A stretch of 64,000 nucleotides of DNA from a virus (Duplodnaviria; Caudoviricetes). Made by a program: the position numbers and the translations under genes. The stretch is taken from the IMG/VR virus record IMGVR_UViG_3300001580_000017, positions 11,066-75,065 of that record. The stretch is one strand, 5' to 3'. Below, in pieces: positions 1 through 64,000 of the stretch; positions within the stretch are counted from its first letter, which is position 1, and every line of letters starts with the position of its first letter. The notes below the pieces were generated by a model that worked only from the letters and a program-made list of their open reading frames with translations, was not told where the DNA came from and ran no database searches.

Positions 1-1172
1 GCTTCTTGTTTAGTGACCACCTTTATCATATCACTTCTGCTCACCCACCACAATTCTTCATAATCTCCATCATCGGTGTAAAAAGTTTTGGTATATAAAT
101 CATTCAGGGTTTTGCAATTTAAATCTTTTAAACATTTATCGGTATTTCTTTTATCTTCATATATTACGTCATCATCGTCATCATCTGATTTAACTATATC
201 CAATCTCGTTCTACTTAAATTATCATCAACATGTTTTACAACTGTATAAAAATCTATATATGGATATTTTTCTTTTAATTTTTCGTATTCCTTTTTTAGC
301 CAATGAAGAAGTTTTTTAAATTTGGGATTTTCTACAGTTTCTTTTCGGATTTTAATTAAATTTACATCCATTGTGATCTGATGTTTCTTGTTCACAAAGG
401 TCAATGCAATATCATCAGATTTATAATAACCTGATGTGGAATCATCGTAACCGTAATCAACTATATACATTTTATTGTTCCAAATTCCCCACTGTGATTC
501 TCTGCCGATATCTCTACCGCGTATTCCTGTTCTATCCATCAAGTCTATAAATTTTCCAATGTTATCGTGTACTTGCAAAAATTTTTCGGTTACTTCTTGT
601 TTATTATTTTGTATATATATTCTTTGATTTCCATATGTTTGTTTTAAATTATCATACAGCAAATTGCATGTTCCGAACATATCTATTAATTTTCTATCAA
701 ATTCTCCTCCACTCGGTTCAGGAGCAAATGGCATCTGAATCCAATTTGAAAGATTATTATCTCCCCAAGTTAAACCTTTATTATTTTCACTGTCATCTAT
801 AATAGGAAGAAAAAATTCACTATCTCCGAATTTTCTCCAGAAGTTTAATTCCGCTTTGTTCTGTGCTATTCCTTCTCCGTTCAATGCAAGTTTAATTACG
901 GTAGTCACTTTATCTCTCTCGGCATTATATTCAAGATCATATTTCTGTAATATTTCCGGTTTGAATTGTGAAACATCAACCATAACCTTAACAGCCATTC
1001 GAGATGATCCGCTTGCAATATAGTAGCCCATATCTTTTAATTTCTTTTTTAATTCATCAACTGATAATTCATAAGAACCAATGTGTTGTGGATCAAGAGC
1101 ATCGGGATTATATTCTTTTGGGAGAGGAGTTTCGGTTAAAGAGAGGTATTTGTTTAGTAGGGTTTTATTCAT
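1..1172 (-). CDS. Protein-kinase-like fold protein, 3' end runs off the window (not in the ORF track)
   Basis: Manual translation from ATG at 1172 (GGAG SD upstream, late promoter 1204-1211): MNKTLLNKYLSLTETPLP...IASGSSRMAV (Gly loop)...VIKLA (Lys)...AQNKAE (alphaC Glu)...RDIGRESQWG...IVDYG (DFG-like); frame open to position 1. Confidence 0.7.
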   Translation of the reverse strand, partial: MNKTLLNKYLSLTETPLPKEYNPDALDPQHIGSYELSVDELKKKLKDMGYYIASGSSRMAVKVMVDVSQFKPEILQKYDLEYNAERDKVTTVIKLALNGEGIAQNKAELNFWRKFGDSEFFLPIIDDSENNKGLTWGDNNLSNWIQMPFAPEPSGGEFDRKLIDMFGTCNLLYDNLKQTYGNQRIYIQNNKQEVTEKFLQVHDNIGKFIDLMDRTGIRGRDIGRESQWGIWNNKMYIVDYGYDDSTSGYYKSDDIALTFVNKKHQITMDVNLIKIRKETVENPKFKKLLHWLKKEYEKLKEKYPYIDFYTVVKHVDDNLSRTRLDIVKSDDDDDDVIYEDKRNTDKCLKDLNCKTLNDLYTKTFYTDDGDYEELWWVSRSDMIKVVTKQE

Positions 1173-1203
1173 TGGAGTATCTCCGACATCATAATATTAC
1201 ACT

Positions 1204-1211
1204 TATTTATA
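1204..1211 (-). promoter_or_regulatory. T4-type late promoter TATAAATA for the kinase-like gene
   Basis: Exact TATAAATA on minus strand 32 nt upstream of the ATG. Confidence 0.7.
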
Positions 1212-1269
1212 ATTTTGAACGAATAAATAACCAATTTTTGTTAATTACTATATTTATTTGTTTTATTTT

Positions 1270-1277
1270 TATAAATA
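1270..1277 (+). promoter_or_regulatory. Late promoter TATAAATA 6 nt upstream of tnpB-like ORF
   Basis: Exact motif; ATG at 1284; no SD between them. Confidence 0.65.
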
Positions 1278-1283
1278 TATTAT

Positions 1284-2674
1284 ATGAAGACAATTAAACT
1301 GCCGCACATAATGAGCAAAGAAAATAATGATCTTTTGTGTAAATATAGAAGAGAACAATCTTCAGCAATTCGTTTTTCTTTTAATAGATTGGCAGAAAAT
1401 AAAACCGACAAAGAAATTAGATCATTAATTAAATCACTAAATTATAATCATATAGATTCATGGCTCAGTGTATGTTCTATTTTGAAAGCCAAACAATTTT
1501 ATTCTACAGCAAAACAGCAAAAACAAAACAAAGTTATTTTTGCTCGTTCCTCGTTTATAGAATTAAATGCTAAAAAAATAACAAAAGAAGAATTTAAACA
1601 AAAAAGACTGTTTAATTTGTGTATAGATGGTGAGGCTCTGTACAAAGGAAACAGAAAAGTTAATTTAAACATAGAAAAAAATAATTCTATAACTATAAAA
1701 TTATCAAAAAAAGACCACATAGAAATAAAATTACCGAAATTAAAGAAATCTTTCAAAAGACAGTTATTATTATTATTAGAAAAGTTGGCAAATAACAAAA
1801 TAATTCCTTTTAAAATAGAGTTAAATGAAAATTTTATTTATTTTTCTTTTGAGTCAAACGAAATACAACGAAAGAAAAATATGCTAAAAAAGCCGCGACA
1901 AAAACGGAAATTAGAAAAAAAATTAATGATGAGTTAAAACTAATAGAAAGTCATCAATCAAAATTTATACTCGGTATAGATATGAATCCAAATTATATTG
2001 GATTATCGGTTCTAAAATTCTATAACCCAAATGATAAAGATAGTTTTAAAATTATAGAAAAACAAGTCATAGAATTTACGGAATTAAATCAAAGAAAAAA
2101 TAAAACATCAACAGAAAATATTTCCATAAATAATAAGAAAAAATTTGAAATTATTCAAGTAGTTCATAAAATAATTAAATTGGCAAAACATTATAATTGT
2201 TCTAAGATTGCAATAGAAGACCTTAATATAAAATGTGGTGATAGCAGAAAAGGAAAGAACTTTAACAGATTTTGTAATAATATTTGGCACAGGGAATTAT
2301 TCATAAACAAACTAAAAATGTTGTGTACAGAATTTGGTATAGAATTAGTGGAAGTTAATCCTGTATATAGTTCTACTATAGGCAATATAAATTATGGAAA
2401 TGAATATACACCCGATATGGTAGCTTCAAGTATTGAAGTTGCTCGTAGAGGATTTAATAAATATATAAAAGGATGGTTCTACCCAAAACTGATGATTAGA
2501 AATAAGCTAAACCAATGGAAGGAAGAGGTTGATTTTAGTCGGGGTTGGGTTGCTATCCACGAACAAATTAAAAAATCTAAAGTGAAATATAGGTTTCCTC
2601 TTGTTCCTGAGTTATTCCGTGAGGTTTTTAGAAATAGTTCTGCAAAGAGTAAAGTTTTGGTTTATAAAACTTAA
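1284..2674 (+). pseudogene. tnpB: TnpB-related RuvC nuclease (type lacking the zinc finger), split by a one-base frameshift between about 1853 and 1922
   Basis: ORF 1284-1937 is a TnpB N-half; the -1 frame is open from 1853 and gives ILGIDMNPNYIG (RuvC-I), IAIEDL (RuvC-II), VNPVYSS..IG and PDMVASSIEVARRG (RuvC-III); total length 1391 = 3n+2. Confidence 0.75.
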
Positions 2675-2688
2675 ATAGATTTGTATGA

Positions 2689-4029
2689 TTATTTTATTTT
2701 AAACTCGCCCATCGCTATAAATTCACCCATTGCTGTGTTTATATCTCCAAAGAATTGTTTGATGTCGCTATAGTTCCAGTAATCTTTCTTTGGATTCAGT
2801 GTCAGACCATATTTAATTATCCGGTGTAAATAATTTTTAAAAGAATTAAATCCAAACATTATTTCAGAAGCAACTTGAAAATCTGCGGGACTGTTTCCAC
2901 TTGATTTTAATTTCGGCAAGAATACATCTTTTATTTTCGTTCCAATTTCTATTCCACTATCACTCATATACAGTAATTGATTTGGATAAGCATCTTTTAG
3001 AAACCAATTTACAACTGATATAGATTTTTTAATAAATTTATCCACTTTCTTTTCAAATGAAGGATGTTCAATATCGGTATTTAAAATATCCAAATTCAAT
3101 TCATTTAATTCTTTTAATTTATCAACCAGCATTTTTCCATTTGGTGCAAGAGTTCCCATTGGATAATCAATTTCCCCGGTATCAACAAATGTTTTAATAT
3201 CAACTGCCATTCTCGTCTGTGTATCATTTATCATAATACTTGGATCAGGATTATAACCTTCATCCATCAAACTTTTAAATATCTGTCTGTAAATAGGAAT
3301 ATCTTTCTTTTCATAGATGTAATTGTTTCCCCAAAGAAATAAATGGAAGTAACCATTTGCAACTTTTAAATCATATAATAGATCATATCCGGTGTGGTGT
3401 TCATCTCCTCGTGCAATTGGAATAAATGTTTTATTTTTTAAGTTAAACATTATATAACCAACTTCTTGGAATTTTCCTTTATTACTCGGATCGGTGTTAT
3501 TTGCTATAAGAACTTTTGCTTCCCATTTTCTGGTATCGTTCCAATCATCATTCATCTTATAGTCCAAAGGATTTACTTTTGGATCAAGTTTCCAGATTGA
3601 TTTTGGAGAAGATTCTTTTAAATTCTTTTTATTTTCTTTCATTCCAACATATCCATCAATTTCAGTTAAACCTAATTCTGCCAAAGCATTTGCTCGGTGT
3701 GATCCATCTATAATATCATATTTTGTATATCCATTATCACCCACAACTATCGGCAAATAATTTTTTGTTTTATTATACATTTTTATAAATTGTTCAACTT
3801 TAAAATCATCAAGACTAAATTCATCCAAATTTAATTTATTTAATGGAATTTTTTGTTTTATAAAGTAATCATATTTATCGCAGTTGAAATTGCAATCTTC
3901 AATTTCTTCATCATCATAAACAGAATCGTGAATTGATTCAATGTAGTCAGTTATTTCGCCGGGTTGTAATTTTTTTCCAATTGGTTCATCTTTTAATTCA
4001 ACCGCTAAATCAATTTTCCAATTATTCAT
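2689..4029 (-). CDS. ParB/sulfiredoxin-like N-terminal domain fused to an unknown C-terminal domain
   Basis: LPIVV...YDIIDGSHRANALAELG ParB-type motif; NLKES linker between domains. Confidence 0.65.
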   Translation of the reverse strand: MNNWKIDLAVELKDEPIGKKLQPGEITDYIESIHDSVYDDEEIEDCNFNCDKYDYFIKQKIPLNKLNLDEFSLDDFKVEQFIKMYNKTKNYLPIVVGDNGYTKYDIIDGSHRANALAELGLTEIDGYVGMKENKKNLKESSPKSIWKLDPKVNPLDYKMNDDWNDTRKWEAKVLIANNTDPSNKGKFQEVGYIMFNLKNKTFIPIARGDEHHTGYDLLYDLKVANGYFHLFLWGNNYIYEKKDIPIYRQIFKSLMDEGYNPDPSIMINDTQTRMAVDIKTFVDTGEIDYPMGTLAPNGKMLVDKLKELNELNLDILNTDIEHPSFEKKVDKFIKKSISVVNWFLKDAYPNQLLYMSDSGIEIGTKIKDVFLPKLKSSGNSPADFQVASEIMFGFNSFKNYLHRIIKYGLTLNPKKDYWNYSDIKQFFGDINTAMGEFIAMGEFKIK

Positions 4030-4486
4030 TGCTCTTATCCTTTAATGCTTTTAAAAAATTTGTAAGATACGAGGGACTAATTATTTTAATGTTTCTTCTG
4101 TTATTGTAATATTCAAACAGCATATTCTGATAACATCTCAAAGAATATATATTGTATTCGGTGTACAAGGTATTCGCAAGTTCTAATATTTCTTTATCAT
4201 TTAAAATCCAATCAAAAGGATTATTGATATCATTCAACATTAAAAATATCCACCAGAACTCAGTATTACCATATAAATTATAACTCAATTTATCCAACCT
4301 GCTGTCTTGGGGTACAATATAATCAATTATCCAAGCATTGTCAATCACATTCTTCCAGTTTTTCATCGAACTTAATTCTTTCATATTTAGAACTTGTGAT
4401 TGATAGTAGTCGAATTTAATTCCATTCGTTTTATTATATTCCGTCAGGTCTATTGTATTTTCTTTGAATAAATCGAAATAGTTCAT
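4022..4486 (-). CDS. gp53: Baseplate wedge protein gp53-like
   Basis: YIVPQDSRLDKLSYNLYGNTEFWWIFLMLNDINNPFDW matches the gp53 LysM-like pattern; follows gp48. Confidence 0.85.
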   Translation of the reverse strand: MNYFDLFKENTIDLTEYNKTNGIKFDYYQSQVLNMKELSSMKNWKNVIDNAWIIDYIVPQDSRLDKLSYNLYGNTEFWWIFLMLNDINNPFDWILNDKEILELANTLYTEYNIYSLRCYQNMLFEYYNNRRNIKIISPSYLTNFLKALKDKSNE

Positions 4487-5397
4487 TATATCACCTTCGT
4501 TTGATCTTTTGATACTGTTTCTTTCGTTCCATAATTCACAATATCCAAAGCACTTTTTATTATTCCACTATTATCATCACCCAATGATCCGGTTGGTCTA
4601 ACCATAGAGTGCATAGATTTAAATACAAGGGATAATTCATAACCAAAAGCATTTGCACCATTGTCATCTTTATAGAATGGTGTATCTGATCTACTGCTAT
4701 CATATATAAATTTAGCATTGATAGATACTAAATTCATCCACGTATATTCCCTCATTAAAGAAAGATATGTTGATTGTTTTGTATAGTAACCAATATCAAA
4801 AATTAAAGGAGATTGCAAAATTGGATAAGCTTCAAAATCTTCTATTTTTCCTCCGAGTCTTTGTGGCAATCCTGCATATTTAAAAACATTTACGAGTAGA
4901 GATATTTTTTCTGCTTCATCTTTATCGTTTGGCAGTAAAGTAAAATTTAAAGTTTGATTTAAAAAGTCTGGTTCGCTATAAACATTAACCATACGCGGAT
5001 CAACATATGCATCTAATCCTATACTACCTTGGTCTTTTATTGTTTTGTATGCTTGGTTTAGTCCCGTTCCCGTTGATATACCTTCTAATACGGTGTCAAG
5101 TCCACCCATCAATGCCTCACTTGCAGTACGAAACCATCCCTGAGTTCGAGCATTATCATCAAATATTGCTCCAGTTAATCCTAATGTTTTTAATCCTTTA
5201 TATTGCGGAGCATTTGAATAATTCGTATCTTTCGGAATGTGAGAAATAAAATGGAATCTATAAAGTTTATCAGCCATTTTCATATCTTCTGCATCTTTCT
5301 GTAGTTTAAATTTATAAGGAAAAGCAGATATAATACAGTATGGAGAATTTCCGGTATCTATGTCACTTGGATATTTAAAAACATTATTTTTTGGCAT
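4486..5397 (-). CDS. gp48: Baseplate tail-tube cap gp48-like
   Basis: FKYPSD start, DPRMVNVYSEPDFLNQTLNFTLLPNDKDEAEKI; position between tape measure and gp53. Confidence 0.7.
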   Translation of the reverse strand: MPKNNVFKYPSDIDTGNSPYCIISAFPYKFKLQKDAEDMKMADKLYRFHFISHIPKDTNYSNAPQYKGLKTLGLTGAIFDDNARTQGWFRTASEALMGGLDTVLEGISTGTGLNQAYKTIKDQGSIGLDAYVDPRMVNVYSEPDFLNQTLNFTLLPNDKDEAEKISLLVNVFKYAGLPQRLGGKIEDFEAYPILQSPLIFDIGYYTKQSTYLSLMREYTWMNLVSINAKFIYDSSRSDTPFYKDDNGANAFGYELSLVFKSMHSMVRPTGSLGDDNSGIIKSALDIVNYGTKETVSKDQTKVI

Positions 5398-5406
5398 ATT
5401 ATTCCT

Positions 5407-7707
5407 TTATGCAAATTTAGGAAAATCTTTATCGTAAGGAACGGGAACATAAACAACTTTTACATTTCCATTACTTCCGATATTATTTATAGTATTGTTC
5501 AACATTGATACCTGCTGTTGAGATTTTTCATTCTTTTTTATTGCTGTATTTTTTTCCCATACCGAAACAGTTGCAACATATAATTCAAGAACAGTCTTTT
5601 TTATTTCATTTGGATCAATGTAGCTTGTTTCGGTTTTTAATTCTTTAAAAGCTTCCTTTAAAGATTTTATGAGGCTTTTATTACTGCTATCTTTATTTCC
5701 GGGAAGATTAGTTCCAATTACAACAAGATCATCTTTATCATAAGGAGTTACTTTATCACCATGAACAATTGCATCTTTGACTGTTGATCCGACTGATGGA
5801 ACTTGAACCGGTGGCGGTGTTTTTGCTGAATTTGCCTCTCTTTCTCTTTTCCACTGTTCTTTTGATTTGGTTGGTTTTTTTAATTTTCCCTTGCTGTCAA
5901 CGCCAGTTCTTATTATTTCTTGCATATCAGCATTAGCATCTGTGTATTTTATAGCAGCACCCTCTCCACCACTCATATCCCAAGTAGTATCCGTGGCTTC
6001 GTATTCTTTTGCGGCTTCATCTAATTGTGCTTTTGCTTGATCCACCAAATAAAGTTGTTCTTCAGAAAATTTGGAATAATCAACTGGTTCATCATTGCCA
6101 AATAAATTAAATGCATCTCTAATTACATCATATATTGAATAGACTGTTCCGCCCAATATACCAACAGCCGTTCCTACTGTTGCTATACTTCCAGCAATTG
6201 CAGTTAATGGGGGCAAAAATTTCTTCATCAGCGGTTCAAGGGCTTTATATATAAGCAAATCATCAACAATGCTATTATTCTGAGAACCTTTTATATCATT
6301 TAATTTATCCAATAATAAAGAATTATCAGAAGAAGTTTTTTCAACTGTTTTGCCCGTTCCCTTTTCGCCTTTTTCTTTTCTTTGTAAATCTAAATCTTCA
6401 TCTCTTTCCGTGTTGTATTTGAAAATATCTGTTATTATTTTCTTTATATCAAATATATCCTTTCTCATTGCTAAGGTATGAATCAACATCGGGTCTTTCT
6501 TACTATCCTTTCCGACACCAAACATTCTTTGTAAAGCATTCATCCAATCAGAAGAATTTGATTTATTTCCTTCTGGAGTAAACACTTTGTTGTTTTTTAC
6601 TATTTCTATTCCGTTTTCACCAACAATAGTTGCTTCATTCGGATTTATATCTCCGCCGTATTTTTTTGCTGGTGCAGTTTTGGCAGTTTTCTTATTCTGA
6701 GATTGGTCATATATATCAGTCCAAGATTTTTCTGTAAGTATTCCTTTATTAGATGCTATACTCTTGCTTGTGTTTGTTCGCATCCGGCTTTCAAAATCCA
6801 GCAACTCCCGTTCAAGCGAAGCTTCATCTAATCCTTGTGTTTCGAGTTCTTCTTTATATTTCTCGGTGTAGGTATCAATCATTGTTTCGTGGATAGGTAA
6901 CACTTCGCCTCTGCCCATCTTTCTGCTCGTGAATTTCCTCATCCGTGTTCCGAGTTGTTCACCCCAAGAACCAAGTGCTTTATTTATTCCGAATATTCCT
7001 CCACTCTTTGAAAGAATTTGTTGGAATGATTGTTTCCCTTCTTCCTTTCTCTGATCCTTGAGGAAGCGATCAATCATTTTGTTTATGTCACCAGTTGATT
7101 TACCTGTTACATCTATTCCGAGTTTTATTCCAATTTTAGTTTTTAATTCTCTATCTGTTATATTAGCAGATGCTTCTTGATGTTGTGATAGTTTTTCATC
7201 AAGTTCTATTAATTTATTGACATCAACATCTCCAGTTTTTTTATCAACAACAATAACAGATTTTCTTTTATCTTCAATATCTTTTAATTGTTTTAATTCT
7301 TTTTTTACTTTATCTTGTAATCTTTTTAAATCAGTCTTTTTTCCCCAGTCAAGTTTAACATTAGTATTTTTTATTTCTTGTTCAAGTTTTTCTATGACAG
7401 CATGATATTTTTTAAATTCTTCATCAATACTATCAGTGGTTTTATCAAATTCATTTTTTAATATGTATATCCGATGTTCTATGGATCGGAGAATTGATGT
7501 TTTATATGTTTCTCTGCGTTTTTTTGCTTCGGTTTCATCAAATCCCATAAGCTTGAGATACAAGTTGATCTTTTTCATACCATCAGTATATATTATATCA
7601 ACTTCTTTTAGAGTTTTTGCTTCTTTTATGCGTTTTTCAATTAAGTCTTTATCTTTTTTAAAGTCCCAAGTTCTTTTATATTTTTCCGATGGTGTTAATT
7701 CTGCCAT
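5407..7707 (-). CDS. Tape measure / gp29-like hub protein
   Basis: 766 aa, long coiled-coil N-half, hydrophobic Gly/Ala helix, GG..N..TIVGENGIE motif; gp26-gp51-(29)-gp48-gp53 synteny. Confidence 0.65.
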   Translation of the reverse strand: MAELTPSEKYKRTWDFKKDKDLIEKRIKEAKTLKEVDIIYTDGMKKINLYLKLMGFDETEAKKRRETYKTSILRSIEHRIYILKNEFDKTTDSIDEEFKKYHAVIEKLEQEIKNTNVKLDWGKKTDLKRLQDKVKKELKQLKDIEDKRKSVIVVDKKTGDVDVNKLIELDEKLSQHQEASANITDRELKTKIGIKLGIDVTGKSTGDINKMIDRFLKDQRKEEGKQSFQQILSKSGGIFGINKALGSWGEQLGTRMRKFTSRKMGRGEVLPIHETMIDTYTEKYKEELETQGLDEASLERELLDFESRMRTNTSKSIASNKGILTEKSWTDIYDQSQNKKTAKTAPAKKYGGDINPNEATIVGENGIEIVKNNKVFTPEGNKSNSSDWMNALQRMFGVGKDSKKDPMLIHTLAMRKDIFDIKKIITDIFKYNTERDEDLDLQRKEKGEKGTGKTVEKTSSDNSLLLDKLNDIKGSQNNSIVDDLLIYKALEPLMKKFLPPLTAIAGSIATVGTAVGILGGTVYSIYDVIRDAFNLFGNDEPVDYSKFSEEQLYLVDQAKAQLDEAAKEYEATDTTWDMSGGEGAAIKYTDANADMQEIIRTGVDSKGKLKKPTKSKEQWKREREANSAKTPPPVQVPSVGSTVKDAIVHGDKVTPYDKDDLVVIGTNLPGNKDSSNKSLIKSLKEAFKELKTETSYIDPNEIKKTVLELYVATVSVWEKNTAIKKNEKSQQQVSMLNNTINNIGSNGNVKVVYVPVPYDKDFPKFA

Positions 7708-7709
7708 AT

Positions 7710-7868
7710 CTACTCCGCTTGTTCATTCTGGATACTGTTCGTGGTCATCATATACTCAATGTCAAATTCATAAGGAAACATATTATCTATTTCCGCGTGA
7801 CTGTATCCGGCATGTTTCTTCATAACGAACCGTCTTTGTGTGAATTGTTCCAAAGTTAAATCAGTCAC
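7710..7868 (-). CDS. gp51: Baseplate hub assembly protein gp51-like (52 aa, GTG start; not in the ORF track)
   Basis: Manual translation (V/M)TDLTLEQFTQRRFVMKKHAGYSHAEIDNMFPYEFDIEYMM...; start overlaps gp26 stop (GTGA). Confidence 0.75.
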   Translation of the reverse strand: MTDLTLEQFTQRRFVMKKHAGYSHAEIDNMFPYEFDIEYMMTTNSIQNEQAE

Positions 7869-8617
7869 GCATTTACAAAAAAATACGGTTCATCCACAGT
7901 CAAAGGATATTCCTTGTTGCAATTCTTACAAGTTCTTTGATCTTCGATCCAGAATATTATTTTTTTATCACCCATGTATTTCAATAGTTGTTTATATTCC
8001 AAATCAGGATCAATGTTCTTGCCAATGAATTTTTTAATATCATCAATATCCACATCTTCATAAACAATATTTTTTATTACCAATTTTTTAATACTGTAGT
8101 GTAACATATCATTTGCTGTTTCAAAGAAGTTTTTATCTTCCCTATCTTTAATTATTTCAAGTTCTTTGATATAAGGAATCTGTTGAAAAATTATTTTGTC
8201 TCCATTCGCTATTGTGTATTCATATTCTTCTTCAAAAGTGTCCGGATCATATTTGGTGTTATTCAGAATATTTATACTGTAAGCATCATATATCCAGTTG
8301 CAATGAGGACAGTAGTGAGGTCTGAATATACTTGGATCATTTGACATGCTTCTGATAACACTCATCGCAAAAACAAAATCCGCCTTATGCATATTATCAA
8401 CTGTGTTATGATCTTCCGGGTGAACACAAGCTTTGAATAATTTAAATGTTTCGATGTTCCTGTTGTATTCAGAATCTTGTGTGGTTATTGCGTGGAGATA
8501 TTTTCTTATTTCCTGTGTCAAATACTTTCTCACTCTGATTATTTTTTTGGAAAACTTTAATTCCAAATCCTGATATGATTGATCATCTGTGTTAAATACT
8601 TCCTGTGGTAACTTCAT
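7865..8617 (-). CDS. gp26: Baseplate hub subunit gp26-like
   Basis: MKLP...YQDLELKFSKKIIRVRKYLTQE start, CPHC and CKNC pairs, ends EPYFF; precedes gp51. Confidence 0.75.
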   Translation of the reverse strand: MKLPQEVFNTDDQSYQDLELKFSKKIIRVRKYLTQEIRKYLHAITTQDSEYNRNIETFKLFKACVHPEDHNTVDNMHKADFVFAMSVIRSMSNDPSIFRPHYCPHCNWIYDAYSINILNNTKYDPDTFEEEYEYTIANGDKIIFQQIPYIKELEIIKDREDKNFFETANDMLHYSIKKLVIKNIVYEDVDIDDIKKFIGKNIDPDLEYKQLLKYMGDKKIIFWIEDQRTCKNCNKEYPLTVDEPYFFVNA

Positions 8618-8640
8618 ATTAACTCCCTTTTGTTTTTATT

Positions 8641-8648
8641 TATTTATA
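8641..8648 (-). promoter_or_regulatory. Late promoter for the baseplate operon
   Basis: Exact TATAAATA 24 nt upstream of gp26. Confidence 0.75.
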
Positions 8649-8666
8649 AAATTTTGAAAATAAATG

Positions 8667-8695
8667 TTGACAAGAATGAAAAGATTGTTTACCTT
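8667..8695 (+). promoter_or_regulatory. Sigma70-type early promoter (TTGACA-N17-TACCTT)
   Basis: -35 at 8667-8672, -10 at 8690-8695, 17 bp spacer. Confidence 0.55.
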
Positions 8696-8701
8696 TCTAT
8701 T

Positions 8702-8770
8702 GTAGTTAAGTTTTCGGTTTTATGTTTTCATTTCCGAAAAATCCTGAGGCCTCTCCCCTTGGGATTTTTT
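8702..8770 (+). ncRNA. Candidate about 70-nt small RNA (hairpin plus intrinsic terminator)
   Basis: Bracketed by a promoter and terminator stem ATCCTGAGG/CCTTGGGAT plus T-run; 5' stem TTTTCGG/CCGAAAA; no ORF. Confidence 0.45.
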
Positions 8771-8800
8771 ATTTAATGAAGAAGATTTTAATCTTTTTCC

Positions 8801-8829
8801 TTGACAAATGAATTTTTATTTCGTATATT
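8801..8829 (+). promoter_or_regulatory. Sigma70-type early promoter TTGACA-N17-TATATT
   Basis: Consensus -35, 17 bp spacer, followed by SD GGAGAG and ATG at 8858. Confidence 0.85.
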
Positions 8830-8857
8830 TCCTTCAACAATCAATCAGGAGAGAAAA

Positions 8858-9193
8858 ATGTTAAAAATTTATGGTAGAAGAACCAACGAAGCCAAAGCTC
8901 TGATGAAAGAATTGACAGAAGAGAACTATAAAGAACAACTGATTGATAGAATAAACAAAAATGCAGAAAAACTCACAGAAGAAGTAAAAGCAAGAGATAC
9001 ACACGAAGAAATGATAAAGTGGTTTATTAAGGTAATAGAACAGGATAAACAGCAAGTAACGCGGATGGTAGCAGAAGAAACTGGTGATATGTACTCTGCT
9101 TGCTGGGTGGTATTGGATGGAGAAAAAGACTTGATAAAATTGTTAAACGATGATTATGGTTGGTATATCGAGGAACATCTCTCGCGAAAATAA
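8858..9193 (+). CDS. Hypothetical early protein
   Basis: Start moved to ATG 8858 by SD and promoter (ORF track start overlaps the -35 box). Confidence 0.7.
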   Translation: MLKIYGRRTNEAKALMKELTEENYKEQLIDRINKNAEKLTEEVKARDTHEEMIKWFIKVIEQDKQQVTRMVAEETGDMYSACWVVLDGEKDLIKLLNDDYGWYIEEHLSRK

Positions 9194-9646
9194 AGCGATC
9201 TCTCCATTGTCCTTATATATTTTTTTCAATATAGTTCTAACAACCATTCGTTTTTCTTTTCCCCCATCATCAAAGGAATCAACTATTATTTTAACATTAT
9301 AGTTTTCAAGATGCAAACATATTTTGACATATCCGTTTGCTTGTCTCTTTTTTAATTTTTGATATGCTACTAAATTTATTTTATTTTTGATATGTGAAAG
9401 TTCGGAATCATCAGGTACACCAAGTTCATCAATGAGATGTTTTATTCCTGTAAGAACTCCAGCTTCATCCAAATCATTCATTGACCGATCATACCGAATA
9501 TCATCAATATGAGTGGTTTTTCCCCAATCTCCGTTTCTGCTGAAGTAAATGTCCCATCCGCTGTAGTTTTCTTTATAGATAGCCTGTTTATAGTCTTTTG
9601 GATGTTCTAAAAGGAGATAGTATTGTTCCATTAGGATTTTATTCAT
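9143..9646 (-). CDS. Hypothetical late protein with capsid-targeting-like N-terminus
   Basis: MNKILMEQYYLLLEH; last gene of the gp13 late operon. Confidence 0.6.
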   Translation of the reverse strand: MNKILMEQYYLLLEHPKDYKQAIYKENYSGWDIYFSRNGDWGKTTHIDDIRYDRSMNDLDEAGVLTGIKHLIDELGVPDDSELSHIKNKINLVAYQKLKKRQANGYVKICLHLENYNVKIIVDSFDDGGKEKRMVVRTILKKIYKDNGEIALFSREMFLDIPTIIIV

Positions 9647-10965
9647 AATAATATTCCTTCTCGTTGCTGTCTTTTGAATTTTGCTTCTTGTATTTCTGCT
9701 TCTGTAAAATCTACACCATTTCCACTCATAAAAATATAACCAGAAGCTCCCTGAAAATCATCCAATTCTGTCAAGTTTTCATTGTTCATACATTCAAAAT
9801 CATTTACAACAAACGGTATTCCTTTTAATGATGTTATATTACCACATCTCACTATGCTGATTTTACAACCATCTGTTTGAGATATTCCTTTCAATGACTG
9901 TAATTCATCACAGGTCGTTATATATATTTCTCCACCATAAAGTAACTCAGAGCAACCTTCCAATGATTTTAAATTTTGGCAGTCTTGTATTTTTATTTTG
10001 TAGGGACTATATTTCGGCATACCTTTAAGATTTATAAGAGAATTACAAGAAATAATATATAAGTACCGACCTTTCATTTTTTCTGGCAATCCTTCCAACG
10101 ATTTTAAATTTTGGCAGTTTAGTATTGATATATCTCCCTCAACACTATTAATCTTAAAAGGAATTTGTTCAAAATCTTTACCATCCCATATTAAATTACT
10201 AAAAACATCAACTGATCCATCTGGAAGAACTTTATAAGGAACATCCAAATATTTATAGTAAATATTAATATTAGACTCAGACTGTAATATTTTTCGAGCC
10301 TTTTCAATTATATTCATGTTTTTTGGATTACTAAAAATATCCTCTTGCATATCAATTTTTGTCCATTTATATAAATCCGATGTTCCCATTTCATCATCTT
10401 CTTCATTAAATATTTCAAATCTATCATTTTTTGGATATATTGCTATGGCATATTTTGTTTTTAAATTGTTAAACAGTTTATCCGTCTTTATTATATAAAT
10501 TAAAACTATTTCGCCTTTATATGTATAATTCTTCCAGTATTTATTATCGTTCATTGCTGTGCACCATTGTCCTTCACAACCACCGATATTTTTAGATGCT
10601 ATAAGTTTACTTGCTTCATGGTTCAAAGGGATATATCCATAAAGATCAAAATTTCTTTCACCGTTATATTTATCAACCCACAACTTATCTAATGGAAAAA
10701 TTAAATAATCTTTTCCCTCAGTTAAACCCGCGATACCAGAACTTTTAACCATTTTCTTTCTTTCTGTTTTGCTGGTTTCCATCACATCTTTGAAGTCATC
10801 GAATTTTAGTTCGGGATTCAACCAATCAATTTTATTTTCGAGATTTGGTTTCCTTTTGAAGAAATCAATTAAAATATCTTTCTCTTCATGAGATAAGTTT
10901 TTTAACTTTTTAATTAAATGATCTTTCTTTTCAAATAGAAGTTTAAATTGTTCTAATAAATTCAT
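9643..10965 (-). CDS. LRR-like repeat protein with capsid-targeting-like N-terminus
   Basis: MNLLEQFKLLFE; about 6 repeats of the CxNLKSLEG type in the C-half; GQWCTA motif in the N-half. Confidence 0.7.
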   Translation of the reverse strand: MNLLEQFKLLFEKKDHLIKKLKNLSHEEKDILIDFFKRKPNLENKIDWLNPELKFDDFKDVMETSKTERKKMVKSSGIAGLTEGKDYLIFPLDKLWVDKYNGERNFDLYGYIPLNHEASKLIASKNIGGCEGQWCTAMNDNKYWKNYTYKGEIVLIYIIKTDKLFNNLKTKYAIAIYPKNDRFEIFNEEDDEMGTSDLYKWTKIDMQEDIFSNPKNMNIIEKARKILQSESNINIYYKYLDVPYKVLPDGSVDVFSNLIWDGKDFEQIPFKINSVEGDISILNCQNLKSLEGLPEKMKGRYLYIISCNSLINLKGMPKYSPYKIKIQDCQNLKSLEGCSELLYGGEIYITTCDELQSLKGISQTDGCKISIVRCGNITSLKGIPFVVNDFECMNNENLTELDDFQGASGYIFMSGNGVDFTEAEIQEAKFKRQQREGILL

Positions 10966-11246
10966 TTCAAGTACCTTATTATTTCAGTTATTTTCTTATC
11001 AATGTTTTCAAATTTATCTGTATAAAACATTTTTTCTTCGTTCTCATTCAACACATGGAAATAGTATCTCATATCTCTTGATTCTTGATAAAATTCTATA
11101 TAGGTGTTTTCATTCAACATACACAATGTTTCGCTATCCTTGTGTGTTACAATAAATCCCTGTTCTTCAAATATATCCTGAATTTCGAGAATTTTATCTT
11201 TATTCATTATGTAACATTCCATGTATAGTTCCGTGAGATTATCCAA
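10962..11246 (-). CDS. Hypothetical protein
   Basis: ORF overlapping both neighbours, 94 aa. Confidence 0.6.
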   Translation of the reverse strand: MDNLTELYMECYIMNKDKILEIQDIFEEQGFIVTHKDSETLCMLNENTYIEFYQESRDMRYYFHVLNENEEKMFYTDKFENIDKKITEIIRYLK

Positions 11247-11907
11247 CAGTTTTTTTCCTTAAAAATTCTTGATTCAATAAATTAACTGTTTGGGATTTTG
11301 TGACATGGTTAAATGGTCTGATCTGCTGTTCACTTAAATCTTTCATAACGATAAAACCTTTTCTTAATGCCATTTCGGTATAGAGCAATTGAGCGATGAA
11401 ATAAGCATCTATGATATCTTCGTAAGGATGATCTGAAATATATTGTTCCGGAATATTTAGTTTATTTCCATCTGCTTTATAATATTTCAGCATTATATCT
11501 TTATCAGCATTTCCATTTCCGGAAGCAAACATTTTAATTACAGAAGGAGAATAAAGTCTTAATGTTTTATTATTGTTGTATAATCTCCATTTCAATACAC
11601 CGGTTGTTTCTGCCAAATCGAATACACGCCCGGCACTACTGTATGAATAATTTTCAATTCCAATATAATCACAATCTTTAACAAATTCAACAGCATTATC
11701 CGACATGATATTTATTTTTTCATAGTCATCCATATCTTTATCACAAAATCTGATACAATGTTCGCCAATTGGAGGTTTTGGATTCTTTGCTTTGACTGCT
11801 GTTATTCCGAGATATTCTTTTTTGGTTATAGAAAAATCTTTATCATCAATAAAAAATTTAACTATTCCGGGACTGTTCTTGCTGTAATCAATTCCTGCTA
11901 TTATCAT
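11239..11907 (-). CDS. RuvC-like Holliday junction resolvase
   Basis: IAGIDYS, IGIENYSY, SPSVIKMFASGNGNADK, EDIIDAY acidic tetrad pattern. Confidence 0.85.
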   Translation of the reverse strand: MIIAGIDYSKNSPGIVKFFIDDKDFSITKKEYLGITAVKAKNPKPPIGEHCIRFCDKDMDDYEKINIMSDNAVEFVKDCDYIGIENYSYSSAGRVFDLAETTGVLKWRLYNNNKTLRLYSPSVIKMFASGNGNADKDIMLKYYKADGNKLNIPEQYISDHPYEDIIDAYFIAQLLYTEMALRKGFIVMKDLSEQQIRPFNHVTKSQTVNLLNQEFLRKKTVG

Positions 11908-11917
11908 TTATCCTTCC

Positions 11918-12397
11918 TTATAATTTTCTTTTTTTATGAAAATTAAGATGTGAATTTAATTCTTTTGCTTTGTTTAAAATTTTTTCTAAGTGAACAAAAT
12001 TATTTATATCATTAGGATTTATACTTTCGCTCAGATATATATCCATTGATTCTTTATATCTCTGAACAGGAATGATATCTGATTCTGGATCAATCCAACC
12101 AATCATGCCTTGATTAAAACGAAGTATATCTTTCCATTGTTTATTTATTAGTTCTTTATTAAAAAGAACGGTCATTATTTCTTTGTGAATAGCATAATAA
12201 GGCATATCATCATTATTTAAATTAGAAAGAACAAATAAATTTCCATCTTTATCAAGTATTCCCCTTGCGTTATCCTGAATATATTTCATTTCAGAAAAGG
12301 AAGGATTTTTATAGATTTCAAAAGTGGCATTAGAAGTTTTGATTGTATCCACTATTTCCTCTGTTAATAAAAATTTGTATTGTTCTTTTAGATTCAT
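11918..12397 (-). CDS. Hypothetical late protein with capsid-targeting-like N-terminus
   Basis: MNLKEQYKFLLTEE. Confidence 0.6.
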   Translation of the reverse strand: MNLKEQYKFLLTEEIVDTIKTSNATFEIYKNPSFSEMKYIQDNARGILDKDGNLFVLSNLNNDDMPYYAIHKEIMTVLFNKELINKQWKDILRFNQGMIGWIDPESDIIPVQRYKESMDIYLSESINPNDINNFVHLEKILNKAKELNSHLNFHKKRKL

Positions 12398-13108
12398 TTT
12401 ATTCTTTTCCCATATTTTTTAAAATCAGTTGGATTTTTTTGCAATTTTTTAATGCTTTCTATATCAATAGGCATTTCCCATATTTCTGATATTTTGGCTT
12501 TGCCTTCCATTGATATACTTTTTCCAATTCTCATCAATATATATTTTAATTCGGTATTCATTTTTTTTGAGCAAACTCTTTCCTACCTTTGTTCCCCAAC
12601 CATAATCATCCATCGCTTTTCTCAAAGTTGACAAGTTTACATTATATTTAATAAAATGAGTAATTGTTATTTCATCATCGGATAATGTTAAATCAGTTTT
12701 TACATCACCTTTGTAATTAAATTTATTTTGAATTAATGATGCTATTATATCTTCATCCGGTTCAATATCGGTTAAATCTGATCCATTAACCACACAAATT
12801 AATGGTGATTCATTTTTATTATTCAAAAAATAATTAAAAAAAGAATCAGCAGAATTACCACCCAAACCACTAAACAATCCGCCATAAGCATAAGTCAAGG
12901 CATATTCAATATCTGTCGTTAAATATGATCTGTTATACATTGGAGTAAACATTTTCGTAGATTTTTCATCGTGTAAGTTTCCGGGATTAATATATTCTGA
13001 TTTTAATATTTCTTTATTTCTTGTACCATGATAATATACTTTATTTTTGTGGATTTCCAGTGGCGGAGGAGTTTCCATCAACTTTTTAAATTGTTCACTC
13101 AATTTCAT
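12394..13108 (-). CDS. ADP-ribosyltransferase-like protein (Arr-like H-Y type), with an apparent +1 frameshift at the A8 run 12561-12568
   Basis: YYHGT...INPG...SYLTTDIEYALTYA...IEPDED; removing one A restores a frame ending at 12394 with ATGA overlap to the next gene. Confidence 0.6.
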
Positions 13109-13795
13109 CTATTGCCCCTTTCCGTTGGTTAAATATAATTTTTCAAAACTCGCGCTCACATTTTTTAGTTGAATATCGCTTTTATTTCCACTTAAATCAA
13201 AATCCCAATCATCAAAAGATCGGAACATGCAATTTTCAGCAACAATAACCCCCTCTTGAGAATTTATTTCTATTGCTGATCCATCATTTTTATATTTTAA
13301 TGGAAACACATAAACATTAAATTTTAAATCATTCGGATAACATTTAATATAACCGCCATTATAATCATTGGAAGAATGGAAGTAGTTATTCAGAAATAAA
13401 GATAAATCAAAAGAAGCCGATTCAATTATACGGAACTGAATTAAATTCTTGCTACTGTTATCTAAACCAGACGGATGGCTTTTTATTATATTGAATATAT
13501 TCTGTTCAACAACATTTAAACCTTTTCCGGGAATAGATATATCCATACAGTTGATAGATAATAGTTGGTCAATTGTAGAAGCAATTTCTGTGGTATCTTT
13601 TCTGTTGGTGTATAGTTTGTTGTATATATTCTTTATATGATCTTTTTCAATATCAAACCGAACATAAGTTAATTCAGATATTAAACGATTTTTGATGTGA
13701 CTATATTTCAAGAAATCATTATTATTTCTAAAAACTTCTAAATCAGCTCTATCCGGTTTATTCGCTTGTATTCTATCTTCCAATTTATTTGCCAT
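13109..13795 (-). CDS. Tail-tube-fold protein (gp54/gp19-like)
   Basis: FRIIESASFDLSLFLNNYF...YPNDLKFNVYV...FRSFDDWDFD...VSASFEKL resembles the gp19/gp54 pattern; follows gp13. Confidence 0.45.
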   Translation of the reverse strand: MANKLEDRIQANKPDRADLEVFRNNNDFLKYSHIKNRLISELTYVRFDIEKDHIKNIYNKLYTNRKDTTEIASTIDQLLSINCMDISIPGKGLNVVEQNIFNIIKSHPSGLDNSSKNLIQFRIIESASFDLSLFLNNYFHSSNDYNGGYIKCYPNDLKFNVYVFPLKYKNDGSAIEINSQEGVIVAENCMFRSFDDWDFDLSGNKSDIQLKNVSASFEKLYLTNGKGQ

Positions 13796-13799
13796 ATCG

Positions 13800-14534
13800 T
13801 TAACCTACTATAAAGTTAGCTGGTTCATTGTATGTTTTATCGAGTTCTTCTTTTAATTCTGTTTGAAGTTCTCTGCCCATACTTAAAGCGAAATCAGCAT
13901 CAAATTTCATACCACCCGGAAGAGGGGTATCACCATAAAGTTTTAAGTTTGTTCCTACCCTGATCCACGCCAACGCCAACACATATTGTCTTAACCAAGG
14001 ATGATTATACATTCCGTTGTCATCATCGGCAACATCATATAAATATTTGTAGCCCTGAATGATTGTTACATAACTTGCTTCCGGGGGAGAGACCAATTTT
14101 AATTTCTGATCCATTTCATTGTAATCAAAATCCAATTCTTTTACAATCATTTTTCTCATTGACTGCATCCATCCTCTCGCCAAATAAATATCAAGCATAC
14201 TAAATGTTCCATAAGTTCCAGATAACCTTGAAGGATTGCTCATTATCATGTTGTCTGCTATAAACCTATCTATACTCATTATATCATACGGATTAGCACT
14301 ATACAACACCGCAATAATGCTTCTTGCTCTGACAGGTAATGTATATTCTTTTGCCCCCATTGTCAAGGATAAAGATGCAAAAAATTCTTGAACTGCCATA
14401 CTGGAATGTTGTTCAAAATACTGTATAGCATCTTGGATGATGTAATCAAGCTGCGCCTCTGTGAGATAAACCTGCCGAATTTGTATTCCCAATTGATTAA
14501 AAATATACTCTATTAATTCTGTTTTAGCACTCAT
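13800..14534 (-). CDS. gp13: Neck protein gp13-like
   Basis: TELIEYIFNQLG..IRQVYLTEAQLDYIIQDAIQYF...WLRQYVLA...GTNLKLYG.TPLPGG. Confidence 0.9.
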   Translation of the reverse strand: MSAKTELIEYIFNQLGIQIRQVYLTEAQLDYIIQDAIQYFEQHSSMAVQEFFASLSLTMGAKEYTLPVRARSIIAVLYSANPYDIMSIDRFIADNMIMSNPSRLSGTYGTFSMLDIYLARGWMQSMRKMIVKELDFDYNEMDQKLKLVSPPEASYVTIIQGYKYLYDVADDDNGMYNHPWLRQYVLALAWIRVGTNLKLYGDTPLPGGMKFDADFALSMGRELQTELKEELDKTYNEPANFIVG

Positions 14535-14586
14535 TATTATCCTCTTTTTATTTTAATTAAATTATTCATACTAATTCTTTTATTAT

Positions 14587-14594
14587 TATTTATA
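14587..14594 (-). promoter_or_regulatory. Late promoter for the gp13 operon
   Basis: Exact TATAAATA. Confidence 0.7.
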
Positions 14595-14611
14595 ATTTTA
14601 AATCTTTTTAC

Positions 14612-14640
14612 TTGACATTTAAACAAAGTTTGTGTATATT
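14612..14640 (+). promoter_or_regulatory. Sigma70-type early promoter
   Basis: TTGACA-N17-TATATT, SD GGAGAG downstream. Confidence 0.85.
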
Positions 14641-14668
14641 TACTTCAATAGCAAAATAGGAGAGAAAA

Positions 14669-14980
14669 ATGTTGATAATAACTGATAAAACAAAGTTTGA
14701 AGAGGAAAGAGAAAGATTATCAAGAATAGATTGTTTGTCTTGTATGATTGATGAATTAGTTGAAATGGCGGATGAAAGCACAAAATCAATTAAAAAAGTA
14801 TCAGAGAAAGAATGTTGGAAAATTATCAATAGAAAGAAAAATTATATGATAAAGAAAAATCCGGTATTAAAAACTGATTTGGAAGAATTTATAGAATTTA
14901 TCAAGAACGAAAAACTTGAATTGAAAACTCTGAGAGAAATAGCTACACACATCACACGATACTACAAATCGGTATTATAA
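14669..14980 (+). CDS. Hypothetical early protein
   Basis: SD and promoter support. Confidence 0.7.
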   Translation: MLIITDKTKFEEERERLSRIDCLSCMIDELVEMADESTKSIKKVSEKECWKIINRKKNYMIKKNPVLKTDLEEFIEFIKNEKLELKTLREIATHITRYYKSVL

Positions 14981-14984
14981 CACA

Positions 14985-15425
14985 CTATTCATACTTTATC
15001 CATTTTCCATCTACCAGTCGCGAATGTAGTTCCAAATGAGGATAATCGTAGAAATTATCATTATATTCAAAATCCCCATTAAAATCCATTCCCACTCTGA
15101 GTTTAATATTATATTTTGCTAAAGCATATCCCTGAATGAATCTCACCAAATCACCAAATCTTCTTGCATCTTTCCATTCAATAGGATAGGGAGTTATATC
15201 AACAGCCAAAGACGGTTGTTTATTATGTTTTCCGTTGGGGAATTTTACTTTTGATTTACCTTCAGCGAATGCTTTGTTCTGATCTATTTCGTTTCTATAA
15301 CCACAAAGTATAGAAAAATCTCTGTACTGAATTACATCATTCATTATCATCTGGATATCAGGATGGCAGGTCAATAATTCTGATGCTGATTTTTTTCCAA
15401 ATTTATAAGGCTTTTCGTTAAACAA
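14985..15425 (-). CDS. M15C L-Ala-D-Glu peptidase (T5-type endolysin)
   Basis: FGKKS..L..CHPD, CGYR...Q, GKHN...SLAVD, DYPHLEL; late promoter at 15448-15455. Confidence 0.9.
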   Translation of the reverse strand: MFNEKPYKFGKKSASELLTCHPDIQMIMNDVIQYRDFSILCGYRNEIDQNKAFAEGKSKVKFPNGKHNKQPSLAVDITPYPIEWKDARRFGDLVRFIQGYALAKYNIKLRVGMDFNGDFEYNDNFYDYPHLELHSRLVDGKWIKYE

Positions 15426-15447
15426 TTTGAACCTCTTCGTTTTTATT

Positions 15448-15455
15448 TATTTATA
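15448..15455 (-). promoter_or_regulatory. Late promoter for endolysin
   Basis: Exact TATAAATA. Confidence 0.7.
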
Positions 15456-15485
15456 AAAAACAAAGAGATTTTATTGGCAGTGGAG

Positions 15486-15734
15486 TTATATTATAATCTT
15501 TGCTGTTGATCCTTTCATTTGATCGTTCACTAAAACTTTTATACTACCATACGGAGAATAATGAATATTGTGACAAGTAAAGTCTTTAGGATCGGCTTCT
15601 GGGGTTTCCAACTGCAATCGTTCATATACATTTCTGCTTACTTCGATTGCTTTAATATTTCGATTGCCTATCCATTTTTTAATCCTTCTTACTTCTCTTG
15701 ATTCTTTAGAAAAGTATCTAAAAATTTTCCACAT
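15486..15734 (-). CDS. Hypothetical protein
   Basis: ORF in early operon. Confidence 0.55.
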   Translation of the reverse strand: MWKIFRYFSKESREVRRIKKWIGNRNIKAIEVSRNVYERLQLETPEADPKDFTCHNIHYSPYGSIKVLVNDQMKGSTAKIII

Positions 15735-15736
15735 TA

Positions 15737-16222
15737 TTATCCTTTCTTATTAATTTCTTCCAACTTTCTGATTTCTTTTGCTATATTTTCACAGATACTT
15801 AAAATCTGATCATACTTCTCTTTATCTTCCTCAGTAACAGCACACTGCATTCCGTAACCACCATTCGGATTTAAACTTTCGGAGTAGTATAATTTTTCCG
15901 TTTTAATAGTCAGATCATCAGTGAAAGGATCATGGATATCAATTGTATAACGAACTACAGGTTGCTTGATATATCCCTGTTCTTTTGCTCGTTTGTATGC
16001 TTCTCTGTAATACTCAGGAATCAACCCGCCTTCTTTAATGTCATTTTTCAATAAACTAACACATATTGAATTAAAATTTTCATCTTCTATTGCACCCTCA
16101 TCTTTAAATCCAATAATGATTTCTGATTCGTCTGGGCAATAGAACAAATCATATTCATTAAATTGACCGAGAAATTTGCAGTGAGGACAGGCAATTGTTT
16201 CAAATCTGATTTTATCTTTCAT
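15737..16222 (-). CDS. Hypothetical protein with CPHC...CPD zinc ribbon
   Basis: Start reassigned to MKDKIRF (SD GGAG). Confidence 0.6.
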   Translation of the reverse strand: MKDKIRFETIACPHCKFLGQFNEYDLFYCPDESEIIIGFKDEGAIEDENFNSICVSLLKNDIKEGGLIPEYYREAYKRAKEQGYIKQPVVRYTIDIHDPFTDDLTIKTEKLYYSESLNPNGGYGMQCAVTEEDKEKYDQILSICENIAKEIRKLEEINKKG

Positions 16223-16223
16223 T

Positions 16224-16626
16224 TTATTTCTTCTCCATTTTATTATATTTTCCCAATACTTCTTCCATGAATGCAATTCTTTTTTGAATAGCATCAAAAA
16301 GTTCGCCAGAAGAAGCAGCGCTGGAAATGTTTTTGTATGTGTTGTTTACGCAAGGATATGCCACCCCACATATAGAATATTGAATAAAGACAACAATCAC
16401 AATAAAATCCATCCTTACATAGTTTGTTCGCTTCAATACAAAGAGAACAATCCTCTGTATGACCAAATCCAGTAAGCTTGCTCATTACTTCCGCGCCGAC
16501 ATAAGAATATGTGTATGCCTCATCATCAAAAGGAATTGATTTAATTGTTTTTTCTAATTTTTCTTTTGTTAATGATTTATATTTTTTGATCAGTTTTTTA
16601 AATTCTTTGATGTTGTATTTGTTCAT
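16224..16626 (-). pseudogene. Cys-rich hypothetical protein disrupted by a frameshift near 16373-16386
   Basis: N-half (frame of 16294..16698) continues into frame of 16224..16466; imperfect 7-bp tandem TATTCAA/TATTCTA at the junction; restored stop abuts the next ATG. Confidence 0.6.
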
Positions 16627-16636
16627 TTTATTTCTC

Positions 16637-16876
16637 CTATATCCATTTATCAACAATTTCATCCAATTCTTTTCCACCGAGAAATACCAAATAATCACTC
16701 ATTGATCCATTGATATCCTCATCATATCCCATTTTGTGTAGATGAGTGTCTAATGCAACAATATCTAATGCAAATTTTTTGGACATCGCTGTTAGTAGTC
16801 CGTCCTGAAATCTCGTTATATCTTTGCCTATGAATTTTTTGAAAATTGCGTTTTCTTCTGCTGTTGGTTTATTCAT
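16637..16876 (-). CDS. Hypothetical protein
   Basis: SD GGGAGAG. Confidence 0.6.
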   Translation of the reverse strand: MNKPTAEENAIFKKFIGKDITRFQDGLLTAMSKKFALDIVALDTHLHKMGYDEDINGSMSDYLVFLGGKELDEIVDKWI

Positions 16877-16887
16877 TTTCTCTCTCC

Positions 16888-17187
16888 CTAATCTTTAAAT
16901 ATCTTAATTGGATTTCTCGGATGACCTTCCACCTCTCGTCCTATTATTTTTCTTAATTCCAAAAAAGTGTGATAACTGCCAACGAGTCCAGTAAATTCAG
17001 AATAAATATTTTGAATTAAAGTTCGCACTTCATCTTCAGAAAAAGTTGGAGGAGAAACCTTTTTAAAAACAGTACCATCTAAACCCAAGTATTCTTCGAT
17101 TAAGCTATCAAGTCCACATTCATCCATATTTGTGATCCAATCGTGTAGTCTGTATATTTTTTCGTTTTTATCCATCTTATACTCCAT
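16888..17187 (-). CDS. Hypothetical protein
   Basis: ORF in early operon. Confidence 0.55.
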   Translation of the reverse strand: MEYKMDKNEKIYRLHDWITNMDECGLDSLIEEYLGLDGTVFKKVSPPTFSEDEVRTLIQNIYSEFTGLVGSYHTFLELRKIIGREVEGHPRNPIKIFKD

Positions 17188-17194
17188 TTTATTT

Positions 17195-17407
17195 TTAATC
17201 GTATATACCAGTTACACCAAAACGACCACCACCAATTTCAACAATCACACAAACATCATATACTTCCATTATTATTCTTCCTGATGGAGTATTTAGTCTG
17301 CAAAATTCAAAACCTTTTTCTTCAAGATATTTTTGGATATTACATGACATCGTAATTTTTCCTTCTATTTCTTTTTTTATGGCTTCATATAATTCTGGCA
17401 TTATCAT
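17195..17407 (-). CDS. Hypothetical protein
   Basis: SD GGAGAG; first gene after structured leader. Confidence 0.6.
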   Translation of the reverse strand: MIMPELYEAIKKEIEGKITMSCNIQKYLEEKGFEFCRLNTPSGRIIMEVYDVCVIVEIGGGRFGVTGIYD

Positions 17408-17432
17408 TTTGTTCTCTCCTGTTTAAAAATTT

Positions 17433-17555
17433 TAGTTTAGTGGAAAGGTTTCATCTGCTACCAGAAAATTCTCTTTTGATTTTATGATTGTTTGCCATAC
17501 GAACTGGTTATCTTCTTACTCATCAATTCCTTATTATCAGTAAACCACTAAACTA
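17433..17555 (-). ncRNA. Candidate structured leader RNA or ncRNA
   Basis: Perfect 11-bp closing stem TAGTTTAGTGG/CCACTAAACTA with inner stems TTACT/AGTAA and ACCAG/CTGGT, between an early promoter and an SD. Confidence 0.45.
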
Positions 17556-17572
17556 TTTCAACGAACAGAGGA

Positions 17573-17601
17573 AATATAACACAATTTTATTCCAATGTCA
17601 A
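17573..17601 (-). promoter_or_regulatory. Sigma70-type early promoter
   Basis: TTGACA-N17-TATATT. Confidence 0.85.
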
Positions 17602-17616
17602 GTAAAATCTTCATAA

Positions 17617-17644
17617 AATAAAAAAGGGGCAATAATAGCCCCTT
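17617..17644 (-). terminator. Intrinsic terminator
   Basis: AAGGGGC/GCCCCTT stem with T-run on minus strand after 17663..17989. Confidence 0.8.
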
Positions 17645-17662
17645 GATAGAAATTGATAAACA

Positions 17663-17989
17663 TTATTTCTTGTCTTTCAACACCTTTTCCAAATCTTCTT
17701 TTTTCATTCCACTGGTATTTATTCCCATATCAGCCACTTTTTTCTTCATTTCAAGAAATTCTGCCAGACCGGTTCTTTTGGTTTCAGTCTTTTCGGTTTT
17801 CTCGACTTTCACTTCTTTTTTTGTTTCTTCCTTTACTCTTGTGAAATACTGACCGAAATCATTCATGATTTTTTCATCTATTTCAATTTCTTGTCCCGGA
17901 ATGAGATGATATGTTTTTCCGAGAGCCATGAAATAAAAAGCTCCGGGCTTCCCTGTTCGTTTGTTTACTGTTACTTTGATTTTCGCCAT
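17663..17989 (-). CDS. Basic protein with C-terminal HeH / Rho-N-like helix-extension-helix
   Basis: FLEMKKKVADMGINTSGMKKEDLEKVL; K/E-rich linker. Confidence 0.55.
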   Translation of the reverse strand: MAKIKVTVNKRTGKPGAFYFMALGKTYHLIPGQEIEIDEKIMNDFGQYFTRVKEETKKEVKVEKTEKTETKRTGLAEFLEMKKKVADMGINTSGMKKEDLEKVLKDKK

Positions 17990-18210
17990 GTTTTTGAATC
18001 TCCTTCTGTTTTATTTTTGATTGAATAATACGATCCTTTTGTCACCAAACTGTCTAATGCAGTTCCATTTTTGTCGTGTGTTCCTGAAATAATGAAATCA
18101 TCATCATCCCACACTTTAATTTTGCCTCTCAGTGTTACACCATTTTTTAGAAAAACTTCCAGAACACTATTTTCGTGATCTCGGAAGAAAACATCTCGAA
18201 CAGCACTCAT
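17971..18210 (-). CDS. Hfq/Sm-like RNA-binding protein
   Basis: Sm1 LEVFLKNGVTLRGKIKVWD aligns with Hfq VSIYLVNGIKLQGQIESFD; N-helix DVFF vs DPFL; Sm2-like SLVTKGSYYSI. Confidence 0.7.
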   Translation of the reverse strand: MSAVRDVFFRDHENSVLEVFLKNGVTLRGKIKVWDDDDFIISGTHDKNGTALDSLVTKGSYYSIKNKTEGDSKTWRKSK

Positions 18211-18224
18211 TCACACTCCCACCT

Positions 18225-18608
18225 TTATTTTTTCTTAGTTTTTAATTTTTTGACATTTTCATTCATAATGTCAATTTGTTCTTTATAAATTTTTTTAAAC
18301 TTTTTTAATTCTCGGATAAGACTGTTTATTTTGTACATATTGTTTTTGATATATGTTTGTGTTTCTGAACTATCCCCATCTATATCAAAATCAAATTTTA
18401 ATTGAGTATTACAATCTTTCATTTCAATGTGTGCATCTATTCTTTTCATCTTGTAATCACTGCATTTGTCTTTGCATTTTTTACAATTAAAATTGTTTTC
18501 ACACAAATCAATGTCACTTTTCCAAGCGATGTATGCTGTTTTTTCACCAAGCATATTGTTTAAGAATCCTCTTTTAGTTTGTTTATATCTCCGATAACCA
18601 TTTTTCAT
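18225..18608 (-). CDS. Hypothetical protein
   Basis: ORF overlapping gp41 end. Confidence 0.55.
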   Translation of the reverse strand: MKNGYRRYKQTKRGFLNNMLGEKTAYIAWKSDIDLCENNFNCKKCKDKCSDYKMKRIDAHIEMKDCNTQLKFDFDIDGDSSETQTYIKNNMYKINSLIRELKKFKKIYKEQIDIMNENVKKLKTKKK

Positions 18609-20025
18609 CTGCGGTGTTCCTTACTGAATCCAACACTTTATTGACTTCTGCATCCACTACAGTATTATTTATATTTTTCATAATGTCAATGTTGTCAGTT
18701 TTTAATTCAATAAGTCTTTGTTTCAATTTTGATACACCAACCATGCTTCGTGTTCCCGTCTCAATATGATTTCTGCTTTTAATTAATCTCCATAAATAGC
18801 AAGAAACCATATCTCCACTTAATTGACCCTGAACAGCTTGCTTAATTTCTACCTGTGAAATATAAGTATCAAGATTATGTGGAACACCATAGGAATCTGC
18901 TGTATCGGAACTGCTTACCTCTACCTGTTTTCCTTTGCTCTTGATTTTATCTTCTACTGCTCTGTTACTCTGCATACTTGTGATCACTGGAATACCCATA
19001 TCAATACAAATATGTTGACGAATTTCTCTTGAAATTTCTTTAAAAGTCACATAAGTATTACTTCTGTCTCTCACTGTTATTCCACTCATCAATCCCATGT
19101 AATCAATTATCACAACATCTGGGATAAATTTTTTCTCGATGTAAAGATTTTTGAGCCACATTTTGATATGAATTACGGTTGCTTCTGAGAACTGATGAAC
19201 TTCAATTTTTCCATGTTTTTGATATTTTTTATCCCAATTATTAAAATGTTGCATAAGTTCTGCTTCATTTTTTTGCAACATATCTCTTGTGGAAATATCC
19301 AGCATATTAGCATCAATTCTTTGTAGGTATTCCGATGGTGTAATTTCAAGTGATGCAATTGCTACATTATAACCCTGCAACATTAAGTAAGAAGCGAGAT
19401 GAGCTTTTGTTAAGGTTTTTCCGTGATTTGTTGGAGCCAATAAACATGTAAGTGTTCTTGGTCTCAATCCACCAGTGAGATCATCGAAAGGTTTAAATCC
19501 TGTCATTATACAATTTTCTGCTCTGAGTTCTCTTATTCGTTTTTTTCTATCTTCCTCATCATCGAAAGACATCGAATATTCATCATCTTCTTTCAAATTG
19601 ATATTAAAACCATTTTCAATAATGCCCATGACCTTTTGAAAACTCTCGTTGCTCTTATCCTTATTCAGAACCAACATACTCTCATACCAAGCATTTTTGA
19701 AGGCATTAAATTTTGCCCACTTCTCTGTTTGTTGCATAAGAATTTTTGGAGCAACATCAACTGCAACATTTCGTATAGAATTAATGTAATCAATTAATTC
19801 TTTTTTAGAATCATCAGTCTTTTTAATGTCATTGTTTATGAGCATGGTTATAGTATCGTAGGTATAAGGAGAATCATTGTTTGAACAATGTTTCATGTAT
19901 CTGAATATTTCTTGTGGAAAATAATTCTCAAAGAAATACTCTTTCATTTTTAGAAAAACTTTTGCAGAAAATTCCGGATTAGTTACTAAGCTTATTATCA
20001 TATAATCTTCGTGTTTCAAATTCAT
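18583..20025 (-). CDS. gp41: Replicative helicase gp41 (DnaB-like)
   Basis: TGFKPFDDLTGG, APTNHGKT Walker A, SLE, IIDYMGLM, SMQSNR, SYGVPHNLD, KSR. Confidence 0.9.
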   Translation of the reverse strand: MNLKHEDYMIISLVTNPEFSAKVFLKMKEYFFENYFPQEIFRYMKHCSNNDSPYTYDTITMLINNDIKKTDDSKKELIDYINSIRNVAVDVAPKILMQQTEKWAKFNAFKNAWYESMLVLNKDKSNESFQKVMGIIENGFNINLKEDDEYSMSFDDEEDRKKRIRELRAENCIMTGFKPFDDLTGGLRPRTLTCLLAPTNHGKTLTKAHLASYLMLQGYNVAIASLEITPSEYLQRIDANMLDISTRDMLQKNEAELMQHFNNWDKKYQKHGKIEVHQFSEATVIHIKMWLKNLYIEKKFIPDVVIIDYMGLMSGITVRDRSNTYVTFKEISREIRQHICIDMGIPVITSMQSNRAVEDKIKSKGKQVEVSSSDTADSYGVPHNLDTYISQVEIKQAVQGQLSGDMVSCYLWRLIKSRNHIETGTRSMVGVSKLKQRLIELKTDNIDIMKNINNTVVDAEVNKVLDSVRNTADEKWLSEI

Positions 20026-20237
20026 TTTTTCACCTTATACGATTTATAATTGATTGCTGTCACGATTATAAGAACTATGTTCATAAACACCACCTGATTA
20101 AGTGAATAATACACCGCATAAAGTGACCACAATATACACCCCATGATTTGAGCATCGGGCGCGTGGTTATGTTTTCTGTTGTATAAGTATATTGAAATAA
20201 ATGTAACACAAACGGCAATCCATCCTATATATTCCAT
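20022..20237 (-). CDS. Small membrane protein
   Basis: Three hydrophobic segments. Confidence 0.6.
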   Translation of the reverse strand: MEYIGWIAVCVTFISIYLYNRKHNHAPDAQIMGCILWSLYAVYYSLNQVVFMNIVLIIVTAINYKSYKVKK

Positions 20238-20264
20238 ATTTCCTCTTTTTATTGTGTGATCAAG

Positions 20265-21188
20265 TTACAACATATCCGATATTTTTTCCACCACTTTAAT
20301 GAGTTCTATTGTATCTTCTGATGTTCTTTTGGTTATTTCTTGTTCTTTTAAATAATTTGAAAATTTTTCAAAGAACTTAACCATAACTTTAAAGCTTTCT
20401 TTCGTGGTTTTATTTCTTATTTTATATTCCACTGTTTCTGTTTCGTCATAATACCATTCGAGTATTTCTGTACTTTCACACAAGGATATCAGATCAAATT
20501 GCTTATCAAACAACCTATCAAGGATGAGAGCATTTCTTTCACCATATTTTTGTGCAATGAAATCACCAAAATCTTCCGCCATATAACTTTTAAATTCTGG
20601 ATTTTTTGATTTAAGTTTGCTTGGTGGAGAAATTTCTTCCTCTTCCTCTTCATATATAGGTTCTTCTTCCTCTGGTTGATCTCCATAATCATAATCGTCT
20701 TCCGTCATCATACCGTATGTTTCTTCAAGCTTGGGAGAATTTGCTTTTCTGTTGGGGTTCTTTTCAAGTATTTTATCAAACCCATCTTCTAATGCATCAG
20801 TGTAGCAATCCAAATCATCATCCGTCAATTCATATTCTTTTAATTTTTCGTTGGATGAATTAGTATTTGCTGGTATATTTTCTGTTAATTGTTGAATATC
20901 AGATGATGTAGCATATCCAGTATCGTTTAAGCTCGACATATAATCATCAGTCAACGATTTTATTTTTTGCGCTTCATCTGTTGATATTTCCTGTTTTGCT
21001 GGTTGTTGAACTATTTGCTGCCGTTTTTCTTCATTCATTTTTGGTATAACCGGTTCTTTTTGCGGTTGAACTGCTGGTACAACTTTTTGGCTTAAAACCT
21101 CTGTCACCCCAAGATACATATTCATATCATCATCGGTGAGCGCATATTCTTTTAACCCCTGCTCTTGTGGCAAATTATTATTTTCCAT
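20265..21188 (-). CDS. Acidic hypothetical protein
   Basis: Internal repeat LKEY(A/E)LTDDD; E/D-rich. Confidence 0.6.
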   Translation of the reverse strand: MENNNLPQEQGLKEYALTDDDMNMYLGVTEVLSQKVVPAVQPQKEPVIPKMNEEKRQQIVQQPAKQEISTDEAQKIKSLTDDYMSSLNDTGYATSSDIQQLTENIPANTNSSNEKLKEYELTDDDLDCYTDALEDGFDKILEKNPNRKANSPKLEETYGMMTEDDYDYGDQPEEEEPIYEEEEEEISPPSKLKSKNPEFKSYMAEDFGDFIAQKYGERNALILDRLFDKQFDLISLCESTEILEWYYDETETVEYKIRNKTTKESFKVMVKFFEKFSNYLKEQEITKRTSEDTIELIKVVEKISDML

Positions 21189-22365
21189 CGGTATCCTCTG
21201 TTAAAATTTCACTATCAAGTTCAGCTTCAATATCAGCATTCGTATCATTCTCATTCTTGTAACTGAATTTATCTGAAAGAAGCTCGTTTATTTTGTGTTT
21301 TTTTATTACTTCATCATAAAATTCGGGATTAGATAATAAATCTTTGAGAGCATATTTTTCTCCATCAATTTCAAATCCATTTCCTGTTCCGATTTTAATT
21401 TTTTTGGCGATGTTGTATTCAAACAAAAGCTCGTCAATTCCCCAGTGTCTTGAAATACCGCTTTTGTGGAATATTGCAAATGTTACTACTTTACCTTCAA
21501 TAGCAAGTCTGTTCTTGGGGGTTTTTGCTCTGATTTTAATTCCTACAACAGTTTCACCGATCTTCAACTGAGACTTAGAAAATTCCACGATTGTTGTAGA
21601 AGCTAATCTGCTTCCTTTACCACCGGAAACTATTTTCTGTGGAATAAATCCCTGTGATTCATATTCGTGGTTAATCAATATAAGAGGTATTCTTTTGTCA
21701 AATGCTCTCGGAAGAATTATCCTGAACATACTCTTTAAATCTCTTTCTCTTGATCTATCCTGTGTGTCCTTTCCATCTACAGCATTATTGACTTCTTGAG
21801 TTGATGATAGGTTTCCAATACTATCAATGTTAATTAACCATTTTGGTTCTGGATTTGCTTCTGTGACTATTGCTGTCAACTTGTGAATAACTTTCTTTGT
21901 GGTATCAACATCTTCGACCATGAGAATCCTTGAAATATCCATATTGGCTCTTTCATAATCTCCGATATCAGCATCACCCTCAGTTATGAAATTGAATATT
22001 TTCCAACCGGTTTTCATGGCACTGTTCATAATTTTTCTTGTGATATATGTTTTTGCTGAAGATTGATCTCCAACAAATTGTGTTATCCTGTTATCTGGAA
22101 CACCTCTATACATATCGCCGGAAATTAGTAGATTAAGAACCATACTTCCCGTGTCAAACCATTCTTTGACTACATACTTATCTTTGTTGTCCGCCAGCAT
22201 TTTACTACCCTTTAAAACACCTTTTAAGAGGGCATCTAATTTTTCATCTTTGGTTTGAACGGCGGTTTCTGCGCTGGTGATTTTTTTGGTAGGTTTTGTA
22301 ACAATCTCATCACTGTTATTGTTTTCTACCACATTTTCCTTTTTTGGTGGTCTTCCTCTTCCCAT
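21178..22365 (-). CDS. uvsX: RecA-like recombinase UvsX
   Basis: DTGSMVLNLLISG...GVPDNRITQFVGDQSSAKT, IDSIGNL, INHEY, SGGKG, KNR. Confidence 0.92.
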   Translation of the reverse strand: MGRGRPPKKENVVENNNSDEIVTKPTKKITSAETAVQTKDEKLDALLKGVLKGSKMLADNKDKYVVKEWFDTGSMVLNLLISGDMYRGVPDNRITQFVGDQSSAKTYITRKIMNSAMKTGWKIFNFITEGDADIGDYERANMDISRILMVEDVDTTKKVIHKLTAIVTEANPEPKWLINIDSIGNLSSTQEVNNAVDGKDTQDRSRERDLKSMFRIILPRAFDKRIPLILINHEYESQGFIPQKIVSGGKGSRLASTTIVEFSKSQLKIGETVVGIKIRAKTPKNRLAIEGKVVTFAIFHKSGISRHWGIDELLFEYNIAKKIKIGTGNGFEIDGEKYALKDLLSNPEFYDEVIKKHKINELLSDKFSYKNENDTNADIEAELDSEILTEDTDGK

Positions 22366-22383
22366 ATTTTCCTCTTTTTTGTT

Positions 22384-22857
22384 TTATTTATTTTTATTTA
22401 ACATCTGAGAATCTGAGCTATTTTCATCCTTTATTTTTAATTTATAGAATAATGGCATTCCTGTATTATCTTTTTGTGTTAAGCTCATAAAGTATTCTTC
22501 ATCATTCACATTAGATGTTTCCATAACCCATCCACCAGAGAAATTTATAGCTTTGTTACGCATAAACAGCAAAGAGAAGGCATAACCAACAGATTTATAG
22601 TCACTCGGTTGTTTTTCTTCATCCTTTGCGTGAATAGCCACTTGTTTGAATATGGTTTTAATATCTTCTGATTGTTCAGAAACATTTATCAATTCACCAT
22701 TCGGAACAAATTCTTTTGGTTCATCTTTTTTATCTTCCTGAGTTGATAAAGGTTCATCTCCATTTATATTGGATAGAACATCAGCATTTACATGGTTTTC
22801 CATATTTTCTTTGATCTTTTTATTTTTGGCTTTGAATAAACTTGTTAGGGTCGGCAT
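22384..22857 (-). CDS. Hypothetical late protein
   Basis: TATAAATA at 22877-22884. Confidence 0.55.
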   Translation of the reverse strand: MPTLTSLFKAKNKKIKENMENHVNADVLSNINGDEPLSTQEDKKDEPKEFVPNGELINVSEQSEDIKTIFKQVAIHAKDEEKQPSDYKSVGYAFSLLFMRNKAINFSGGWVMETSNVNDEEYFMSLTQKDNTGMPLFYKLKIKDENSSDSQMLNKNK

Positions 22858-22907
22858 ACGGTCTCCGTTTTACTTTTATTTATAAAATTTTAATGGAAAG
22901 GAGAAAA

Positions 22908-23375
22908 TTATTTCTTCACACCTCGCACTATATAACCATACTGTATATAATTTTTTCCTGTTTCATCTGGTTCTGGGCTTAATGCGTAGTATTCTTGTAA
23001 GTAGTAAATGAATTTATATCTTTTCTTTTTTATTTCTTTTACGAGTTTGTTCATTATTTTTTTCTGTTCAGTTTTATTGATCTCAAAAATTGATGAACAA
23101 CTTCTTTCTTTAGCTTCGAGCAAATTACAATAATGAATTAATGCCCCCTTCATATCATTGGTTTTTTCTGATGGTTCAGGAACATCAATATAAACTTTTC
23201 GATGGCAGGATGATAATTTTTCGTTTAAACAATAACAAAAAACACCGCAAACTTCAAAGTTGGGTTTATCCACAAAAATAAAATCTTCTCCGCTATAACC
23301 CATTTCTTGTAGTGAAAAACGATTATCTTTTCTTTTTTTGTATGCATCATTTATTGCTGCTATTGTGTTTAGCAT
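22908..23375 (-). CDS. Hypothetical protein
   Basis: SD GGAG. Confidence 0.55.
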   Translation of the reverse strand: MLNTIAAINDAYKKRKDNRFSLQEMGYSGEDFIFVDKPNFEVCGVFCYCLNEKLSSCHRKVYIDVPEPSEKTNDMKGALIHYCNLLEAKERSCSSIFEINKTEQKKIMNKLVKEIKKKRYKFIYYLQEYYALSPEPDETGKNYIQYGYIVRGVKK

Positions 23376-23518
23376 TTATTCTCCTTTTTAATCATTAAAT
23401 TCCTCTGGTGGAGTGTGATAAAAACACCATCCTTCAAAAGCTGGAGGATATATAACCATTAAAACAAAAGCAATAAAATAATGCCATTTCCACCAAATAA
23501 ATTTACGAATATTTTTCA

Positions 23519-23926
23519 TTATTTATCCCACACCATTGTTCTCATATATTTTTCAAAATAAAATTCAACAGTATCACATTGATTGAAATTTATCAAACCA
23601 TATTGTTCAAGCAGTTTGATATTGCTACTTTTTATTCGTTCAACTTTCTTCTGAATTTCGTTTATAAATTCTTCTAAACTGAAGGTGTGCTTATGATAGT
23701 TACATAATCGGCAAGAGGGCATTTTGTTTTCAAGTGTATCATGTTCAGGAAAATAACAGCCATCAGCTTTAACAGATTTTCCGTTTTGATATATTGATTT
23801 TCTCATAATAGGTTTAAGGTGATCAACTTGCATAGTTTTTAATACAAGTTCGCGACCACAATAAGCACACCGTTGTCCGTATTTGTTTAATATTAATTCT
23901 CGTTCAGCTTTTGATGCTTTGGGCAT
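23519..23926 (-). CDS. HNH endonuclease
   Basis: CAYCG, QVDHLKP, NKMPSCRLCNYHK; own early promoter at 23954-23982. Confidence 0.88.
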   Translation of the reverse strand: MPKASKAERELILNKYGQRCAYCGRELVLKTMQVDHLKPIMRKSIYQNGKSVKADGCYFPEHDTLENKMPSCRLCNYHKHTFSLEEFINEIQKKVERIKSSNIKLLEQYGLINFNQCDTVEFYFEKYMRTMVWDK

Positions 23927-23953
23927 CTACTCTTTTCCTCGTCAGTTAATGCA

Positions 23954-23982
23954 AAGATAAAGATAAAAAATTATTTTGTCAA
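23954..23982 (-). promoter_or_regulatory. Sigma70-type early promoter
   Basis: TTGACA-N17-TATCTT. Confidence 0.7.
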
Positions 23983-23985
23983 CAA

Positions 23986-24264
23986 TTATTTCAGCTTTAT
24001 TCCATCAAATTCAATTAAATTATCTTTTATGAAAGTTCTCCATTCTCCGATATCCAAATCAAAGTAGGACACAACGCTCTCATTTACTTTTCTCGGTTTG
24101 TAATCTGGATCAGCTTCATTCTGAATTTTCGGATATTTTTCTGAAGGAACATAAGTTAAATTCGTGGTTCCTCTCACCATTCTTTCACTTCCATCTTTTT
24201 TGAGGAATGTAAACTTGACTTCTCTTTCGTTTAAAATTTCTTTATAGTTCATTACTATCTCCAA
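23986..24264 (-). CDS. WYL_2/SH3-like small protein
   Basis: FTFLKKDGSERMVRGT...YFDLDIGEWRTF. Confidence 0.75.
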   Translation of the reverse strand: MEIVMNYKEILNEREVKFTFLKKDGSERMVRGTTNLTYVPSEKYPKIQNEADPDYKPRKVNESVVSYFDLDIGEWRTFIKDNLIEFDGIKLK

Positions 24265-24436
24265 CGGTTTTATTTAATTCTTCATTATCAATTTCTATTA
24301 CATCTATGCTGTTGCAGAATGGGCACAAATATTCTTGTGCGAGTGGATCATAAATTAATTCCAAGAAATCAACCATCTGTGCTCCGCAATGCTGGCATAT
24401 GAACATGTTCATCGCAAATCCTCCGTTAATTTCCAT
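24242..24436 (-). CDS. Zinc-ribbon protein
   Basis: CQHC...CPFC. Confidence 0.5.
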   Translation of the reverse strand: MEINGGFAMNMFICQHCGAQMVDFLELIYDPLAQEYLCPFCNSIDVIEIDNEELNKTVGDSNEL

Positions 24437-24714
24437 GTATTACATTTTTTACCGTAGTCACCCTTCACCTGATTATTTGTTTTTTTCAACATTCCACATT
24501 TTGTGAGATTCGTTATTCCTCTGCGAATGCTTGTTAGTGGTGCAGTTCTGAGTTCATCAATGTTTTCGTGAACTTGAAAGGGGCTGAGTTCTCTGTTCGG
24601 ATATTTTAGGAATAATGCGAGAATTAAATTCTCCTGAGCATTTGCTTTTCTGATTGATCTTTGTAATTCTTCTCCGTGTTCCTGATTTGTGTTATGATAC
24701 ATTTTAGCCTCCAA
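24409..24714 (-). CDS. Winged-HTH-like protein
   Basis: ELSPFQVH...TSIRRGITNLTKCGML pattern. Confidence 0.55.
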   Translation of the reverse strand: MEAKMYHNTNQEHGEELQRSIRKANAQENLILALFLKYPNRELSPFQVHENIDELRTAPLTSIRRGITNLTKCGMLKKTNNQVKGDYGKKCNTWKLTEDLR

Positions 24715-24723
24715 TTATTTACT

Positions 24724-25101
24724 TTAGTTTTCGTACTTTTGAAGTTGTTCAAGTTGTTCTTGTGTAATTCTGTTTCCCGTTATGATGATATTATCAATCC
24801 TATTGTTTTTGGGGTTTCCATCAACATAACCAAACCTTATATATTTGGTATCTTTACATAAACCAAATGTTTTGGCCACAATGTGGGTTATACCACAATA
24901 CTTATACTTTCCTGTGACTTCATTCATAATTAACACATATTGTGTATTACTTCTGCCATTCTGCTTTTGTGTTAGAGTTCTGCCATTTTTTTTGTTTATG
25001 ACTTCCCCATAAGTTGATACTTGATAATCTGGATTTATTTCCAAATCTCGCCATACCCTTGTTGTTTCTGCTACTATATTTTCTTTTTTGTCTCCAAACA
25101 T
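24724..25101 (-). CDS. NUMOD4 domain plus degenerate HNH
   Basis: WRDLEINPDYQVSTYGEV (NUMOD4); YVDGNPKNNRIDNI (HNH-like, catalytic His replaced by Tyr). Confidence 0.7.
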   Translation of the reverse strand: MFGDKKENIVAETTRVWRDLEINPDYQVSTYGEVINKKNGRTLTQKQNGRSNTQYVLIMNEVTGKYKYCGITHIVAKTFGLCKDTKYIRFGYVDGNPKNNRIDNIIITGNRITQEQLEQLQKYEN

Positions 25102-25102
25102 T

Positions 25103-27085
25103 TTATCCTCCTATTATTTTTTTTAATTCTTCTTCTGTTATCATTTTCACATTATTCATTTTTGCCTTCGTTGTTTTATCTTCTCCGGGGCTTGATCCGA
25201 CCAATAAGTAATCAGTCTTTTTGCTCACACCAGAAGCAGGTATTCCTCCATGTTGTTTTATTATGTTTTCATAAGATTTTCTGTCTTTGGTTAATGTTCC
25301 GGTAATACAGATTTTTTTATCTTTAAGTTTGTCTGATAAAAATTCCTGTTTCTTTGGTTCAGTTATTCTTATCACATCGTTCATCTCGTTGTAAAAATTT
25401 CTGATATTGTTTTTATTTTGAAGAACAATCATCGCCGTTTCTTCTCCGATTCCATCTATCTGCTCCAAGTTATCATATGTAGCAAAAGTCAATAAAGATG
25501 GAATGTTTCCAAATTTGTTTAACAGAATTTCAACCGTTTTTTCTCCGATATCCTCTATATTACATCCCATCAAAATATGCCAATGATTTAGATCAACAGA
25601 ATTTTTCATTATCGCTGTTATAATATCATTCGCAGATTTTACCCCATAACCGTCAAGAGCGGAAATATCATAATCATTCAATGTATAAAAATCTTTCGGA
25701 TGTTTTATGAGTTTGTTGTTATACAGGTCTAATACCGTTTTATCCGATATTCCTTTAGCATTGATGACCTTTATCCACTTATTCAACTTGCCGAGTTCTC
25801 TTGAGCTACAATCATTGTTTGGACACCTTAGAAATGATCCCTCAACTTTTCCATCAGGAGAATTTATTAGATTTTTAATTAATTCTGATCCACACAATGG
25901 GCAATTTTTTGGTGGTGTATATTCGCCATTCTGAACAATAGTGACTTCGTGTTTCGGAATAACATCTCCTGATCTCGTAATTCCTATGATAGCACCAACA
26001 TTAACATGATGTTCTTTTATGTACTCAATATTATGAAGTGTTACTCTACTAATTGTTGCTCCATCTACCTCAACCGGTTCAATCAAAGCTACAAAAGACA
26101 TTCTGCCGTTTCCTGATATTTCCGTTACTATATCTATTACTGGTGTAGCAACAATATCTCCTTTTATTTTAAATGCAACTTTGTGTTCCGGATCGCTATC
26201 GGTATATTGATGAGTCGATGTATCATCCAAACAAAAAACAAGTCCATCACATTTTATATCAAATGAATCTTTTTTTGATTTAAAATATTCTATGGCTTCA
26301 ATTATATGTTCATCTGTTATACAATATTCGACGGCGGGAACATCAAAATTCATATTTTCGAGTAGGCAGAATTTATCAATTTCTTTTATGAGTGTGTGAT
26401 TCAAAATATCATAAGCAATGAATTGTGTATAAGCAATTAAATCATGATCAGCTTTTCTTTGTGGATTTATGAGACCGGGAATTATATTTCTTTCTGACTT
26501 TGGAATTTTTAAATTTCTTTTTTTCATTTCCTCTTTAAGTAATTCAAAATTTTTTGAACTTATAACAATTTCTCCTCTGATCTCTGTTCTTTGATTTGGA
26601 AAATTTGCTCTTATTGAACGAGGAAGGTATTGAATATATTCGGTGGCATGAATTATATTTTTTCCTTTGAAACCGTCTCCTCTTGTGGAAGCTTCTATTA
26701 ATTCTCCATTCACATATATAAGAGAGCAGGAACAACCATCAAGTTTATTGGAAGCAACAACGGCTTTATTTGCGGTGTAATGAGTTTTGCTTGTTCTCCA
26801 TTCCAGTAATTCGTTTATATTATCTTTTCCATTTTTTTTGTCTTTTATTTTATGCAGACTCATCATCGGTGTAGAGTGATTTATTTCCAAATCTTTTTCC
26901 AAACCAACAATTGAAAATACTTTGCTGTGAGGAAATAAATGTTTTCCGAGTTCTTCAAAAGCATCAAATTCTTCATCAGTTATTAATGGTTCTTCGTTAT
27001 CGTATGCTTCTTTGTATTCAATATACTTTTTTTCAAATTCTTCTAAACTTAGTGAATACTGATTCTGAATTGCTGTTGTTATCAT
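25103..27085 (-). CDS. ligA: NAD-dependent DNA ligase
   Basis: HSTPMMSL, KLDG, EIRGE, DGLV, AFK, RSGDVIP, C4 zinc finger, HhH, BRCT (ITGTL...VSKKTDYLLVG). Confidence 0.95.
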   Translation of the reverse strand: MITTAIQNQYSLSLEEFEKKYIEYKEAYDNEEPLITDEEFDAFEELGKHLFPHSKVFSIVGLEKDLEINHSTPMMSLHKIKDKKNGKDNINELLEWRTSKTHYTANKAVVASNKLDGCSCSLIYVNGELIEASTRGDGFKGKNIIHATEYIQYLPRSIRANFPNQRTEIRGEIVISSKNFELLKEEMKKRNLKIPKSERNIIPGLINPQRKADHDLIAYTQFIAYDILNHTLIKEIDKFCLLENMNFDVPAVEYCITDEHIIEAIEYFKSKKDSFDIKCDGLVFCLDDTSTHQYTDSDPEHKVAFKIKGDIVATPVIDIVTEISGNGRMSFVALIEPVEVDGATISRVTLHNIEYIKEHHVNVGAIIGITRSGDVIPKHEVTIVQNGEYTPPKNCPLCGSELIKNLINSPDGKVEGSFLRCPNNDCSSRELGKLNKWIKVINAKGISDKTVLDLYNNKLIKHPKDFYTLNDYDISALDGYGVKSANDIITAIMKNSVDLNHWHILMGCNIEDIGEKTVEILLNKFGNIPSLLTFATYDNLEQIDGIGEETAMIVLQNKNNIRNFYNEMNDVIRITEPKKQEFLSDKLKDKKICITGTLTKDRKSYENIIKQHGGIPASGVSKKTDYLLVGSSPGEDKTTKAKMNNVKMITEEELKKIIGG

Positions 27086-27110
27086 TTATCTTTCTCCCTT
27101 ATTTGTAAGT

Positions 27111-27278
27111 TTATTTCTTTGATTGTTCGTATATATTTAAAACTGCAAATGGTGTGTATATTATCCAAAAAATCATATCCATAGCATTATATCCAGTTAG
27201 ATATGTTATCGCCAGCGTAACTGCAATTAAATATATTAAACCATACAACATTGTTATTATTCCTTCAACATGTTTCAT
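27111..27278 (-). CDS. 55-aa membrane protein (not in the ORF track)
   Basis: Manual translation MKHVEGIITMLYGLIYLIAVTLAITYLTG...; SD GAGGGG; early promoter upstream. Confidence 0.6.
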   Translation of the reverse strand: MKHVEGIITMLYGLIYLIAVTLAITYLTGYNAMDMIFWIIYTPFAVLNIYEQSKK

Positions 27279-27356
27279 TTTTATCTTTCCCCTCTTAATT
27301 GTAATTTAAATTTTTCGTTGTATTTTCCGCCACTACAATTTCCCAGAACAGAAGGA

Positions 27357-27385
27357 AATATACATAATTTTTATTCAAATGTCAA
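27357..27385 (-). promoter_or_regulatory. Sigma70-type early promoter
   Basis: TTGACA-N17-TATATT. Confidence 0.85.
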
Positions 27386-27403
27386 GTAAAAAGATTAAAA
27401 TTT

Positions 27404-27411
27404 TATAAATA
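27404..27411 (+). promoter_or_regulatory. Late promoter 5 nt upstream of tnpB
   Basis: Exact TATAAATA; no SD. Confidence 0.7.
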
Positions 27412-27416
27412 AAGAT

Positions 27417-28637
27417 ATGATAAGAACAAGCAAGCATATATTAAAATTCGCTAACAAAAATAAATTAGATATGCTTGAACAAATTTATTCTGATTGCAAG
27501 AAACAAATTGAAGTTTATATTGATCAAATTGTATCCGATAAACTTGAATTAAAAAAGATGATGAGTAGTAAGTTATTATCAAATGAATATATCGAGCAAT
27601 CTAAATGGAAACAAATGTGTTATGAACAAACATCAGAAATAATAAGAAGTCAGTATAAAAAAGCATCAAATAAAAGATTTAATGTTTACAAAAAGATTTA
27701 TGCTAAATTAAAAGAACAAAATAGATATAATAAATTTATATCAAAGAAATTCTCCGAGTTAAATTTAAAACCAATTCAAACCACGAAATACTTAACTAAA
27801 CCGAAATTAAATAATATCAGTATTATTATTCATCCGGAATTACTAAATTTTACATCTGACTCCAACAACTTTGATTCTTTTGTGAGATTAACTGCACCAT
27901 ATAAAAAGAAAACAAATAAAATAAGAAATCACTATCAAACCATCAATCTTCCAATCAAGTATCATTCTCAATCAAATAAATTTAGAACTTCTGGTTGGAA
28001 GTTAAAGAACTCTATTTCTTTGATCAAAGTCAATAATAATTTCTATTTTGATCTATTTTGGGAGAAGGAAGAAGTTGTGAAGAAAGTAAAAGGAAAGCAA
28101 ATAGGATTAGATTGCGGTTACAAAAAATTACTCATTTCATCGGATAATAAAATTTATGATTTGGGTTTAGAAAAAATCTATGAGAAGTTATCAAGAAAGA
28201 AACAAGGATCAAAGAATTTTAAACAAGCTTTAACCGAAAGAGATAATCTAATAAATCAAAGTATAAACAAACTCGAAACAGAAGAAATAAAAATAATTGT
28301 AGTTGAAGATTTAAAGAATGTAAAGGCAGGAAGTAAGTTTAGTAAAAAATTTAACAATAAGCTACAGAGATGGAGTTATCCAAAGGTTTTGAATAAACTA
28401 TCTATGATTTGTGAGGAACAAGGTATTAATTTAGTTAGAGTTGATCCTGCTTATACAAGTCAAACATGTAGTGGGTGTGGATTTAAAGATAAAGACAATC
28501 GTAAAGCCGAGAAGTTTTTATGTTTGGGTTGTGGATATGAAACTGATAGTGATTATAATGCTTCAGTGAATATTCTACATAGAGGCATATATAGTTCCTC
28601 TACCGAGAATAATAAAGCTAATTTAAAGGTTAGCTGA
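27417..28637 (+). CDS. tnpB: TnpB RNA-guided endonuclease (IS607-type), no transposase
   Basis: GLDCGY, VVEDL, PAYTSQTCSGC, CLGC, DSDYNAS; D-E-D triad intact. Confidence 0.92.
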   Translation: MIRTSKHILKFANKNKLDMLEQIYSDCKKQIEVYIDQIVSDKLELKKMMSSKLLSNEYIEQSKWKQMCYEQTSEIIRSQYKKASNKRFNVYKKIYAKLKEQNRYNKFISKKFSELNLKPIQTTKYLTKPKLNNISIIIHPELLNFTSDSNNFDSFVRLTAPYKKKTNKIRNHYQTINLPIKYHSQSNKFRTSGWKLKNSISLIKVNNNFYFDLFWEKEEVVKKVKGKQIGLDCGYKKLLISSDNKIYDLGLEKIYEKLSRKKQGSKNFKQALTERDNLINQSINKLETEEIKIIVVEDLKNVKAGSKFSKKFNNKLQRWSYPKVLNKLSMICEEQGINLVRVDPAYTSQTCSGCGFKDKDNRKAEKFLCLGCGYETDSDYNASVNILHRGIYSSSTENNKANLKVS

Positions 28638-28641
28638 CTGT
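28579..28641 (+). ncRNA. 3' part of omegaRNA scaffold / element right end
   Basis: Near-identical to 44131-44187; hairpins TAGAGG/CCTCTA and AGCTAA/TTAGCT; identity stops after CTGACTGT. Confidence 0.7.
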
Positions 28642-28727
28642 GAATCAAAATCGAATTTATAATTTTCAGATGATAAATACTGCTCGATGAGTGCTGTTGC
28701 TAAATTTCTTGCATCAATTAGATTCAT
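28623..28727 (-). pseudogene. Truncated SprT-like gene N-terminus interrupted by the tnpB element
   Basis: Manual translation MNLIDARNLATALIEQYLSSENYKFDFD then element-derived SQSANL*; SD GAGG; resembles the N-terminus of phage SprT-like peptidases. Confidence 0.5.
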
Positions 28728-28908
28728 GAAATGCCTCTATTGCTGTATTATTTATCCAGTCAACATACCAATATAATTTTCCATTGATATAGCTGCTATC
28801 GGATTTCGCGAGTTTAGTTGAACATTTGGGGCAATTAAAATTTATATTCGCATGTTCTGGTTCGGGTAGTTCTGATATAGTATCACATATTAAACATTTT
28901 ATTTTCAA
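28714..28908 (-). CDS. Zinc-ribbon protein
   Basis: CLIC...CPKC. Confidence 0.55.
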   Translation of the reverse strand: MKIKCLICDTISELPEPEHANINFNCPKCSTKLAKSDSSYINGKLYWYVDWINNTAIEAFHESN

Positions 28909-28909
28909 T

Positions 28910-29125
28910 TTAGTTTCCTTGCAGGTTAAACATTTCTTTTATTTTTGCAATTATCTTTATAGCTTCTGATTCAGTCATAGACATTGATGACCACTGATAT
29001 CCGTTGTGGGTGATAGACAATATTTTTTGATCAGATGATAGTTTGTTGTGTTCAATTTCTTCTCTGACAGCAAATGACTTCTCTCTGTGTTGTTTCATTT
29101 CTTCTTTAAAATCTTGGTCTATCAT
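28910..29125 (-). CDS. Hypothetical early protein
   Basis: Start reassigned to MIDQD by SD GGAGAG and promoter 29154-29182. Confidence 0.6.
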   Translation of the reverse strand: MIDQDFKEEMKQHREKSFAVREEIEHNKLSSDQKILSITHNGYQWSSMSMTESEAIKIIAKIKEMFNLQGN

Positions 29126-29153
29126 TTTTCTCTCCTGTTTTAAATTCAATAGT

Positions 29154-29182
29154 AATATAAGAATAATTTGATTAAATGTCAA
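29154..29182 (-). promoter_or_regulatory. Sigma70-type early promoter
   Basis: TTGACA-N17-TATATT. Confidence 0.8.
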
Positions 29183-29204
29183 ATAAATAATTAATCAATT
29201 TTAA

Positions 29205-29396
29205 CTATTTATTATAATGCATAGGACACCAAATAATTACATCCTTCTCGTTTCTTTCTATTGGATGTACTTTTTTTAATTCAATAATTTCTTCATCGGG
29301 GTATAAATCAAACATTGGGCATGTAAATTGATCTTTACATGTAAAACAAATTCCATTCTGAGACCACATTTCAATTTTTAATTTATGAGTTTTCAT
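29205..29396 (-). CDS. Small Cys-rich hypothetical protein
   Basis: CFTC...CP...WCP; SD GGAGAG. Confidence 0.55.
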   Translation of the reverse strand: MKTHKLKIEMWSQNGICFTCKDQFTCPMFDLYPDEEIIELKKVHPIERNEKDVIIWCPMHYNK

Positions 29397-29413
29397 TTGT
29401 TCTCTCCTTTAAG

Positions 29414-29647
29414 TTAAATTACGCTACTCATACTATCCACTATTAAAACTTTTGTTTCTTTACTTTTATTTTTCAACATGACATCTGCTATTATTTTATC
29501 ACAATAATCTTTTGTTGCTATCATGTTTTTTGGAATTATTGTCTTTGGTTCTCCTCCAGTCAGATTAACAATCAAATCGCCATATTGTTCTACTTCATAA
29601 ATTACAGTATCGCCATTATCGTTTTGTTCTGCTACCATTTTTATCAT
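29414..29647 (-). CDS. Hypothetical early protein
   Basis: SD GGAG, promoter upstream. Confidence 0.6.
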   Translation of the reverse strand: MIKMVAEQNDNGDTVIYEVEQYGDLIVNLTGGEPKTIIPKNMIATKDYCDKIIADVMLKNKSKETKVLIVDSMSSVI

Positions 29648-29675
29648 TGTTTTCTCCTTGCTGTTGATTTACGGT

Positions 29676-29704
29676 AATATACATAATATTTTTTCAGATG
29701 TCAA
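29676..29704 (-). promoter_or_regulatory. Sigma70-type early promoter
   Basis: TTGACA-N17-TATATT. Confidence 0.8.
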
Positions 29705-29717
29705 GCTTTTTGTTGAG

Positions 29718-29748
29718 AAAAATAAAAACCCATCGAAAAAGATGGGTT
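29718..29748 (-). terminator. Intrinsic terminator
   Basis: AACCCATC/GATGGGTT stem with T-rich tail on minus strand. Confidence 0.75.
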
Positions 29749-29780
29749 GTAGAGTAGTGATGCTAAATAAATTTTATTTA

Positions 29781-30281
29781 TTATTCTTTATGATATGTAT
29801 CCAACCCAGTTTTAAGTTCATCTTGAAGTTCTTCCAGATACTCTTTTTCAAATTCTAAATTAAAATCTCGCAAATGGCGCAAGGAAGTACCATGTTTTTT
29901 GAAATCTATGATGTCATTTTGAATTTCTTCAATTTCATCTTTTATAGAATCTTCTTTTAATTTTAAAAGTTTTTTCAAAAAACTCAAGTCAGATTGTGAA
30001 ACTTTTCTTCGTTTCGCTTGTTCTACCCAATCTCTATATTCTTTTAACTGAGCATCTGATCCCAGCATTGCTTCTTCAATTGTATCTTGAATTTCTTGTA
30101 TATCATCTTCACTTGTCCATCCTATATATTTAGCAATTTGTGATATAGTTTTACCATTCAAAAAACTATCTACTATTGCTCCAGTAAAATCATGTTCATC
30201 AGTGTATTCATCATAGTATTTATCATAAAAATCACTTTCAAGAACTATGTCAGAATATGCTTCTATTAATTTGTTACTCAT
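29781..30281 (-). CDS. Acidic hypothetical late protein, capsid-targeting-like N-terminus
   Basis: MSNKLIEAYSDIVLES; TATAAATA at 30300-30307. Confidence 0.6.
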   Translation of the reverse strand: MSNKLIEAYSDIVLESDFYDKYYDEYTDEHDFTGAIVDSFLNGKTISQIAKYIGWTSEDDIQEIQDTIEEAMLGSDAQLKEYRDWVEQAKRRKVSQSDLSFLKKLLKLKEDSIKDEIEEIQNDIIDFKKHGTSLRHLRDFNLEFEKEYLEELQDELKTGLDTYHKE

Positions 30282-30302
30282 TTTAAATCCTTTTCTCTTT
30301 AT

Positions 30303-31205
30303 TTATAAAATATCCAAAAAAGTTTCTTTGGTTGGTTCGCCATCTAATATATATGGTATGATTTCTTTGTAATTTAATTTATCCATACAGTAATCATAAA
30401 TTTTTGGATGAGTAGTTTTCATTTTATCAAACCTGTTGGGGCAACCATCTTTTTGTAAGCCGTATAAACACCACATACAGCCAGTTCTCGTGTATCCCTT
30501 ATCGTAAATAGAAGAATATTTTAAATTATATTTTTTAATATATTCCCATATATCTGTTTCATTCCAAAACGACAACGGTGCACTCGTGGCTCTTTTCTTG
30601 TCAAAGGCATTACACCCATATTTGATCCATTGCATTTTTCTCATTTCTGATTCTGATGCCATTGTTCCAATAATAGGATGAACTTCGTTTTCTTTTTCAT
30701 AATTTTTCAGTGGATTTTTCTTTAAATAATCACAGCATTTATCGCTGATTTTGAATGGAGCATCTAAAAGAAACATCCATTTTTTTGAAACTGATCCTCT
30801 TCCACCATTAGTTCTGTATAATCTTAATTTTTCACTTTTGGTGTTTCTTGCTTCATCAATATAATTAGATTGTTCCTTACTCACAACGGGATATCCATAT
30901 TTTTCTATTATTTTGTTGAATGGTACTTTCGGTTTAATTATATCAACATTTGGAACGGTATTAACAAATTCCACTATTTCTGGAAATTCTAATCCCGTGT
31001 TACAAAAAACTGCTTTCATGTTTGGATAAATTCTTCGACATAAATGTAGCAGAACAGTAGAATCTTTTCCTCCAGAGAAAGAACAGTAAACATCTCCCTT
31101 GAAATGTTCATAAAACTCTCTTATTCTTAATAAAGTTTTTTGTTCTTTTATTTCTAATGGAAGCTTAAACATCCACTGATTACTACTTTTTTCTGTTGCC
31201 ATCAT
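30303..31205 (-). CDS. PAPS-reductase-family (PP-loop) protein
   Basis: SFSGGKDSTVL, FCNTGLEFPE, KCCDYLKK, RTGCMWC. Confidence 0.88.
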   Translation of the reverse strand: MMATEKSSNQWMFKLPLEIKEQKTLLRIREFYEHFKGDVYCSFSGGKDSTVLLHLCRRIYPNMKAVFCNTGLEFPEIVEFVNTVPNVDIIKPKVPFNKIIEKYGYPVVSKEQSNYIDEARNTKSEKLRLYRTNGGRGSVSKKWMFLLDAPFKISDKCCDYLKKNPLKNYEKENEVHPIIGTMASESEMRKMQWIKYGCNAFDKKRATSAPLSFWNETDIWEYIKKYNLKYSSIYDKGYTRTGCMWCLYGLQKDGCPNRFDKMKTTHPKIYDYCMDKLNYKEIIPYILDGEPTKETFLDIL

Positions 31206-31212
31206 TTTTCCA

Positions 31213-33522
31213 TTAACTACATTTAGAATTTCCGCATTGTGGGCATAAACTACAACCAGATTGAAAAATTAACAAGCTTCCACAAGATTCACATTTTTCA
31301 CCCGTCAGAGTATTTTCTGGAAGATATTCACCCAATAATTTTTTTATTTGAAATATAAAAGAATAAATCGGGGGATTAATTATCTCAATTGTTTTTATTA
31401 TTTCTATTATCGGAACACGATGTCTCAACAACATTCCGAGTACTCTGGCTATTTTTACCACATTTGGTTGTTTATTGGCAGCATTTTCTAATAATTTTTC
31501 AAGATGACCATTCTTGATATATTTTTTCGCAAGTTTAATTAAATGATCCAACACATCTTCAGTTAATATGGTTGTTTCTGTATTATTCGTATTTACAAAC
31601 AACGCATTCGGCAATTTTGTCTCTGGATCAATGGTGTAAGTGATATACCACTTTTTGCCTTCTGATCTAATAACTTTTAATTTTGCATCACTATTATCAG
31701 GGAATTTGTAATCATCTAATATTTGCCATTCTCTTTTATCTTTTTCTGTGGCATTTAATACACCCTCACGACAACCATCTCTATAAATCGTAATTCCTTT
31801 TAATTCTTTTTCATGAGCATATTTGTATATATCAGAAATAGTTTCTTTTGTGGTTTCTTTTGGTAAATTTATGGTACTTGAAATTGCGGAACTTATATAT
31901 TGCTGAAGAATTGCTTGAATATCTACTCTATCTTTCCAATTAATATCTTTTGAAGTTATAAAATTTGGATTCTCAAAATGAGCATTTTCTCCAAAAATTT
32001 TATTATACTCCAACACGAGAGGATGATAGATTGTATATTTTTCTTTTTGACCGGTCTTTCCAGCTTGATGTATCGTTCTATCATAAGACAACATGAATAT
32101 TGGTTCTATTCCAGAAGAAGTTTGTAGTACTATAGAAATTGATCCGGAAGGAGCACAAGTAGTATAACCGATGTTTCTTGTTCCATATTTTTTTAGTTCC
32201 GAAAGTATGTCCATTGTCAAGTTTTTAAAATAAGTATGATTAGTCCATAGTTCAATTTCTTCTGTATTTTCGTATTTTTTTAATATTTGGCATTTTCCTC
32301 TTTCTTTGGATAAATTCACACTTGCTTTAATAGAGTGTAGATATAGAATTTTACCAATTTTATTCAAGACTATTTTTGAAGTTTCACTTCCATAAACTAT
32401 ATTTAATCTTATGAAACAATCCGCTAATCCGGTAATACCTAAACCGATTTTATTCCCCATTAATGTCGCTTCTTTGTTGATGTCCAGAGGCTCTCTATCT
32501 AAATTTAAAATATTTACATTATCAAGAAATCTTATAGAATTTTCAATTATTTCTCCAAACAAAGTATAATCAAATTCGGCTGTATCAGTAAAAGAATTTT
32601 TTACAAATTTGTTTAAATCTATACTACCGAGACAACAGCTACCACCATTATTGAGTGGTAATTCTCCACACGGATTTGTACTGACTGGGCGAGTTTCATC
32701 AAAAACCGATGCGGGTTCTTTTAATACATTATTCCAAAAAAGTATTCCGGGTTCAGCCCCCGCCCAATTTGACTCCACAAATAAATCCCATATAATAGAA
32801 GCTTTTTCTTTTTTGGTAATATATGTTCCATTTTTTAATTTAAATGACATTTCCCATTCTTCATCATTTTTTAAAGCTTGAATAAATTCATCTGATATTT
32901 TAACAGATATATTCGCGAATTGAACTTTACTTTTATCGCCTCCCCCTTTAACTTTTATGAAATCTATTATATCTGGACTTTTTATATCCATAGTTAACAT
33001 CAAAGCTCCTCGCCTTCCATATTGCCCTATCAATCCAGTAACCATAGAATATAAATCCATGAATGAAACCGCGCCAGTTGTGGTTTTTGCTGAATTGTTC
33101 ACTGGTGCTCCTTTTGGTCTCAGAGTAGAAATATCAAAACCAACTCCTCCACCCTTACTAAATAATTTTGCTTGTCTTTTTGCTGTTTCAAATATGCCAT
33201 CTATGCTATCTTCATCTATTTGAATAACATAACAATTTTTTAAAGTTGCAGTCATATCATTTGGATTTCCGAGAGCATATAAAATTCTTCCGCCCGGTGT
33301 AAAATAATCTAATGTTTTTCTAAATTTACCCAACCATAAATTTTGATTTTCAAATGTTTCTGCTTTTATTATTGCTGTCGCTAATCTGTCTCTCATATCA
33401 TCTAACGAAAATTCTAATAATTCTCCAGTTTCTTCATTCTTGGTTGCATATTTTTTCATAAACACATCAGTTGCGAGTTCATCATTATTAAAATTTTTCA
33501 AAACTTTCTTTCTTTGTTCCAT
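31213..33522 (-). CDS. nrdJ: Class II (B12-dependent) ribonucleotide reductase with C-terminal zinc ribbon
   Basis: PGGRIL, NCYV, GGGVG, RRGALM, GAEPG, TNPCGELPL, APSGSIS, KGITIYRDG, CESC...CPQC. Confidence 0.9.
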   Translation of the reverse strand: MEQRKKVLKNFNNDELATDVFMKKYATKNEETGELLEFSLDDMRDRLATAIIKAETFENQNLWLGKFRKTLDYFTPGGRILYALGNPNDMTATLKNCYVIQIDEDSIDGIFETAKRQAKLFSKGGGVGFDISTLRPKGAPVNNSAKTTTGAVSFMDLYSMVTGLIGQYGRRGALMLTMDIKSPDIIDFIKVKGGGDKSKVQFANISVKISDEFIQALKNDEEWEMSFKLKNGTYITKKEKASIIWDLFVESNWAGAEPGILFWNNVLKEPASVFDETRPVSTNPCGELPLNNGGSCCLGSIDLNKFVKNSFTDTAEFDYTLFGEIIENSIRFLDNVNILNLDREPLDINKEATLMGNKIGLGITGLADCFIRLNIVYGSETSKIVLNKIGKILYLHSIKASVNLSKERGKCQILKKYENTEEIELWTNHTYFKNLTMDILSELKKYGTRNIGYTTCAPSGSISIVLQTSSGIEPIFMLSYDRTIHQAGKTGQKEKYTIYHPLVLEYNKIFGENAHFENPNFITSKDINWKDRVDIQAILQQYISSAISSTINLPKETTKETISDIYKYAHEKELKGITIYRDGCREGVLNATEKDKREWQILDDYKFPDNSDAKLKVIRSEGKKWYITYTIDPETKLPNALFVNTNNTETTILTEDVLDHLIKLAKKYIKNGHLEKLLENAANKQPNVVKIARVLGMLLRHRVPIIEIIKTIEIINPPIYSFIFQIKKLLGEYLPENTLTGEKCESCGSLLIFQSGCSLCPQCGNSKCS

Positions 33523-33565
33523 AAATGAATTTCCTTATCTACAATATTATTTTATTTAATTTTTA

Positions 33566-34204
33566 TTAACTATTCAGTTTTTGAAGTGCCACCATCTTTA
33601 AAGCTCGTATTTCTGTTGGTGTAAATTCAGAAATAATCTCCGTTGTGTTGATATCCGGAGTTTTAAAAATAAAAGGTCTGTTTCTCACTGTGCTATAAAA
33701 TTCTCCATCTTTTCCGAACATCGGTGATCCCAATTTAACTTCCACCCCAATTTCACCGAATCCCGGATAAGCTCCGCATTTATTTGTACTGATGAGATAA
33801 TATTCTCCACTCGCTTTTGCATAGGTAATACTGTCTTGCCAATTCATTGTTCCGAGTACAATTAAATGGTTTTTTAATTTTCCTGTATCTTTTATATCAA
33901 CCACAAATAAACTTTTTTCTCTTACACGAATTTCTGGTAAAGTTTCATGTTTAAAAATTTCAATATAGAAACCATCAATATCAGTTACAGAATACCCCAA
34001 ACCAATTAAAATTGCTCTCAGTTCTCGGTGATTATCCATTTTCTTTTTATATGGTATTCTTATTTTATCTTCGCCACATCCTTCATAAGTTCTAAAAGCA
34101 CTTATAGTTCCACAATCAGGGTTCTTTGCAAAATCATCCAATCTTCTGAGACTGCTTTCTTTAATACTTTTGCTACAATACATTTTTAACAATTTTTCAT
34201 TCAT
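33566..34204 (-). CDS. Hypothetical late protein (DUF3293-like)
   Basis: IKESSLRRL, GTISAFR, L...LGYSVTDIDGFYIE, EKSLFV, WQDSI. Confidence 0.5.
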   Translation of the reverse strand: MNEKLLKMYCSKSIKESSLRRLDDFAKNPDCGTISAFRTYEGCGEDKIRIPYKKKMDNHRELRAILIGLGYSVTDIDGFYIEIFKHETLPEIRVREKSLFVVDIKDTGKLKNHLIVLGTMNWQDSITYAKASGEYYLISTNKCGAYPGFGEIGVEVKLGSPMFGKDGEFYSTVRNRPFIFKTPDINTTEIISEFTPTEIRALKMVALQKLNS

Positions 34205-34218
34205 TCATTTGTTCTCCT

Positions 34219-35235
34219 TTAAAAAATCAATTTCTCGTATCTGTTGTAAGATAAACCCAATGTATTCATTAAAACCATTATTTCCCACAAACATTGCTTA
34301 TCTTCTGCTCCACCAATTATAGTTGCTCCATCAAAATCTTTTAAAATATTAAAATCAAAATTTGGAAGTGCTATAACGATATCTTCATTTTTTAATTCTG
34401 TTTTTATTTTATCGGGAAGTTCCATGTTTTGAATATCTTCATCAGTCAATTCATCAGTGGAGAAATGATAGTTATTCATCAGATACAATAATATAGCTTG
34501 AATGTATTCCTCTGCTACATTATTATCAAGATCACGAATAAATCCATAACCCTTTTCAACCCAAATAATCCTATTCAAAAATTCATCCATTTCTTCACTG
34601 AAATCATTCGCAGAATTTTTTATCCAGTTTTTGATATCATGTTCTTTATCCAAATTCATCAAAGTTCCATTATAGAAGTAAATAATATCGCCCTTGAATT
34701 TTTTCAAAGATAAAGCGAACTGCTCTGGGGTAAATCCAAATCCTTTCGTGTATTGAGGTTGAATATCCACAACAATTAGTTTATCGCCGGTTATCTTGAA
34801 ATAACTGTTTCCGTGAATAATGTTTTGATCCTTGGCAAAACGAATTATATCAATGTAATCTTTTGCTATTTTTGATTCCATTATTTCTTGAGCGATTGGA
34901 GAATAAAATCCATTTTGCGCTTTACCATGAAAATCCAAAGGTGTGATTGTATATCCATCCCAATTAAAATCTTTTTCCACTATATCAGGAAGATAGCCAA
35001 AACATTTTTCTATATCAGGTATTCCATAGCCAGTGACCAAGTATAAATTTCCGTTATTTGTGTTGAACATAAACCTGCCACTATTTCCTATGAATATTTT
35101 TAGATAAATATTTCCGGGGATAACCTGAATGGTGTCTGGAGATTTATCGATGTTTGTGTCTTTCTCATTATACTTTAATATTTTTTGAGAAAGCTGGGTT
35201 ATAAATTTATCAAACTCGGATTTAAACTTCATCAT
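34219..35235 (-). CDS. Multi-domain hypothetical late protein
   Basis: EIMESK linker; downstream of TATAAATA 35422-35429. Confidence 0.55.
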   Translation of the reverse strand: MMKFKSEFDKFITQLSQKILKYNEKDTNIDKSPDTIQVIPGNIYLKIFIGNSGRFMFNTNNGNLYLVTGYGIPDIEKCFGYLPDIVEKDFNWDGYTITPLDFHGKAQNGFYSPIAQEIMESKIAKDYIDIIRFAKDQNIIHGNSYFKITGDKLIVVDIQPQYTKGFGFTPEQFALSLKKFKGDIIYFYNGTLMNLDKEHDIKNWIKNSANDFSEEMDEFLNRIIWVEKGYGFIRDLDNNVAEEYIQAILLYLMNNYHFSTDELTDEDIQNMELPDKIKTELKNEDIVIALPNFDFNILKDFDGATIIGGAEDKQCLWEIMVLMNTLGLSYNRYEKLIF

Positions 35236-35443
35236 TTGTGTAGGTTTTATTCTCCATATAATTTTTCATAGCTTTCATCCAGTTGTCTGCTATATCATTT
35301 ATTACTTTAGCATCATAATCTGTAACAAACAACCCGCCAGTATATTCTTCCCAAAAAAGAGAATTTTGGGCTTTTATTTTTGTTGTTGGAGATTGTTTGC
35401 TTGGCTTAGTTTTCATATCATTATTTATAATAATTTCTTCCAT
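35222..35443 (-). CDS. Hypothetical protein (true start possibly 35416)
   Basis: Short ORF; late promoter lies in its first codons. Confidence 0.45.
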   Translation of the reverse strand: MEEIIINNDMKTKPSKQSPTTKIKAQNSLFWEEYTGGLFVTDYDAKVINDIADNWMKAMKNYMENKTYTNDEV

Positions 35444-35446
35444 AAT

Positions 35447-36415
35447 TTACAAAAATTTAAGATTATTCGCCAAATGTACCAAACAAGCTCGAAGTATAAT
35501 TAATGAGTCTGTACATATTCCATTATCAGCTACATATTTTCCAAGTATTAAAGTTGCTTTGGATATGTTTTCGTCATCAGATTGAATTATGTTATACATT
35601 ATACTATCGAACTCTCGGAAGAATGTGTTGGCATCTGTATCTATTGCAATTTTTCTCAGTTCTTTTATATTTTTTGATTTCAGGGCAGAAACCAGTTCAT
35701 CTGTTACACCCTTTCCCATATCAAGAATTTTGGCATCAACTTTTGACCGATTATACATTATGCTATACTGATGAAGGGTTGCAATTGTCTTTCTGAAATC
35801 TGGAAATTTTTGAATAATTAGTTTTTGAATTACATCTTCGTCATATTCAATGTTTTCATTTTGCAGAATATAAAATAATCTTTTTCTGAATGCCAAAGCA
35901 AGCTGTCCACGTTCTTCTCTGTTAGCTGGTATCAGATTGAATAATCCTTGAGATAATCTTGATCTGAGTGGTTCTATGATAGCAGATTCATTGTTTGTAC
36001 TCAATATGAATCTTGCCACATGTTCAAGTTCCTCTATTGTAACTTTAAGGGACATCTGCAAAGCTGGTGTCATTTGCTCCGCTTCATCAATGTAAATGAG
36101 TTTGTATTTGAATGTTTTATCGGCATCGGCGTAGGTACTGGCATATTTAATAATTTTATCCAGATTGGCTATTCCTCTATCTTCCCTGCTTGATCCGTTT
36201 AGATACATCATATCAGCATTTAATTCTGTTTGAAGCACTTTGACAAGTGTAGTTTTTCCTGTTCCCGAATTTCCATATAAGAGCATGTTCGGAAGATTTT
36301 GTTCTTTGATACAACTCTCAAAATAATTTCTGATATTGTTTGTGAGTATGCAGTCCTTTAGTGTTGGTGGTCTCCATTTCTCTACCCATATGCTTGTGTC
36401 AGTTGTTTCTTTCAT
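35447..36415 (-). CDS. gp44: Clamp loader large subunit gp44
   Basis: WVEKWRP, LLYGNSGTGKTT, IDEAE, IIEPLRSR, FPDFRK. Confidence 0.92.
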   Translation of the reverse strand: MKETTDTSIWVEKWRPPTLKDCILTNNIRNYFESCIKEQNLPNMLLYGNSGTGKTTLVKVLQTELNADMMYLNGSSREDRGIANLDKIIKYASTYADADKTFKYKLIYIDEAEQMTPALQMSLKVTIEELEHVARFILSTNNESAIIEPLRSRLSQGLFNLIPANREERGQLALAFRKRLFYILQNENIEYDEDVIQKLIIQKFPDFRKTIATLHQYSIMYNRSKVDAKILDMGKGVTDELVSALKSKNIKELRKIAIDTDANTFFREFDSIMYNIIQSDDENISKATLILGKYVADNGICTDSLIILRACLVHLANNLKFL

Positions 36416-36425
36416 AATTATCCTT

Positions 36426-36773
36426 TTAAAATTTTTGTAAATATATTGTTTTGTTTAAGTTTTCTGCGAGTTTCAGTGAATGTTCTGTTCCTTTAGACCC
36501 GCCGATCCAAAAAGCGAAAACCACATCACAATTTTCTATGATATCTTTATTTCTAACAAAACCCGCCCGTCTTCCAAATTTTTCCCATTCCGGTTTGAAT
36601 ATAAGTTTTTTTATTTTAAACTCATTCGCAAAAATTTCACCAAGTGTATCTGCTCCATTTGCTCCACCAGAAATAATTAATTCTATCTCATTTACATTAA
36701 CATTTTTTTGAATGAAATCTTTTAGTTTCTGATAATCATTAAAATTTCTTGATCCGATAATAGCAACTTTCAT
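36426..36773 (-). CDS. SLOG family (DUF2493/YspA-like) protein
   Basis: IIGSRNF, ISGGANGAD, AGFVRN, AFW.GGSKGT. Confidence 0.85.
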   Translation of the reverse strand: MKVAIIGSRNFNDYQKLKDFIQKNVNVNEIELIISGGANGADTLGEIFANEFKIKKLIFKPEWEKFGRRAGFVRNKDIIENCDVVFAFWIGGSKGTEHSLKLAENLNKTIYLQKF

Positions 36774-37217
36774 TTAAAAATCCTCCCCCGCAAGATATCT
36801 CAAATAATCTAATTTGTTCTTAATATCAAATCTCTGATCATTTAATAAGCCTTGTATTCTATGAACGAATGTAGTTGTTAAATCCACTGCATCCATAAAA
36901 TTTTTATAGCTTATCATAACTGCATCACTATCCAGCTTTTTTTCTATTTCTTTTTCACTCATGGTATAAACATTTACGTCTTTTATTGAAAAATATTTTA
37001 TGCTACGAATTTTTTTATATTCAGTATCGAGTGCAGTCTGAATCTTTTTCCATTTATTATAGTGAGTTAACCAATTTTGAATTTTTGAACAGTTGTTAAA
37101 ATTTTCTTCCATATCAGAATTTATAACCAAATCTTGAATAGCTTGTTGCTCAAGTTTTTTTAATTCGGTGTATATCTGTTCGATTTTTTCTGTTGGAATT
37201 GCCTTTATTTCTTGCAT
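36774..37217 (-). CDS. uvsY: Recombination mediator UvsY
   Basis: Helical, EIEKKLDSD, RFDIKNKLDYLRYLAG; next to uvsW. Confidence 0.75.
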   Translation of the reverse strand: MQEIKAIPTEKIEQIYTELKKLEQQAIQDLVINSDMEENFNNCSKIQNWLTHYNKWKKIQTALDTEYKKIRSIKYFSIKDVNVYTMSEKEIEKKLDSDAVMISYKNFMDAVDLTTTFVHRIQGLLNDQRFDIKNKLDYLRYLAGEDF

Positions 37218-37244
37218 TTTCCCTTCCTTTTTGTTTGTAATGCT

Positions 37245-37273
37245 AAGTTAATACTAATTTTTATTTTTGTCAA
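37245..37273 (-). promoter_or_regulatory. Sigma70-type promoter
   Basis: TTGACA-N17-TAACTT. Confidence 0.65.
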
Positions 37274-37289
37274 GAGTTTTTTAGCTTTT

Positions 37290-37610
37290 CTACATATAAT
37301 CTTCTTCCAAAACTTCTTCCATATCCCTATTTGTTTTCCATAAAACTTTTCCGGATGAATCTTTTAATGAAATGAAATAATCAAAATCTTCTGTTCCATT
37401 AAGAGCGTCAATATAGTCCAATAATTTAATAGTTTCACTTTCCGGTGTTAAATTAAAATCAAGATAAAATCTGTCTATATATGCATAACCATAGAATAAA
37501 CTACACATCATCAAAATTGCTTCATTATCGGTATCAGCTTCAAATAAAATATTATCAACCATATCTTCCATATTACATTCAAATGGAACTATTTCTAAAA
37601 CATATCTCAC
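37290..37610 (-). CDS. Acidic hypothetical protein
   Basis: Overlaps uvsW stop. Confidence 0.55.
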   Translation of the reverse strand: MRYVLEIVPFECNMEDMVDNILFEADTDNEAILMMCSLFYGYAYIDRFYLDFNLTPESETIKLLDYIDALNGTEDFDYFISLKDSSGKVLWKTNRDMEEVLEEDYM

Positions 37611-39085
37611 AGCAAATTGACCTCTTTTATTTCTACAGGATAACCCTCTGTTTCGTATATATGCAATCTTTCTTTATGATGTTTCATTATGTAGTTTGTA
37701 TAGTGTTTTTCGCTTAAACAAAGATCATCATTGATATCCCATACAGTTAAACGATCCTTTTTCTCGTGCATCCTTAATCCTCTACCTATGGTCTGAATAA
37801 CTCTTATAAAACTTTTTGTGCTATGAGCCAAGAATATATGATGAATATTTTTTATATTTATTCCTGTGCTGAATGTTCCATAAGAAGCAAGTATAATTAA
37901 GTTATCTTCTTTTTCCGCAACAAATCTCGATTGTTCTCTTATATCAATATCAACGCCACCATCAATATACAGTATCTTTTTATCTGGAAATCGTTGTTTA
38001 AATAAATCTAATAAAACTTTTCCATGCTTTTCTATATACTGAAATAGAACCAATGTATTTTGCGTTCCACAATTTTCTTTTATTGTGTTTACAAGATACT
38101 CATTTCTGCGATCACTCTTCATCAAATAATCTATTTCATCATGATAATTTCTGCTAAATTCATCAGCAGCCATAACTCTTTCAGAATGGGGATATCTTAA
38201 AATAACAGAATAAACCATCATATCTGCTAATATTTTTGCTTCTTTTAATTCTTCATAAGTTCTATAGAATACCGGTTCTCCGATGTAACCAACAGCAGAA
38301 TAATAATCAATGTTTTTATTTTGCGGAAGTGTTCCTGTAGTTCCTATCCGATATTCCGCTTTTTTTAGTTTTGAAAGAATTTCGGCTATTATTTTTGAAT
38401 TTACTTTTGCTTTATGAACTTCATCAACAATCACACAATCAAATTTATCTAATTCTTCCTCTGATAACCGGTGAATACTTTGCCATGTGGAAATTATAAG
38501 AGGATATTCACCAAAACTTTTTTCTACCCCACCAGAGATACATTTTAAATTATCTCCATCATATCCATAGCTTATGAGATCAGATTCCATTTGTTTTATC
38601 AGACCAAGTTCTGATACAATCAATAAAGTTTTTTTGTTTAAATAGTTCATAAAAAAATTTATGAAGTGGATAATTGCAGATTTTCCTGTGCCTGTTTTTG
38701 AAATTATACATATATTTCTTTTCTTGATTGCATCAAAAAATGCTTCTATCTGAAAATCGTGGGGCTCCCAAGGAAAGGGAACGGTATCAAGAAATTCCAG
38801 AAGTTTATCTTCATTAATTTTTCTTTCAATTAAAAAATCTATAGTGTAACTGTAATTGTTTTTTGTTATAAAATCCAATAGTCTGGGAGTAAAACCAATC
38901 GGAAGTTTTCCTTGCTTGAATAGGGTAATTTTTCCATCCCATATTCCTTGCTTATATTTAGGAGAAAACCAATATTTGTCGGTAATAAAACTGAAATGGT
39001 TTTTTATTCCTTCATAGATATTAACATCAAAGGTTTTAATTGCTATTTCAGCATGATTTATTTTAGTTATGGTTATGTCTGACAA
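37607..39085 (-). CDS. uvsW: SF2 helicase UvsW
   Basis: KTGTGKS, STWQS, VDEVH, GTTGT, ASYGTFSTGINI, QTIGRGLR. Confidence 0.93.
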   Translation of the reverse strand: MSDITITKINHAEIAIKTFDVNIYEGIKNHFSFITDKYWFSPKYKQGIWDGKITLFKQGKLPIGFTPRLLDFITKNNYSYTIDFLIERKINEDKLLEFLDTVPFPWEPHDFQIEAFFDAIKKRNICIISKTGTGKSAIIHFINFFMNYLNKKTLLIVSELGLIKQMESDLISYGYDGDNLKCISGGVEKSFGEYPLIISTWQSIHRLSEEELDKFDCVIVDEVHKAKVNSKIIAEILSKLKKAEYRIGTTGTLPQNKNIDYYSAVGYIGEPVFYRTYEELKEAKILADMMVYSVILRYPHSERVMAADEFSRNYHDEIDYLMKSDRRNEYLVNTIKENCGTQNTLVLFQYIEKHGKVLLDLFKQRFPDKKILYIDGGVDIDIREQSRFVAEKEDNLIILASYGTFSTGINIKNIHHIFLAHSTKSFIRVIQTIGRGLRMHEKKDRLTVWDINDDLCLSEKHYTNYIMKHHKERLHIYETEGYPVEIKEVNLL

Positions 39086-39092
39086 AATTTTC

Positions 39093-39833
39093 CTAATTGT
39101 TTAATTTTGTGACTAATTCTCTCCCCAATGGAATAACTTTTATAATATCCTCATCTTTTGCTTCGCCCCAGTAAGTAGCATATCCATTTATAGGATTAAA
39201 AATGAAATCCGTAGCCTTATCCCATTCTCTGTATGCTTCATTGTTTCCGCTTCCCCATATCGCACTTTCAATATCTCCAACAATTTTTGTGAGTTCACTG
39301 TGTGATTGCTGTTCTTCGTTTATAAAATCCTGATATTCTTTTATTGTGTTGTTGCTTTCTCTTAAAGATTTGAAGTCAATATATTTTATTTTATATTCAA
39401 CACTTTCATTGAACAATACATCTTGACTGATATCTTTTAATGTTGTGGGCTGAATTGAATCTTTCGTAGTTATCCTCACCTGATATTTTCCATTTTCTTT
39501 ATTTTTTAGCATTTCATTAGCAAAGTGAAACAGATAATCTTTTATTTTTTTAGTTAATTTGGAAGTCTGAATTGACAAGACCATTTCTCTTCCATACTTT
39601 CTGATCCTAACCCAACCTTTATTCATTAAATCTTTTACAAGAATTTCTCGCGCTTTTCCATCCCAACCGAGAGGCTCTTTATATTTTTTGAATAAACCTT
39701 GAACATAATCAGAATCAAAACCAAAGTATTCAGGATTTGATACAATATCTCCGACATGGCGACTACTTTCAACGGCAGTCACCACACCAAAGGGAGAAAT
39801 CCAATATGCATCTGCCGTGTTATTGAATGTCAT
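39093..39833 (-). CDS. Hypothetical late protein, two domains
   Basis: YWISPFG...KGWVRIR domain; LFNES, LRES, INEE linkers. Confidence 0.55.
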   Translation of the reverse strand: MTFNNTADAYWISPFGVVTAVESSRHVGDIVSNPEYFGFDSDYVQGLFKKYKEPLGWDGKAREILVKDLMNKGWVRIRKYGREMVLSIQTSKLTKKIKDYLFHFANEMLKNKENGKYQVRITTKDSIQPTTLKDISQDVLFNESVEYKIKYIDFKSLRESNNTIKEYQDFINEEQQSHSELTKIVGDIESAIWGSGNNEAYREWDKATDFIFNPINGYATYWGEAKDEDIIKVIPLGRELVTKLNN

Positions 39834-39835
39834 TG

Positions 39836-40240
39836 TTATTCCGGATAGACACTATTTGCCATATCGGAACTATAAATTGATCCAGCAGAAGCTATTACAT
39901 AATCTTTTAAATATGTTTCGTTTTCCGTGAATAATTCTTCTGCTTCTTCTTGTGTTAGACCATCAACATGTACCAATTTATATATTACAGCTTCCATAAA
40001 ATCATAAATCATGTTCTCATAAATGCCATCTTCCAAGTATTCAAATGTCTGATTACTTCCAAGTGCAGGTGCACCATCACTTTCTGGGTCTAATTCCGGA
40101 TAATTTAGATAGATTACTTTAACATCAACTAAATCTTCGTTTGAATATGTTTTGATCATATATGGATATCTTTCAGAATTTTCATTCTCAGTAACCATGT
40201 TCTCGTAAATTTTCAAAACATCTTTTTCTTTCGTTGTCAT
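39836..40240 (-). CDS. Acidic hypothetical late protein
   Basis: VLKIYENMVTENE N-terminus. Confidence 0.55.
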   Translation of the reverse strand: MTTKEKDVLKIYENMVTENENSERYPYMIKTYSNEDLVDVKVIYLNYPELDPESDGAPALGSNQTFEYLEDGIYENMIYDFMEAVIYKLVHVDGLTQEEAEELFTENETYLKDYVIASAGSIYSSDMANSVYPE

Positions 40241-41179
40241 TTAGTTCTCCACGGGAAATATTAATTTATACATGTATTCTTCATCTTTTTCTTCAGTTGG
40301 ATACCAGACTTCTTCGATATCACCACCATCATCATACTTCACATAAACATCATTTGCGGGGCTATAACCAGTTATGAGTGCTTTGAACATAACTTTTTTA
40401 ACATCATCATATTCTTCAACTCTGGTGTATTCCTTGCCAAATTCTTCTTCTGCTTTGATTGTCTCGACTTCTCCGAAAGTTTTATTTCTTTCATCATAAT
40501 CTTCGGTTGTCAATTCTTCATAATTTTTTATATATTCACCTGATCCGAGATATGGAGTTTCTGTATCGTATAACAATCTTTCTTCAAGTTCTATCATATT
40601 ATCGGCAGTAGTCAACAGAAGAAATTCTAATACAGTTCCGAGCATGTGTCTGTGAGTTAAAAAAGCATCATCAACCAACCATTCATCACTATCATCGGAA
40701 TATCCGGGAATAAATCCTGATCGGCTTTTGTAAGTTTCTTTTATATATTCAGCAAATTCTTCTGAATACTGATCAAGCATACTTTTAATTTTTTCGATAT
40801 TCGCTGGTTCTAAATGAATATCAACATCAATGGAATCATTTGCGAAATTATACTCTTTGGGAGAAACTAATTTGGTAAACATTACTTTTTTAACTAAACC
40901 TTGTTCTTGCAGCATTACTTCTACTGTATCTACCAAATTTGAAGCATAATCATTTTTATACTTAGTGTAATCATAATCAATTAAATCGTCATCAATTTTT
41001 CCGATTAGATCATTCTGTTTTCTGATAGCGTTTATATCATTTGCAATTTCTTTGTAATCTTCATCACTTGTTTCAAATGATGTGTTATAAAATCCGGGAA
41101 AGACCGGAAGCCATGATTCAACTACAAGAAATTTTCCCATATCCATTGCGTCTTCTTTTACGAGTTTGTTTTTTTTCAT
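40241..41179 (-). CDS. Acidic hypothetical late protein
   Basis: LVKED N-terminus; WLPVFPGFY; SPKEYNF..DSI. Confidence 0.55.
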   Translation of the reverse strand: MKKNKLVKEDAMDMGKFLVVESWLPVFPGFYNTSFETSDEDYKEIANDINAIRKQNDLIGKIDDDLIDYDYTKYKNDYASNLVDTVEVMLQEQGLVKKVMFTKLVSPKEYNFANDSIDVDIHLEPANIEKIKSMLDQYSEEFAEYIKETYKSRSGFIPGYSDDSDEWLVDDAFLTHRHMLGTVLEFLLLTTADNMIELEERLLYDTETPYLGSGEYIKNYEELTTEDYDERNKTFGEVETIKAEEEFGKEYTRVEEYDDVKKVMFKALITGYSPANDVYVKYDDGGDIEEVWYPTEEKDEEYMYKLIFPVEN

Positions 41180-42609
41180 TTTCTCTCCCCAACACTTCCG
41201 GCAAATTTTAAAAATTTATATTTTCTTTTCCATTCATCCAGCATTCCTTGTAATTCTTCTGATGTAAATTCGTTTGATATGCCATAAGAATCTGATATAT
41301 TTTTTTCTCTTGGTATTTTACTATTGGAACAATAATCCGATCCTACCCATACACGATTGTTAAATTTTTCAAATTCGGCTATCAAATTATCTGATACTTT
41401 GCTATATACTTCAACAAATTGCCCATGACTTTGTTTTTCATATGCCGATTCTTCATCAAATATTGATTCTTTTATTTTTTTCTTTGTCTCCATGAAATCA
41501 TATTCTTGATTCGCAAAGGCATCTTCAAAATCTTGTGCCAGCAGTTTACAAGCTTCGTCTTTAACTTCTTTTGTTACTGCTTTAACTATGCTCTTACCGT
41601 CATCTGCCCATTTTACGGTCTCATCATACCAAAATTTAGCCGCATTATTTACAACAGTTTTGAATATGATCGGAGCTTTTGCTTTATCATAAATATCGCT
41701 TTTCTTTTTTCTTGTGAGAGATTTAAAACAAGCAATTTTGGTGTCGTAGAATTTTTTTGTATTATCAACAACCAGTACGACATCATCAGCATCGGCAACA
41801 TAAGTGTCAAATCCTTTTTCTTCTTTCAGGAGAGTAGTCAGAATTTCTTTTTGTTCTTTTATGTTTTTTGACAGTGATTCTTTTACTGATGGAGTTGATT
41901 CTTCCAAATTATATTTATCAGCATTATGATTATGAACTCTTTCAAAGGTCTTATCATCAAAATAAGTACTCGATTTCAGATTGCCGTTAACTGGTCTTTT
42001 TCTATAAAGTTCATAAACACCCTTTTCTTTCAGATGTCTCATTCCATAGTTAGACATTGAATCACCAAAGAATTTCATTGTTTTGTGATCAAAGAAATGT
42101 GAACCAGTTAAACCCACATTGTATTTTAAATCAGCAACGGTTCTTACTGGATAAAAATCAATTGTTTTTTCTTCGTTTATTGCATCACTTTTCCATATAG
42201 GACTTCCAGTGTTACCCCAACTACTGCCATCTTTGTCTTTTTCCCATACTTCTACATAAACATCTTCCATTTGATTCTCTGCATATCTTTTTGCCATTCT
42301 GATAGCACTTTCTGGTGTTCTTGCATATTCGGTGTTTATACATTCATCTCCATCTACTGTATAAACAAATACACCGTATTTATAGTAATCAAAATCGCCG
42401 TCTTTTGCTTCATCGCCATGCTTAGATTCTTCATTCAGCTTAGAATAAAATTCTCTTTTTCTCGTCACATTCAGTTCATTTACATTCTTAACACCGAAAC
42501 TTCTAAGTAGCGATGTATATTTATCAGAATAAGTATCTTTGACCTGTTCCGATTCGTTCAATTTATCAACAACGCGGTAGTAATCTTGTAAATCTTTGTT
42601 TTGTTCCAT
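41176..42609 (-). CDS. Putative prohead-core/internal polyprotein with a gp68-like N-terminal motif
   Basis: YTSLLRSFGVKNVNELNVTRKREFY resembles gp68-type core proteins; repeated (L/I/V)xE(S/E) linkers; late promoter 42640-42647. Confidence 0.55.
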   Translation of the reverse strand: MEQNKDLQDYYRVVDKLNESEQVKDTYSDKYTSLLRSFGVKNVNELNVTRKREFYSKLNEESKHGDEAKDGDFDYYKYGVFVYTVDGDECINTEYARTPESAIRMAKRYAENQMEDVYVEVWEKDKDGSSWGNTGSPIWKSDAINEEKTIDFYPVRTVADLKYNVGLTGSHFFDHKTMKFFGDSMSNYGMRHLKEKGVYELYRKRPVNGNLKSSTYFDDKTFERVHNHNADKYNLEESTPSVKESLSKNIKEQKEILTTLLKEEKGFDTYVADADDVVLVVDNTKKFYDTKIACFKSLTRKKKSDIYDKAKAPIIFKTVVNNAAKFWYDETVKWADDGKSIVKAVTKEVKDEACKLLAQDFEDAFANQEYDFMETKKKIKESIFDEESAYEKQSHGQFVEVYSKVSDNLIAEFEKFNNRVWVGSDYCSNSKIPREKNISDSYGISNEFTSEELQGMLDEWKRKYKFLKFAGSVGERK

Positions 42610-42639
42610 TTTTCTTTGTCCTTTTAATTTATTTATTAT

Positions 42640-42647
42640 TATTTATA
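42640..42647 (-). promoter_or_regulatory. Late promoter
   Basis: Exact TATAAATA. Confidence 0.7.
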
Positions 42648-42774
42648 AAAGTCATACCCCAAATATACCATTATTATTTATAAAAGTCAAGAATAATTTA
42701 ATTTATTTTGAAAATAGTTAAAATAATTTTATGACCCCCATCAAAAATTTTATAAATAAGGTTATAGAATAATT

Positions 42775-42987
42775 ATGGAAGAAATTATGAAAAAATTATC
42801 AGAATATGCAACTGAACACAACATCACATATCGTACCGCATGGAATCATTTTGCGCGAGGATTAATTAGTGGAGCATATCAGCTATCAAATGGCACAGTA
42901 GTTATACCGGACAGCAATACTGCCGATTTAGAAAAAGCTATACATGATTTAAAAAATATAATTACAGAATTAAAAAAAGATAAATGA
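42775..42987 (+). CDS. IS607 TnpA N-terminal MerR-like HTH only (serine recombinase domain absent)
   Basis: MKKLSEYA...ITYRTAWNHF..G.I.GAYQLSNGTVVIP followed by a short coiled coil. Confidence 0.8.
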   Translation: MEEIMKKLSEYATEHNITYRTAWNHFARGLISGAYQLSNGTVVIPDSNTADLEKAIHDLKNIITELKKDK

Positions 42988-44183
42988 TAAGAAGAAGCAA
43001 ACACATACTAAAATTCGCGAACAAAAATAAATTGAGTATGCTTGAACAAATTTATTCGGATTGCAAGAAACAAATTGAAGTTTACATTGATCAGATAATA
43101 TCAGGGAAATTAGAGTTAAAGAAGATGCCGAGCAGTAGGTTGTTGAGTAATGAATATATCGAACAATCTAAGTGGAAAGAAATGTGCTATCAACAAATGA
43201 CAGGAATGATTGGAAGTCAATATAAACGCGCATCCAATAAAAGATTTAATTCTTATAAAAAAGTTTATGCTAAACTAAAAGAACAAAATAGATATAATAA
43301 ATTTACTTCAAAAAAATTCTCGGAATTAAATTTAAAACCAATCTATCAAACAAAATATTTTACTAAACCAAAATTAACTGGTGTAAATATAATAGTACAC
43401 AAAGATTTATTTAATTTTGCATCGGATTCTAAAAATTTTGACTCCTTTGTTAGATTAACTACTCCATATAAAAAATCAGCAGGAAGATACAAAACAATAA
43501 ATCTTCCAATTAAATATCATTCTCATTCCAATAAATTTAGAACGAGTGGTTGGAAATTAAAGAACTCTATTTCTTTGATCAAAGTCAATAATAATTTCTA
43601 CATTGATTTGTTATGGGAAAAAGAAGTCCCCAAGAAGATTGAAGGAGAATCCATCGGATTAGATTGTGGTTACAAGAAGCTACTTATTTCATCAGAGAAC
43701 AAAATTTATGATTTGGGTATGGAAAAAATTTATAACAAACTAAACAGAAAGAAACAAGGAAGCAAAAACTTTAAGCAAGCATTAACCGAAAGAGATAATT
43801 TAATAAATCAGAGTATAAACAAGATTGAAACAGAAAATATAAAAACAATCGTAGTCGAAGATTTAAAAAATGTAAAGTTAGGAAGTAAGTTTAGTAAAAA
43901 ATTTAATAACAAGCTACAGAGATGGAGTTATCCAAAGGTTTTGAATAAACTATCTATGATTTGTGAGGAACAAGGAATAAACTTGGTTAGAGTTGATCCG
44001 AGTTATACAAGTCAAACATGTAGCAAATGTGGACACAAAGATAAGAAAAACCGTTCTGGTGAACGGTTTTTGTGTTTGAGTTGTGGAATGGAGATGGATG
44101 CTGACTATAATGCATCTATAAACATTTTACATAGAGGCATATATAGTTCCTCTACCGATAAAGCTAATTTAAAGGTTAGCTGA
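42984..44183 (+). CDS. tnpB: TnpB RNA-guided endonuclease (close paralogue of 27417..28637)
   Basis: GLDCGY, VVEDL, TSQTCSKC, CLSC, DADYNAS. Confidence 0.92.
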   Translation: MIRRSKHILKFANKNKLSMLEQIYSDCKKQIEVYIDQIISGKLELKKMPSSRLLSNEYIEQSKWKEMCYQQMTGMIGSQYKRASNKRFNSYKKVYAKLKEQNRYNKFTSKKFSELNLKPIYQTKYFTKPKLTGVNIIVHKDLFNFASDSKNFDSFVRLTTPYKKSAGRYKTINLPIKYHSHSNKFRTSGWKLKNSISLIKVNNNFYIDLLWEKEVPKKIEGESIGLDCGYKKLLISSENKIYDLGMEKIYNKLNRKKQGSKNFKQALTERDNLINQSINKIETENIKTIVVEDLKNVKLGSKFSKKFNNKLQRWSYPKVLNKLSMICEEQGINLVRVDPSYTSQTCSKCGHKDKKNRSGERFLCLSCGMEMDADYNASINILHRGIYSSSTDKANLKVS

Positions 44184-44187
44184 CTGT
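44131..44187 (+). ncRNA. 3' part of omegaRNA scaffold / element right end
   Basis: Shared with 28579-28641; two hairpins. Confidence 0.7.
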
Positions 44188-44200
44188 AAAGTTTGACGGT

Positions 44201-44229
44201 AATATAACCTTTTAATTCCTGAATGTCAA
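44201..44229 (-). promoter_or_regulatory. Sigma70-type early promoter pointing antisense into omegaRNA/tnpB
   Basis: TTGACA-N17-TATATT. Confidence 0.8.
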
Positions 44230-44232
44230 GAC

Positions 44233-45483
44233 TTATTTTTTATATTGTGCAAGTTCAGACTGTAATTTTTTAATTGTCTGCTGCTGAGTTATGAGTTGTT
44301 TTCTCTGTGAATTAACTCTATTTTCTGAATCGGATGGTTTATATTCCTGTTTTATCGTCAGGGTATCTTCTGGTTTGGAATCAGGAACATTGTCTATAAT
44401 ATCACTATCAGCACCGGAAGTTGATAATTCTTTCACTGGTGTAGGAGGAATAAAAGCATCAGCATTGTTGTTTGGTCTCTTTTCAAAATTCTGAACAAGA
44501 TTATCTATTTGGTCTTTTAAATCTTCCAATTCTTTTTTTACTTTATCATCCGGTTGAGTTAGACGATTCATTGCCTGTTCTTTTGCTTCTTCTTCCGCGT
44601 TCTCTTTGACTGGAGATTTTCCATGATATTTTTCATCAATAGCAATAAGTTTCTGAATTGCTTCTTTAAACAAATCTCTTCTATCAATTGCTTCCTGAAT
44701 ATCAGATGGCATAACTATTTTCGGGTCTCTTTTTGGTTCTTCACCTTGCATATTCGGATCAGTTGAAACTTGTGATTGACCCTCCATTCCTTCTTGCCCT
44801 TCCATTCCTTGTACATTCTGTGATTGACCTTGCTGTTCAACATCATCAACTCTTTTCTGTAATTTGGACTGCTCATCTTCAACATTCTGTAATTCGTCTG
44901 GAAGAACTGAATCTTCAAACTGTTTTAACTGTAATATGGTAGTGTTAAGAGCTTTAAGTTGTGTCATTATATCATTAAGAACTTCTGTTGCATCTCTCTG
45001 TTCTTCTGTTTCTGGCTGTGTCTGCTCATCGTTATCGGCATTTTCATCGCTTTCCTGATTCTGTACACCTTCCGCTCCACTCGTGATTTCTCCTTGCTGT
45101 GACTGCTGTTGAGCTTGTGGAATAATATTTTCGGGTTGTTCGGGAATTATCGGTTCTTCATCAGGGGTTTCATACAGATAATAATTTATGATACTGTCCC
45201 AGCCTTTCATGCTTTCTACGAGTTTAACCAAATCAGGATCAAATTCTATATTTTTGCTTTCTACTACAGCCGAAGAATTTTTCTCAGTTATTTTTTTATT
45301 TCTTTTTCTACGAATTTTTGCTACCTGCATCTGCAACATTGCTTGTTTTTTCTGAATCCTTTTGAGAGGATTTTCATTTATTTCAGTTTTTTCTTCTGTG
45401 CTTCCTTCCGATAACAATGCTTCCTGTTTTTTGAGTTGTTCCAGTCTTGCTTTGTATTCCTGTCTTTCTTTTTCTGTCAACAT
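44233..45483 (-). CDS. Acidic Q/E-rich putative prohead core / internal head protein
   Basis: Coiled coils, QEGMEG repeats, LLSE/INEN/LVES/VKEN sites; two late promoters upstream. Confidence 0.5.
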   Translation of the reverse strand: MLTEKERQEYKARLEQLKKQEALLSEGSTEEKTEINENPLKRIQKKQAMLQMQVAKIRRKRNKKITEKNSSAVVESKNIEFDPDLVKLVESMKGWDSIINYYLYETPDEEPIIPEQPENIIPQAQQQSQQGEITSGAEGVQNQESDENADNDEQTQPETEEQRDATEVLNDIMTQLKALNTTILQLKQFEDSVLPDELQNVEDEQSKLQKRVDDVEQQGQSQNVQGMEGQEGMEGQSQVSTDPNMQGEEPKRDPKIVMPSDIQEAIDRRDLFKEAIQKLIAIDEKYHGKSPVKENAEEEAKEQAMNRLTQPDDKVKKELEDLKDQIDNLVQNFEKRPNNNADAFIPPTPVKELSTSGADSDIIDNVPDSKPEDTLTIKQEYKPSDSENRVNSQRKQLITQQQTIKKLQSELAQYKK

Positions 45484-45525
45484 TTTTGTGTCCTTATTTT
45501 TTAATTTTTGTAATTGCTTTATTCT

Positions 45526-45533
45526 TATTTATA
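45526..45533 (-). promoter_or_regulatory. Late promoter
   Basis: Exact TATAAATA. Confidence 0.7.
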
Positions 45534-45565
45534 AAAATTCTTTTTTATTATAGTGAAATAAATAA

Positions 45566-45599
45566 AAAACCCACTATATTATTTATAAAGTGGGTTTTT
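45566..45599 (-). terminator. Intrinsic terminator of the gp32 operon with a late promoter in its loop
   Basis: AAAAACCCACT/AGTGGGTTTTT stem; TATAAATA at 45580-45587. Confidence 0.75.
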
Positions 45600-45619
45600 G
45601 TGTTATTGATTTTGTTTAA

Positions 45620-45841
45620 TTAATCTTTTGGTTCAAACAATTTTCCTATAAGTCCGCATTTACCACATGTTTGAGAATATGAATTTGAACTATCAAATCT
45701 CTGGAAATGACACAAATCAGCAGAACCATCAACGGGATTTGCCGCTTGTGGATGATTACACATATGATTATCTTGCCCTTCTTCTACATCGGTAACTATA
45801 GAATGATATTTACAGTCAATACACAGTTTTTGTTTTTCCAT
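45620..45841 (-). CDS. Small Cys-rich protein
   Basis: CIDCKY...C.HP...C...R...CG..GKLFEP. Confidence 0.6.
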   Translation of the reverse strand: MEKQKLCIDCKYHSIVTDVEEGQDNHMCNHPQAANPVDGSADLCHFQRFDSSNSYSQTCGKCGLIGKLFEPKD

Positions 45842-45859
45842 TACTGCTCCTTTTTATTT

Positions 45860-46837
45860 TTACAAAGAATCAATAAATTCTTTTTCTTTATCGGTCATTG
45901 TTCCCTGTTCTTTATCCGTAACAACTGCTGATGCTGTTGTTTCTACTCCGCCAGTTGTTGGTACTGTTGCACTTTTTTCCCAAGGAGGAGTATCAGATAC
46001 GGTATGATTTGGGGGAGTAGCTTTAAATGTATCTACACCATTTCCCATATCAAGAATATATCCGACTTCTGATCTTATTCTTTCAGGAGTTAAATAATTC
46101 AAATTATCAATATGCTCTTGAAGATTATATGTTTGCAACATTATTTTTTCTATTTCAGCATTATCATTGGCTATTGCGGAAACAGCATTGTTGAAATCTG
46201 ATCCGTCATAGTTTGGCTGAAATATTTCTTTTCCGTTCTTTGTCATCTTTTTCACGATAACACTTAGAATAAAATCTCCACCTTTCAGGATATCAAACGG
46301 ATTATACTGTTTGAATCTTGGATCATTTTTCTGTGCACTGTCGGGATTATTTCTTTTCAGAATTTTGTTCATAACCTGAATACCATACTCAAATTTGAAA
46401 ACTTTTCCGTTGTTTTCCGGTTTGTTTGGATCATTTATAACGAGTATATTTGATACCCATTTTCTCTGAGGAATCCACCCACCATCTTTTGCTTTATCCA
46501 TCAGAGCTTCGATCTTGGAATTTTTCATTGGCCAACCGTAAGCACAAGCGGGGCAACTATTTTTGTTTTTCATGTTACTGCAATAACCACCAAGAAACTT
46601 TTTTTCTGTTCCGGGGAAATGATTGATCCCGTGATAGTAGGTTTCGATGAAGTTAATTTTTGTGTACACATCAGGAACAAATCTGATGACATAAGTTTCC
46701 GATTTGTCTTTTGCAGGTTTCCAGAGGGTTTTGTCTTCCGCAAAAGAGCTTGGTTTCTGATCCACTTTTAGCTGATTATCAACACTATCTCCAGAATAGT
46801 TGTTGACATCAAATTTCACATCAATGTTTCCGTTCAT
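45860..46837 (-). CDS. gp32: Single-stranded DNA-binding protein gp32
   Basis: LWKP, VIRFVP, CPAC, WVSNILVINDP..PENNGKVFKFEYG, NYDGSDF, acidic tail. Confidence 0.93.
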   Translation of the reverse strand: MNGNIDVKFDVNNYSGDSVDNQLKVDQKPSSFAEDKTLWKPAKDKSETYVIRFVPDVYTKINFIETYYHGINHFPGTEKKFLGGYCSNMKNKNSCPACAYGWPMKNSKIEALMDKAKDGGWIPQRKWVSNILVINDPNKPENNGKVFKFEYGIQVMNKILKRNNPDSAQKNDPRFKQYNPFDILKGGDFILSVIVKKMTKNGKEIFQPNYDGSDFNNAVSAIANDNAEIEKIMLQTYNLQEHIDNLNYLTPERIRSEVGYILDMGNGVDTFKATPPNHTVSDTPPWEKSATVPTTGGVETTASAVVTDKEQGTMTDKEKEFIDSL

Positions 46838-46908
46838 TTGTTACTCCTATAGTTATAAAGCATTTTCGTGTAAAACCCGAACCTATTGTTCTTTTACACC
46901 TTTTCGCT

Positions 46909-47526
46909 TTAATTTAAATTCAACATTTTTAACATAACTTTGTGCAATTTTATAGTCATCTGCACATCACACAAAGCATTATGAGCTTGCAAAGAATTAT
47001 CATCAGGGAAGAAACATTTATACATATCTTCCAATTTATGACTTTTATAAACATTTTTGATTTTTCTTTCAATCAAAGGAACAAGTTGCATCACATCAAT
47101 ATTCCTATTCTGAAAATGTTTATAGTATTCTTTATAATATACGGTGTAGTCCCCCGTCAACGAATGATCAGGATTATAAACTCTTGCAAAAAAATTTAAT
47201 AGTTTGTGAACATCGAAATTCACATTGTATCCAGCCACACACAAACGATTAAAATATCCATTATTACTGAATGGAGAAATAATTTGTAAAAATTCTTTCA
47301 TAACTTTTTCACCATCATCATAAGTTGAAATTTCTTCCAAAGTACAACCATTCACTTTCAATGCTTCGTCCTTTATAACAGAAAAATCATAAGGTTTGAT
47401 TTTGAATTGAAACCAATAATCAAATTTATCGGGTTCATATTCAATGCAACCAGCCATTTGTATAATTTCTCCTTCGTGCCAGACGGAAGTAGTTTCTGTG
47501 TCTAAGTACATAACAGGGATATGCAT
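46909..47526 (-). CDS. DEDDh 3'-5' exonuclease
   Basis: LDTETT, AGYNVNFD, AHNALCDV. Confidence 0.88.
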   Translation of the reverse strand: MHIPVMYLDTETTSVWHEGEIIQMAGCIEYEPDKFDYWFQFKIKPYDFSVIKDEALKVNGCTLEEISTYDDGEKVMKEFLQIISPFSNNGYFNRLCVAGYNVNFDVHKLLNFFARVYNPDHSLTGDYTVYYKEYYKHFQNRNIDVMQLVPLIERKIKNVYKSHKLEDMYKCFFPDDNSLQAHNALCDVQMTIKLHKVMLKMLNLN

Positions 47527-49017
47527 TTAATTCATTCCTTTTAGTAATTTATCTATTTCGTGTATAACCAATTCCAGTTCATTTGCTTTCTTTTTTGCAT
47601 CTTTTCTGATATTGAACATGTCCTTTACTCTTTTCGGTAAGATTCCTTTCTTATCTTGCTTATAAAATTCTCCGTTGGGTGTCATCGTGAGATTATGAGA
47701 TTTTAATACACCACTGAAATTTGTTCTAAAACTTTCATCATTTGCGAATTTATCCAAAAGAATAGTGAGCATATCCAAAGTGTTTTGTTTTCCTCCACCA
47801 GCATAGTTTATAGCTTTTCTTATTTCCCATAGATCAGGTGTAAGTTCGTTATCTTTTACTATAGTTTCCGGAGAAATATTTGACTGCATAATTTGATGGG
47901 GATGAGCAGAGATTATATCTGGGATGATAACATTAAAATATCTTCCTCTAACAAATCTTCCAACATGACCACCAGCAATTCCAACACGAGGATATTTTTC
48001 TTGTGGGATCATTTCGCCATTGTTTAAACAGTAGTTGTATAAATCGCCACTCCAAAGTTTTATGGCACTCGTGCAATCAGAGGGAAGAACCATCATACTA
48101 TTAGACAGAAGCATAACCATATCGAGAATGTGTCGTTTCTTTTCTATGTTGACCATTAAACGAACATCGTGAATATTATAATCAATGAAATGTTCAAAAT
48201 CATTTTCATATAGATCATGTAATGTTCCGTCATATTCAATTTTTTTCTCTCCAAGCTCCGCACTTGCTGCGTCATTTAAAGAATAAAATACTGTATTATT
48301 TATTCCTGAAAAATGCATATACAGTTTCATGTAATCAAGAATTTGAATCGTATAAATTTTCTTCGTGTATTGATTTATGTTCCCGTCACACCAATTTCTT
48401 ATTATAGGAGAAATGTTATAGTATTTATTCAACATTCTTGTGGTCAAATAGGTAATATCAAAATCATCACTGTTCCAACCAATCAACATCTGAATTTGTT
48501 TTTGTTCTAAAAGTTTACACATCAGTTCCAAAAGATGTTGTTCATCTACCGCTTCTCTGTAAACTGATTTATTGTTTTTCGGTTTATAATCTTTTAGAGA
48601 AAAAGTGATATAAACATCTTTATCGAATGTGTAGAATGTTATAGCATTTACGGGGTATAAAGCATCTTTCGGTTTGGGAAATTTATCAGGTGTGTCAACC
48701 TCAATATCAAAAAACCAAGCATCTGGTGTTGATACAATTTGTTCGTTTTTTCCAAATTTGTGACTAATGAATTGATATTTTGGGGCTATAACTCCGCTCA
48801 AATTAGAATGTTCTTTGATGTACTTATTGTATTCATAAGAATTATTAAATTCTAATTTATCTACGGCTTTACCATAAATATCTTTTAACTGACCGATTGG
48901 TGAATGTTCTCCAACTATGGGTTTAAATCTTTCGCTTGAGAGTATAGTTTTGTTTAAGTTTTCATCCTTATAACTATACCACATTCTACCATTTTTTTCA
49001 TATACATTTAAATAAAT
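47527..49017 (-). CDS. gp43: Family B DNA polymerase, N-terminal half (gp43A-like); probable AUU start at 49017 (first ATG 48984)
   Basis: ExoI FFDIEVD, ExoII GWNSDDFD, ExoIII YNIHDV, motif A DIISAHP...NISPET, KGILP...RK; stops in the fingers, no KxxxNSxYG or YGDTDS. Confidence 0.88.
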   Translation of the reverse strand: MYLNVYEKNGRMWYSYKDENLNKTILSSERFKPIVGEHSPIGQLKDIYGKAVDKLEFNNSYEYNKYIKEHSNLSGVIAPKYQFISHKFGKNEQIVSTPDAWFFDIEVDTPDKFPKPKDALYPVNAITFYTFDKDVYITFSLKDYKPKNNKSVYREAVDEQHLLELMCKLLEQKQIQMLIGWNSDDFDITYLTTRMLNKYYNISPIIRNWCDGNINQYTKKIYTIQILDYMKLYMHFSGINNTVFYSLNDAASAELGEKKIEYDGTLHDLYENDFEHFIDYNIHDVRLMVNIEKKRHILDMVMLLSNSMMVLPSDCTSAIKLWSGDLYNYCLNNGEMIPQEKYPRVGIAGGHVGRFVRGRYFNVIIPDIISAHPHQIMQSNISPETIVKDNELTPDLWEIRKAINYAGGGKQNTLDMLTILLDKFANDESFRTNFSGVLKSHNLTMTPNGEFYKQDKKGILPKRVKDMFNIRKDAKKKANELELVIHEIDKLLKGMN

Positions 49018-49043
49018 TTTAAACCTCCATCATTTACAAACCA

Positions 49044-49072
49044 AAGTTAAAGCAAATTTTTATCTTTGTCAA
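49044..49072 (-). promoter_or_regulatory. Sigma70-type promoter for the polymerase gene
   Basis: TTGACA-N17-TAACTT. Confidence 0.65.
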
Positions 49073-49081
49073 TAGTTATTT

Positions 49082-50647
49082 TTACAATAAATCCAAAAAA
49101 GTTGGTTTGGCTACCGAATCAATGAAAGATAAAATATGAGAAATAACTTTTATAGTCCATCCGTTTCCCATCAATTTGTATCTGTTAGTTTCTGCCACAT
49201 TAGCTATAACATAATCAGTAAAATACATATCATAGAAACCATATAGAGCTTCATTATCTTCTCTTGGTATGATAAACTTCTTTGATGGTTTTTTATCAGT
49301 ATAAACACCATATAAAGTATAATTATCAGGAACAGTTTGCAATCTTTCACATTCAAGGGGTGTTAATCTTCTAACTGATTTATTTTGAATAACAGATTGA
49401 CCCGCTATAGATGTACGACAATGAGGAGTAGTTCCCAAAGTTTTTGCTTTCTCATCATCTTTTATTGTGTTATTATAATGATCAATTACATTTGCTTTGT
49501 TGTCATCATCTAATATTAAATGATTACATCTTGGTGACATAGCATGAAGTGTAGGATATTTATCTTCTTCTGTTATTTTTTCTTCTTTGTATCCATGAGG
49601 AATATGATATAAACCGGTCTTAGCACCCATTCCACCAGCAGTTCCAATTAAAGTAACACTTTTTTCTTCTATATCATAAACACGACACCCCTGACTGTTT
49701 TTATGTGTCATTATCAGATTGTCTTTTGTTATCGTTGTCAAAGCATTTGTTTTTTCATCAAAGCGAGGTTCAAGCTGTTGTATATTTTTTCTTTGTTCTT
49801 GAATTTCTCCACTTTCATGGGCTTTTCTTATTTCTTTTCCATATAATGTTCTTTTCGGAGATAGACAAGCTTGTTCTCTTCCTCTGCTTGCTACACAGAT
49901 GGCATCTTCTTCTCTATTGGTACAAATCAAATCAGCCGTTCCTCCACCACCAATTTTTAAGGTATCCATTTTATCAGTGTTATCAACATCTCGGAATTTT
50001 GCAGAAAATCCCCTGCTGTTTTCAACTTGTCTTTCGTTGTATTTGAATAATGCATTTAAAGTTTTATCACTCAAATAATATCTATCATCAGCATTCTGTT
50101 CAAGTATATCTTTTAATTTTATTCCCTGATCTTCCGGTTGCTGAATATTTGGGATATTTGTCCAGTAGAGTCGCTGCCTATTTTGTGCGCTTAAATTTGA
50201 ACTGTTTATCAAAATGGGTTCTACTCCCATATAATCGGTTATTTGCTGTTCCCATTCCTTTTTCATTTTGACATTTTCTAATAAAAAATATTTGGGTTTT
50301 AATTCTTTTAATAATCGGAGATATTCAAAGAATAAACTACTATCTTTTCCTTCTAATCCTCCACCAAGAGAATTGGCATTTGAAAGCTGCGTGCAAGGCG
50401 ATCCCCCCATCAGCAGGTCAATTACAGGAAGATTTTCAGCATTTAATTTTGTAACATCACCAAGTTGAACAGTTTCGGGAAAATTAAAATTTGTTACCGC
50501 TATTGCATGGGTATCAATTTCCGAAGCATAGTATTTACAATATTTTATTCCAAGATCATTTAGTGCAAGTTGACCCCCGGAACAACCATCAAATAAACTC
50601 AGAACATTTCTTACATAAATTTTATCAATTTTTTCTACTTCAATCAT
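49082..50647 (-). CDS. dcm: C5 cytosine DNA methyltransferase with an expanded variable region
   Basis: SLFDGCSGG, GGSPC, LLENV, QNRQRLYW, RRLTPLECERLQ, GNGW. Confidence 0.93.
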   Translation of the reverse strand: MIEVEKIDKIYVRNVLSLFDGCSGGQLALNDLGIKYCKYYASEIDTHAIAVTNFNFPETVQLGDVTKLNAENLPVIDLLMGGSPCTQLSNANSLGGGLEGKDSSLFFEYLRLLKELKPKYFLLENVKMKKEWEQQITDYMGVEPILINSSNLSAQNRQRLYWTNIPNIQQPEDQGIKLKDILEQNADDRYYLSDKTLNALFKYNERQVENSRGFSAKFRDVDNTDKMDTLKIGGGGTADLICTNREEDAICVASRGREQACLSPKRTLYGKEIRKAHESGEIQEQRKNIQQLEPRFDEKTNALTTITKDNLIMTHKNSQGCRVYDIEEKSVTLIGTAGGMGAKTGLYHIPHGYKEEKITEEDKYPTLHAMSPRCNHLILDDDNKANVIDHYNNTIKDDEKAKTLGTTPHCRTSIAGQSVIQNKSVRRLTPLECERLQTVPDNYTLYGVYTDKKPSKKFIIPREDNEALYGFYDMYFTDYVIANVAETNRYKLMGNGWTIKVISHILSFIDSVAKPTFLDLL

Positions 50648-50943
50648 TTATCTGTGCTCCCAATTCCACCGGTTCTTTCTTCTACTGTTTCGTCACCATC
50701 AGCCACTAAATACTTCTCAAAAACTCCTTGAGCTATTTTTTCTCCTTTGGTTATTAATCTTGGACATTTACCAAAATTATGTAATGCTACGGCGATGTTC
50801 CCGTTGTTATTTTCGTTGTTATGATAATCACAATTATGCAGACATAAATTATTTCCAAAAAAATTGTGATTTTTATCAACATTAATGTGATAAATTGGTT
50901 CAGTTGTCGTTTGTTTAATTTCTTTGATTTTCACAAATTTCAT
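50644..50943 (-). CDS. dut: Split-intein C-half (37 aa) fused to dUTPase C-extein (62 aa)
   Basis: MKFVKIKEI...IYHINVDKNHNFFGNNLCLHN|CDY...GEKIAQG...RTGGIGST (dUTPase motifs III-V). Confidence 0.9.
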   Translation of the reverse strand: MKFVKIKEIKQTTTEPIYHINVDKNHNFFGNNLCLHNCDYHNNENNNGNIAVALHNFGKCPRLITKGEKIAQGVFEKYLVADGDETVEERTGGIGSTDK

Positions 50944-51967
50944 TTATTTTCTCCTTTAATTTAATTATGTATTCTTCTTTTTCTTCAAAATCATTTTCCC
51001 ATAAGACTAATACTATATATCCCATATTTTGTAAAAATAATTTTTTCTGATTATCGTATTCCCAAATATCTGATGCGGTCTTTTGTATTTTAGAATGAAA
51101 ATAACTCGCATCATATATTACCGGATTACAATGCCAATAATCACCATTACATTCAATAATAATTTTTTTATCTAACAAACAAATATCAACAAATAATTTT
51201 CGAGTTTCATTTTTAACACACATCTCTACCTCAACATTGAATCCGTGCTCTTTTAATTTATCAAATATATATTTTTGCCATTTTGATATTCTTTTTGCAC
51301 CAAATCTCTTATTGCTACACACAAGAGAACAATATGTATGATTTTCACATTTTGTAGTTGTAAATTCATTATTACATGTTGGGCAAATTTTAATCAATCT
51401 TCCGATATCGTGTTTACATTTTTTAGAACAAAAACTTACATTTTTTCTATATGGGTGAACTTCAAAAATATTTTTACACACTATACACACTTTTTTTATT
51501 AATCTCTTTTCTTGGTTTGATTGAAATTTTAAATCCTTGTGTTTTTGCCTGTATGCTGACCAACAAGCAATTGAGCAACATCTTTGATTTGCATTTTGTG
51601 AATATACAGTAAATAGATTACCGCAGTTAATACAATTTCTTTTAACTGGAGGAACACGGTTGTTTTTGCCACTACAGATTTTGCTACAAAATTTTTTATT
51701 TTTAGTTTCTTTGCCACATTTATAACAGAATCGTGTTTTGCTGCGGTTATAACACGAGACGGAACAATATTTTTTAGATTTATCCCATTCTGTAACTTTG
51801 AACATGGTATCACAAAATAAACATTTTTTAATTTCATTGTGTGGAGATTTGTGTTCCCAATAACACGCGGTTGAACAATAATTTGCTGTGTTTTTTCTGT
51901 ATAACGGCACATAAAATTCATTTCCACATCCAATACAAGATTTTGTTACTCCATTTTTCGCACTCAT
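50915..51967 (-). CDS. Free-standing homing endonuclease: six CxxC...(Y/F)CSxxC zinc repeats + Vsr-like (EDxHD/DUF559) domain
   Basis: FVDI...IIIECNGDYWH...EYD...GYIVLVLWE; own late promoter at 52001-52008. Confidence 0.85.
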   Translation of the reverse strand: MSAKNGVTKSCIGCGNEFYVPLYRKNTANYCSTACYWEHKSPHNEIKKCLFCDTMFKVTEWDKSKKYCSVSCYNRSKTRFCYKCGKETKNKKFCSKICSGKNNRVPPVKRNCINCGNLFTVYSQNANQRCCSIACWSAYRQKHKDLKFQSNQEKRLIKKVCIVCKNIFEVHPYRKNVSFCSKKCKHDIGRLIKICPTCNNEFTTTKCENHTYCSLVCSNKRFGAKRISKWQKYIFDKLKEHGFNVEVEMCVKNETRKLFVDICLLDKKIIIECNGDYWHCNPVIYDASYFHSKIQKTASDIWEYDNQKKLFLQNMGYIVLVLWENDFEEKEEYIIKLKEKINEICENQRN

Positions 51968-52000
51968 ATATTTCCTTTATTTTTAATATTATAACAATAT

Positions 52001-52008
52001 TATTTATA
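52001..52008 (-). promoter_or_regulatory. Late promoter for the endonuclease / intein-C transcript
   Basis: Exact TATAAATA in the 60-bp gap. Confidence 0.7.
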
Positions 52009-52027
52009 AAAGAAATATAGCGGTAAA

Positions 52028-52618
52028 CTAAAATTTTAAAACTTTATCGCAAATTGTCAAATTTTTAATTTTTATCCATCCTCGTTCTGTATATATTTCT
52101 TTGTTCTCTGGTAATTTTATTTTGTCACCTTCTTCTGTTTCTATTTCTATTAGCGGCAAATCATTAACTATCCATATATCAGTTATCATATCTTCTTCTA
52201 CTTCTTTTTCCTCCTCATTAAAAGAAAAAATTATCTCAGGGACATTACTATCAAAAATATCTTCTATTTTTTTATTTCCGTTGGGTGTGGTTATATTTGT
52301 TCCTTTCGGTACACAATCCACTATACCAGTGCCATTGGCAAGTCTCAATTGTCTCTTGATTCCCAAAGAACTTCTCGAATAAATTTTAAGAACTTCATCA
52401 TCTTGCATTTTACAACAAACATCTGTCCAAGTTATAACTGTTTCACCCGGAGGAATTTCAATATCTTCCACAAGGAAAAAATCATATCCAGCGGAATTTT
52501 TACTTCCTCTTTTCGGTAGAATTATTTCCGCATTTGGAAATTTTCTAAATTTATCCGAAACCACATAAAATTTTCTATTAATTTGTTTGTATATTTCTTT
52601 TTCGCTCATATACGCCAT
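52028..52618 (-). CDS. dut: dUTPase N-extein (101 aa) fused to split-intein N-half (95 aa, Cys1 codon at 52315)
   Basis: PKRGSKNSAGYDF, RSSLG, LANGTGIVD|CVPKGTNITTPNG..KIEDI...IETEEGDKIKL...TERGWIKIKNL...DKV. Confidence 0.9.
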   Translation of the reverse strand: MAYMSEKEIYKQINRKFYVVSDKFRKFPNAEIILPKRGSKNSAGYDFFLVEDIEIPPGETVITWTDVCCKMQDDEVLKIYSRSSLGIKRQLRLANGTGIVDCVPKGTNITTPNGNKKIEDIFDSNVPEIIFSFNEEEKEVEEDMITDIWIVNDLPLIEIETEEGDKIKLPENKEIYTERGWIKIKNLTICDKVLKF

Positions 52619-53150
52619 CCATTAATTTAGTTATACTGAATTTATTTTCATCTTCTTTTCCAACGACCAAATAACCAAAAACGAGTATTCTGTTATCTGG
52701 ATCATATACACATTTTTCTTGTACGGAATAAACCTCAACCATATCAGAATAATCTAATCTTTGATTTATTTTATTAATCCAAAAATTTCTTTCTTCTTCC
52801 GGTAAATTATGAAGTTTATCTGATTCCAAAAAATTCTTGTCTATCCATTTTTTTAATCTTTTTTCTTCTCTATCTGTTGCTGTGAAGATATCTATCTTTT
52901 TGTCATATCTTCTTATTTTACTAGGATAACGATTTATTGATATTTTCGTTGATGTTAAACCGTTGGGTCTTTTTCCGTCTGCATCTGTTGTTAATTGTCT
53001 TATACTTCCGATGTAACCAAGAAAATCAAGAGAGTATCCATTTACATATAAATCAATGTTTGAATATTCAGAATCATTATATTTTAATCCATCACATCCA
53101 CTACAAGGAACTGATTCTTTTATTTCATCACAATTATCGCATTTGTTCAT
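52578..53150 (-). CDS. Hypothetical protein
   Basis: CDNC...CSGC N-terminus. Confidence 0.55.
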   Translation of the reverse strand: MNKCDNCDEIKESVPCSGCDGLKYNDSEYSNIDLYVNGYSLDFLGYIGSIRQLTTDADGKRPNGLTSTKISINRYPSKIRRYDKKIDIFTATDREEKRLKKWIDKNFLESDKLHNLPEEERNFWINKINQRLDYSDMVEVYSVQEKCVYDPDNRILVFGYLVVGKEDENKFSITKLMDGVYERKRNIQTN

Positions 53151-53641
53151 ATTTTTGTGTTCTCCGTTGTTATTTTAATATCATATATTTTTTCACTGAA
53201 CGGGATCATTATGTTTATCTTTGCACCTTCATCGTTTCTATCTATTTGATATTTACTTATACCACCATTGTTTAGTAAATATTCTAACTTTTCCACCAAT
53301 GATTTAACCATTTCACATCGTAACTCTTTCGTATTTAGTTCAAAATAAAAAGGTGATAAAGTCTCTCGTATGCTTTTTTTGATTTCTTTTACTTTATTGG
53401 ATATATAATATGATTGTAACTGTTTTGTCAGTTGCTCATAACTTCTTTTATTCGGATTATCCAAGAATTTCTTCAAGAAATACTTACAATCAAATTTCTC
53501 TGTTATGTCGTTTATTTCTTGCTCATCTATCTTCGCCACTTCACTGTAACAATTCCTACAAATGTACTTTGTTTTTAGTTCAGCCATTCCATGACCACAA
53601 TGCATACATATTTGTTCATTTGTTTTATATTCTTCCTTCAT
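53147..53641 (-). CDS. Hypothetical protein: zinc ribbon plus segment resembling the tail-sheath C-terminal domain
   Basis: CMHC..CRNC; FYFELNTKELRCEMVKSLVEKLEYLLNNGGISKYQI. Confidence 0.5.
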   Translation of the reverse strand: MKEEYKTNEQICMHCGHGMAELKTKYICRNCYSEVAKIDEQEINDITEKFDCKYFLKKFLDNPNKRSYEQLTKQLQSYYISNKVKEIKKSIRETLSPFYFELNTKELRCEMVKSLVEKLEYLLNNGGISKYQIDRNDEGAKINIMIPFSEKIYDIKITTENTKI

Positions 53642-54189
53642 TTTCCTTCCTCCGTTAATTCTTTTAATATTTTCGGTAGTTCCAAAAACTCATTTATACT
53701 TTTATGAGATTTTGCTTCCGTGTTGTATGGTCTGTTCATTTTTATGCTGAACTTTGTGCTGTTGTTTTCTAAGTACTTTGGACAGTCATCAATTATAGCC
53801 AAACCATTGTATTTTATTTTATCTCTGTCAAAAATGATACTGCAATTTATTTCATATTTAGCCATCCAAAACAATATCACATCTTTTGCTTTATCTGGTG
53901 CCGCAGTGATTATAACAGGTTCATATGTCAAAGACAATAAATTCAATGTCTCTGGAACTTTTTTATAAGGTTTAACACTGTAAATTTCTTCAACATGCTC
54001 GTCTATGAAATCCAATATTTGTTCTTGTGATGGAAGATATTTCAAAAATTTAAACATATCATAGTGAGTGATATCTTCCAGTTTCATCTGTGTTCCAAAT
54101 TGTCGGTTATAACAAGACAGAAAAGGAAGGCAAAAAGAACGTAGGGTCTCATCTAAATCAACTATGAGTTTTTCTTTCTTATTAATCAC
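53638..54189 (-). CDS. 5'(3')-deoxyribonucleotidase (NT5C, HAD family), GTG start
   Basis: LIVDLDETL, IITA, IIDDCPKYL, RPYN. Confidence 0.82.
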   Translation of the reverse strand: MINKKEKLIVDLDETLRSFCLPFLSCYNRQFGTQMKLEDITHYDMFKFLKYLPSQEQILDFIDEHVEEIYSVKPYKKVPETLNLLSLTYEPVIITAAPDKAKDVILFWMAKYEINCSIIFDRDKIKYNGLAIIDDCPKYLENNSTKFSIKMNRPYNTEAKSHKSINEFLELPKILKELTEEGK

Positions 54190-54343
54190 TTTTTCTCGCA
54201 GTTTCAATAACACTGATATCAACATCTTCAGGAACAATAACAACATCAAATCCCAGAGTTTCAAATTCTTTTTTGATTTTTGCTATTTCTTTTTTATCTG
54301 TTTCATATTCCAATTTTTTTATAACAATGATATCCTTGCTCAT
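54182..54343 (-). CDS. 53-aa hypothetical protein (not in the ORF track)
   Basis: MSKDIIVIKKLEY...; SD GGAG. Confidence 0.5.
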   Translation of the reverse strand: MSKDIIVIKKLEYETDKKEIAKIKKEFETLGFDVVIVPEDVDISVIETARKSD

Positions 54344-54351
54344 ATTTCTCC

Positions 54352-55098
54352 TTAATATTTTATTTTTTCTTCTGTAAAATCAATGACCAAATAAAATCTA
54401 TCATCGAGTTTATTTTTGTGGAATGCTCCCTTAAATACGGTTGCAATTTTTTCCATAACACTCATAGGTAAAAGCTGATTAGAAACACAAACTTTTATTA
54501 TGGGTTTATTTTTTTCGTTGATTGATTTCTCTTCTTCTTTGATTATTTTTGCTCCTCTAATTAAATAACCAATAACTAAACTCGGAGACATCCATGATGG
54601 TTCGGGATTATGAGCAATTTTTTCCTGAATTGTATAAATCAGATCAAATTCACTTTCAGCAAATTTTAATATTCTTTCTCTGATTTCATTTTTTGTTTTT
54701 CCTTCAGACATATATAAAAACAATTCTTCTGTTCCATTCTCTTCAAAATATTCTTTCTCAAAATTTAATAATCTTTTTTCTCTGTCTTCATATTCTTGTG
54801 GTGATTCCTGTCTTATTTCACTTGATGTTTTTGAAACGGGAACAAGAAAACTCAATTTATCATTTTCTGAAAAATATGCTTTCAGATATCTCGTAAAATC
54901 ACTTCTAATCGTTCTTGTTATAACCGATACCCCATCCATATAAAACCAAGGAGCATATACCTGCTTCAATTTGCCTATTCCCATCTCACCCATAAAATCT
55001 TCAAATAACCACAAGGGTTTATGTGGATCAAGTTGATTGTCATAATACCAATCTTCTTTGTTTCCTATATTGGTGTTAATTGATTTATCTTCTTTCAT
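54352..55098 (-). CDS. Hypothetical protein
   Basis: 248-aa ORF in operon. Confidence 0.6.
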   Translation of the reverse strand: MKEDKSINTNIGNKEDWYYDNQLDPHKPLWLFEDFMGEMGIGKLKQVYAPWFYMDGVSVITRTIRSDFTRYLKAYFSENDKLSFLVPVSKTSSEIRQESPQEYEDREKRLLNFEKEYFEENGTEELFLYMSEGKTKNEIRERILKFAESEFDLIYTIQEKIAHNPEPSWMSPSLVIGYLIRGAKIIKEEEKSINEKNKPIIKVCVSNQLLPMSVMEKIATVFKGAFHKNKLDDRFYLVIDFTEEKIKY

Positions 55099-55328
55099 TT
55101 TTTCTCCACCTTGTCATATCTATAATTTACATTAACAGAATAATCAGATTTATCTTTTGCTGCCGGATCAATTCCTATAGTAAAAGTTAAATTTTTGAAT
55201 ATAAAACCGGAAAAATTTTCTATTTCTGTATAAGTATCTTCTTTGGATTTATTTTTTTCAATTATATCCACCCATTCTTTTAAGAAGTTAGTTATACTGT
55301 TATCCCATTCGATCAATTTCATTTCCAT
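55095..55328 (-). CDS. Hypothetical protein
   Basis: Short ORF in operon. Confidence 0.5.
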   Translation of the reverse strand: MEMKLIEWDNSITNFLKEWVDIIEKNKSKEDTYTEIENFSGFIFKNLTFTIGIDPAAKDKSDYSVNVNYRYDKVEKK

Positions 55329-55333
55329 TGATT

Positions 55334-55672
55334 CTAATACTCAATTTTATTTTTTATTTTTGTATTGATCACAACCGCACCATCAATAATGCTGATATCC
55401 AGCGGATGTTCGATTTTATCCATTCTTTCGATTATTATTCTATAACCTTGAATATCATGGTTTATGCTTTTTGCGATATCGGGAAGTGCCATATTCATAA
55501 CACTACCAAACATTTGTGCTATTCCCATGCTGACTGCTCCGACAATTTCATTATCATTCAGTTTGTTTGGATCAATTTTATCAATTTCCTGTTGAACTAA
55601 GGTTTCGAGAATCTTTTTATCAATCTCTACATCGAATATTTTTTTGCCTAATTTTTTTTCTTTTTGTGCCAT
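55334..55672 (-). CDS. Hypothetical protein
   Basis: SD GAGG. Confidence 0.55.
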   Translation of the reverse strand: MAQKEKKLGKKIFDVEIDKKILETLVQQEIDKIDPNKLNDNEIVGAVSMGIAQMFGSVMNMALPDIAKSINHDIQGYRIIIERMDKIEHPLDISIIDGAVVINTKIKNKIEY

Positions 55673-55705
55673 ATTTTCCTCTTTTTATTTTTGTTTTGTC
55701 AAGAT

Positions 55706-56011
55706 TTATTTAATTCCTCTGATCCAATATCTATATGATCCATCATCAGCTTTAACTTCTGCAATTGAAAGCATAAACATCGGATTTTCTTTTTCTATTG
55801 CATCATTCATTTCATAAATAAAATATTTTTGTTGTAATTCGGTCATATCTTTAAACGGGATACAAGAAATTATAGGTAATATAATTATCTTTGATAACAT
55901 TGCCACGTTGGTTTCATCATCTATTTTCATAAAAAAATTTGGAGCTTTTATAATTTTGTATGATCTGATATCAAATAAATCGAGTTTTAATAATGTTTGT
56001 GGTTCCCCCAT
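55706..56011 (-). CDS. Hypothetical early protein
   Basis: SD GGAGGAG; promoter 56039-56067. Confidence 0.6.
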   Translation of the reverse strand: MGEPQTLLKLDLFDIRSYKIIKAPNFFMKIDDETNVAMLSKIIILPIISCIPFKDMTELQQKYFIYEMNDAIEKENPMFMLSIAEVKADDGSYRYWIRGIK

Positions 56012-56038
56012 TTCTCCTCCACTTTAATAATTCAACCA

Positions 56039-56067
56039 AAGTTAACTATATTTTTTTGTTTTGTCAA
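56039..56067 (-). promoter_or_regulatory. Sigma70-type promoter
   Basis: TTGACA-N17-TAACTT. Confidence 0.65.
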
Positions 56068-56156
56068 GTATTTTGTTTTAATTTTTATAAATAAAGATAT
56101 ACGATTTCAGAGAAACGAAAATTTCATTATACATTTTCCTCCTGAAACAATCAAAT

Positions 56157-56176
56157 GGCGGGGTATTTACTCCGCC
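56157..56176 (-). terminator. Terminator-like hairpin over the gp55 stop codon
   Basis: GGCGGAGTA/TACCCCGCC stem followed by ATTTGATTGTTT. Confidence 0.55.
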
Positions 56177-56928
56177 GAATCATTTATAGAAAGAGAAGAA
56201 TCAGACGAAGAACATGGGGCGAGTTCTGCCGCAATACTTTTATCCCCTCTTTTAAAATTTTCATAAACTTCACTATCTTCATCCATCATTTGCTGTTCTA
56301 ATTCGTTTATATAATCACTAATATCTTCGCCGTTGTTGTAATCATAATTCAACATCTTATCATTCGCAACGAATCTTTTTACATATTCAAATTTATTTCT
56401 GAATAGTTTTTTCTCTGCTGCGATTTCCTGTAAGAAAGCATGATAAACACTTTTTGTGAAATACCAGAATGGACTTTTAAATTTCTCTGTATCAAATTTC
56501 TGCAATCCGCTCATACAGTGTTCCATTGCTAATAATTTCATATCTTCCAAATAAGAATATCCCCGGTATTTATGGAGTGTGGCATAATGATCTATAATTG
56601 ACATAATATTTACACCAATTCTGTTGTGCATCAATTTATAATCTCTTTTTTCTTTTGAAGATAATGTTAAATCATTTAATTTTATTGTATATTGGTCTAT
56701 AAGAATTTCATGTTCTGTTACCAATTTATTAACTTTGGGGATTGATCTTGAGTTTTTTTCTAATACTTCTTTAATTCTGGATTTGTTGGTTTCAATTGCT
56801 TCGGATAAAATTTCAATATTATCTAATCTGATTTTCAATTTCTGCCAGTTGACCATATCATTATAAAATTCTTTGTCGTTGATATAATGACTGCTTTTGT
56901 TTTTTGTTGTTTTTTCTTCACACTTCAT
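56167..56928 (-). CDS. gp55: Late-transcription sigma factor gp55
   Basis: HYINDKEFY, IG..IM.I, YRGYSYLEDM, FDTEKFKSPFWYFT...AFLQEI..EKK. Confidence 0.9.
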   Translation of the reverse strand: MKCEEKTTKNKSSHYINDKEFYNDMVNWQKLKIRLDNIEILSEAIETNKSRIKEVLEKNSRSIPKVNKLVTEHEILIDQYTIKLNDLTLSSKEKRDYKLMHNRIGVNIMSIIDHYATLHKYRGYSYLEDMKLLAMEHCMSGLQKFDTEKFKSPFWYFTKSVYHAFLQEIAAEKKLFRNKFEYVKRFVANDKMLNYDYNNGEDISDYINELEQQMMDEDSEVYENFKRGDKSIAAELAPCSSSDSSLSINDSAE

Positions 56929-57096
56929 GTATTCCTCTTTTTGATTTAATTTTAGTTTAATTAAAAATATTATTATAAAAGTTTGATTATATTAGAAATA
57001 TAATCAAAAAATTCAAATTAGTAAACAGTTAAAATGAAAATAAATGAAAATCGTCCGAAATTTGGAAAATAAATCGGACGAAGATTAAAATGGGTG

Positions 57097-57125
57097 TTGA
57101 CTAAAAGAGAATTATTGTTTATATT
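57097..57125 (+). promoter_or_regulatory. Sigma70-type promoter
   Basis: TTGACT-N17-TATATT. Confidence 0.6.
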
Positions 57126-57161
57126 GTATATGGTGGGCAATATTTTTATAGAATTTGTTTT

Positions 57162-57169
57162 TATAAATA
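57162..57169 (+). promoter_or_regulatory. Late promoter
   Basis: Exact TATAAATA; SD AGGAG downstream. Confidence 0.7.
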
Positions 57170-57204
57170 ATATTATATATTAAAAATAACAAGGAGTAGC
57201 AAAA

Positions 57205-58905
57205 ATGACAACACAATATGAAAGAAAGAAAGTAGAACTGATATGTAAGTATTGCAATGAAATATTCTATCACGAAAATCACTTTAAAATGAGTTGCGGA
57301 AAACCTGAATGTGAAGAAGCTAAAAGAAGATTAAAAGGGCAGAAGATAGCAAATTCCGCTTCCAAAGTTTCAAAAGAGGATAAACATAAACGAATTGAAA
57401 AAAGAAATAAAACCATGATAAACAAATATGGAGTATATAATTTAATGAAAACCCCCGAAGGCAAACAGCGTTATTCTGATCTATGGAAAAATAAAACCAA
57501 AGAGGAAATTGATACAATTCAAGAGAAAATTAGAAACACTTGTCAGGAAAAATTTGGAGTAGATAATTACGCGAAAACGGATGAACATAAACTTAGGCAA
57601 AAAGAAATATGGGAAAATAAACCACAAGAAGAAAAAGATGAGATAAACAATAAAAAAATTCAAACAAGCATTGAATTATATGGAGTGGAACATCCCATGA
57701 AATCGCCAGCGGTGTTGGAGAAACGAGTTCAAACTAATCTTGAAAAATATGGCGAGATTCATCCACTTAAAACTCCAGAAGTGAAACAACATTTACGGGA
57801 TTCATATAAAGAGAAATATGGCGTGGATCACCCTATGAAAGATAAAGAAATTTGCGATAAATGCCACGAAAAAGTTAAAGAATTTTATGATAATAAAATA
57901 TACACCAAAGTTTGCCCGGTATGTAATTTGGAATTTACCACAACTTTTGATAAACACAAAAAACAAAAGTATTGTTCTGATATATGTAAGAAAGAATCCG
58001 AAAAAATCAGACTAAGAAAAATAAAAGAAACAAAGAAAGAAATATACGGTGATGAAAATTATACCAACATAGATAAAATGAAAATTTCTTGGAATAATAA
58101 AACACCCGAAGAATTAGAAGAAATAAAACAAAAACATGTAAAGTATTATATGGATAAATATGGTGTGAGTTGTTTCTCTAAAACTGAGGAATTTAAAGAA
58201 AAATTTAAACAAATATGTTTAGATTTATATGGTGTAGAAAATGTATTTCAAAATGAAGAAATAAAACAAAAAATAAGAGAAGCCAATATAGAAAAATATG
58301 GTGTTGATCATTTTATGAAAACGGATGAAGGAAAAAATGTTATTTCGGAAATATATAATAGTAAATCACAAGAAGAAAAAGATGCTATAACAGAAAAAGT
58401 TAAAGAAACCAATTTGGAAAAATACGGAACAGTTGCTCCTTTGCAAAATGAAGAGATAAAAAGCAAAGTTAAAAAAACTTGTATGAATAGATACGGAGTA
58501 AATAATCCTATGCAGTGTGAAGAAATATTCAATAAATCAATTCATAACAGCAAACAATGGAAAAACTATATTCTTCCATCGGGCAAAGAAATAAAAATTC
58601 AAGGATATGAATGGATATATCTGGATGAATATTTTAACGAAGGTAAATTAGAGGAAAATATAATAATTCATCCAACTCAAGATATTATAGGCAAAATATG
58701 GTATTATACTGCGGATGGTAAGAAACACAAATATTATCCCGATTTTTATATTCCAACAGAAAATAAAATAGTAGAAGTTAAATCTACATGGACTATGAAA
58801 CGAGATTTAGAAATAAATTCACTCAAACAAAAAGCCTGTATAGAAGCTGGCTATAATTTTGATTTGTATGTGTATGATAATCGCAAGAATAGAATATTAT
58901 GTTAA
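57205..58905 (+). CDS. Putative homing endonuclease: about 10 (K/L)YGV helical repeats, zinc ribbons, C-terminal PD-(D/E)XK domain
   Basis: Repeats of T.LEKYGV.HP; YYPDFYIP...IVEVKS. Confidence 0.8.
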   Translation: MTTQYERKKVELICKYCNEIFYHENHFKMSCGKPECEEAKRRLKGQKIANSASKVSKEDKHKRIEKRNKTMINKYGVYNLMKTPEGKQRYSDLWKNKTKEEIDTIQEKIRNTCQEKFGVDNYAKTDEHKLRQKEIWENKPQEEKDEINNKKIQTSIELYGVEHPMKSPAVLEKRVQTNLEKYGEIHPLKTPEVKQHLRDSYKEKYGVDHPMKDKEICDKCHEKVKEFYDNKIYTKVCPVCNLEFTTTFDKHKKQKYCSDICKKESEKIRLRKIKETKKEIYGDENYTNIDKMKISWNNKTPEELEEIKQKHVKYYMDKYGVSCFSKTEEFKEKFKQICLDLYGVENVFQNEEIKQKIREANIEKYGVDHFMKTDEGKNVISEIYNSKSQEEKDAITEKVKETNLEKYGTVAPLQNEEIKSKVKKTCMNRYGVNNPMQCEEIFNKSIHNSKQWKNYILPSGKEIKIQGYEWIYLDEYFNEGKLEENIIIHPTQDIIGKIWYYTADGKKHKYYPDFYIPTENKIVEVKSTWTMKRDLEINSLKQKACIEAGYNFDLYVYDNRKNRILC

Positions 58906-58911
58906 CACAAT

Positions 58912-58940
58912 AAAAAAGGGAGTTCATTTGAACTCCCTTT
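58912..58940. terminator. Bidirectional terminator between endonuclease and gp23
   Basis: AAAGGGAGTTC/GAACTCCCTTT stem with A and T tracts. Confidence 0.85.
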
Positions 58941-58965
58941 AGTTGAATAGCTTTGAAAATTAATT

Positions 58966-60726
58966 CTAATATTCGCTTCCAGCACCAGCCAAACCCGAAA
59001 TTGAGCTGCCCGATAAATCGCAAGTAAATGTGCGGAAAAAAAAGCGGCCGCCGAAAATGTTATCTACCAGAGCATACCTCGTAAGGAATCCATAGCAGTC
59101 ATTGAAGTTAGCAGGATCAACTGCTTTTTTAACCATCAGAGCAATATAAGGACAGTAGATTATACCAGCATCAAAGTTGTTATTTCCTTTATATCCTACA
59201 AGGCAATAATCTTGACCGAATATGTTATAAGTATCACAGTAAACTTTGATAGTTCCGAGCATACCGCTGTAAGACAGACCAGAAACGAGGTTATCACCAG
59301 TTGTAGCTGCTGCTGGAATAAGATCAACATCCTGTAAAGCTGTCAGAACATTCGGTGTACAGATAGCAAAGTTACCAGCACCTTTTCTTGTGAACAGACC
59401 AATTCTATTAGCTTCGTTTCTCAGCTTAGTAGAAAGTGTCTGGAATTTTTCTTTCTGATTCAGTCCATCAGCATAAGCAGTTACTAAGTTACCAGAACCA
59501 CCGGTAGCAGGATTAGTCTGAGATACACCAACATAAGCACCATAAGCCCAAGAACCAGCATCAGTAGAAAGACTGATCATCCTGTCAAGAATCTCTGCGT
59601 TAATTTCGTTTGCGATTTCAAGTTCAGCCATTTTCATTAACTCTTCGTTAACAAGCATACCAAACTGAGCTTTTAAATCCTGATACATCTCATCAGTATA
59701 TTGGATTCTTAGCTTTCTTTCTTTCGTGATCACGGATATTCTTTCAAGTGTCATCTGCATTGTTTTATACTCAGGAGTTCCAGCAGGAGCACCATAAACA
59801 CCCATTAACTCACCAGTAGAAGTCGTATAAGTTCCTGTAAATCCTTTAAGAATAAACCTATAACCAATCTCGTTCCAGAAATACTGATAAACTTTAGCTT
59901 TGTCAGCTTCAACTGCACCACCAGTAATCGGATGTATTTCTTCACCAGCTTCACCAAGAAGTAGATAAGTTGCGCCAGTGAAATAAACACTATCAGCTAC
60001 AGCAGGAAGATCAGTTGGAGTTGTACCATTGAGGTATCTGTTAATCATGACTTTAATGAAATCAGCATTTTCTTCTTTATAAACGATTTCACCATAAATT
60101 TTTGTTGGCTGTGTCGAAAGTGCTGCATCTGCTGTATCGGATTTGACCATTAAACATCCAATGGTAACATTCGCGTAAACAGCATCAACATCAGCATTAC
60201 CAACATTTTTAGGAACAACTACTACATAGGACATGTGTGTTACATCAGCGGAAGTAGAAGTGTCCTGATCATAAGCCCTGTCAAGTCCAGACGGTTGTAA
60301 CCATGTTTTTTCCTTGTCACCGGCATATCTGTACCTTACAGCATAGATATATCCGTTAGGTGTATTCATTGCCTGTGTACCAACCAAGTCAAGAATACTC
60401 ATTGCTTTGTACAGCCTTCTCGTTGTCGGAACTAATATTTTCAGGAACGGCTCAACTCCACCAGTAGTCTGAACATAAGATTCTTTCAGGGATTTACCCA
60501 TTTTCTCATATTCGCCCTTTACCCAGTTGTGAGCATTTTCGATCAGAGTCGCCATGTTCGGCAAATCTTCTCTTTTCAATTTTGGAGCATTTTCAGCCAA
60601 AAGCATTTTTTCCCATTTTTTAATCAGGGTTGCTGACTGCTGAACTTTGTTTTCGTAATCCGCTTCTACCAGTCTTGTAGGTTTCTGGGTCGCTGAAGGT
60701 TTTACGGTTCTTGGTGTCATTTTCAT
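58966..60726 (-). CDS. gp23: Major capsid protein gp23
   Basis: LVGTQAMNTPNGYIYAVRYRY, TKERKL, DLKAQFG, EIANEINAEI, RKGAGNF, YKG...DAGIIYCPY, TRYAL. Confidence 0.97.
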   Translation of the reverse strand: MKMTPRTVKPSATQKPTRLVEADYENKVQQSATLIKKWEKMLLAENAPKLKREDLPNMATLIENAHNWVKGEYEKMGKSLKESYVQTTGGVEPFLKILVPTTRRLYKAMSILDLVGTQAMNTPNGYIYAVRYRYAGDKEKTWLQPSGLDRAYDQDTSTSADVTHMSYVVVVPKNVGNADVDAVYANVTIGCLMVKSDTADAALSTQPTKIYGEIVYKEENADFIKVMINRYLNGTTPTDLPAVADSVYFTGATYLLLGEAGEEIHPITGGAVEADKAKVYQYFWNEIGYRFILKGFTGTYTTSTGELMGVYGAPAGTPEYKTMQMTLERISVITKERKLRIQYTDEMYQDLKAQFGMLVNEELMKMAELEIANEINAEILDRMISLSTDAGSWAYGAYVGVSQTNPATGGSGNLVTAYADGLNQKEKFQTLSTKLRNEANRIGLFTRKGAGNFAICTPNVLTALQDVDLIPAAATTGDNLVSGLSYSGMLGTIKVYCDTYNIFGQDYCLVGYKGNNNFDAGIIYCPYIALMVKKAVDPANFNDCYGFLTRYALVDNIFGGRFFFRTFTCDLSGSSISGLAGAGSEY

Positions 60727-60782
60727 GTGGTTGTTACCTCATTTTAGTTATTGTTAATTGCCATTTTAATTTTATATATCCT

Positions 60783-60790
60783 TATTTATA
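60783..60790 (-). promoter_or_regulatory. Late promoter for gp23
   Basis: Exact TATAAATA. Confidence 0.8.
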
Positions 60791-60828
60791 AAAAAATAAA
60801 GGGGGGTCAAATTTTTATTTACATAAAA

Positions 60829-62133
60829 TTAAAAATTATCTAATGCCTTTGCATACATATCATCTTCTGTTTCTTCTGTGATTATTCCCTGCTGTTGTTC
60901 ATTCATCATTTCATTAACTACATCCCCGGTATAAAGATGAACGGCTCTTTCTTTTTGTTCTTTTATTAAAGGTTTTTTTGATGCAATCTTTTTGTTTTTT
61001 TCTTCTTTTATAATTTGAACAGCGTATTCTTTTAATTCATTATAGAACAGTTCGTGATTACCGGCTTTTATAGTTTTTGCGTGTTGTTCAACTTTCTCAC
61101 AAATTTTATCATCTTTAATTTCTTCTGTGATATCCCTGATCAATCCTTGTCTGATGAGACTGAAAGTTTTTGATTTGAGTTCTTTCACATTTTCTTTTAA
61201 AGTTGAATTTTCTTTAATTGCTTTCTGTTTTTCCTGTTCTAACATTTTTTTATCAGTGGTCAGAACATCAACAACAGAATTTAATTTTTTGAATTTTTCC
61301 TGTAATTTGAGAAAATCTTCTTTGTACTTTAAGCTTTCATTAACTATCGCTTCATTGATAAAAGAATCTTTCATTTCCATCATGAGTTCTCTTGAAACAT
61401 AATCAATGTGTTCATCAATATTTTTTCTTTCAGTTTTGATGAAATCATTTATTTCTTTGTCCTTTGACTGTTCAATTTCAAAGATTTTAAGTTTAAGTCT
61501 GTCATCAAAAGATTCGGATAGAACCTTTATTTGATTATGGAGGAAATTCTGAAGGGTGTTTTTCACTCTTGCTTTAAGTGGATCAGAAATAGTTTTATTT
61601 TCAACGATTGAAATAATTTTTTGAATTTCTTCGTTGATGGCTTCTTTCAGATCAGTTGTTTCTTTTTCTGTCACCGATTCAATAGACTGTATTCTTTGTT
61701 CAACTTTCTCTTTAATGTCTTTTGAATAAGATGTGGAGAATTTTTGTTCTTCTTCATCTTTTCTCAGGGCAGTTTTTATTTTATTGATTTCCTGAGTTAT
61801 CATTTTCTTTTGTTTTTTCTTTAGTTCCGGGTCAATGTATTCGGCATCAATCGGATCACAATCAGGATCAACAACTTTTTCTTCTTCTGATGTTTGTTCT
61901 TCTTCCTCTTTTATTTCTTCAAATGCTGAGAAATTTTCAGAAAGAATATTTTTAGAAATGACACCAATATAATCAGTATCAGTTTCATCATATCCGTGTT
62001 CTTTTTTGACACAGATAGTTACATCATCGGGGCTTTCTGAAAGAACTTTTATTTTATCGTCTTTCAATATAACAAACATCTCAGGATTTATAGTATCTTT
62101 CAATGCTTTGTATTCTTTGTTATTATTTTTCAT
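60829..62133 (-). CDS. gp22: Prohead scaffold gp22-like
   Basis: Coiled coil, IDYVSRELMMEMKDSF, MYAKAL C-terminus, directly upstream of gp23, many LSES/INEE sites. Confidence 0.75.
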   Translation of the reverse strand: MKNNNKEYKALKDTINPEMFVILKDDKIKVLSESPDDVTICVKKEHGYDETDTDYIGVISKNILSENFSAFEEIKEEEEQTSEEEKVVDPDCDPIDAEYIDPELKKKQKKMITQEINKIKTALRKDEEEQKFSTSYSKDIKEKVEQRIQSIESVTEKETTDLKEAINEEIQKIISIVENKTISDPLKARVKNTLQNFLHNQIKVLSESFDDRLKLKIFEIEQSKDKEINDFIKTERKNIDEHIDYVSRELMMEMKDSFINEAIVNESLKYKEDFLKLQEKFKKLNSVVDVLTTDKKMLEQEKQKAIKENSTLKENVKELKSKTFSLIRQGLIRDITEEIKDDKICEKVEQHAKTIKAGNHELFYNELKEYAVQIIKEEKNKKIASKKPLIKEQKERAVHLYTGDVVNEMMNEQQQGIITEETEDDMYAKALDNF

Positions 62134-62134
62134 T

Positions 62135-63706
62135 TTATCCTCTGTTTGAATTTTTATTAATTTTTGAAGATTCTGACATCAATGCTGACCACGCGTCTTT
62201 TTTAAATGCCCACTGCGCTTTTCCACCATACATTGCTAATTTTTCTTTTGGTGTATATTCTTTTTCTTTGGGCATAATATATCTATATTTGTGTTGTGCT
62301 TTTTTTATATAATTTTCTATATCTATAGGTTTATAATCCGATATATATGTTATTGCTCCATTTATATCTGATCGAGATTTATTTTTTGGATAATATGGGG
62401 GCAATAATTCTGCATCGCCAAAAGGAGTTTCTGCTAATCCATCTTCGTCATCTGATCCACCAATCATATCCCACACCATGTTTGCTTTTTCTTTGGAATC
62501 AAATAATCCAAAGTACCCATCAACGATAACTGCCCATTTATCTGTATTATTATTTATAGCATAAGTTGATACCAATTTAACTGATTCATCTATTTTTGTT
62601 AAACGATTCTTGAACATTGTTTCTATTGATCCGTCATCCATTTTAAGTGCTACTTCTTTTGACCAATCTACGGCTTTATATGCCCCGGATACATCTTTTG
62701 GAACTCCTCTATCACCAATTCTGACTTTTTTTCTATCTATTACTGTTCCTTTTTTGTTGGATAATGTGCCGCTTCCATCAGATATTTTAACTCTGTCACC
62801 AATATTAAAGGTAGAAGATTCATCCAATTCTTTTCCATAAACAGCATCGGAATCTAATTTTAAATTTTTTATTTCTTTATCAATATTGGCTTTTATCTTT
62901 TTTGCATCAGTGACATTTCCCGATTTTCTCATTGCTTTATAATCTTTCACCCAAGATTTTAATCCTTTTGGAATTTCACTACATTCATCTAATCTCAATA
63001 TATCAATGCTTCCTCTTTCTCCAACCATCCAAACATTCGGATAATAACCGTTATCATCCATCCAATCTAAAATGTATTCTTTGGCTGAATCAAGATCGTC
63101 GGTGTGTTTTAAGAGTTTTCCCGCATAATTAATAATGTATCCACCTCGTATTCTATCTGAAACAAATATATCATTATCTTCATCAGGAGAAAAATCAAGT
63201 TTTTTTGCTTCTTTTATTTCTTTCTCTTCATTCGTCTGTGTATAAACTCTATCCCACACAATATTTTTATCAGAAGAATCAACACCGATGAAATATTCTT
63301 TTAAAAGGATCATGTTCTCTTTTAAATTTTCTGCATCTTTTGATTTTTTTCGAGCATTCATTAATCCTTTATCTGAATTAATTTTCTCTATAATACTTTT
63401 CGTTACATCTTTTTTAGAAACGGAATAATTGGATATTTCACCATTTATGATTTCTTCCATATCTTCCCAGTTATTATCAAAAAATTCTTCATCTGGAGGA
63501 GTAGCCCAATCGAAATTAACTTTGTCTCTTTCATTTTTGGGATAAGTCACTGTGCAGAAATATTCATTATCATTCACAGTGAAAACAACTTCGTATTCCC
63601 TTGAATCAATTTTGTCTATACTAATATCGTATTTAATGCTTTCTTCACTTTCTTTTAAGTTGTCAGTATAAACATCCCAAAGAGTTGTTTCAATTATTTT
63701 TAACAT
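62135..63706 (-). CDS. Multi-domain putative internal head polyprotein
   Basis: Modules separated by NLKES, LKEN, IKEA, LDES, IDES, MSES; one KOW/SH3-like module FNIGDRVKI. Confidence 0.55.
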   Translation of the reverse strand: MLKIIETTLWDVYTDNLKESEESIKYDISIDKIDSREYEVVFTVNDNEYFCTVTYPKNERDKVNFDWATPPDEEFFDNNWEDMEEIINGEISNYSVSKKDVTKSIIEKINSDKGLMNARKKSKDAENLKENMILLKEYFIGVDSSDKNIVWDRVYTQTNEEKEIKEAKKLDFSPDEDNDIFVSDRIRGGYIINYAGKLLKHTDDLDSAKEYILDWMDDNGYYPNVWMVGERGSIDILRLDECSEIPKGLKSWVKDYKAMRKSGNVTDAKKIKANIDKEIKNLKLDSDAVYGKELDESSTFNIGDRVKISDGSGTLSNKKGTVIDRKKVRIGDRGVPKDVSGAYKAVDWSKEVALKMDDGSIETMFKNRLTKIDESVKLVSTYAINNNTDKWAVIVDGYFGLFDSKEKANMVWDMIGGSDDEDGLAETPFGDAELLPPYYPKNKSRSDINGAITYISDYKPIDIENYIKKAQHKYRYIMPKEKEYTPKEKLAMYGGKAQWAFKKDAWSALMSESSKINKNSNRG

Positions 63707-63708
63707 TT

Positions 63709-64000
63709 CTATATCCTTTTGTTTTTATTTTTATTATCAGCATAAATTTTAAATTCAAATTCAAAACCGTTGTCTTTACATTTTTCTTCTTTCAACAAAT
63801 TACTTGGTAATTCTTTGGCATAAATCCATGTAGATTTAACTTCCACTATTTTATTTATAGATTTAATATAAAAATCCGGATAGTATCTGTGTTTCTTTCC
63901 ATTTGTTGATTTGTACCATATCTTTCCAATTATATCTTGAGTTGGATGAACAATTATATCTTCCTCTGATCCCTTATTATAGAAATATTCATCGAGATAT
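63709..64000 (-). CDS. C-terminal part of a PD-(D/E)XK endonuclease paralogous to 57205..58905 (5' end off window)
   Basis: Manual translation YLDEYF...HPTQDIIGKIWY...GKKHRYYPDFYI...KIVEVKSTW. Confidence 0.85.
   Translation of the reverse strand, partial: YLDEYFYNKGSEEDIIVHPTQDIIGKIWYKSTNGKKHRYYPDFYIKSINKIVEVKSTWIYAKELPSNLLKEEKCKDNGFEFEFKIYADNKNKNKRI
63852..63859 (-). promoter_or_regulatory. Late promoter embedded in the endonuclease ORF, serving the head operon
   Basis: Exact TATAAATA about 146 nt upstream of 63706. Confidence 0.5.

Follow-up and report, generated by a model that had tools for sequence, protein, structure and literature searches.

Hfq is the central sRNA chaperone of bacteria. 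It holds the 3′ U-tails of sRNAs in a proximal pocket to which Q8, Y55, K56 and H57 (and F42) belong, and an arginine patch on its rim is needed for RNA annealing.

The relation between Hfq and phage T4 has been recast by two papers published in 2025–2026, one concerning distant LSm-like proteins of T4 with an effect on gene 41 mRNA, the other concerning host Hfq as a gate in the neck. In the T4 neck, a hexamer of host Hfq docks with its distal face under the gp14 hexamer and stabilizes the pre-assembled gp13/gp14 neck (Han et al., 2026, PMC12929587; PDB 9LU5), where it provides the genome with a second gate up to the point of tail attachment (PMC12929587). According to these authors, the acidic surface of gp14 has been conserved across T4-like phages (PMC12929587). 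T4 itself encodes GoF together with MotB.1 and Frd.2, a family of small beta-barrels with an LSm-like fold for which an RNA role has been proposed (Kim et al., 2025, PMC12152347), and the GoF(D25Y) variant stabilizes gene 41 mRNA (PMC12152347). Sm-fold proteins linked to phages are already known from the T4 GoF family (PMC12152347) and from a cyanophage-type pentamer (PMC3710371). In what the sources say of it, a Sm-fold protein attributed to a phage in 2009 has a C-terminal helix and forms pentamers (PMC12152347; PMC3710371).

What is new here is a family in T4-like phages with direct sequence similarity to Hfq, a defined pattern of loss and retention relative to Hfq, and an obligate HeH partner gene. 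A search of the literature found no description of this Hfq-like family.

Genome Setting and Transcription Unit

The window, which is the whole 64,000-nt stretch of DNA that was analysed, forms part of a 75 kb viral record that is estimated to be 40% complete, and has a G+C content of ~30%. It contains a gp23-like capsid gene with 28% identity to Campylobacter T4-like phages, and also encodes a gp41-like helicase, UvsX, an NAD ligase and a gp13-like neck protein. Since gp23-, gp41-, UvsX- and gp13-like genes are all present, the source phage is classed as a distant member of the T4-like myoviruses, with a genome of roughly 200 kb. The only host signal is a TnpB copy that matches an uncultured Bacilli MAG at 41%, which is not enough to identify a host. 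In the window, neither Rfam nor tRNA scanning gave a match, and no relatives were recovered from 50,697 phage records when the region and the 79-aa protein were used as blastn and tblastn queries.

The preliminary description of this DNA had reported two overlapping ORFs, and both are present on the minus strand. The Hfq-like gene (79 aa; 17971..18210), evidenced by its ORF, profile matches, an AF2 model and structural matches, overlaps by 19 nt the partner gene (108 aa, with an HeH-like C-terminus; 17663..17989), which is evidenced by its ORF and an AF2 model. A strong Shine-Dalgarno site read from the sequence, AAGGTGGGAG (18217..18226, minus strand), sits 6 nt before the ATG of the Hfq-like gene and overlaps the stop codon of an upstream 127-aa ORF. 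The partner gene has a strong Shine-Dalgarno site of its own, GAAGGAGA (18000..18007, minus strand), 10 nt before its ATG, and both the sequence and the tail alignment place this site within the T-E-G-D tail codons of the Hfq-like gene. A homologue of the partner follows directly after the Hfq-like gene in all four loci with context (the window, L001, L005 and L006), with the two genes either overlapping or within 12 nt of each other, and the pair appears to be translationally coupled. L006 keeps the pair although its upstream neighbour is a TnpB-like fragment and not a helicase.

In the window, the upstream gene of the unit encodes a gp41-like DnaB-family replicative helicase (18583..20025, minus strand). 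Between it and the pair lies a Cys-rich ORF of 127 aa (18225..18608, minus strand), which by position belongs to one transcription unit with the pair; it is not conserved, and its place in relatives is filled by an unrelated acidic ORF of 109–114 aa. The gene order in L001 and L005 is gp41, small ORF, Hfq-like, HeH, endolysin, gp13, such that the gp13-like gene is located one gene (the endolysin) downstream of the pair. The gp13-like neck protein gene of the window is found at 13800..14534 (minus strand), and the ORF after it (13109-13795) is gp14 by position only, as similarity to T4 gp14 was not detected.

Directly 3′ of the partner gene, after its stop codon, is an intrinsic terminator (17624..17644, minus strand) that consists of a hairpin, AAGGGGC...GCCCCTT, and a T-run. 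The same stem is found in L001, and a matching terminator was not found in L005 or L006. Beyond the terminator, a near-consensus sigma-70-type promoter opens a block of small genes. This succession of terminator and new promoter fits the pair being the end of the helicase transcription unit, which is how the preliminary description had read the operon. A late-promoter-like motif, TATAAATA (18666..18673, minus strand), falls within the 3′-terminal part of the helicase gene. It precedes by 57 nt the 127-aa ORF with which the three-gene block begins; the equivalent spacing is 56 nt for the capsid gene and 52 nt for the neck gene. Across the window, 16 of the 26 TATAAATA motifs are located 10–100 nt upstream of a gene start, as against 2.4 ± 1.5 for random positions. 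In L001 the homologous codons also carry the motif, and another copy follows after 30 nt. Judged by the position and spacing of the motif and its conservation in L001, late expression of the three-gene block is likely.

Relationship of the 79-aa Protein to Hfq

Although strongly diverged, the 79-aa protein does belong to the Hfq branch of the Sm fold. The pattern L.V.L.NG..L.G.I...D is matched exactly at residues 17–35, which bears out the strong Sm1 match that had been noticed earlier. Taken alone, the window copy matches Pfam PF17209 with an E-value of 0.0027 and 17.7 bits, over the Sm1 region only and without reaching the cut-off of 27 bits, and it scores 17.3 bits against the NCBIfam Hfq equivalogs, where the cut-offs of 61.7 and 95 are likewise not reached. 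As a family the signal is stronger, with all nine members matching both PF17209 (best 5e-8) and TIGR02383 (best 6e-9). One relative (P0010) has a precomputed PF17209 assignment, and JGI has named two of the nine family clusters Hfq. When the family profile was searched against PDB sequences (E up to 1), 33 of the 35 matches were Hfq, the best with an E-value of 3.2e-5, and hhalign of the family against E. coli Hfq gave a probability of 84.5% (E 7e-6).

The AF2 model of the protein (pLDDT 80) consists of an N-terminal helix and five strands (H3-11, E16-21, E26-34, E38-44, E51-57, E61-66), which is the Sm topology. Its best Foldseek matches in the PDB are Hfq, with TM-scores by target of 0.7–0.87, and the structures matched include the Hfq-Crc-amiE assembly and an Hfq-dsDNA structure. 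In VIA-align the top seven matches are all Hfq (Z 9.9–10.5, rmsd 1.0–2.0 Å over 58–64 residues), and the next match after these reaches only Z 8.3. Identity to Hfq in the structural alignments is about 20–25%. The predicted fold is therefore Sm and PF17209 is matched by profile, which was the fold check named in the preliminary description, and the identification of a phage-encoded Hfq/Sm-like protein stands, given PF17209/TIGR02383 matches in nine of nine members and a fold that matches Hfq.

The family is very small, being made up of nine clusters among 5.8 billion proteins, and is seen only in uncultured large T4-like phages. Scans of viral and metagenome contigs added no more than one viral contig and two short contigs from metagenomes, and a scan of bacterial genome contigs found no bacterial copy. 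Members P0006, P0001 and P0007 are carried on contigs of 214 kb, 128 kb and 79 kb, respectively. Neither the Hfq-like family nor the partner protein of the window has a match in PHROG. Long matches P0008, P0011 and P0012 were discounted as members, as they align via several short stretches, and P0012 is on reading a repeat protein. Among the BFVD matches are mycobacteriophage proteins labelled 'Hfq-like domain'.

PF17209 is absent from the genomes searched of T4, one Campylobacter T4-like phage and one T4-like cyanophage. A tblastn search of the E. coli Hfq core against the 50,697 phage records returned only seven matches. The region in MT835489.1 carries mutL-miaA-hfq, which is a bacterial context, and record titles and sizes suggest a bacterial origin for the remaining six too, two of them being Salmonella contigs by title. 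The earlier statement that Hfq is rare in phage genomes agrees with this, in that the seven Hfq-core matches found in those records appear to be bacterial.

Features Kept and Lost

The nine family members were aligned with E. coli Hfq and Firmicute-type Hfq, and residues are numbered here as in E. coli. In Sm1, N28, G29, G34, a Trp at the F39 position and D40 are invariant in all nine members. The aromatic residue at position 25 is Phe in eight members and Tyr in one, and F11 is kept, as Tyr in one member. The residues of the distal-face A-site and R-site (Y25, G29, I30, L32 and Q33) are retained as F/Y, G, V and L, with the Q33 position occupied by Arg in eight of the nine members, like the Hfq of the Gram-positive B. 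subtilis. The invariant distal and Sm1 residues hold across members that are 41–68% identical to the window copy.

The Sm2 motif [YF]KHA[IV], on the other hand, is lost from the family. Y55 is replaced by P, T, N or S and H57 by D, G, E or N, and the K56 position holds K, R, M, F or I. What had been called a weaker Sm2 was thus understated, for the YKHAI motif is absent and not merely weak. Q8 is replaced by Arg (Ile in one member), and the equivalent of F42 is F, V or I. At the proximal pore, loop 3 has an acidic sequence (WDDDD or a variant of it), and loop 4 is 6–7 residues longer than that of Hfq and mostly basic. At the rim patch, which is RRER in Hfq (R16, R17, R19), the window copy reads H-E-N-S and has no basic residue, and relatives have one or two Lys/Arg. 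The Sm core of the window copy has a net charge of 0 and is less basic than E. coli Hfq, and the beta4-loop5-beta5 edge, which is the ring interface in Hfq, is diverged in the family. The family is a separate, diverged lineage and not an hfq orthologue.

The basic tail that had been reported is present in the window copy. It is given no function here, because it is missing in three of the nine members and because its conserved T/N-E-G-D codons (TEGD/NEGD) are the Shine-Dalgarno site of the next gene, that of the partner.

The Partner Protein

Few relatives were found for the 108-aa partner, and searches of its sequence against PDB sequences and Pfam gave no match. Its AF2 model (pLDDT 76) has three parts, namely a small beta domain (residues 1–52), a disordered Lys/Glu linker of variable length (residues 53–71) and a C-terminal part (residues 72–108, pLDDT ~85) in which a helix (72–87), a nine-residue extended loop and a second helix (97–107) give a predicted HeH-like arrangement. 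The preliminary description had spoken of a Rho-N/HeH-like domain. AF2 does predict the helix-loop-helix shape, but the short profiles of Pfam HeH (PF12949), Rho_N (PF07498) and SAP (PF02037) had no match to the 108-aa ORF at E-values up to 1, and those of YqbF and DUF7210 did not match it either. Atlas look-alikes of the partner include Rho_N, SAP and HeH clusters, which are leads only.

The C-terminal part carries the motif L-E-M-K-x-x-V-x-x-x-G-I-N-T-x-G-M-K-K-x-D-L. It is homologous to the C-terminus of 93–104-aa proteins from an unrelated phage of 45 kb (hhalign 97%, E 2e-11), whose genes lie two genes past the one for the major head protein, and head-morphogenesis modules are the only place where relatives of the HeH motif were detected. 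As a whole, the partner weakly resembles the prophage protein YqbF (Z 4.2, rmsd 13.6 Å over both domains). To our knowledge, YqbF has no known function and no known Sm neighbour. The best fold matches of the N-terminal domain are GINS B-domains and the C-domain of the archaeal primase PriS, at Z 5.0–5.9, which is within the stated background range of the tool; these, and matches to the bL9 N-domain and the lambda gpFI C-domain, were set aside as background.

Possible Roles of the Pair

The obligate partner gene, together with the structural use that T4 makes of host Hfq, opens a reading of the locus other than the sRNA regulatory layer or Hfq-poisoning subunit that the preliminary description had suggested. 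An Hfq-type sRNA layer or a poisoning subunit finds no support in the protein itself, where the U-tail pocket is replaced, loop 3 is acidic and, in the window copy, the rim patch is absent; neither canonical sRNA matchmaking nor Hfq poisoning is likely.

The leading model, which is put forward tentatively, is a putative distal-face RNA-binding ring with an HeH cofactor. The 79-aa protein would form an Hfq-like ring whose conserved, positively charged distal face, with the aromatic residue at the Y25 position, N-G-V, Arg at Q33 and the enlarged basic loop 4, would bind single-stranded A-rich nucleic acid, most likely the leaders of phage mRNAs. With the proximal pocket and the rim gone, the ring would have to use the distal face and basic loop 4, and canonical sRNA matchmaking would not be expected of it because both the proximal 3′-U pocket and the rim arginine patch have disappeared. 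The partner would be a stoichiometric cofactor, adding a second contact with nucleic acid or protein via its HeH motif, in a logic that may be comparable to that of Hfq and Crc on A-rich ribosome-binding sites. Expression would probably come from read-through of the helicase unit and from the internal late promoter, which would place the action of the pair mid-to-late in infection.

Binding of A-rich single strands suits the mRNA leaders of a genome that is 70% A+T. Nucleic-acid binding is the default expectation for an Hfq relative, but the conservation of Sm1 may be purely structural rather than for RNA binding. The charge of 0 on the Sm core of the window copy, the location of relatives of the partner motif in head modules and the structural use of Hfq by T4 are observations that run against the leading model.

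The head-module relatives of the HeH motif, and the finding of the pair in a T4-like phage when T4 itself uses Hfq structurally, favour instead a neck factor that the phage encodes for itself, in which the Hfq-like ring would replace the host Hfq gate under gp14, for example in a host without a suitable Hfq, and the HeH partner would be an accessory that binds the DNA end or the head. This explanation is possible, though we regard it with some doubt, and the same holds for the reading in which a distant T4-like lineage has exchanged the borrowed host Hfq for an Hfq-like ring of its own, devoid of the RNA pocket, as a morphogenetic part, while the HeH protein would keep hold of the DNA end or the head. 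T4 provides the precedent, with Hfq making its contacts through K31, Q33, T49, R19 and S65, mostly on the distal side (PMC12929587), and the Hfq chain of the T4 neck complex (9lu5_T) matches the 79-aa model at Z 10.2; however, contact residues differ here (K31 is T and Q33 is R), and host Hfq is only accessory in T4, where its loss in E. coli delta-hfq lowers the yield roughly 2-fold. In T4, Hfq is found in tail-less filled heads but not in mature virions. The phage does have gp23-, gp41-, UvsX- and gp13-like genes, but the Campylobacter T4-like phage and the T4-like cyanophage that were searched encode no Hfq-like gene, and the ORF after gp13 is without detectable similarity to T4 gp14. While L001 and L005 place the pair one gene from gp13, the terminator parts it from the neck genes and leaves it in the helicase unit, and its neighbours in L006 are not neck genes. 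The late-promoter motif before the block would suit a neck factor, as would the loss of the RNA pocket while the distal face and the enlarged basic loop 4 were kept, the homology of the HeH motif to small head-module proteins (hhalign 97%, E 2e-11) and the weak resemblance of the partner to the two-domain YqbF.

The remaining explanations are considered less probable. An accessory role in replication or recombination, in which a ring binding ssDNA or primers would work with the gp41-like helicase and UvsX module while the HeH protein binds DNA, is improbable. The pair does lie within the UvsX...gp41 gene string in three of the four loci, yet L006 has the pair without replication genes, and the small ORF between the helicase and the pair is not conserved. 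Hfq is known to bind DNA, and an Hfq-dsDNA structure is among the matches, while the best, weak matches of the N-terminal domain of the partner, GINS B-domains and the PriS C-domain, point the same way; their Z of 5.0–5.9, however, is inside the background range of the tool, and a late promoter would be unexpected for a replication factor. It is very unlikely that the ring is a canonical sRNA chaperone that binds the U-tailed candidate RNAs of the phage and anneals them to mRNAs. Homology to Hfq would allow this, and one candidate RNA, at 8667-8860, does finish with a hairpin and U-run, the classical Hfq module, but the U-tail pocket is not conserved (H57 is D/G/E/N, K56 is variable and the F42 equivalent is F/V/I), loop 3 is acidic, the window copy lacks the basic rim patch, and scores are far under the Hfq equivalog cut-offs (17 bits vs 62–95). 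Least probable of all, and hardly to be expected, is a poison subunit that would inactivate host Hfq by co-assembly. The fold is the same and the size similar, but mixed rings with host Hfq are unlikely, judged from the sequence, because identity is about 20–25% and the beta4-loop5-beta5 edge that forms the ring interface has diverged. In addition, the family has a conserved surface and a partner gene that are its own, and expression late in infection, which is likely, would be poorly suited to host takeover.

If the leading model of an RNA-binding ring is true, the protein would be a minimal Hfq that uses only the distal face, with a new cofactor. Were the pair located in the neck instead, the Hfq gate would be important enough for viral encoding; the morphogenetic reading, if true, would make this the first Sm protein encoded by a virus to play a structural part in virion assembly, and would suggest great age and wide distribution within the T4 superfamily for the Hfq gate that was reported for T4 in 2026. 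In both cases the two proteins form a module that is uncharacterised, both window proteins being without a PHROG match. An Hfq relative in a T4-like phage is also a natural experiment that parts the roles of Hfq, with the sRNA pocket gone, the distal face kept and a partner fixed.

Comparison With Described Systems

Like the 79-aa protein, the GoF-type proteins are small beta-barrels encoded by T4-type phages, and their link to gene 41 has a parallel in the Hfq-like gene that lies here in the gene 41 unit. They have no N-terminal helix and no sequence match to Hfq, however, whereas the 79-aa family matches Hfq profiles directly. Kinship with T4 GoF and MotB.1 was rejected, at hhalign probabilities of 0.3% and 0.04%, respectively. 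The pentameric Sm-fold protein attributed to a phage was not among the sequence or fold matches of the 79-aa protein.

For the partner, the prophage protein YqbF of B. subtilis (PDB 2HJQ) has the same layout, in which a linker joins a small beta N-domain to a C-terminal helix-extended-helix. The Pseudomonas Hfq-Crc assembly (PDB 8BVH/8BVJ), in which the distal face of an Hfq ring acts on A-rich mRNA sites with a dedicated protein partner, offers an analogy only, as Crc is unrelated to the HeH partner.

Bacterial Hfq (PF17209, TIGR02383; E. coli, C. crescentus 6GWK, B. subtilis 3HSB, A. aeolicus 5SZD) is the sole family matched by sequence for the 79-aa family, and also supplies the top seven structural matches. 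The helix and five-strand fold, Sm1 and the distal residues are common to both. Unlike bacterial Hfq, the 79-aa family is without YKHA(I/V) and the uridine pocket, has an acidic loop 3 and a longer loop 4, and is phage-encoded and tied to a partner gene.

The Hfq gate of the T4 neck resembles the present locus in that it belongs to a T4-like phage, has the same ring-protein fold, and contacts gp14 with the side that is conserved here, where a gp13-like gene is also found nearby. The difference is that T4 borrows a host protein and needs no phage gene, whereas here the protein is encoded by the phage, has other residues at the contact positions, and is accompanied by an extra partner.

Overlap of the Hfq-like and partner genes

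The tail of the 79-aa Hfq-like protein (17971–18210, minus strand) starts with a conserved T/N-E-G-D at residues 68–71, whose codons, GAAGGAGA (window 18000–18007), double as the Shine-Dalgarno site for the partner gene (17663–17989, minus strand). The overlap of the two genes, rather than a feature of the protein itself, appears to account for the conservation of the tail. The C-terminus of this 108-aa partner has the motif G-I-N-T-x-G-M-K-K-x-D-L-E-K-V-L in common with small proteins of a 45-kb phage unrelated to the window (L013, 6890–7204; L014, 4352–4633), which are encoded two genes downstream of the major head protein. Judged from these sequences, a short HeH module seems to move from one phage protein to another. 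A search of the record for Rho_N (PF07498) gave no signal in the partner; the sole signal, a weak one (E 0.011, 12.9 bits), falls at window 35642–35683 (minus strand), inside an ORF at 35447–36415.

Phage-borne hfq was also considered in MT835489.1, a 63-kb record from human feces labeled "UNVERIFIED: Bacteriophage sp.", but was rejected, since mutL-miaA-hfq are in bacterial order and the DNA is therefore bacterial or prophage-flanking. The Hfq-bearing "phage" records of Salmonella, Acinetobacter and Staphylococcus (386 kb) look bacterial too.

Genomic context

Between the helicase gene and the Hfq-like gene lies a Cys-rich ORF of 127 aa (18225–18608, minus strand; C-x5-C-x2-C-x3-C), whose place in the related loci L001 and L005 is taken by an unrelated acidic ORF of 109–114 aa. 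In a third related locus, L006, the Hfq-like gene is immediately preceded by a TnpB-like C-terminal fragment (2–427); an ORF of the window at 27417–28637 is also TnpB-like, and its top genome match is an uncultured Bacilli MAG, at 41%. Relative to L001 and L005, an inserted block (15486–17644, minus strand) lies between the partner gene and the endolysin in the window; it contains a terminator, around seven small ORFs and two tandem sigma-70-like promoters (17601–17573 and 17561–17533, minus strand). The same TTGACA-17-TATATT promoter as in the window occurs at the end of the L005 partner gene.

Comparison with T4-type phages

Between UvsX and the helicase, the window encodes a 71-aa membrane protein (20022–20237) and a very acidic 307-aa protein (20265–21188), both on the minus strand. 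Based on annotations under the helicase matches, T4-type genomes have the gene for gp40, the head-vertex assembly chaperone, in this interval. Across the whole window, TATAAATA was observed 27 times against 13 expected, and 16 of the 26 scorable sites lie 10–100 nt upstream of a gene start, compared with 2.4 for random positions; given this enrichment and placement, the motif behaves as a late promoter of the T4 type in this phage.

Follow-up and report, generated by a model that had tools for sequence, protein, structure and literature searches.

The tnpB locus and its product

The window analysed here is the whole stretch of 64,000 nt corresponding to positions 11,066-75,065 of IMG/VR record IMGVR_UViG_3300001580_000017, and belongs to a 75-kb IMG/VR contig (G000, G0 in coordinates) of a large uncultured phage that is a distant relative of T4. 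A second IMG/VR contig of 88 kb (G001, G1 in coordinates) has almost nothing in common with the first besides copies of tnpB, and the two contigs together are referred to below as 163 kb of phage sequence. At the locus under study, a tnpB gene (copy A) and its expression signals lie between a divergent early promoter and a truncated convergent ORF:

27357-27385 (-): divergent early promoter of the sigma-70 type (TTGACA-17-TATATT), serving a 55-aa gene and an NAD ligase gene
27402-27412 (+): extended promoter word TTTATAAATAA, upstream of copy A
27404-27411 (+): late-type promoter TATAAATA, followed by AAGAT and then by the ATG of copy A (gap of 5 nt)
27417-28637 (+): tnpB copy A, 406 aa, with the RuvC triad D232/E297/D379 and the CxxC..CxxC zinc finger intact
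28580-28602 (+): hairpin 1 of the presumed omegaRNA scaffold (TAGAGG...CCTCTA), within the codons for HRGIYSSST
28616-28641 (+): hairpin 2 (arms AGCTAATT/GGTTAGCT) and the terminal GACTGT, forming the right end of the element
28642-28661 (+): predicted guide template of copy A (GAATCAAAATCGAATTTATA), drawn from the flank, with a probable length of 16-20 nt
28623-28727 (-): truncated convergent ORF, with 29 codons in the flank (MNLIDARNLATALIEQYLSSENYKFDFDS) and 5 codons plus the stop in the element end

Copy A is antisense to nearly every neighbouring gene. Its product scored 103 bits against the NCBIfam model guided_TnpB (cut-off 100; residues 60-389), contained the Pfam zinc-finger domain Cas12f1-like_TNB (2e-19) and matched phrog_506 (9.5e-31), and on these profile matches it is assigned to the TnpB family. 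It failed the NCBIfam models IS607_TnpB (30 bits, cut-off 350) and IS200_TnpB (47.6 bits, cut-off 425). In a 15-sequence alignment that reached down to relatives at 49% identity, the residues D232, E297, D379, C351, C354, C369 and C372 were invariant, and the E and third-D motifs lined up with those of solved Cas12f/TnpB chains. An earlier note on this DNA had read the gene as a TnpB with an intact D-E-D triad, and both the domain matches (guided_TnpB and Cas12f1-like_TNB) and the invariance of the triad and the zinc cysteines in the 15 sequences bear this out.

A family of old tnpB paralogues

The phage carries at least seven tnpB paralogues, two of which are in the window, four on the second contig and one on a third. 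Copies A, B and C were found together on one 128-kb contig of an ENA sample, and a 71-kb contig of the same sample carries the seventh copy, with sheath-like genes on either side of it. This linkage points to a single phage of roughly 200 kb or more as the source of the IMG/VR and ENA contigs. The second copy in the window is annotated as follows:

42984-44187 (+, including the right end): tnpB copy B, 399 aa, 82% identical to copy A and with the same right end
44188-44207 (+): guide template of copy B, directly after the right end

We compared the paralogues with one another and found identities of about 80%, the closest pair being no nearer than about 84%. Pairwise dS values were 0.7-1.2 (about 0.9, near saturation) and dN/dS values 0.12-0.17, and the ORFs were intact in all seven copies. 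Because of these dS and dN/dS values, the paralogues appear to be old and to have been maintained by purifying selection, rather than to result from transposition in the recent past. The dN/dS values, the invariant catalytic residues and the hairpin covariation described below all support selection for a functional nuclease. As judged from gene contexts and the late promoter word, the nuclease genes lie between conserved phage genes and are headed by phage-type promoters; the remaining copies occupy intergenic spots or the ends of genes.

A third, very distant TnpB-like unit was noticed at 1270-2674 (+) of the window. It comprises a 217-aa ORF (1284-1937), with TATAAATA located 6 nt before its ATG, and a second ORF of 230 aa (1982-2674) with the RuvC-like motifs GIDMN and IAIEDL. 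The unit showed 46% identity to copy A over 57 aa and a weak match to phrog_506, and no zinc-finger domain was found in it; it may be split or degenerate.

Derivation from IS607 and loss of the transposase

Relatives of copy A at 36-52% identity were preceded by a protein of 187-200 aa with an HTH and a Resolvase domain, which is the arrangement of IS607 with its serine-recombinase TnpA. Upstream of copy B, the corresponding position is occupied by a much shorter ORF:

42751-42758 (+): TATAAATA of the copy B operon, before the HTH ORF and tnpB
42775-42987 (+): 70-aa HTH ORF, corresponding to the N-terminal HTH domain of an IS607-type TnpA and missing the catalytic domain

This ORF showed 72% identity over 43 aa to the N-terminal end (first 43 residues) of the TnpA (Pfam Resolvase) of one relative, L103, and a homologue of the ORF precedes copy D. 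Neither PF00239 (Resolvase) nor PF01797 (Y1/HUH TnpA) was detected in G000 or G001 (163 kb). Copy A had been described in the earlier note as a solo tnpB with no transposase. The lack of a transposase domain was upheld for the 163 kb, but the word solo does not fit a gene that is one of at least seven paralogues, two of which (B and D) are accompanied by a 70-aa transposase remnant. These comparisons indicate that the tnpB family derived from IS607, and that nothing is left of the recombinase in copies A, C, E, F and G, whereas its 70-aa HTH domain survives in copies B and D.

Given this ancestry, the copies could be IS607 derivatives that have lost their autonomy but are still mobilized by a serine recombinase acting in trans, encoded by the host or by a part of the phage outside the sequenced contigs; TnpB would then perform only the usual 'restorative' homing after excision. 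Such movement would suit two observations: the more distant relatives include complete IS607-type elements, and solo copies with 99% identity to one another occupy different sites in large gut-phage contigs. The inspected genome amounts to only about 163 kb plus 21 kb. However, those 163 kb contain no recombinase domain, the recombinase of copies B and D is reduced to its HTH domain, and nothing conserved was seen upstream of the promoter in the closest copies that could represent a left end. In addition, the divergence of the copies (none closer than about 84%, dS of about 0.9) implies that no transposition has taken place recently in this phage. We regard mobilization in trans as quite unlikely.

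The solo copies from gut phages deserve a separate description. Four human-gut metagenome contigs of 89-195 kb (L094-L097) each carry a solo tnpB that is 42% identical to copy A, lacks TnpA and has a left end of about 125 nt. Because these copies are 99% identical to one another and occupy different flanks, solo members of the wider family must have moved recently in other large phages.

Right end, predicted omegaRNA scaffold and guides

Copy A has a sharp right end at ...GCTGACTGT (28641), with unique flank beyond it. The terminal ...GGTTAGCTGACTGT was identical in six of the seven copies, the seventh ending in ...TGTTAGCTGACTGT, and the sequence past the right end was different in every one of the seven. 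The conserved end followed by a copy-specific flank, which had been noted for copy A from its own sequence, is therefore a property of the whole set (6/7 ends identical, all flanks completely divergent). The final ~65 nt of the ORF were nearly invariant among the paralogues, although dS is about 0.9 elsewhere, and fold into two hairpins followed by GACTGT; the TGA stop codon of copy A (28635-28637) lies inside the segment formed by hairpin 2 and the right end. We compared the 3' architecture of 80 further family members from metagenomes, and found that it recurs with the terminus ..ACTAT, ..ACTGT or ..ACCAT. Near-identical elements at different sites diverge exactly past this terminal word.

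Hairpin 1 was evaluated with a covariance model of 62 aligned sequences, 60 of them distinct. Paired bases were present in 97.5% of cells, and 44 cells had changes on both sides, compared with 8.4 in shuffled alignments (none of 500 shuffles reached 44). When the partner columns were shifted by 1-3 positions as a control, the scores were far lower. Some of the compensatory changes alter the protein (e.g. AGA/TCT to ATG/CAT). Because hairpin 1 covaries within the conserved 3' coding end, the hairpin block fits an omegaRNA scaffold that overlaps the end of the gene. No known RNA family of Rfam, RAGATH-18 included, was matched at E-values up to 1 in the window from 26000 to 30500.

The combination of a common right end with a unique flank in each copy also supports the view, put forward in the earlier note, that the guide is taken from the flank. 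Over the first 16 nt, no self-target of a guide with at most one mismatch was found in G0 or G1 (163 kb), so that in the available sequence of these contigs the guides match only their own flank; the closest second match to the guide of copy A in the 163 kb has two mismatches over the first 16 nt. The guide of copy F spans the start codon of the next gene. For copy G, the guide (AAGGTATTATTTTTGT) has a 15/16 match 120 nt downstream in the same AT-rich spacer (L019:10971-11110), which could be due to chance, a local duplication or a decoy.

A late promoter fused to the tnpB genes

Copy A has no SD sequence, the space between TATAAATA and the ATG being too short for one. Both the position of TATAAATA 5 nt before the ATG (27404-27411, then AAGAT) and the lack of an SD had been pointed out earlier, and both were confirmed. 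The TATAAATA box of T4 promoters extends from about -13 to about -6. A box at this distance, combined with a gap of 5 nt, would place the transcription start at the A of the ATG, and the mRNA of copy A is predicted to be leaderless.

We examined how this signal is used elsewhere in the phage. The extended word TTTATAAATAA occurred 14 times in the window against 0.74 expected (about 19-fold enrichment), and the plain TATAAATA occurred 55 times in 163 kb. On both contigs, many genes are preceded by TTTATAAATAA at a distance of 18-56 nt that leaves room for an intervening SD sequence, which is present; the genes headed in this manner include those of the major head protein and the portal protein. 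TATAAATA also heads many non-structural genes, which weakens a reading of the promoter as 'late only'. A candidate for the cognate sigma factor is encoded in the window:

56167-56928 (-): gp55-like late sigma factor (match to T4 gp55, E 4.3e-11; phrog_234 'late sigma transcription factor', 1.2e-25)

This gp55-like factor is the likely reader of the TATAAATA promoters. Among the closest family members examined, 13 of 15 had TATAAATA 5-7 nt before the ATG, namely five copies of this phage (A, C, E, F and G) together with eight relatives from other contigs, which are 65-71% identical. In copies B and D, the promoter stands before the small HTH ORF and not directly before tnpB. Family members that retain the layout of promoter, 5-7 nt and ATG span 65-84% identity and come from different phages, and many of them lie antisense among unrelated genes. 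Since the gap is kept in relatives amid unrelated contexts, the late promoter belongs to the tnpB cassette. We also considered whether an element might have landed behind a pre-existing late promoter, and rejected this: the promoter travels with the gene, and no same-strand gene follows in copy A or in the relatives L021, L023 and L024. The proposal of the earlier note that tnpB has been integrated into the late programme of the phage thus gains support at the sequence level from the 19-fold enrichment, the head and portal genes, the gp55-like factor and the layout in 13 of 15 relatives.

The same layout was found before a protein-guided nuclease. A GIY-YIG-type homing endonuclease on the second contig G1 (L015:12414-13514, minus strand; 367 aa; phrog_314 and phrog_5123) has TATAAATA exactly 5 nt before its ATG, as in the tnpB copies, and the 5-nt layout was also observed for a 173-aa gene (L015:8373-8891) and for a 64-aa gene at 35225-35416 of the window.

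Against this background, the copies might also be regarded as inert relics of old insertions that the phage tolerates, with the likeness to a promoter arising as a by-product of AT-rich DNA. AT-rich genomes do yield many TATA-like words, of which the 55 plain TATAAATA occurrences in 163 kb may be an example, and the function of the cassettes is read from their sequences. However, the reading frame is unbroken in all seven copies, dN/dS stays at 0.12-0.17 even though dS is near saturation, and neither the catalytic nor the zinc residues vary. The right end and the hairpin are conserved, with covariation, and the extended promoter word is 19-fold enriched and keeps its distance from the ATG in 13 of the 15 relatives. 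We consider inert relics very unlikely.

Several further sites with this promoter word were recorded in the window. At 57205-58905 (+), a 566-aa homing endonuclease (phrog_3339) adjoins the major head gene behind a TATAAATA word, and at 50918-51967 (-) a 350-aa HNH/Vsr-like protein is encoded by a free-standing endonuclease gene behind another. The repeat family of the 566-aa endonuclease is also present at contig ends (G0 68.5-69.7 kb, G1 45.7-46.3 kb and L019 1-700), and these repeats probably break the assemblies. At 56084-56180 (+), an orphan late-promoter word, TTTATAAATAAAGATAT, is directed antisense into the gp55-like gene, with no ORF behind it. Copies A, E and G have the first 15 nt after its TTT at their left end too, and a CCTCC-containing stretch and a GC hairpin lie downstream. 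This site could specify a short antisense or regulatory RNA, or could be the scar of a lost cassette.

Flanking sequences and the search for an empty site

The ATG of the truncated convergent ORF overlaps the end of an upstream 64-aa gene, and the predicted guide of copy A (28642-28661) lies within the last flank codons of the ORF. The guide was thus correctly placed, in the earlier note, inside the 5' stub of an opposite-strand ORF (starting at 28727 on the minus strand). The label 'SprT-like' given there to the 29-codon stub found no support in Pfam, PHROGs, a genome search with PF10263, tblastn or a protein atlas. No match of the stub to PF10263/SprT was obtained at E-values up to 10, a query of 29 aa being too short for a firm negative; tblastn against phages returned only a spurious match (E=6), and the protein atlas gave only YbjN-type leads, below 0.9, with no family assignment.

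Joining the left and right flanks of copy A did not restore a longer gene, which indicates that the locus did not arise by a clean insertion and that at least one deletion or imprecise event was involved. No cassette-free allele of the copy A locus, and no relative with the same locus, was found in the searched collections: the adjacent NAD ligase had no close relative in IMG/VR, the word formed by the guide plus flank had no other exact match in IMG/VR, and the adjoining 64-aa gene had no homologue among 5.8 billion proteins. The left flanks of the 15 close copies, and those of near-identical relative pairs, contained no consensus TAM, and neither GG nor AGGAG was seen beside the left boundaries.

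The -35 box of a divergent early promoter adjoins 6 of the 15 closest copies, which makes shuffling of promoter cassettes conceivable; the copies could have been moved about by recombination between such cassettes rather than by nuclease-driven homing. Repeated intergenic modules of ~60 nt, in which an early promoter on the minus strand (TTGACA-17-TATATT) is paired with a late promoter on the plus strand, were observed at 27354-27414 of the window and at G1:6835-6895, and also at 29154-29182, with 87-89% identity at distant loci. The module at G1:6835-6895 stands without tnpB. These modules resemble the mobile promoter cassettes of T4-type phages.

Comparison with known systems and possible function

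IS607 TnpB-omegaRNA systems, which are OMEGA systems with restorative homing, share with the phage cassettes the nuclease domains, a scaffold that overlaps the 3' end of the gene, a guide formed by the first bases of the right flank and, in the relatives at 36-52% identity, an adjacent serine-recombinase TnpA. A 2026 review (PMC13565253) describes IS607 with an omegaRNA of the RAGATH-18 type, a G-rich TAM and a GG target. The phage cassettes differ in having no TnpA, recognisable left end, RAGATH-18 match, G-rich TAM or GG target, in being old and diverged, and in the late promoter fused 5 nt from the ATG.

TnpB-only IS elements have previously been reported in T4-like Campylobacter phages (PMC2853527, 2010). 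These elements, ISCaje1-3 of the IS200/IS605 group in CP220 and CPt10, likewise occur as several TnpB-only copies at differing sites in an AT-rich phage related to T4. However, they are of the IS605 type, are 95-97% similar between phages, which indicates recent mobility, and use an ATTTT target; only part of copy A aligns with them, at ~27% identity, and a late-promoter fusion is absent from the published account (PMC2853527). TldR proteins, which according to the TldR papers are phage-borne relatives of TnpB acting as regulators, resemble the cassettes in being phage-encoded with an adjacent fixed guide, but have lost the RuvC catalytic residues that are invariant in the tnpB copies. As far as sequence features can tell, the cassette is neither an autonomous IS607 or IS605 element nor, since its RuvC triad is intact, a TldR.

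The closest parallel, by analogy of layout and expression signals, is with the free-standing homing endonucleases of T4-type phages. The seg, mob and I-TevI genes of T4 also form several diverged nuclease paralogues among phage genes, some of them antisense to their neighbours. The intron endonucleases of T4 are synthesized late, from late promoters of their own (PMC2988022), and in I-TevI to I-TevIII the promoter is directly upstream (PMC2988022), as in the tnpB copies. The two systems differ in that the T4 endonucleases recognize their site by protein, whereas the tnpB cassettes would use an RNA guide and a TAM, and in that self-immunity stems from polymorphism in T4 but would stem, in the tnpB cassettes, from an insertion that splits the TAM from the target.

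We accordingly propose the following explanation. The copies would be tnpB-omegaRNA cassettes descended from insertion sequences of the IS607 type (serine-recombinase TnpA plus TnpB). In the late phase of infection, host polymerase carrying the phage sigma factor would initiate at the A of the ATG, or directly beside it, and produce a leaderless mRNA. The last ~65 nt of the ORF would double as the RNA scaffold (two hairpins and GACTGT), and read-through into the flank would supply a guide of 16-20 nt that is different for each copy. By analogy with known systems, the TnpB-RNA complex would cut the site matched by its guide in cassette-free relatives infecting the same cell, while the carrier would be immune, its TAM being separated from the target by the cassette. 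Repair of the break from the carrier genome would result in homing with co-conversion or marker exclusion, similar to T4 seg/mob.

For this explanation as a whole, in which late-promoter tnpB-omegaRNA cassettes derived from IS607 persist and spread as homing nucleases, we see an approximately even chance, and the same holds for the homing function taken separately. Counted against it are the absence of RAGATH-18, a G-rich TAM and GG, the lack of a cassette-free allele in the searched collections and of a consistent TAM in the left flanks, the deletion or imprecise event at the copy A locus, the TATAAATA words before many non-structural genes and the early promoter boxes beside 6 of the 15 closest copies. 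A broader statement appears possible but falls somewhat short of an even chance: that in a T4-like lineage, IS607 TnpB-omegaRNA units have become standing RNA-guided homing or exclusion nucleases, which are bound to their locus by a flank guide and expressed as late leaderless mRNAs of the gp55 type, with the transposase discarded or reduced to its HTH domain. If true, the seg/mob system would have its first RNA-guided counterpart here.

Domestication for the benefit of the phage has to be weighed as well. The nucleases might exclude competitors too diverged for repair, create recombinogenic breaks or exert RNA-guided repression similar to that of TldR. A benefit of this kind would agree with the long retention of many paralogues and with the HTH-only partners of copies B and D and of copies in another large contig, and there are precedents in an intron endonuclease serving phage-phage competition (cited in PMC13565253) and in the regulators of the TldR papers. 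However, the intact RuvC triad makes a TldR-like role unlikely, and in the sequence available no guide matches anything but its own flank. Killing and homing are moreover compatible, so that this reading overlaps with the homing explanation; as a separate account we consider it unlikely.

With regard to novelty, TnpB-only elements in T4-like Campylobacter phages have already been published (PMC2853527), and the review of 2026 already names 'non-restorative homing', in which TnpB elements enter co-infecting phages (PMC13565253). According to the same review, TnpB acts in bacteria as a homing nuclease and, on plasmids, as a gene drive (PMC13565253). TnpB is known to favour the inheritance of its transposon in bacteria and on plasmids, whereas homing between co-infecting viruses has only been proposed. 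What is new here is a diverged, multi-copy tnpB family in one phage, together with its conserved fusion to a gp55-type late promoter with a predicted leaderless start and its IS607 origin with HTH-only remnants. As a natural test case the family is clean: no transposase confounds the result, each of the seven guides has a defined predicted target, both the promoter class and the sigma factor have been identified, and a protein-guided endonuclease with the same signal provides an internal comparison. The route seen from IS607 to a promoter-fused, immobile, RNA-guided nuclease gene also bears on the domestication of TnpB.

The HTH-only transposase remnants may represent a new partner protein. 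A further instance was observed on a 188-kb metagenome contig (Ga0172380_10000095) with three diverged tnpB copies (L081, L090 and L091), two of which are preceded by a 55-56-aa ORF of the MerR/HTH_17 type and no full TnpA. Here, transposase remnants consisting only of the HTH accompany tnpB independently of the phage described above.

Follow-up and report, generated by a model that had tools for sequence, protein, structure and literature searches.

A C-terminal peptide common to DNA-modifying enzymes and gp32 of a phage, and its possible role as a replication-fork docking motif

Why should two unrelated phage enzymes, encoded far apart, end in nearly the same few residues? The question is raised by a 64,000 nt stretch from a distant T4-like phage of the Caudoviricetes (the window; part of IMG/VR record IMGVR_UViG_3300001580_000017). 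The C5 cytosine DNA methyltransferase (Dcm) encoded at 49082..50647 (minus strand, 521 aa; PF00145, E 4.8e-39) terminates in ...VAKPTFLDLL, while the PAPS-reductase-like PP-loop/[4Fe-4S]-type enzyme encoded at 30303..31205 (minus strand, 300 aa; PF01507, E 2.9e-29) terminates in ...EPTKETFLDIL. An initial annotation had pointed out the common ending TFLD(I/L)L and the distance of about 18 kb between two unrelated genes. Both tails read as claimed from the ORFs, the distance is 17.9 kb, and the proteins fall into the two different Pfam families given above.

The tail peptide and its carriers

The scan of C-termini that the initial annotation had proposed gave two further carriers of the motif. 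One is a third enzyme, an N6/N4 DNA methyltransferase located on a 128-kb contig of the same phage (L021:15275-16033), which ends in ...NSLFLDNL. The other is the gp32-type single-strand DNA-binding protein (SSB; 45860..46837, minus strand, 325 aa; phrog_224, E 6.8e-36; T4 gp32 BLAST, 1e-11), which ends in ...KEKEFIDSL. The expression F[LI]D.L$, defined from the PAPS-like/Dcm pair and applied before the other two carriers were known, matches the ends of 4 of about 208 ORFs on the 128-kb contig, against an expectation of 0.008, and the Poisson probability of at least two extra matches is about 3e-5. The PAPS-like/Dcm pair by itself is only weakly significant, chance being moderately unlikely: when the last 20 residues were shuffled without reference to the motif, a pair with at least 5/6 identical residues turned up in 50 of 300 shuffles, although some loci overlap and the ORFs counted twice raise this figure. 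The tail has the form x-F-[L/I]-D-x-L-COOH, preceded by a polar, disordered linker of 6–8 residues, and is most likely a short C-terminal docking peptide.

The tail codons E-T-F-L-D-I-L of the PAPS-like gene occupy 30306..30326 (minus strand; stop at 30303-30305), the codons P-T-F-L-D-L-L of Dcm occupy 49085..49105 (minus strand; stop at 49082-49084), and the gp32 tip codons F-I-D-S-L occupy 45863..45877 (minus strand). The N6/N4 methyltransferase tail uses codons unlike those of the other tails and a TGA stop, and the gp32 codons are different again. Because the N6/N4 tail is built from other codons, the motif is one of protein sequence, and the idea that a DNA repeat alone accounts for the common tail was rejected on the same grounds. 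The 9-mer TTTTTGGAT has 10 matches (4.4 expected), with no striking DNA repeat, and the DNA downstream of the PAPS-like tail differs from that downstream of Dcm.

The Dcm tail codons mark the start of a DNA junction that is kept in a relative, L069, whose gp32 is 44% identical and ends in DFIDSL. Upstream of its gp43A, L069 carries a 229-aa C5-methylase-like gene that ends in NFLDLL. This gene differs from Dcm and the gene bodies are unrelated, yet the junction is the same, DNA identity beginning exactly at the FLDLL codons and continuing into the TTGACA promoter of gp43A. The tail codons of this pair lie inside a conserved DNA junction, and therefore DNA-level constraint or modular recombination contributes to it. 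The motif is conserved within the lineage, as NFLDLL on a different gene and DFIDSL on the gp32 of this relative show.

Tails appended to enzyme folds

In each of the three enzyme families the tail is positioned past the last conserved element, and homologues end 11–15 residues before the tailed versions. Homologues of the PAPS-like enzyme can be aligned to about residue 286 of 300 and no further, most Dcm homologues terminate just past motif X, and 33 homologues of the N6/N4 methyltransferase end about 14 residues sooner. In the AF2 model of the PAPS-like enzyme (pLDDT 92), residues 292–300 are predicted to be disordered (pLDDT <50). The tails were thus added in this lineage, sit on flexible linkers and do not belong to the catalytic folds.

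Dcm scores above its family cut-offs (PF00145, 135 vs 22 bits; TIGR00675, 138 vs 100.65 bits). The PAPS-like enzyme had been described initially as a PP-loop/Fe-S enzyme, and residues S44, G46, D48, S49, C157, C158, C243 and C246, which make up the SGGxDS loop (SGGKDS in this phage) and the CC...CxxC cysteines, are invariant across 66 sequences. The nearest folds to the AF2 model are APS/PAPS reductases (2goy, 1sur), followed by TtuA and LarE, and C243/C246 aligns with the CxxC pair of the Fe-S APS reductase 2goy. Motifs and predicted PAPS-reductase fold both point to a PP-loop ATP pyrophosphatase with a [4Fe-4S]-type cysteine set.

Assignment as a true CysH was rejected, since the CysH models score under their curated cut-offs (NF002537, 73.9 vs 154 bits; TIGR00434, 65.4 vs 165 bits; TIGR02055, 51.6 vs 235 bits) and the PP-loop is canonical; the curated CysD cut-off is not reached either. 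CysH proteins carry a catalytic cysteine motif of the ECGLH type near the C-terminus. Such a motif is absent from the PAPS-like sequence, the C-terminal region of which reads ...THPKIYDYCMDKLNYKEIIPYILDG.... The initial annotation had noted that the family includes DndC, but membership of DndC was also rejected for this protein, as no DndC model is present among its NCBIfam matches at E up to 0.01. Among the Pfam labels on the 128 kb, neither a DndD/SspC-type ATPase nor a DndE partner was recognised. In a survey of Thermus phages the role of the PAPS-reductase-like family was called open (PMC11437467).

Clamp-type tails, the gp32 tip and replisome genes

About one third of the close homologues of the PAPS-like enzyme have bacterial beta-clamp-type tails instead (QPSLF, QLDLF, QMSLF, QISMF). 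In this family, 39 matches to Q..[LM]F fall within 1255 tail residues and none within 31,667 body residues; the matches represent at least five distinct tail contexts, a terminal QLDLF among them, and many come from related members of a single sub-lineage. Among Dcm homologues a few have the ending QDDLF, QDELF or QEDMF (4 matches to Q..[LM]F in 1260 tail residues, vs 0.6 per 1000 in bodies), and in the small C5 family one lineage ends in QLEL[VI], all 13 QL.L. matches of the family coming from one lineage. Homologues from the cultured phages Tyrion and phiCP34O, and many metagenomic homologues, are without a clamp-type tail. No paper was found in the literature in which clamp-binding motifs are connected with PAPS-reductase-like proteins or methyltransferases of phages.

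In T4, gp43, gp33 and gp55 bind the sliding clamp gp45 via an LDFL-type motif (PMC9690074), and the T4-like reference tails (gp43, ...ASLDFLFG; gp33, ...TLDFLL; gp55, ...PSLDFLYEAND) bear out the initial annotation on this point. The tail of the present phage resembles both LDFL and the bacterial QLDLF. Its order, F-L-D-x-L, is a permutation of the T4 L-D-F-L and not a match, the composition and an L-D-hydrophobic-L core being common to the two.

The enzyme tails, F-L-D-[LIN]-L, also fit the gp32 tip of this phage and the gp32-family tip consensus [FY][FIL]xxL. The gp32 proteins of close relatives end in DFIDSL, DFIKGL or EFIKTRI, and of all tail columns in their alignment the F alone is invariant. 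Two of these relatives, L151 and L152 (tips FIKGL and FIKTRI), have no methylase genes in the stretch examined. A first metagenome scan gave no relatives, and a second gave 80 T4-like loci at about 30% gp32 identity; among gp32 tails of other T4-like loci, 67 of 77 match [YF][FIL]xx[LM]. In 36 other T4-like loci the gp33 tails (terminal xLP[FIVL], SLDDSFF) differ from the gp32 tip of the same phage, so the receptor of the FLDxL tails could be a protein other than the clamp. In T4 itself, however, the tails of gp32 (LDDLL) and gp33 (LDFLL) are alike, and therefore the two tail classes may not be separate. Tails resembling the gp32 tip are not enriched on the neighbours of gp32 in the 80 T4-like loci (11 observed vs 13 expected).

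The window carries a gp44-type clamp-loader ATPase (35447..36415, minus strand; phrog_168, E 1e-72; T4 gp44 tblastn, 7e-32; PF21328, Gp44_lid), so a phage-encoded clamp is expected elsewhere in the genome. The absence of gp45 from the window, a caveat of the initial annotation, extends to the 75-kb record and to the 128-kb ENA contig, which on one side stops at the window's own end. Searches with the Pfam gp45 families on the record, tblastn and blastp queries with gp45, gp62, gp33, gp59, rnh and gp61 (T4-like, and more than 60 metagenomic homologues), and PHROGs and Pfam on about 50 ORFs turned up no clamp, C-terminal half of gp43, gp33 or gp59. The N-terminal half of the T4-type family B DNA polymerase, gp43A, is encoded at 47527..48984 (minus strand), and the split is conserved in L069, L151 and L152. 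The C-terminal half, the expected bearer of a clamp-binding tail, is on neither contig. The gp55-like late sigma factor (56167..56928, minus strand; phrog_234, E 1.2e-25), the one known clamp client of the three that can be read here, ends in ...SSLSINDSAE, without FLDxL. No closer relatives were found by megablast against phages, and in IMG/VR the queries tried (the PAPS-like enzyme, Dcm, gp32, gp43A and an alignment of gp43A) brought up distant relatives or none.

Probable docking at the replication fork, its alternatives and known parallels

The FLDxL tail is probably a replication-fork docking peptide, whichever its receptor. The phage lineage would have grafted it onto at least three unrelated enzymes, the C5 methyltransferase, the N6/N4 methyltransferase and the PAPS-reductase-like PP-loop/Fe-S enzyme, and the tail would bind a protein that serves as a hub in the phage replisome. 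Docking would concentrate the enzymes on nascent DNA, and modification would then keep pace with replication. The motif with its statistics, its appended position and predicted disorder, its presence in a relative and the clamp-type tails of homologues are observations; binding, the receptor, coupling to replication and, for the PP-loop enzyme, any chemistry on DNA are what we infer here. Recruitment to the replisome, as put forward in the initial annotation, is supported in part, by the appended tails, the third enzyme, L069 and the clamp-type tails of homologues. A gp45-type sliding clamp of the phage is the first choice of receptor, at somewhat less than an even chance. The second choice, a replisome protein that takes the gp32 tail tip, is rather unlikely by comparison.

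That second choice amounts to mimicry of the SSB tail with a receptor other than the clamp. It is a subset of fork docking that differs in the receptor, and modification would still be coupled to the fork; candidates for the receptor are the gp43 polymerase, the primase, the helicase loader, UvsX/UvsY and the core cleft of gp32. The gp32 tips of this phage (EFIDSL) and of L069 are of the same kind as the enzyme tails, and the invariant F, the consensus shared by most gp32 tails, the different motif of gp33 in those phages and the lack of FLDxL in gp55 all point the same way. It is also at the A-domain of gp32 that UvsX, UvsY, Dda, gp59, gp61 and RNase H are known to interact with the protein (PMC3016280, PMC3012046). 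On the other hand, the homologous enzymes in other phages bear motifs of the beta-clamp type and not SSB-type tips, gp32-tip-like tails are no more frequent than expected, and the T4 tails of gp32 and gp33 are alike. T4 Dda binds gp32 residues 248–270, and the partner of the extreme tip is not known even in T4 (PMC11551737).

Roles away from the replisome would have the peptide serve as a degradation or timing signal that a protease reads, as an assembly or oligomerisation tag, or as a tag that joins the enzymes in one complex. A C-terminus of this kind, short, hydrophobic and acidic at the end of a disordered linker, would also suit a degron or an assembly tag, but the carriers (three DNA-modifying enzymes and an SSB) are all DNA-transaction proteins, canonical beta-clamp motifs occupy the same position in homologues, and gp32 tails are established protein-docking sites (PMC3016280), all of which make such a role improbable. 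Least probable is an origin without any protein function, either by conservation at the DNA level, with a regulatory element or recombination junction read through by the ORFs, or by chance. The junction common to Dcm and L069, with its unrelated gene bodies, and the weak significance of the PAPS-like/Dcm pair in the shuffles would fit such an origin; the other downstream context of the PAPS-like tail, the differing codons and stop of the N6/N4 tail, the different codons of gp32, the number of carriers relative to expectation and the lack of a marked 9-mer repeat argue against it.

Fork docking, our preferred reading, bears on a gene that is very common in phages and is routinely annotated as sulfur metabolism. 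The clamp-type tails on the PAPS-like family favour a role at the fork over sulfate assimilation. Tentatively, the phage 'PAPS reductase / CysH-like' family could represent a clamp-tethered, replication-coupled nucleic-acid-modifying PP-loop/Fe-S enzyme in which the peptide is swapped according to the clamp in use (QxxLF for the host beta clamp; FLDxL for a T4-type replisome), a proposal that also covers the DNA methyltransferases of these phages, hooked by the same peptide swapping. On this proposal, the SSB and the modification enzymes would compete for a single replisome site, the gp32 tip being the same peptide. The motif also offers a way into an old question, that of the binding partner of the outermost gp32 tail residues in the T4 family. 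Modification of DNA is a main phage escape from restriction, BREX and Dnd-type defences, and there are few known cases, such as T4 alpha-glucosyltransferase with gp45, of how DNA is modified fast enough during rapid replication. A portable docking peptide, if real, would be a simple and general answer that is legible from sequence alone.

Among known systems, those of DNA phosphorothioation have DndC/SspD/BrxP, in which a PAPS-reductase domain is proposed to mobilise the sulfur that modifies the DNA backbone (PMC12914056). The phage enzyme appears to have a PP-loop domain of the same fold, but it is a stand-alone protein of 300 aa that lies closest in fold to APS/PAPS reductases. With the T4/RB69 clamp clients the tails share a short hydrophobic-acidic peptide near the C-terminus on a flexible linker, and the composition of gp33 TLDFLL equals that of TFLDLL. 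Here the carriers are modification enzymes and an SSB and not polymerase and transcription factors, gp55 is without the motif, and clamp binding is a prediction from the tails. The bacterial beta-clamp motif QL[SD]LF has x-L-D-L-hydrophobic in common with the tails, and the QxxLF of homologues sits at the position of TFLDIL; unlike that motif, the tails of this phage have no glutamine, and unlike the bacterial system the phage encodes its own clamp loader and presumably its own clamp. In phage T7, gp2.5 and gp4 both carry acidic-aromatic tails that dock on the polymerase, a precedent for one type of tail on two replisome proteins. The present motif is likewise the tip of the phage's own SSB, as in the SSB tips of the T4 gp32 A-domain, E. 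coli SSB-Ct and T7 gp2.5/gp4, but usually the SSB has the tip and the enzymes have the pocket, whereas here the enzymes bear an SSB-like tip.

Two parallels concern modification enzymes themselves. T4 alpha-glucosyltransferase co-purifies with gp45 (PMC13216743, citing Sommer 2004), a case of a phage DNA-modification enzyme that is linked to the clamp and proposed to act during replication, as the tailed enzymes may be. The T4 enzyme acts on hmC and has no defined common tail motif, whereas in the present phage several enzymes carry one explicit peptide. Dnmt1 binds PCNA and methylates in a replication-coupled manner (PMC9690074), and by analogy with its PIP-box the Dcm of this phage would be a cytosine-5 methyltransferase tethered to a sliding clamp. 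In Dnmt1, a maintenance methylase of eukaryotes, the PIP box is internal, whereas the phage peptide is placed at the C-terminal tip and is found on three enzyme families.

A common C-terminal peptide

The PAPS-reductase-like ORF (PF01507; 30303-31205, minus strand) ends in ...EPTKETFLDIL and the C5 cytosine methyltransferase, Dcm (PF00145; 49082-50647, minus strand), in ...VAKPTFLDLL; the C-termini re-read from the ORFs (ETFLDIL and PTFLDLL) are exactly those reported in the initial annotation. By itself this pair is not overwhelming as significance, an equally similar C-terminal pair occurring in 50 of 300 motif-agnostic shuffles, a figure inflated by duplicate ORFs. The C-terminal motif F[LI]D.L was defined from the pair and scanned in about 208 ORFs of a 128,336 bp ENA contig carrying the identical phage (expectation 0.008). 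It picked out two further carriers, an N6/N4 DNA methyltransferase (PF01555; L021:15275-16033, on a stretch of that contig; ...NSLFLDNL) and the gp32 SSB (45860-46837; ...KEKEFIDSL), and thus one C-terminal peptide is common to the SSB and three unrelated DNA-modifying enzymes.

The element common to the four proteins is the peptide, because the codons differ (TTT TTG GAT ... TAA in the PAPS-like and Dcm genes, CTG TTT CTG GAT AAC CTA TGA in the N6/N4 gene, TTT ATT GAT TCT TTG in gp32) and the 9-mer TTTTTGGAT is just mildly over-represented. The enzyme tails are add-ons. Alignments of PAPS-like homologues from phage databases and metagenomes reach only about residue 286 of 300, most Dcm homologues end within a few residues past motif X, and 33 IMG/VR homologues of the N6/N4 enzyme end about 14 residues sooner. 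The PAPS-like protein was modelled confidently with AlphaFold2 (66 input sequences; pLDDT 92.3); its final helix spans 279-288, and residues 292-300 form a disordered tip. The layout is common to the three enzymes: a last helix followed by 6-8 polar residues and x-F-L-D-x-L.

A related phage locus, L069, has a gp32 that is 44% identical and ends in DFIDSL, and an unlike gene upstream of its split polymerase, encoding a 229-aa C5-methylase-like protein (P0391) that ends in NFLDLL. The bodies of the genes upstream of the polymerase N-terminal half (gp43A) are unrelated in the two phages, and DNA identity starts exactly at the FLDLL codons and runs into the TTGACA promoter of gp43A. Judged from where identity begins, the tail acts like a module at a conserved junction, a pattern consistent with selection for the tail in gene replacement. 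DNA-level constraint also adds to tail sharing in the Dcm/P0391 pair.

Gene content of the phage

The parent IMG/VR record (75,065 bp, linear, 30.7% G+C), of which the window is the larger share, has a CheckV completeness of about 40%. The source is a distant T4-like phage; the N-terminal half of its T4-type family B polymerase shows 28% identity to T4 gp43 residues 19-500. It encodes the gp44 clamp loader, gp32, UvsX, UvsY, a UvsW-like helicase, a gp41-type helicase and NAD ligase, as well as a class II ribonucleotide reductase, a gp55-like late sigma factor, gp23 and baseplate proteins. No clamp, polymerase C-terminal half or gp33 was found on the 75-kb record or the 128-kb contig.

The polymerase is split inside the fingers region, and gp43A (about 485-500 aa; 47527-48984) is followed by a DnaQ/RNase T-like exonuclease (46909-47526) and gp32, an order kept in three relatives (L069, L151, L152). 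The C-termini of these N-terminal halves (gp43A at 47530-47570 and the three relatives: EIDKLLKGMN, DIEGLLK, EIDEIIKNAK, NIDNLLKEK) bear a loose likeness to the tail motif; such hydrophobic-acidic ends are probably no more than the fingers helix where the polymerase is cut.

The dUTPase is interrupted (50644-52618): an N-terminal part with an intein-N-like end (52028-52618), a 350-aa Zn-ribbon/REase-like ORF (50915-51967), and intein-C with the C-terminal part (50644-50943); Intein_splicing and dUTPase match only weakly in Pfam. A 212-aa protein (33566-34204, minus strand), located between the clamp-loader region and ribonucleotide reductase, matches the family of S-adenosylmethionine lyases below the cut-off (PF23780, E 4e-5), odd given the three SAM-dependent methyltransferases of the phage. 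Three dispersed TnpB/Cas12f-like ORFs (PF07282; 27417-28637 and 42984-44183, both plus strand; L026:15830-17038) have near-identical C-termini (...ANLKVS), and no intact transposase was recognised near them. Many otherwise unlike proteins (e.g., window 9643-10965, 11918-12397, 12464-13108 and 33566-34204; genome 1222-2415) open with similar residues, M-(N/K)-L-x-E-Q-(F/Y)-K-x-L, which may represent either a leader common to them or a paralogous N-terminal module. The extended contig carries nucleotide/RNA-repair genes that might be related to DNA modification, i.e., Thg1-like (L028:1457-2296), two nucleoside 2-deoxyribosyltransferase-like (L027:2964-3377; L025:16467-16925) and PNKP-like kinase/phosphatase (L023:14062-14970).

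The PP-loop enzyme and candidate receptors

In the PAPS-like protein the SGGxDS loop and CC...CxxC cysteines are invariant, and C243/C246 align to a CxxC pair in 2goy, an Fe-S APS reductase; by fold the protein comes closest to APS/PAPS reductases, followed by the sulfur transferases TtuA and LarE. Scores for CysH and CysD lie far under the curated cut-offs, and the curated family-model search gave no match to DndC. These features together point to a putative adenylating PP-loop/Fe-S-type enzyme. In the Dnd, Ssp and BREX type 4 phosphorothioation systems, sulfur is inserted by PAPS-reductase-domain proteins (PMC12914056); no DndD/SspC-type partner was recognised in the phage sequence examined. 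Modification of nascent DNA by the enzyme is suggested by its tail alone.

The best reading of the tail is that it is probably a replisome-docking peptide, so that the interpretation proposed initially, recruitment to the replisome, is partly supported; binding to the gp45 clamp is plausible but unproven. The T4-type hydrophobic tails do occur in a T4-like reference genome (gp43 ...ASLDFLFG, gp33 ...TLDFLL, gp55 ...SLDFLYEAND), and gp33 and gp55 bind gp45 via C-terminal LDFL (review, PMC9690074). The receptor could instead be another acceptor of the gp32 tip, as gp32 in this phage ends in the same peptide as the enzymes. The peptide also matches the gp32-family norm: in 150 representatives (mutual identity under 50%) the C-terminus is very often an acidic run plus [FY][FIL]xxL (e.g., DFIDSL, DFLNDL, EFLDSL, AFFDNLK), F is the sole invariant tail column among close relatives, and 67 of 77 gp32 proteins from other T4-like loci match the tip pattern. 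In 36 of these loci the homologue of gp33, which is a genuine clamp client, has an unlike motif (xLP[FIVL] or SLDDSFF at the C-terminus) and gp32 from the same phage ends in [LM]SYFxxLA..; the gp55 homologue of the window phage ends in SSLSINDSAE. Against this, the T4 gp32 tail (LDDLL) is similar to that of T4 gp33 (LDFLL). On these comparisons, the clamp is the tentative first candidate for the receptor, and a different acceptor of the gp32 tip is rather unlikely; either would mean docking at the replication fork.

Partners of the gp32 A-domain include UvsX, UvsY, Dda, gp59, gp61 and RNase H (PMC3016280, PMC3012046); T4 Dda binds gp32 residues 248-270, and the acidic tip is disordered in the Dda-gp32 structure (PMC11551737). 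The acidic run plus [FY][FIL]xxL is strongly conserved at the gp32 C-terminus across the T4-like superfamily (80 metagenome loci, L071-L150; P0241-P0390), and gp33 homologues with xLP[FIVL] ends occur in marine and freshwater T4-like phages.

Clamp-type tails and known systems

In the 120 proteins closest to the PAPS-like enzyme, the appended C-terminal extensions often contain the beta-clamp motif of bacteria: Q..[LM]F was counted 39 times over 1255 tail residues and 0 times over 31,667 body residues, in at least five distinct tail contexts (...SQPSLFDEVENE, ...RQLDLF, ...IQLDLFDNLG, ...QQMSLFKD..., ...PQISMFDL...). A few Dcm homologues end in QDDLF, QDELF or QEDMF, and one lineage of the small C5 family in QLEL[VI]. 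The bacterial motif occupies the same tail position as TFLDIL here. Taken together, the homologue tails are good evidence that these enzyme families are hooked repeatedly onto a replisome hub by a swappable C-terminal peptide.

Bacterial QLDLF and the FLDLL of this phage both read x-L-D-L-hydrophobic. Tethering of DNA modification to the clamp or replisome is a known principle: PCNA tethers Dnmt1 (review, PMC9690074), and gp45 co-purifies with T4 alpha-glucosyltransferase (PMC13216743, confirming Sommer 2004). What is new is that several modification enzymes and the SSB have one explicit common peptide, and that clamp-type tails occur across the widespread phage PAPS-reductase-like family.

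Follow-up and report, generated by a model that had tools for sequence, protein, structure and literature searches.

A phage dUTPase gene divided by a putative naturally split intein and a free-standing Vsr-like endonuclease gene

Introduction

How could a phage obtain an intact dUTPase from a gene that is cut in two inside an active-site motif? This question is raised by a locus of an uncultured large phage, in which the dUTPase (dut) is encoded by two minus-strand half-genes, each with one half of an intein, and an endonuclease gene stands between them. We analysed the locus in a window of 64,000 nucleotides (the whole stretch of DNA under study, part of a 75-kb record) and we infer, with a probability of about 0.8, that dut is a fractured gene served by a trans-splicing intein and accompanied by a late-expressed Vsr-like homing endonuclease. 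For phage biology, this would mean a nucleotide-pool enzyme whose activity depends on post-translational ligation.

Fractured gp41, IMPDH, DnaE, NrdA, NrdJ, DNA ligase and terminase loci were described from the GOS metagenomes by Dassa, London, Stoddard, Schueler-Furman and Pietrokovski (2009; PMC2677866). The sequence-only reading that preceded this work had assigned dut to the same architecture and had not recognised dUTPase from the known set of hosts. Both statements held: Dassa et al. 2009 described the same layout without dUTPase among their hosts, and our literature search found no paper pairing dUTPase with an intein among the searchable papers. The layout is of a known kind, a fractured gene with a naturally split intein, and what is new here is the dUTPase host and the combination of a PxxK block B with a histidine at position 4 of block F (F:4). 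Natural split inteins are working tools of protein ligation, and the fast, mutually orthogonal pairs in use are limited. The locus belongs to a large and diverse split-intein family with a new host enzyme, of which we found no description; if the tentative reading of its catalysis given below is true, the family would supply further pairs that do not cross-react with gp41-1, NrdJ-1 and DnaE.

Layout of the dut locus

The two half-genes and their dUTPase parts are as follows.

52618-52028, minus strand: N gene, 196 aa, consisting of 101 aa of dUTPase and a 95-aa N-intein
52316..52618, minus strand: dUTPase N-extein, with motifs I (AGYDF), II (SRSSLG) and the first half of III (GTGIVD)
50943-50644, minus strand: C gene, 99 aa, consisting of a 37-aa C-intein and a 62-aa dUTPase C-extein
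50647..50832, minus strand: dUTPase C-extein, 62 aa, with the remainder of motif III CDYHNNENNNGN, IV (GEKIAQG) and V (RTGGIGST)

Examined separately, the two halves contain the five motifs of trimeric dUTPases (PF00692) in order, and the split point lies inside active-site motif III, after the invariant Asp of G-I-V-D and before x-D-Y. The N-extein is 101 aa long when the first ATG is taken as the start and 98 aa with the ATG at 52609; the database gene call P0001 begins at MSEKE. Its residues 1-101 match PF00692 (35.6 bits, cut-off 22) and phrog_135 (E 2e-22), and it aligns to residues 16-86 of the dUTPase structure 3h6x, the last aligned residue being Asp101. The C-extein begins with Cys+1 (codon 50832-50830) and is followed by a stop codon at 50646-50644. 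It aligns to residues 87-146 of the 148 in 3h6x (E 3.8e-11), to positions 79-147 of 147 in the dUTP diphosphatase profile NF010561 (E 3e-16) and to phrog_135 (E 2e-9), and the PF00692 score of this half, 20.1 bits, is slightly under the cut-off of 22. The exteins meet at 3h6x residues 86/87 with none missing and none duplicated, so splicing would yield an intact enzyme of 163 aa (101 + 62) that reads GIVD and CDY on the two sides of the motif III junction.

The sequence-only reading had claimed that dut is cut inside motif III, that the joined dUTPase would have about 163 aa, that a 95-aa IntN starting CVPKGT and a 37-aa IntC ending HN before Cys+1 flank the cut, and that between the halves lies a zinc-repeat Vsr-like endonuclease with a late promoter and a 29-bp overlap with IntC. 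Every one of these features was found in its place on the minus strand. A search of the 75-kb record, which is about 40% complete according to CheckV, found no second dUTPase and no other inteins; an intact dut in the rest of the genome would have escaped it.

The intein halves

52031..52315, minus strand: N-intein (IntN), 95 aa, Cys1 first (CVPKGT); stop codon 52030-52028
50833..50943, minus strand: C-intein (IntC), 37 aa, MKFVKIKEI...NNLCLHN, ending HN, followed by Cys+1

The nucleophile at position 1 of IntN is present as Cys102 of the N gene, and IntN scores 31.7 bits with TIGR01445 (intein_Nterm), above the cut-off of 24.5. Its profile matches include the C. thermocellum BIL domain 2lwy (E 5.6e-6), Ssp DnaB 1mi8 (5.5e-5) and NrdJ-1 8ubs (1.8e-4). 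IntC matches the end of PF14890 (E 3.3e-5, profile positions 120-155 of 155), T. thermophila BIL2 6y75 (E 2e-7), Aes123 PolB1 9hth, Spl DnaX 7cfv and gp41-1 6qaz (0.014), and its score of 13.8 with TIGR01443 (intein_Cterm) is slightly under the cut-off of 15.6. Block F of IntC reads IYH and NHNFF (His26), and block G ends in His36-Asn37. IntN is acidic, with 22 D/E against 12 K/R.

Block B does not have the expected TxxH. The residues found are P69-E-N-K72, that is PxxK, and in profile alignments P69 and K72 fall on the block B Thr and His (B:7 and B:10) of 1mi8 (TANH), 8ubs (TPDH) and 2lwy (TFDH). IntN contains no histidine at all, and position F:4 of IntC is His19, where Asp is usual. Judged from its sequence, the absence of both the Thr and the His of block B is the most unusual feature of this intein; it had gone unmentioned in the earlier reading. 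The Asp at -1 is also an unusual flanking residue for an intein.

The fold was seen in the model of a contiguous relative, P0073 (284 aa). P0073 has the same insertion site, PxxK and IYH, has no insertion at the split point, and is 43% and 49% identical to the two halves. The intein part of its model (block pLDDT 68-86) has a HINT fold and matched Ssp DnaB, Npu DnaB, gp41-1, NrdJ-1 and BIL domains with a Foldseek probability of 1.00 and target-normalised TM scores of 0.74-0.84.

The endonuclease gene and its putative control region

50915..51967, minus strand: free-standing, homing-type endonuclease gene between the N and C genes, 350 aa
51967..52019, minus strand: RNA hairpin; the Shine-Dalgarno sequence AAGGA and the A of the endonuclease AUG fall within its 3' arm
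52033..52060, minus strand: sigma-70-like promoter match, TTGACA-16-TAAAAT, 11/12, within the final codons of IntN and ahead of the endonuclease gene

The endonuclease ORF (51967-50915) overlaps the C gene by 29 nt, and the start codon and AAGGAG Shine-Dalgarno sequence of IntC sit within its 3' end; in relatives, the 3' overlap with the downstream half is 4-20 nt. Residues 11-222 (51937-51302) form six zinc-ribbon modules of the form CxxC...CSxxC, and residues 229-350 (51283-50918) a Vsr-like nuclease domain of the EDxHD type. In 32 homologues D261, E272, D276 and H279 are invariant and D305 is nearly so. The spacing of 18 residues between D261 and H279 equals that between D51 and H69 of Vsr, E272 lies 7 residues before the His, like Vsr position 62, and D305 corresponds to Vsr D97, so the composite EDxHD catalytic motif is present. 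Profile matches were to Pfam MTES_1575 and DUF559 (weak) and to TIGR00632 vsr (E 7e-4). An AlphaFold2 model (pLDDT 88.8) matched Vsr 1cw0 (E 3.6e-4) and 1vsr (TM 0.62) as well as the I-Bth0305I catalytic domain 3r3p_A (target-normalised TM 0.77, rmsd 3.3), all with a Foldseek probability of 1.00. The N-terminal 222 residues are taken up by the zinc-ribbon modules, and a profile search of the endonuclease gave no NUMOD match. Some more distant homologues have PF07460 (NUMOD3).

The hairpin has an MFE of -18.4 kcal/mol and a moderate z of -2.45 (2 of 200 shuffles fold equally well). The late-promoter motif TATAAATA is at 52008-52001, 33 nt before the endonuclease ATG, where it forms part of the 5' arm and the inner stem, and is enriched in the window (27 copies versus 13.0 +/- 3.5 in shuffles). 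Hairpins were also found in the relatives L007 (z -5.4), L027 (z -4.5, with TATAAATA in the loop) and L008 (z -1.9); a comparable hairpin was not found in L005, the closest relative. The sigma-70-like match is only a lead, and in a consensus scan such sites were no commoner in the region than in shuffles.

Distribution and conservation

The dUTPase-hosted split intein is no one-off; it is a large metagenomic family. A search of 1.84 billion proteins gave 54 dUTPase-hosted clusters among the 150 best-matching cluster representatives, and 25 IMG/VR loci and one contiguous form carry a dUTPase-hosted intein. The three-gene fractured layout recurs in L001, L002, L005-L008, the P0008 contig and 24 IMG/VR loci. 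Eighteen of these 24, the His-type clade, have an endonuclease of the Zn/Vsr family seen in the window, either intact or in decay; the other six, the Asp/TxxT clade, are split at similar spacing and gave no match to that endonuclease family. Since the layout recurs in independent metagenome contigs (L001-L009) and in IMG/VR loci, the locus is genuine, neither chance nor an assembly artefact.

Block B reads [P/A/S]xxK in 46 of the 54 dUTPase-hosted IntN among the top 150 representatives, and xxxH in 132 cases of other-host inteins in the same search. PxxK and the F:4 His occur together in 18/18 IMG/VR loci. F:4 is Asp both in sister dUTPase clades, whose block B reads TxxT or TxxQ, and in 42 loci of other host genes, whose block B reads TxxH. 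This distribution suggests that the Lys and the F:4 His were swapped in together. The nonsynonymous proportion is 0.14-0.28 in IntN and 0.07-0.25 in IntC, both under that of the exteins (0.24-0.42).

The histidine-free IntN with its PxxK block B would also suit halves that no longer splice and serve instead as a tight non-covalent docking pair for the dUTPase fragments, and a precedent exists in NrdA of phage Aeh1, which is fragmented by an endonuclease and whose fragments assemble with no splicing (PMC3045599). Docking, however, needs no Cys1, no His-Asn end and no Cys+1. Cys1 is nevertheless kept in 54/54 dUTPase-hosted N-intein clusters among the top 150 representatives; His26, His36, Asn37 and Cys+1 do not vary in the aligned IntC and are all found in each of the dUTPase-hosted IntC listed from the IMG/VR loci, and His-Asn-Cys+1 was present in every C-intein examined, whereas intein-less relatives have Ser, Phe or Gly at +1, not Cys. 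In addition, an unspliced HINT domain of 132 aa would sit in the middle of motif III, just before the conserved Asp-Tyr, in a tightly packed trimer. We regard docking without splicing as unlikely.

Less probable again is that the split dut is a dead, decaying gene and that the phage uses the host dUTPase or another copy. The record is only a fragment, and dUTPase is absent from many phages, but no locus that we examined has either half interrupted, the five dUTPase motifs have all been kept, and dS exceeds dN in the exteins and the intein halves alike. The arrangement is maintained in over 50 clusters formed at 50% identity and occurs on contigs as long as 348 kb, and decay, where seen, has struck the endonuclease and spared the dUTPase and intein parts. 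That the locus is really one contiguous intein with an in-frame endonuclease domain, split by frameshift errors, has nothing in its favour beyond the contig being metagenome-assembled and is scarcely credible, as the IntN stop, a spacer of 56-325 nt and the separate endonuclease and IntC starts recur at the same places across independent samples and assemblers (ENA, JGI, Logan, IMG/VR), the endonuclease start in the window has a Shine-Dalgarno sequence, and the spacer holds its own hairpin and promoter motif.

Proposed mechanism

Under the trans-splicing reading, the mobile element would be a mini-intein together with a free-standing endonuclease gene of the Vsr-like (EDxHD) type, cutting dut within motif III, with the endonuclease gene at what would be the canonical endonuclease-insertion site of the intein. 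Two products, N-extein-IntN (196 aa) and IntC-C-extein (99 aa), would be made. The acidic IntN and the slightly basic IntC would associate into the HINT fold, a thioester would form between Cys1 and Asp-1 and be attacked by Cys+1, and cyclisation of Asn37 followed by an S-to-N shift would release an intact 163-aa dUTPase with motif III restored as GIVD-C-DY.

As IntN is without any histidine, the residue that usually activates the N-terminal junction, the His of block B, is not available; Lys72, at the position of that residue, and His19 (F:4) of IntC may activate the junction instead. We put forward tentatively that dUTPase-hosted inteins are a natural, widespread clade in which the Lys and the F:4 His replace the block B His, possibly tuned to the invariant Asp-1. 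In reviews, the main part in catalysing the first step of splicing is given to the block B histidine, and the family offers a natural test of alternative catalysis; activation without that histidine, if true, would be a distinct catalytic solution within class 1 inteins.

On read-through early transcripts, the hairpin over the ribosome-binding site would silence the endonuclease, and late transcripts from the TATAAATA box inside the hairpin would allow its translation. The enzyme would then cut the intein-less dut of co-infecting phages, and the whole cassette would spread.

Relation to known systems

As in the fractured genes of PMC2677866, which have a mainly phage context, the break falls in a conserved active-site motif of a nucleotide-metabolism or replication gene and leaves an N-extein-IntN and an IntC-C-extein half. 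Between the halves is a free-standing Vsr-like endonuclease gene, with a hairpin with TATAAATA upstream of it and a 3' end that overlaps the downstream half. The dut locus differs from them in its host, in the six-zinc-ribbon DNA-binding part and in an intein that lacks the block B Thr and His. The intein shares with gp41-1, NrdJ-1 and IMPDH-1 (structures 6qaz, 8ubs) and with Npu/Ssp DnaE a class-1-type layout, Cys1, the terminal His-Asn, a Cys or Ser at +1, a split at the endonuclease-insertion site and halves of about 90-100 aa (IntN) and 35-40 aa (IntC). The HINT fold is common to the P0073 model and gp41-1 (TM 0.82) and NrdJ-1 (TM 0.74, both target-normalised), but identity in the P0073 structural alignments is only about 20-22% and the profile E-values noted above are weak (1.8e-4 for NrdJ-1 with IntN, 0.014 for gp41-1 with IntC). 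Block B of these inteins is TxxH or SxxH, not PxxK, and their F:4 residue is Asp, not His.

A small natural group without the block B histidine, the Tko CDC21-1 intein orthologues, compensates via a different residue, one of no importance in inteins that have the histidine, and has a bulky Leu at -1, according to PMC6333167. Those inteins are archaeal, contiguous and endonuclease-containing, whereas the dut intein is a split phage form; both appear to be maintained natural clades without this histidine, which implies a compensating residue. The dut intein differs in having Lys at the histidine's own position, His at F:4 and Asp at -1. Tori et al. (2012) reportedly traced the compensation in the Tko CDC21-1 group to a Lys that lies in none of the standard blocks.

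The predicted endonuclease resembles I-Bth0305I, of the EDxHD (Vsr-like) homing endonuclease family (PMC3239194, PDB 3r3p), in its C-terminal Vsr-fold nuclease domain, its residue spacing and its homing position within a phage gene; unlike that family it has six Cys4 zinc-ribbon repeats at the N-terminus instead of NUMOD/helix-turn-helix motifs. In the T4-like phage Aeh1, nrdA is likewise a nucleotide-metabolism gene fragmented by a free-standing endonuclease, mobE, and a hairpin that carries a late promoter dampens the translation of mobE (PMC3045599). The Aeh1 fragments assemble non-covalently, with no splicing, whereas the dut halves carry complete intein splice-junction residues.

Probable mobility and decay of the element

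At least two dUTPase lineages, of the GxIDxDYY type and the NSPGTID/YRGE type, host the same intein, and an intein-less allele was found in L025, where the +1 codon at the junction is TCT versus TGT in L008, the sole difference in that codon. These two observations argue for mobility of the intein. The life cycle of a homing element is caught in stages, with intact, broken and remnant endonucleases, a contiguous mini-intein and an empty allele; the endonuclease ORF is broken in L034, L035 and L037 and reduced to a 70-aa remnant in L041 and L042.

Organization of the split dUTPase gene

The dut locus lies on the minus strand and comprises three genes:

52618-52028, minus strand: dUTPase N half, 196 aa, with dUTPase at residues ~25-101, then the N-terminal intein part (IntN)
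51967-50915, minus strand: endonuclease ORF, 350 aa, between the dUTPase halves
50943-50644, minus strand: dUTPase C half, 99 aa, with 37 intein residues (IntC), then the C-terminal part of dUTPase

The N half matched PF00692 with 35.6 bits (cut-off 22) and phrog_135 with an E-value of 2e-22. The N-terminal splicing region of the intein begins at Cys102 of this protein (TIGR01445, 31.7 bits; cut-off 24.5), and the first 37 residues of the C half match positions 120-155 of the 155 positions of PF14890 (E 3.3e-5). As the reference for placing both exteins we used 3h6x, the closest solved dUTPase. The N-extein, whose last residue is Asp101, was aligned over residues 16-86, and the C-extein begins with Cys38 of the C half, opposite residue 87. 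Because the alignments stop at 86 and resume at 87, the exteins abut exactly within motif III (GIVD|CDY in the window, GVID-GDY in 3h6x). Once joined, the exteins would amount to 101 + 62 = 163 aa, and five of five dUTPase motifs were found in them. The endonuclease ORF and the C half share 29 nt, and a Shine-Dalgarno sequence for the C half itself (AAGGAG) lies within the end of the endonuclease ORF. A dut gene cut inside motif III into halves giving about 163 aa, an N gene carrying IntN, a C gene starting with a 37-aa IntC followed by Cys+1, and an interposed endonuclease overlapping IntC by 29 bp had all been proposed in the sequence-only reading, and all were confirmed.

Relatives and the homing cycle

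Proteins consisting of dUTPase-N and IntN were found at 49-58% identity in JGI, ENA and Logan assemblies, and the three-gene order was identical on every relative contig with enough DNA. IMG/VR contained 25 further dUTPase loci, on contigs of up to 348 kb. When an IntN profile was compared with 1.84 billion cluster representatives (E <= 0.001), 1,405 matches were obtained; the best 150 were inspected, and 54 of these were dUTPase N-halves ending in IntN at the same site. At least two dUTPase lineages bear the intein: the GxIDxDYY type, which is that of the window, and the NSPGTID...YRGE type. In proteins P0040, P0063 and P0069 and loci L081 and L082 this intein is inserted one residue farther downstream (GIVDN|CYRG versus GxxD|CxY), so the insertion point is not strictly fixed.

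The 284-aa database protein P0073 carries a contiguous mini-intein in dUTPase, without an endonuclease; it is 43% and 49% identical to the N and C halves of the window, respectively, and has no insertion where the split falls. In an intein-less allele (locus L025, protein P0009) the junction, GGAATAATAGAT|TCTGATTATTAT, is near-identical, with a +1 codon of TCT (Ser) versus TGT (Cys) in the relative L008. Three IMG/VR loci (L034, L035, L037) have an endonuclease broken into two ORFs, and in L041 and L042 (IMG/VR 3300025141) the IntN and IntC starts are 464 nt apart with a 70-aa endonuclease remnant between them; in these five fractured dUTPase loci the homing cycle has reached later stages. Taken together, the intact, broken and remnant endonucleases, the contiguous mini-intein and the empty allele are the stages expected of such a cycle. 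A contiguous endonuclease-containing intein in dUTPase was not found among the longer N-half relatives (344-2000 aa, E <= 0.001), which is weak evidence.

In the cultured phages of INPHARED, a tblastn search with the N half gave ordinary dUTPases only and the intein part was never covered, while with IntN alone the matches were limited to a terminase (33% identity) and helicases of Vibrio phages (26%); no record with a split-intein dUTPase was found there. Two INPHARED candidates, EC151 and pEa_SNUABM_1 (annotated 'dUTPase | endonuclease' and 'hypothetical x2'), turned out to be contiguous dUTPases and the genes adjacent to them.

Two variations in the spacer were also noticed. In one lineage only (L001-L004) an extra 87-aa ORF without a family match lies between IntN and the endonuclease (L001:5544-5807), and the spacer is 325 nt long versus about 60 nt elsewhere. 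A third dUTPase split-intein clade (IMG/VR loci L089-L095) has TxxT in block B and CYD in block F. Its spacer of ~1.2 kb between the halves gave no match to the zinc-ribbon/Vsr endonuclease profile, and may therefore hold a different type of endonuclease.

Probable splicing competence

Several features argue for splicing. Cys1 was present in 54/54 dUTPase-hosted IntN clusters among the best 150 of the 1,405 matches; the block F His (NHNFF), the His-Asn pair and Cys+1 were invariant in the aligned C-inteins and occurred in every dUTPase-hosted C-intein examined; and position +1 is Ser, Phe or Gly in relatives that lack the intein. Nonsynonymous change was 0.07-0.28 in the intein halves versus 0.24-0.42 in the exteins, in a comparison where synonymous sites are near saturation. 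IntN is acidic (22 D/E versus 12 K/R) and IntC slightly basic, so that charge is distributed as in natural split inteins. In addition, the intein part of P0073 was modelled as a HINT fold, with TM-scores (target-normalised) of 0.74-0.84 to Ssp DnaB, Npu DnaB, gp41-1 and NrdJ-1; the exteins of the precursor model were poor (pLDDT < 50), so the intein part alone was used. Against splicing count a block B that differs from TxxH and an IntN without any histidine. On balance, we consider it most likely, with a probability of about 0.8, that this is a fractured dUTPase gene dependent on protein trans-splicing.

A class 3 intein was ruled out by Cys1, by His rather than Cys at block F position 4 and by a ...CLHN block G without Thr.

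An intein without the block B histidine

Three independent profile alignments, with Ssp DnaB (TANH), NrdJ-1 (TPDH) and a BIL domain (TFDH), placed Pro69 and Lys72 of IntN on the Thr and His of block B. Among the 54 dUTPase-hosted IntN sequences from the best 150 of 1,405 profile matches, block B read [P/A/S]xxK in 46, TxxQ in five, and TxxE, TxxS and TxxH in one each; inteins of other hosts from the same search had xxxH at this place 132 times among the matches listed. Position 4 of block F also deviates, being His in IntC (IYH) and Asp in other inteins (VYD in 9hth).

The pairing of the two blocks was counted in IMG/VR loci holding both intein halves. PxxK was accompanied by His at block F position 4 in 18/18 dUTPase loci, TxxT by Asp in 6/6 loci of a second dUTPase clade, and TxxH by Asp in 42 loci of other host genes; in L027, a further dUTPase locus, TxxQ was paired with Asp. 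This is linkage, short of proving compensation, and the counts stem from few clades and not from many independent events. The block B histidine is naturally missing only in a tiny minority of inteins, the Tko CDC21-1 orthologues, which have a compensating residue (PMC6333167). In the window, Lys72 together with His19 of IntC could jointly assume the role of the missing histidine.

The 347-aa protein P0120 is the N-half of a protein other than dUTPase and carries PxxK in block B of its terminal IntN. The motif upstream of this IntN (...VLKNTRG|C) is similar to that of matches judged by eye as DnaE-type hosts, so a block B lacking His may have reached a further host gene.

The endonuclease between the halves

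The N-terminal part of the endonuclease contains six CxxC...CSxxC modules, and its C-terminal domain matched MTES_1575 and DUF559 of Pfam and TIGR00632 (Vsr) weakly. A phmmer search against PDB sequences gave no match, and a profile search only a marginal one to Vsr (E 1.1). The AlphaFold2 model (pLDDT 88.8) matched three structures, each with a Foldseek probability of 1.00.

Structure matches of the endonuclease model (Foldseek; TM-scores target-normalised)
Vsr 1cw0: E 3.6e-4, TM 0.59
Vsr 1vsr: E 4.3e-3, TM 0.62
I-Bth0305I catalytic domain 3r3p_A: E 8.0e-3, TM 0.77, rmsd 3.3 A

Thus the fold comparison settled the Vsr-like identity where sequence searches were empty or marginal, and the nuclease domain, as modelled, belongs with the Vsr-like/EDxHD homing endonucleases. 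In 32 homologues D261, E272, G275, D276, Y277, W278, H279, C280, N281 and P282 were invariant and D305 nearly so. The distance from D261 to H279 is 18 residues, equal to that between D51 and H69 of Vsr, and E272 falls on the position of Vsr Phe62, where a glutamate marks the homing branch (Dassa et al. 2009, PMC2677866). Whereas I-Bth0305I has NUMOD/HTH as its DNA-binding region, the window endonuclease has an N-terminal zinc-ribbon array instead.

The sequence-only reading had described a zinc-repeat Vsr-like endonuclease with its own late promoter, and the second part was likewise upheld. The late-promoter box TATAAATA was found at 52008-52001, within the 60-nt spacer ahead of the endonuclease, and occurs 27 times in the window versus 13.0 +/- 3.5 in shuffles. 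It is located in the 5' arm of a spacer RNA hairpin (52019-51967; dG -18.4 kcal/mol, z -2.45) whose 3' arm includes the Shine-Dalgarno sequence of the endonuclease (AAGGA) and the A of its AUG. Start-occluding hairpins were also predicted in the relatives L007 (z -5.4), L027 (z -4.5; its loop contains TATAAATA) and L008 (z -1.9); folding of the L005 spacer RNA gave none ahead of the endonuclease. The same element was described for 15/16 endonucleases of fractured genes, TATAAATA being present in ten, and was likened to the translational attenuation demonstrated for Aeh1 mobE (Dassa et al. 2009, PMC2677866). The hairpin would keep the endonuclease silent on early transcripts reading through, and transcripts starting within the hairpin late in infection would allow its translation. 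A sigma-70 promoter for the endonuclease was rejected: there was one 11/12 match, and the region showed no enrichment versus shuffles.

Comparison with known fractured genes

The dut locus has the same architecture as the fractured genes of Dassa et al. (2009, PMC2677866), whose hosts are gp41, IMPDH, DnaE, NrdA, NrdJ, DNA ligase and terminase. dUTPase is absent from that list, and no paper placing an intein in dUTPase was found among 8.1 million PMC papers or in bioRxiv (InBase lay outside this scope); the main text of the Novikova survey does not mention dUTPase. The suggestion that dUTPase is a previously unlisted host thus held. Three things are new: dUTPase as the host, an EDxHD endonuclease in a zinc-ribbon version, and an intein clade whose block B lacks the histidine.

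Genomic context

The source record (IMG/VR) is a 75-kb contig, ~40% complete according to CheckV; the dUTPase N-half protein is known from a 128-kb contig as well. The G+C content of the window is 31%. The dut gene is surrounded by a replication and nucleotide-metabolism module with genes for a C5 cytosine methyltransferase, a family A DNA polymerase (exonuclease encoded separately), SSB, helicases, RNR and an NAD-dependent ligase. Neither a second dUTPase nor another intein N-terminus was found in the 75-kb record.

The start codon of the C5 cytosine DNA methyltransferase (521 aa; 49082-50647, minus strand) and the stop codon of the dUTPase C half overlap as ATGA (50644-50647). In the methyltransferase, residues 14-447 match only 297 positions of the Pfam profile, which indicates a large insertion of ~130-200 aa separating the conserved blocks. 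The family A DNA polymerase (46909-48984, minus strand) is encoded by two genes, one of 485 aa for the polymerase and, directly after it, one of 205 aa for the exonuclease subunit, with neither an intein nor an endonuclease between them. A 566-aa ORF at 57205-58905 (plus strand) with matches to homing-endonuclease PHROGs (phrog_3339, three repeats) adjoins the gene of the 586-aa major head protein on the opposite strand (58966-60726, minus). Finally, a 399-aa transposase/TnpB-like ORF (phrog_506) at 42984-44183 (plus strand) runs opposite to the genes surrounding it.
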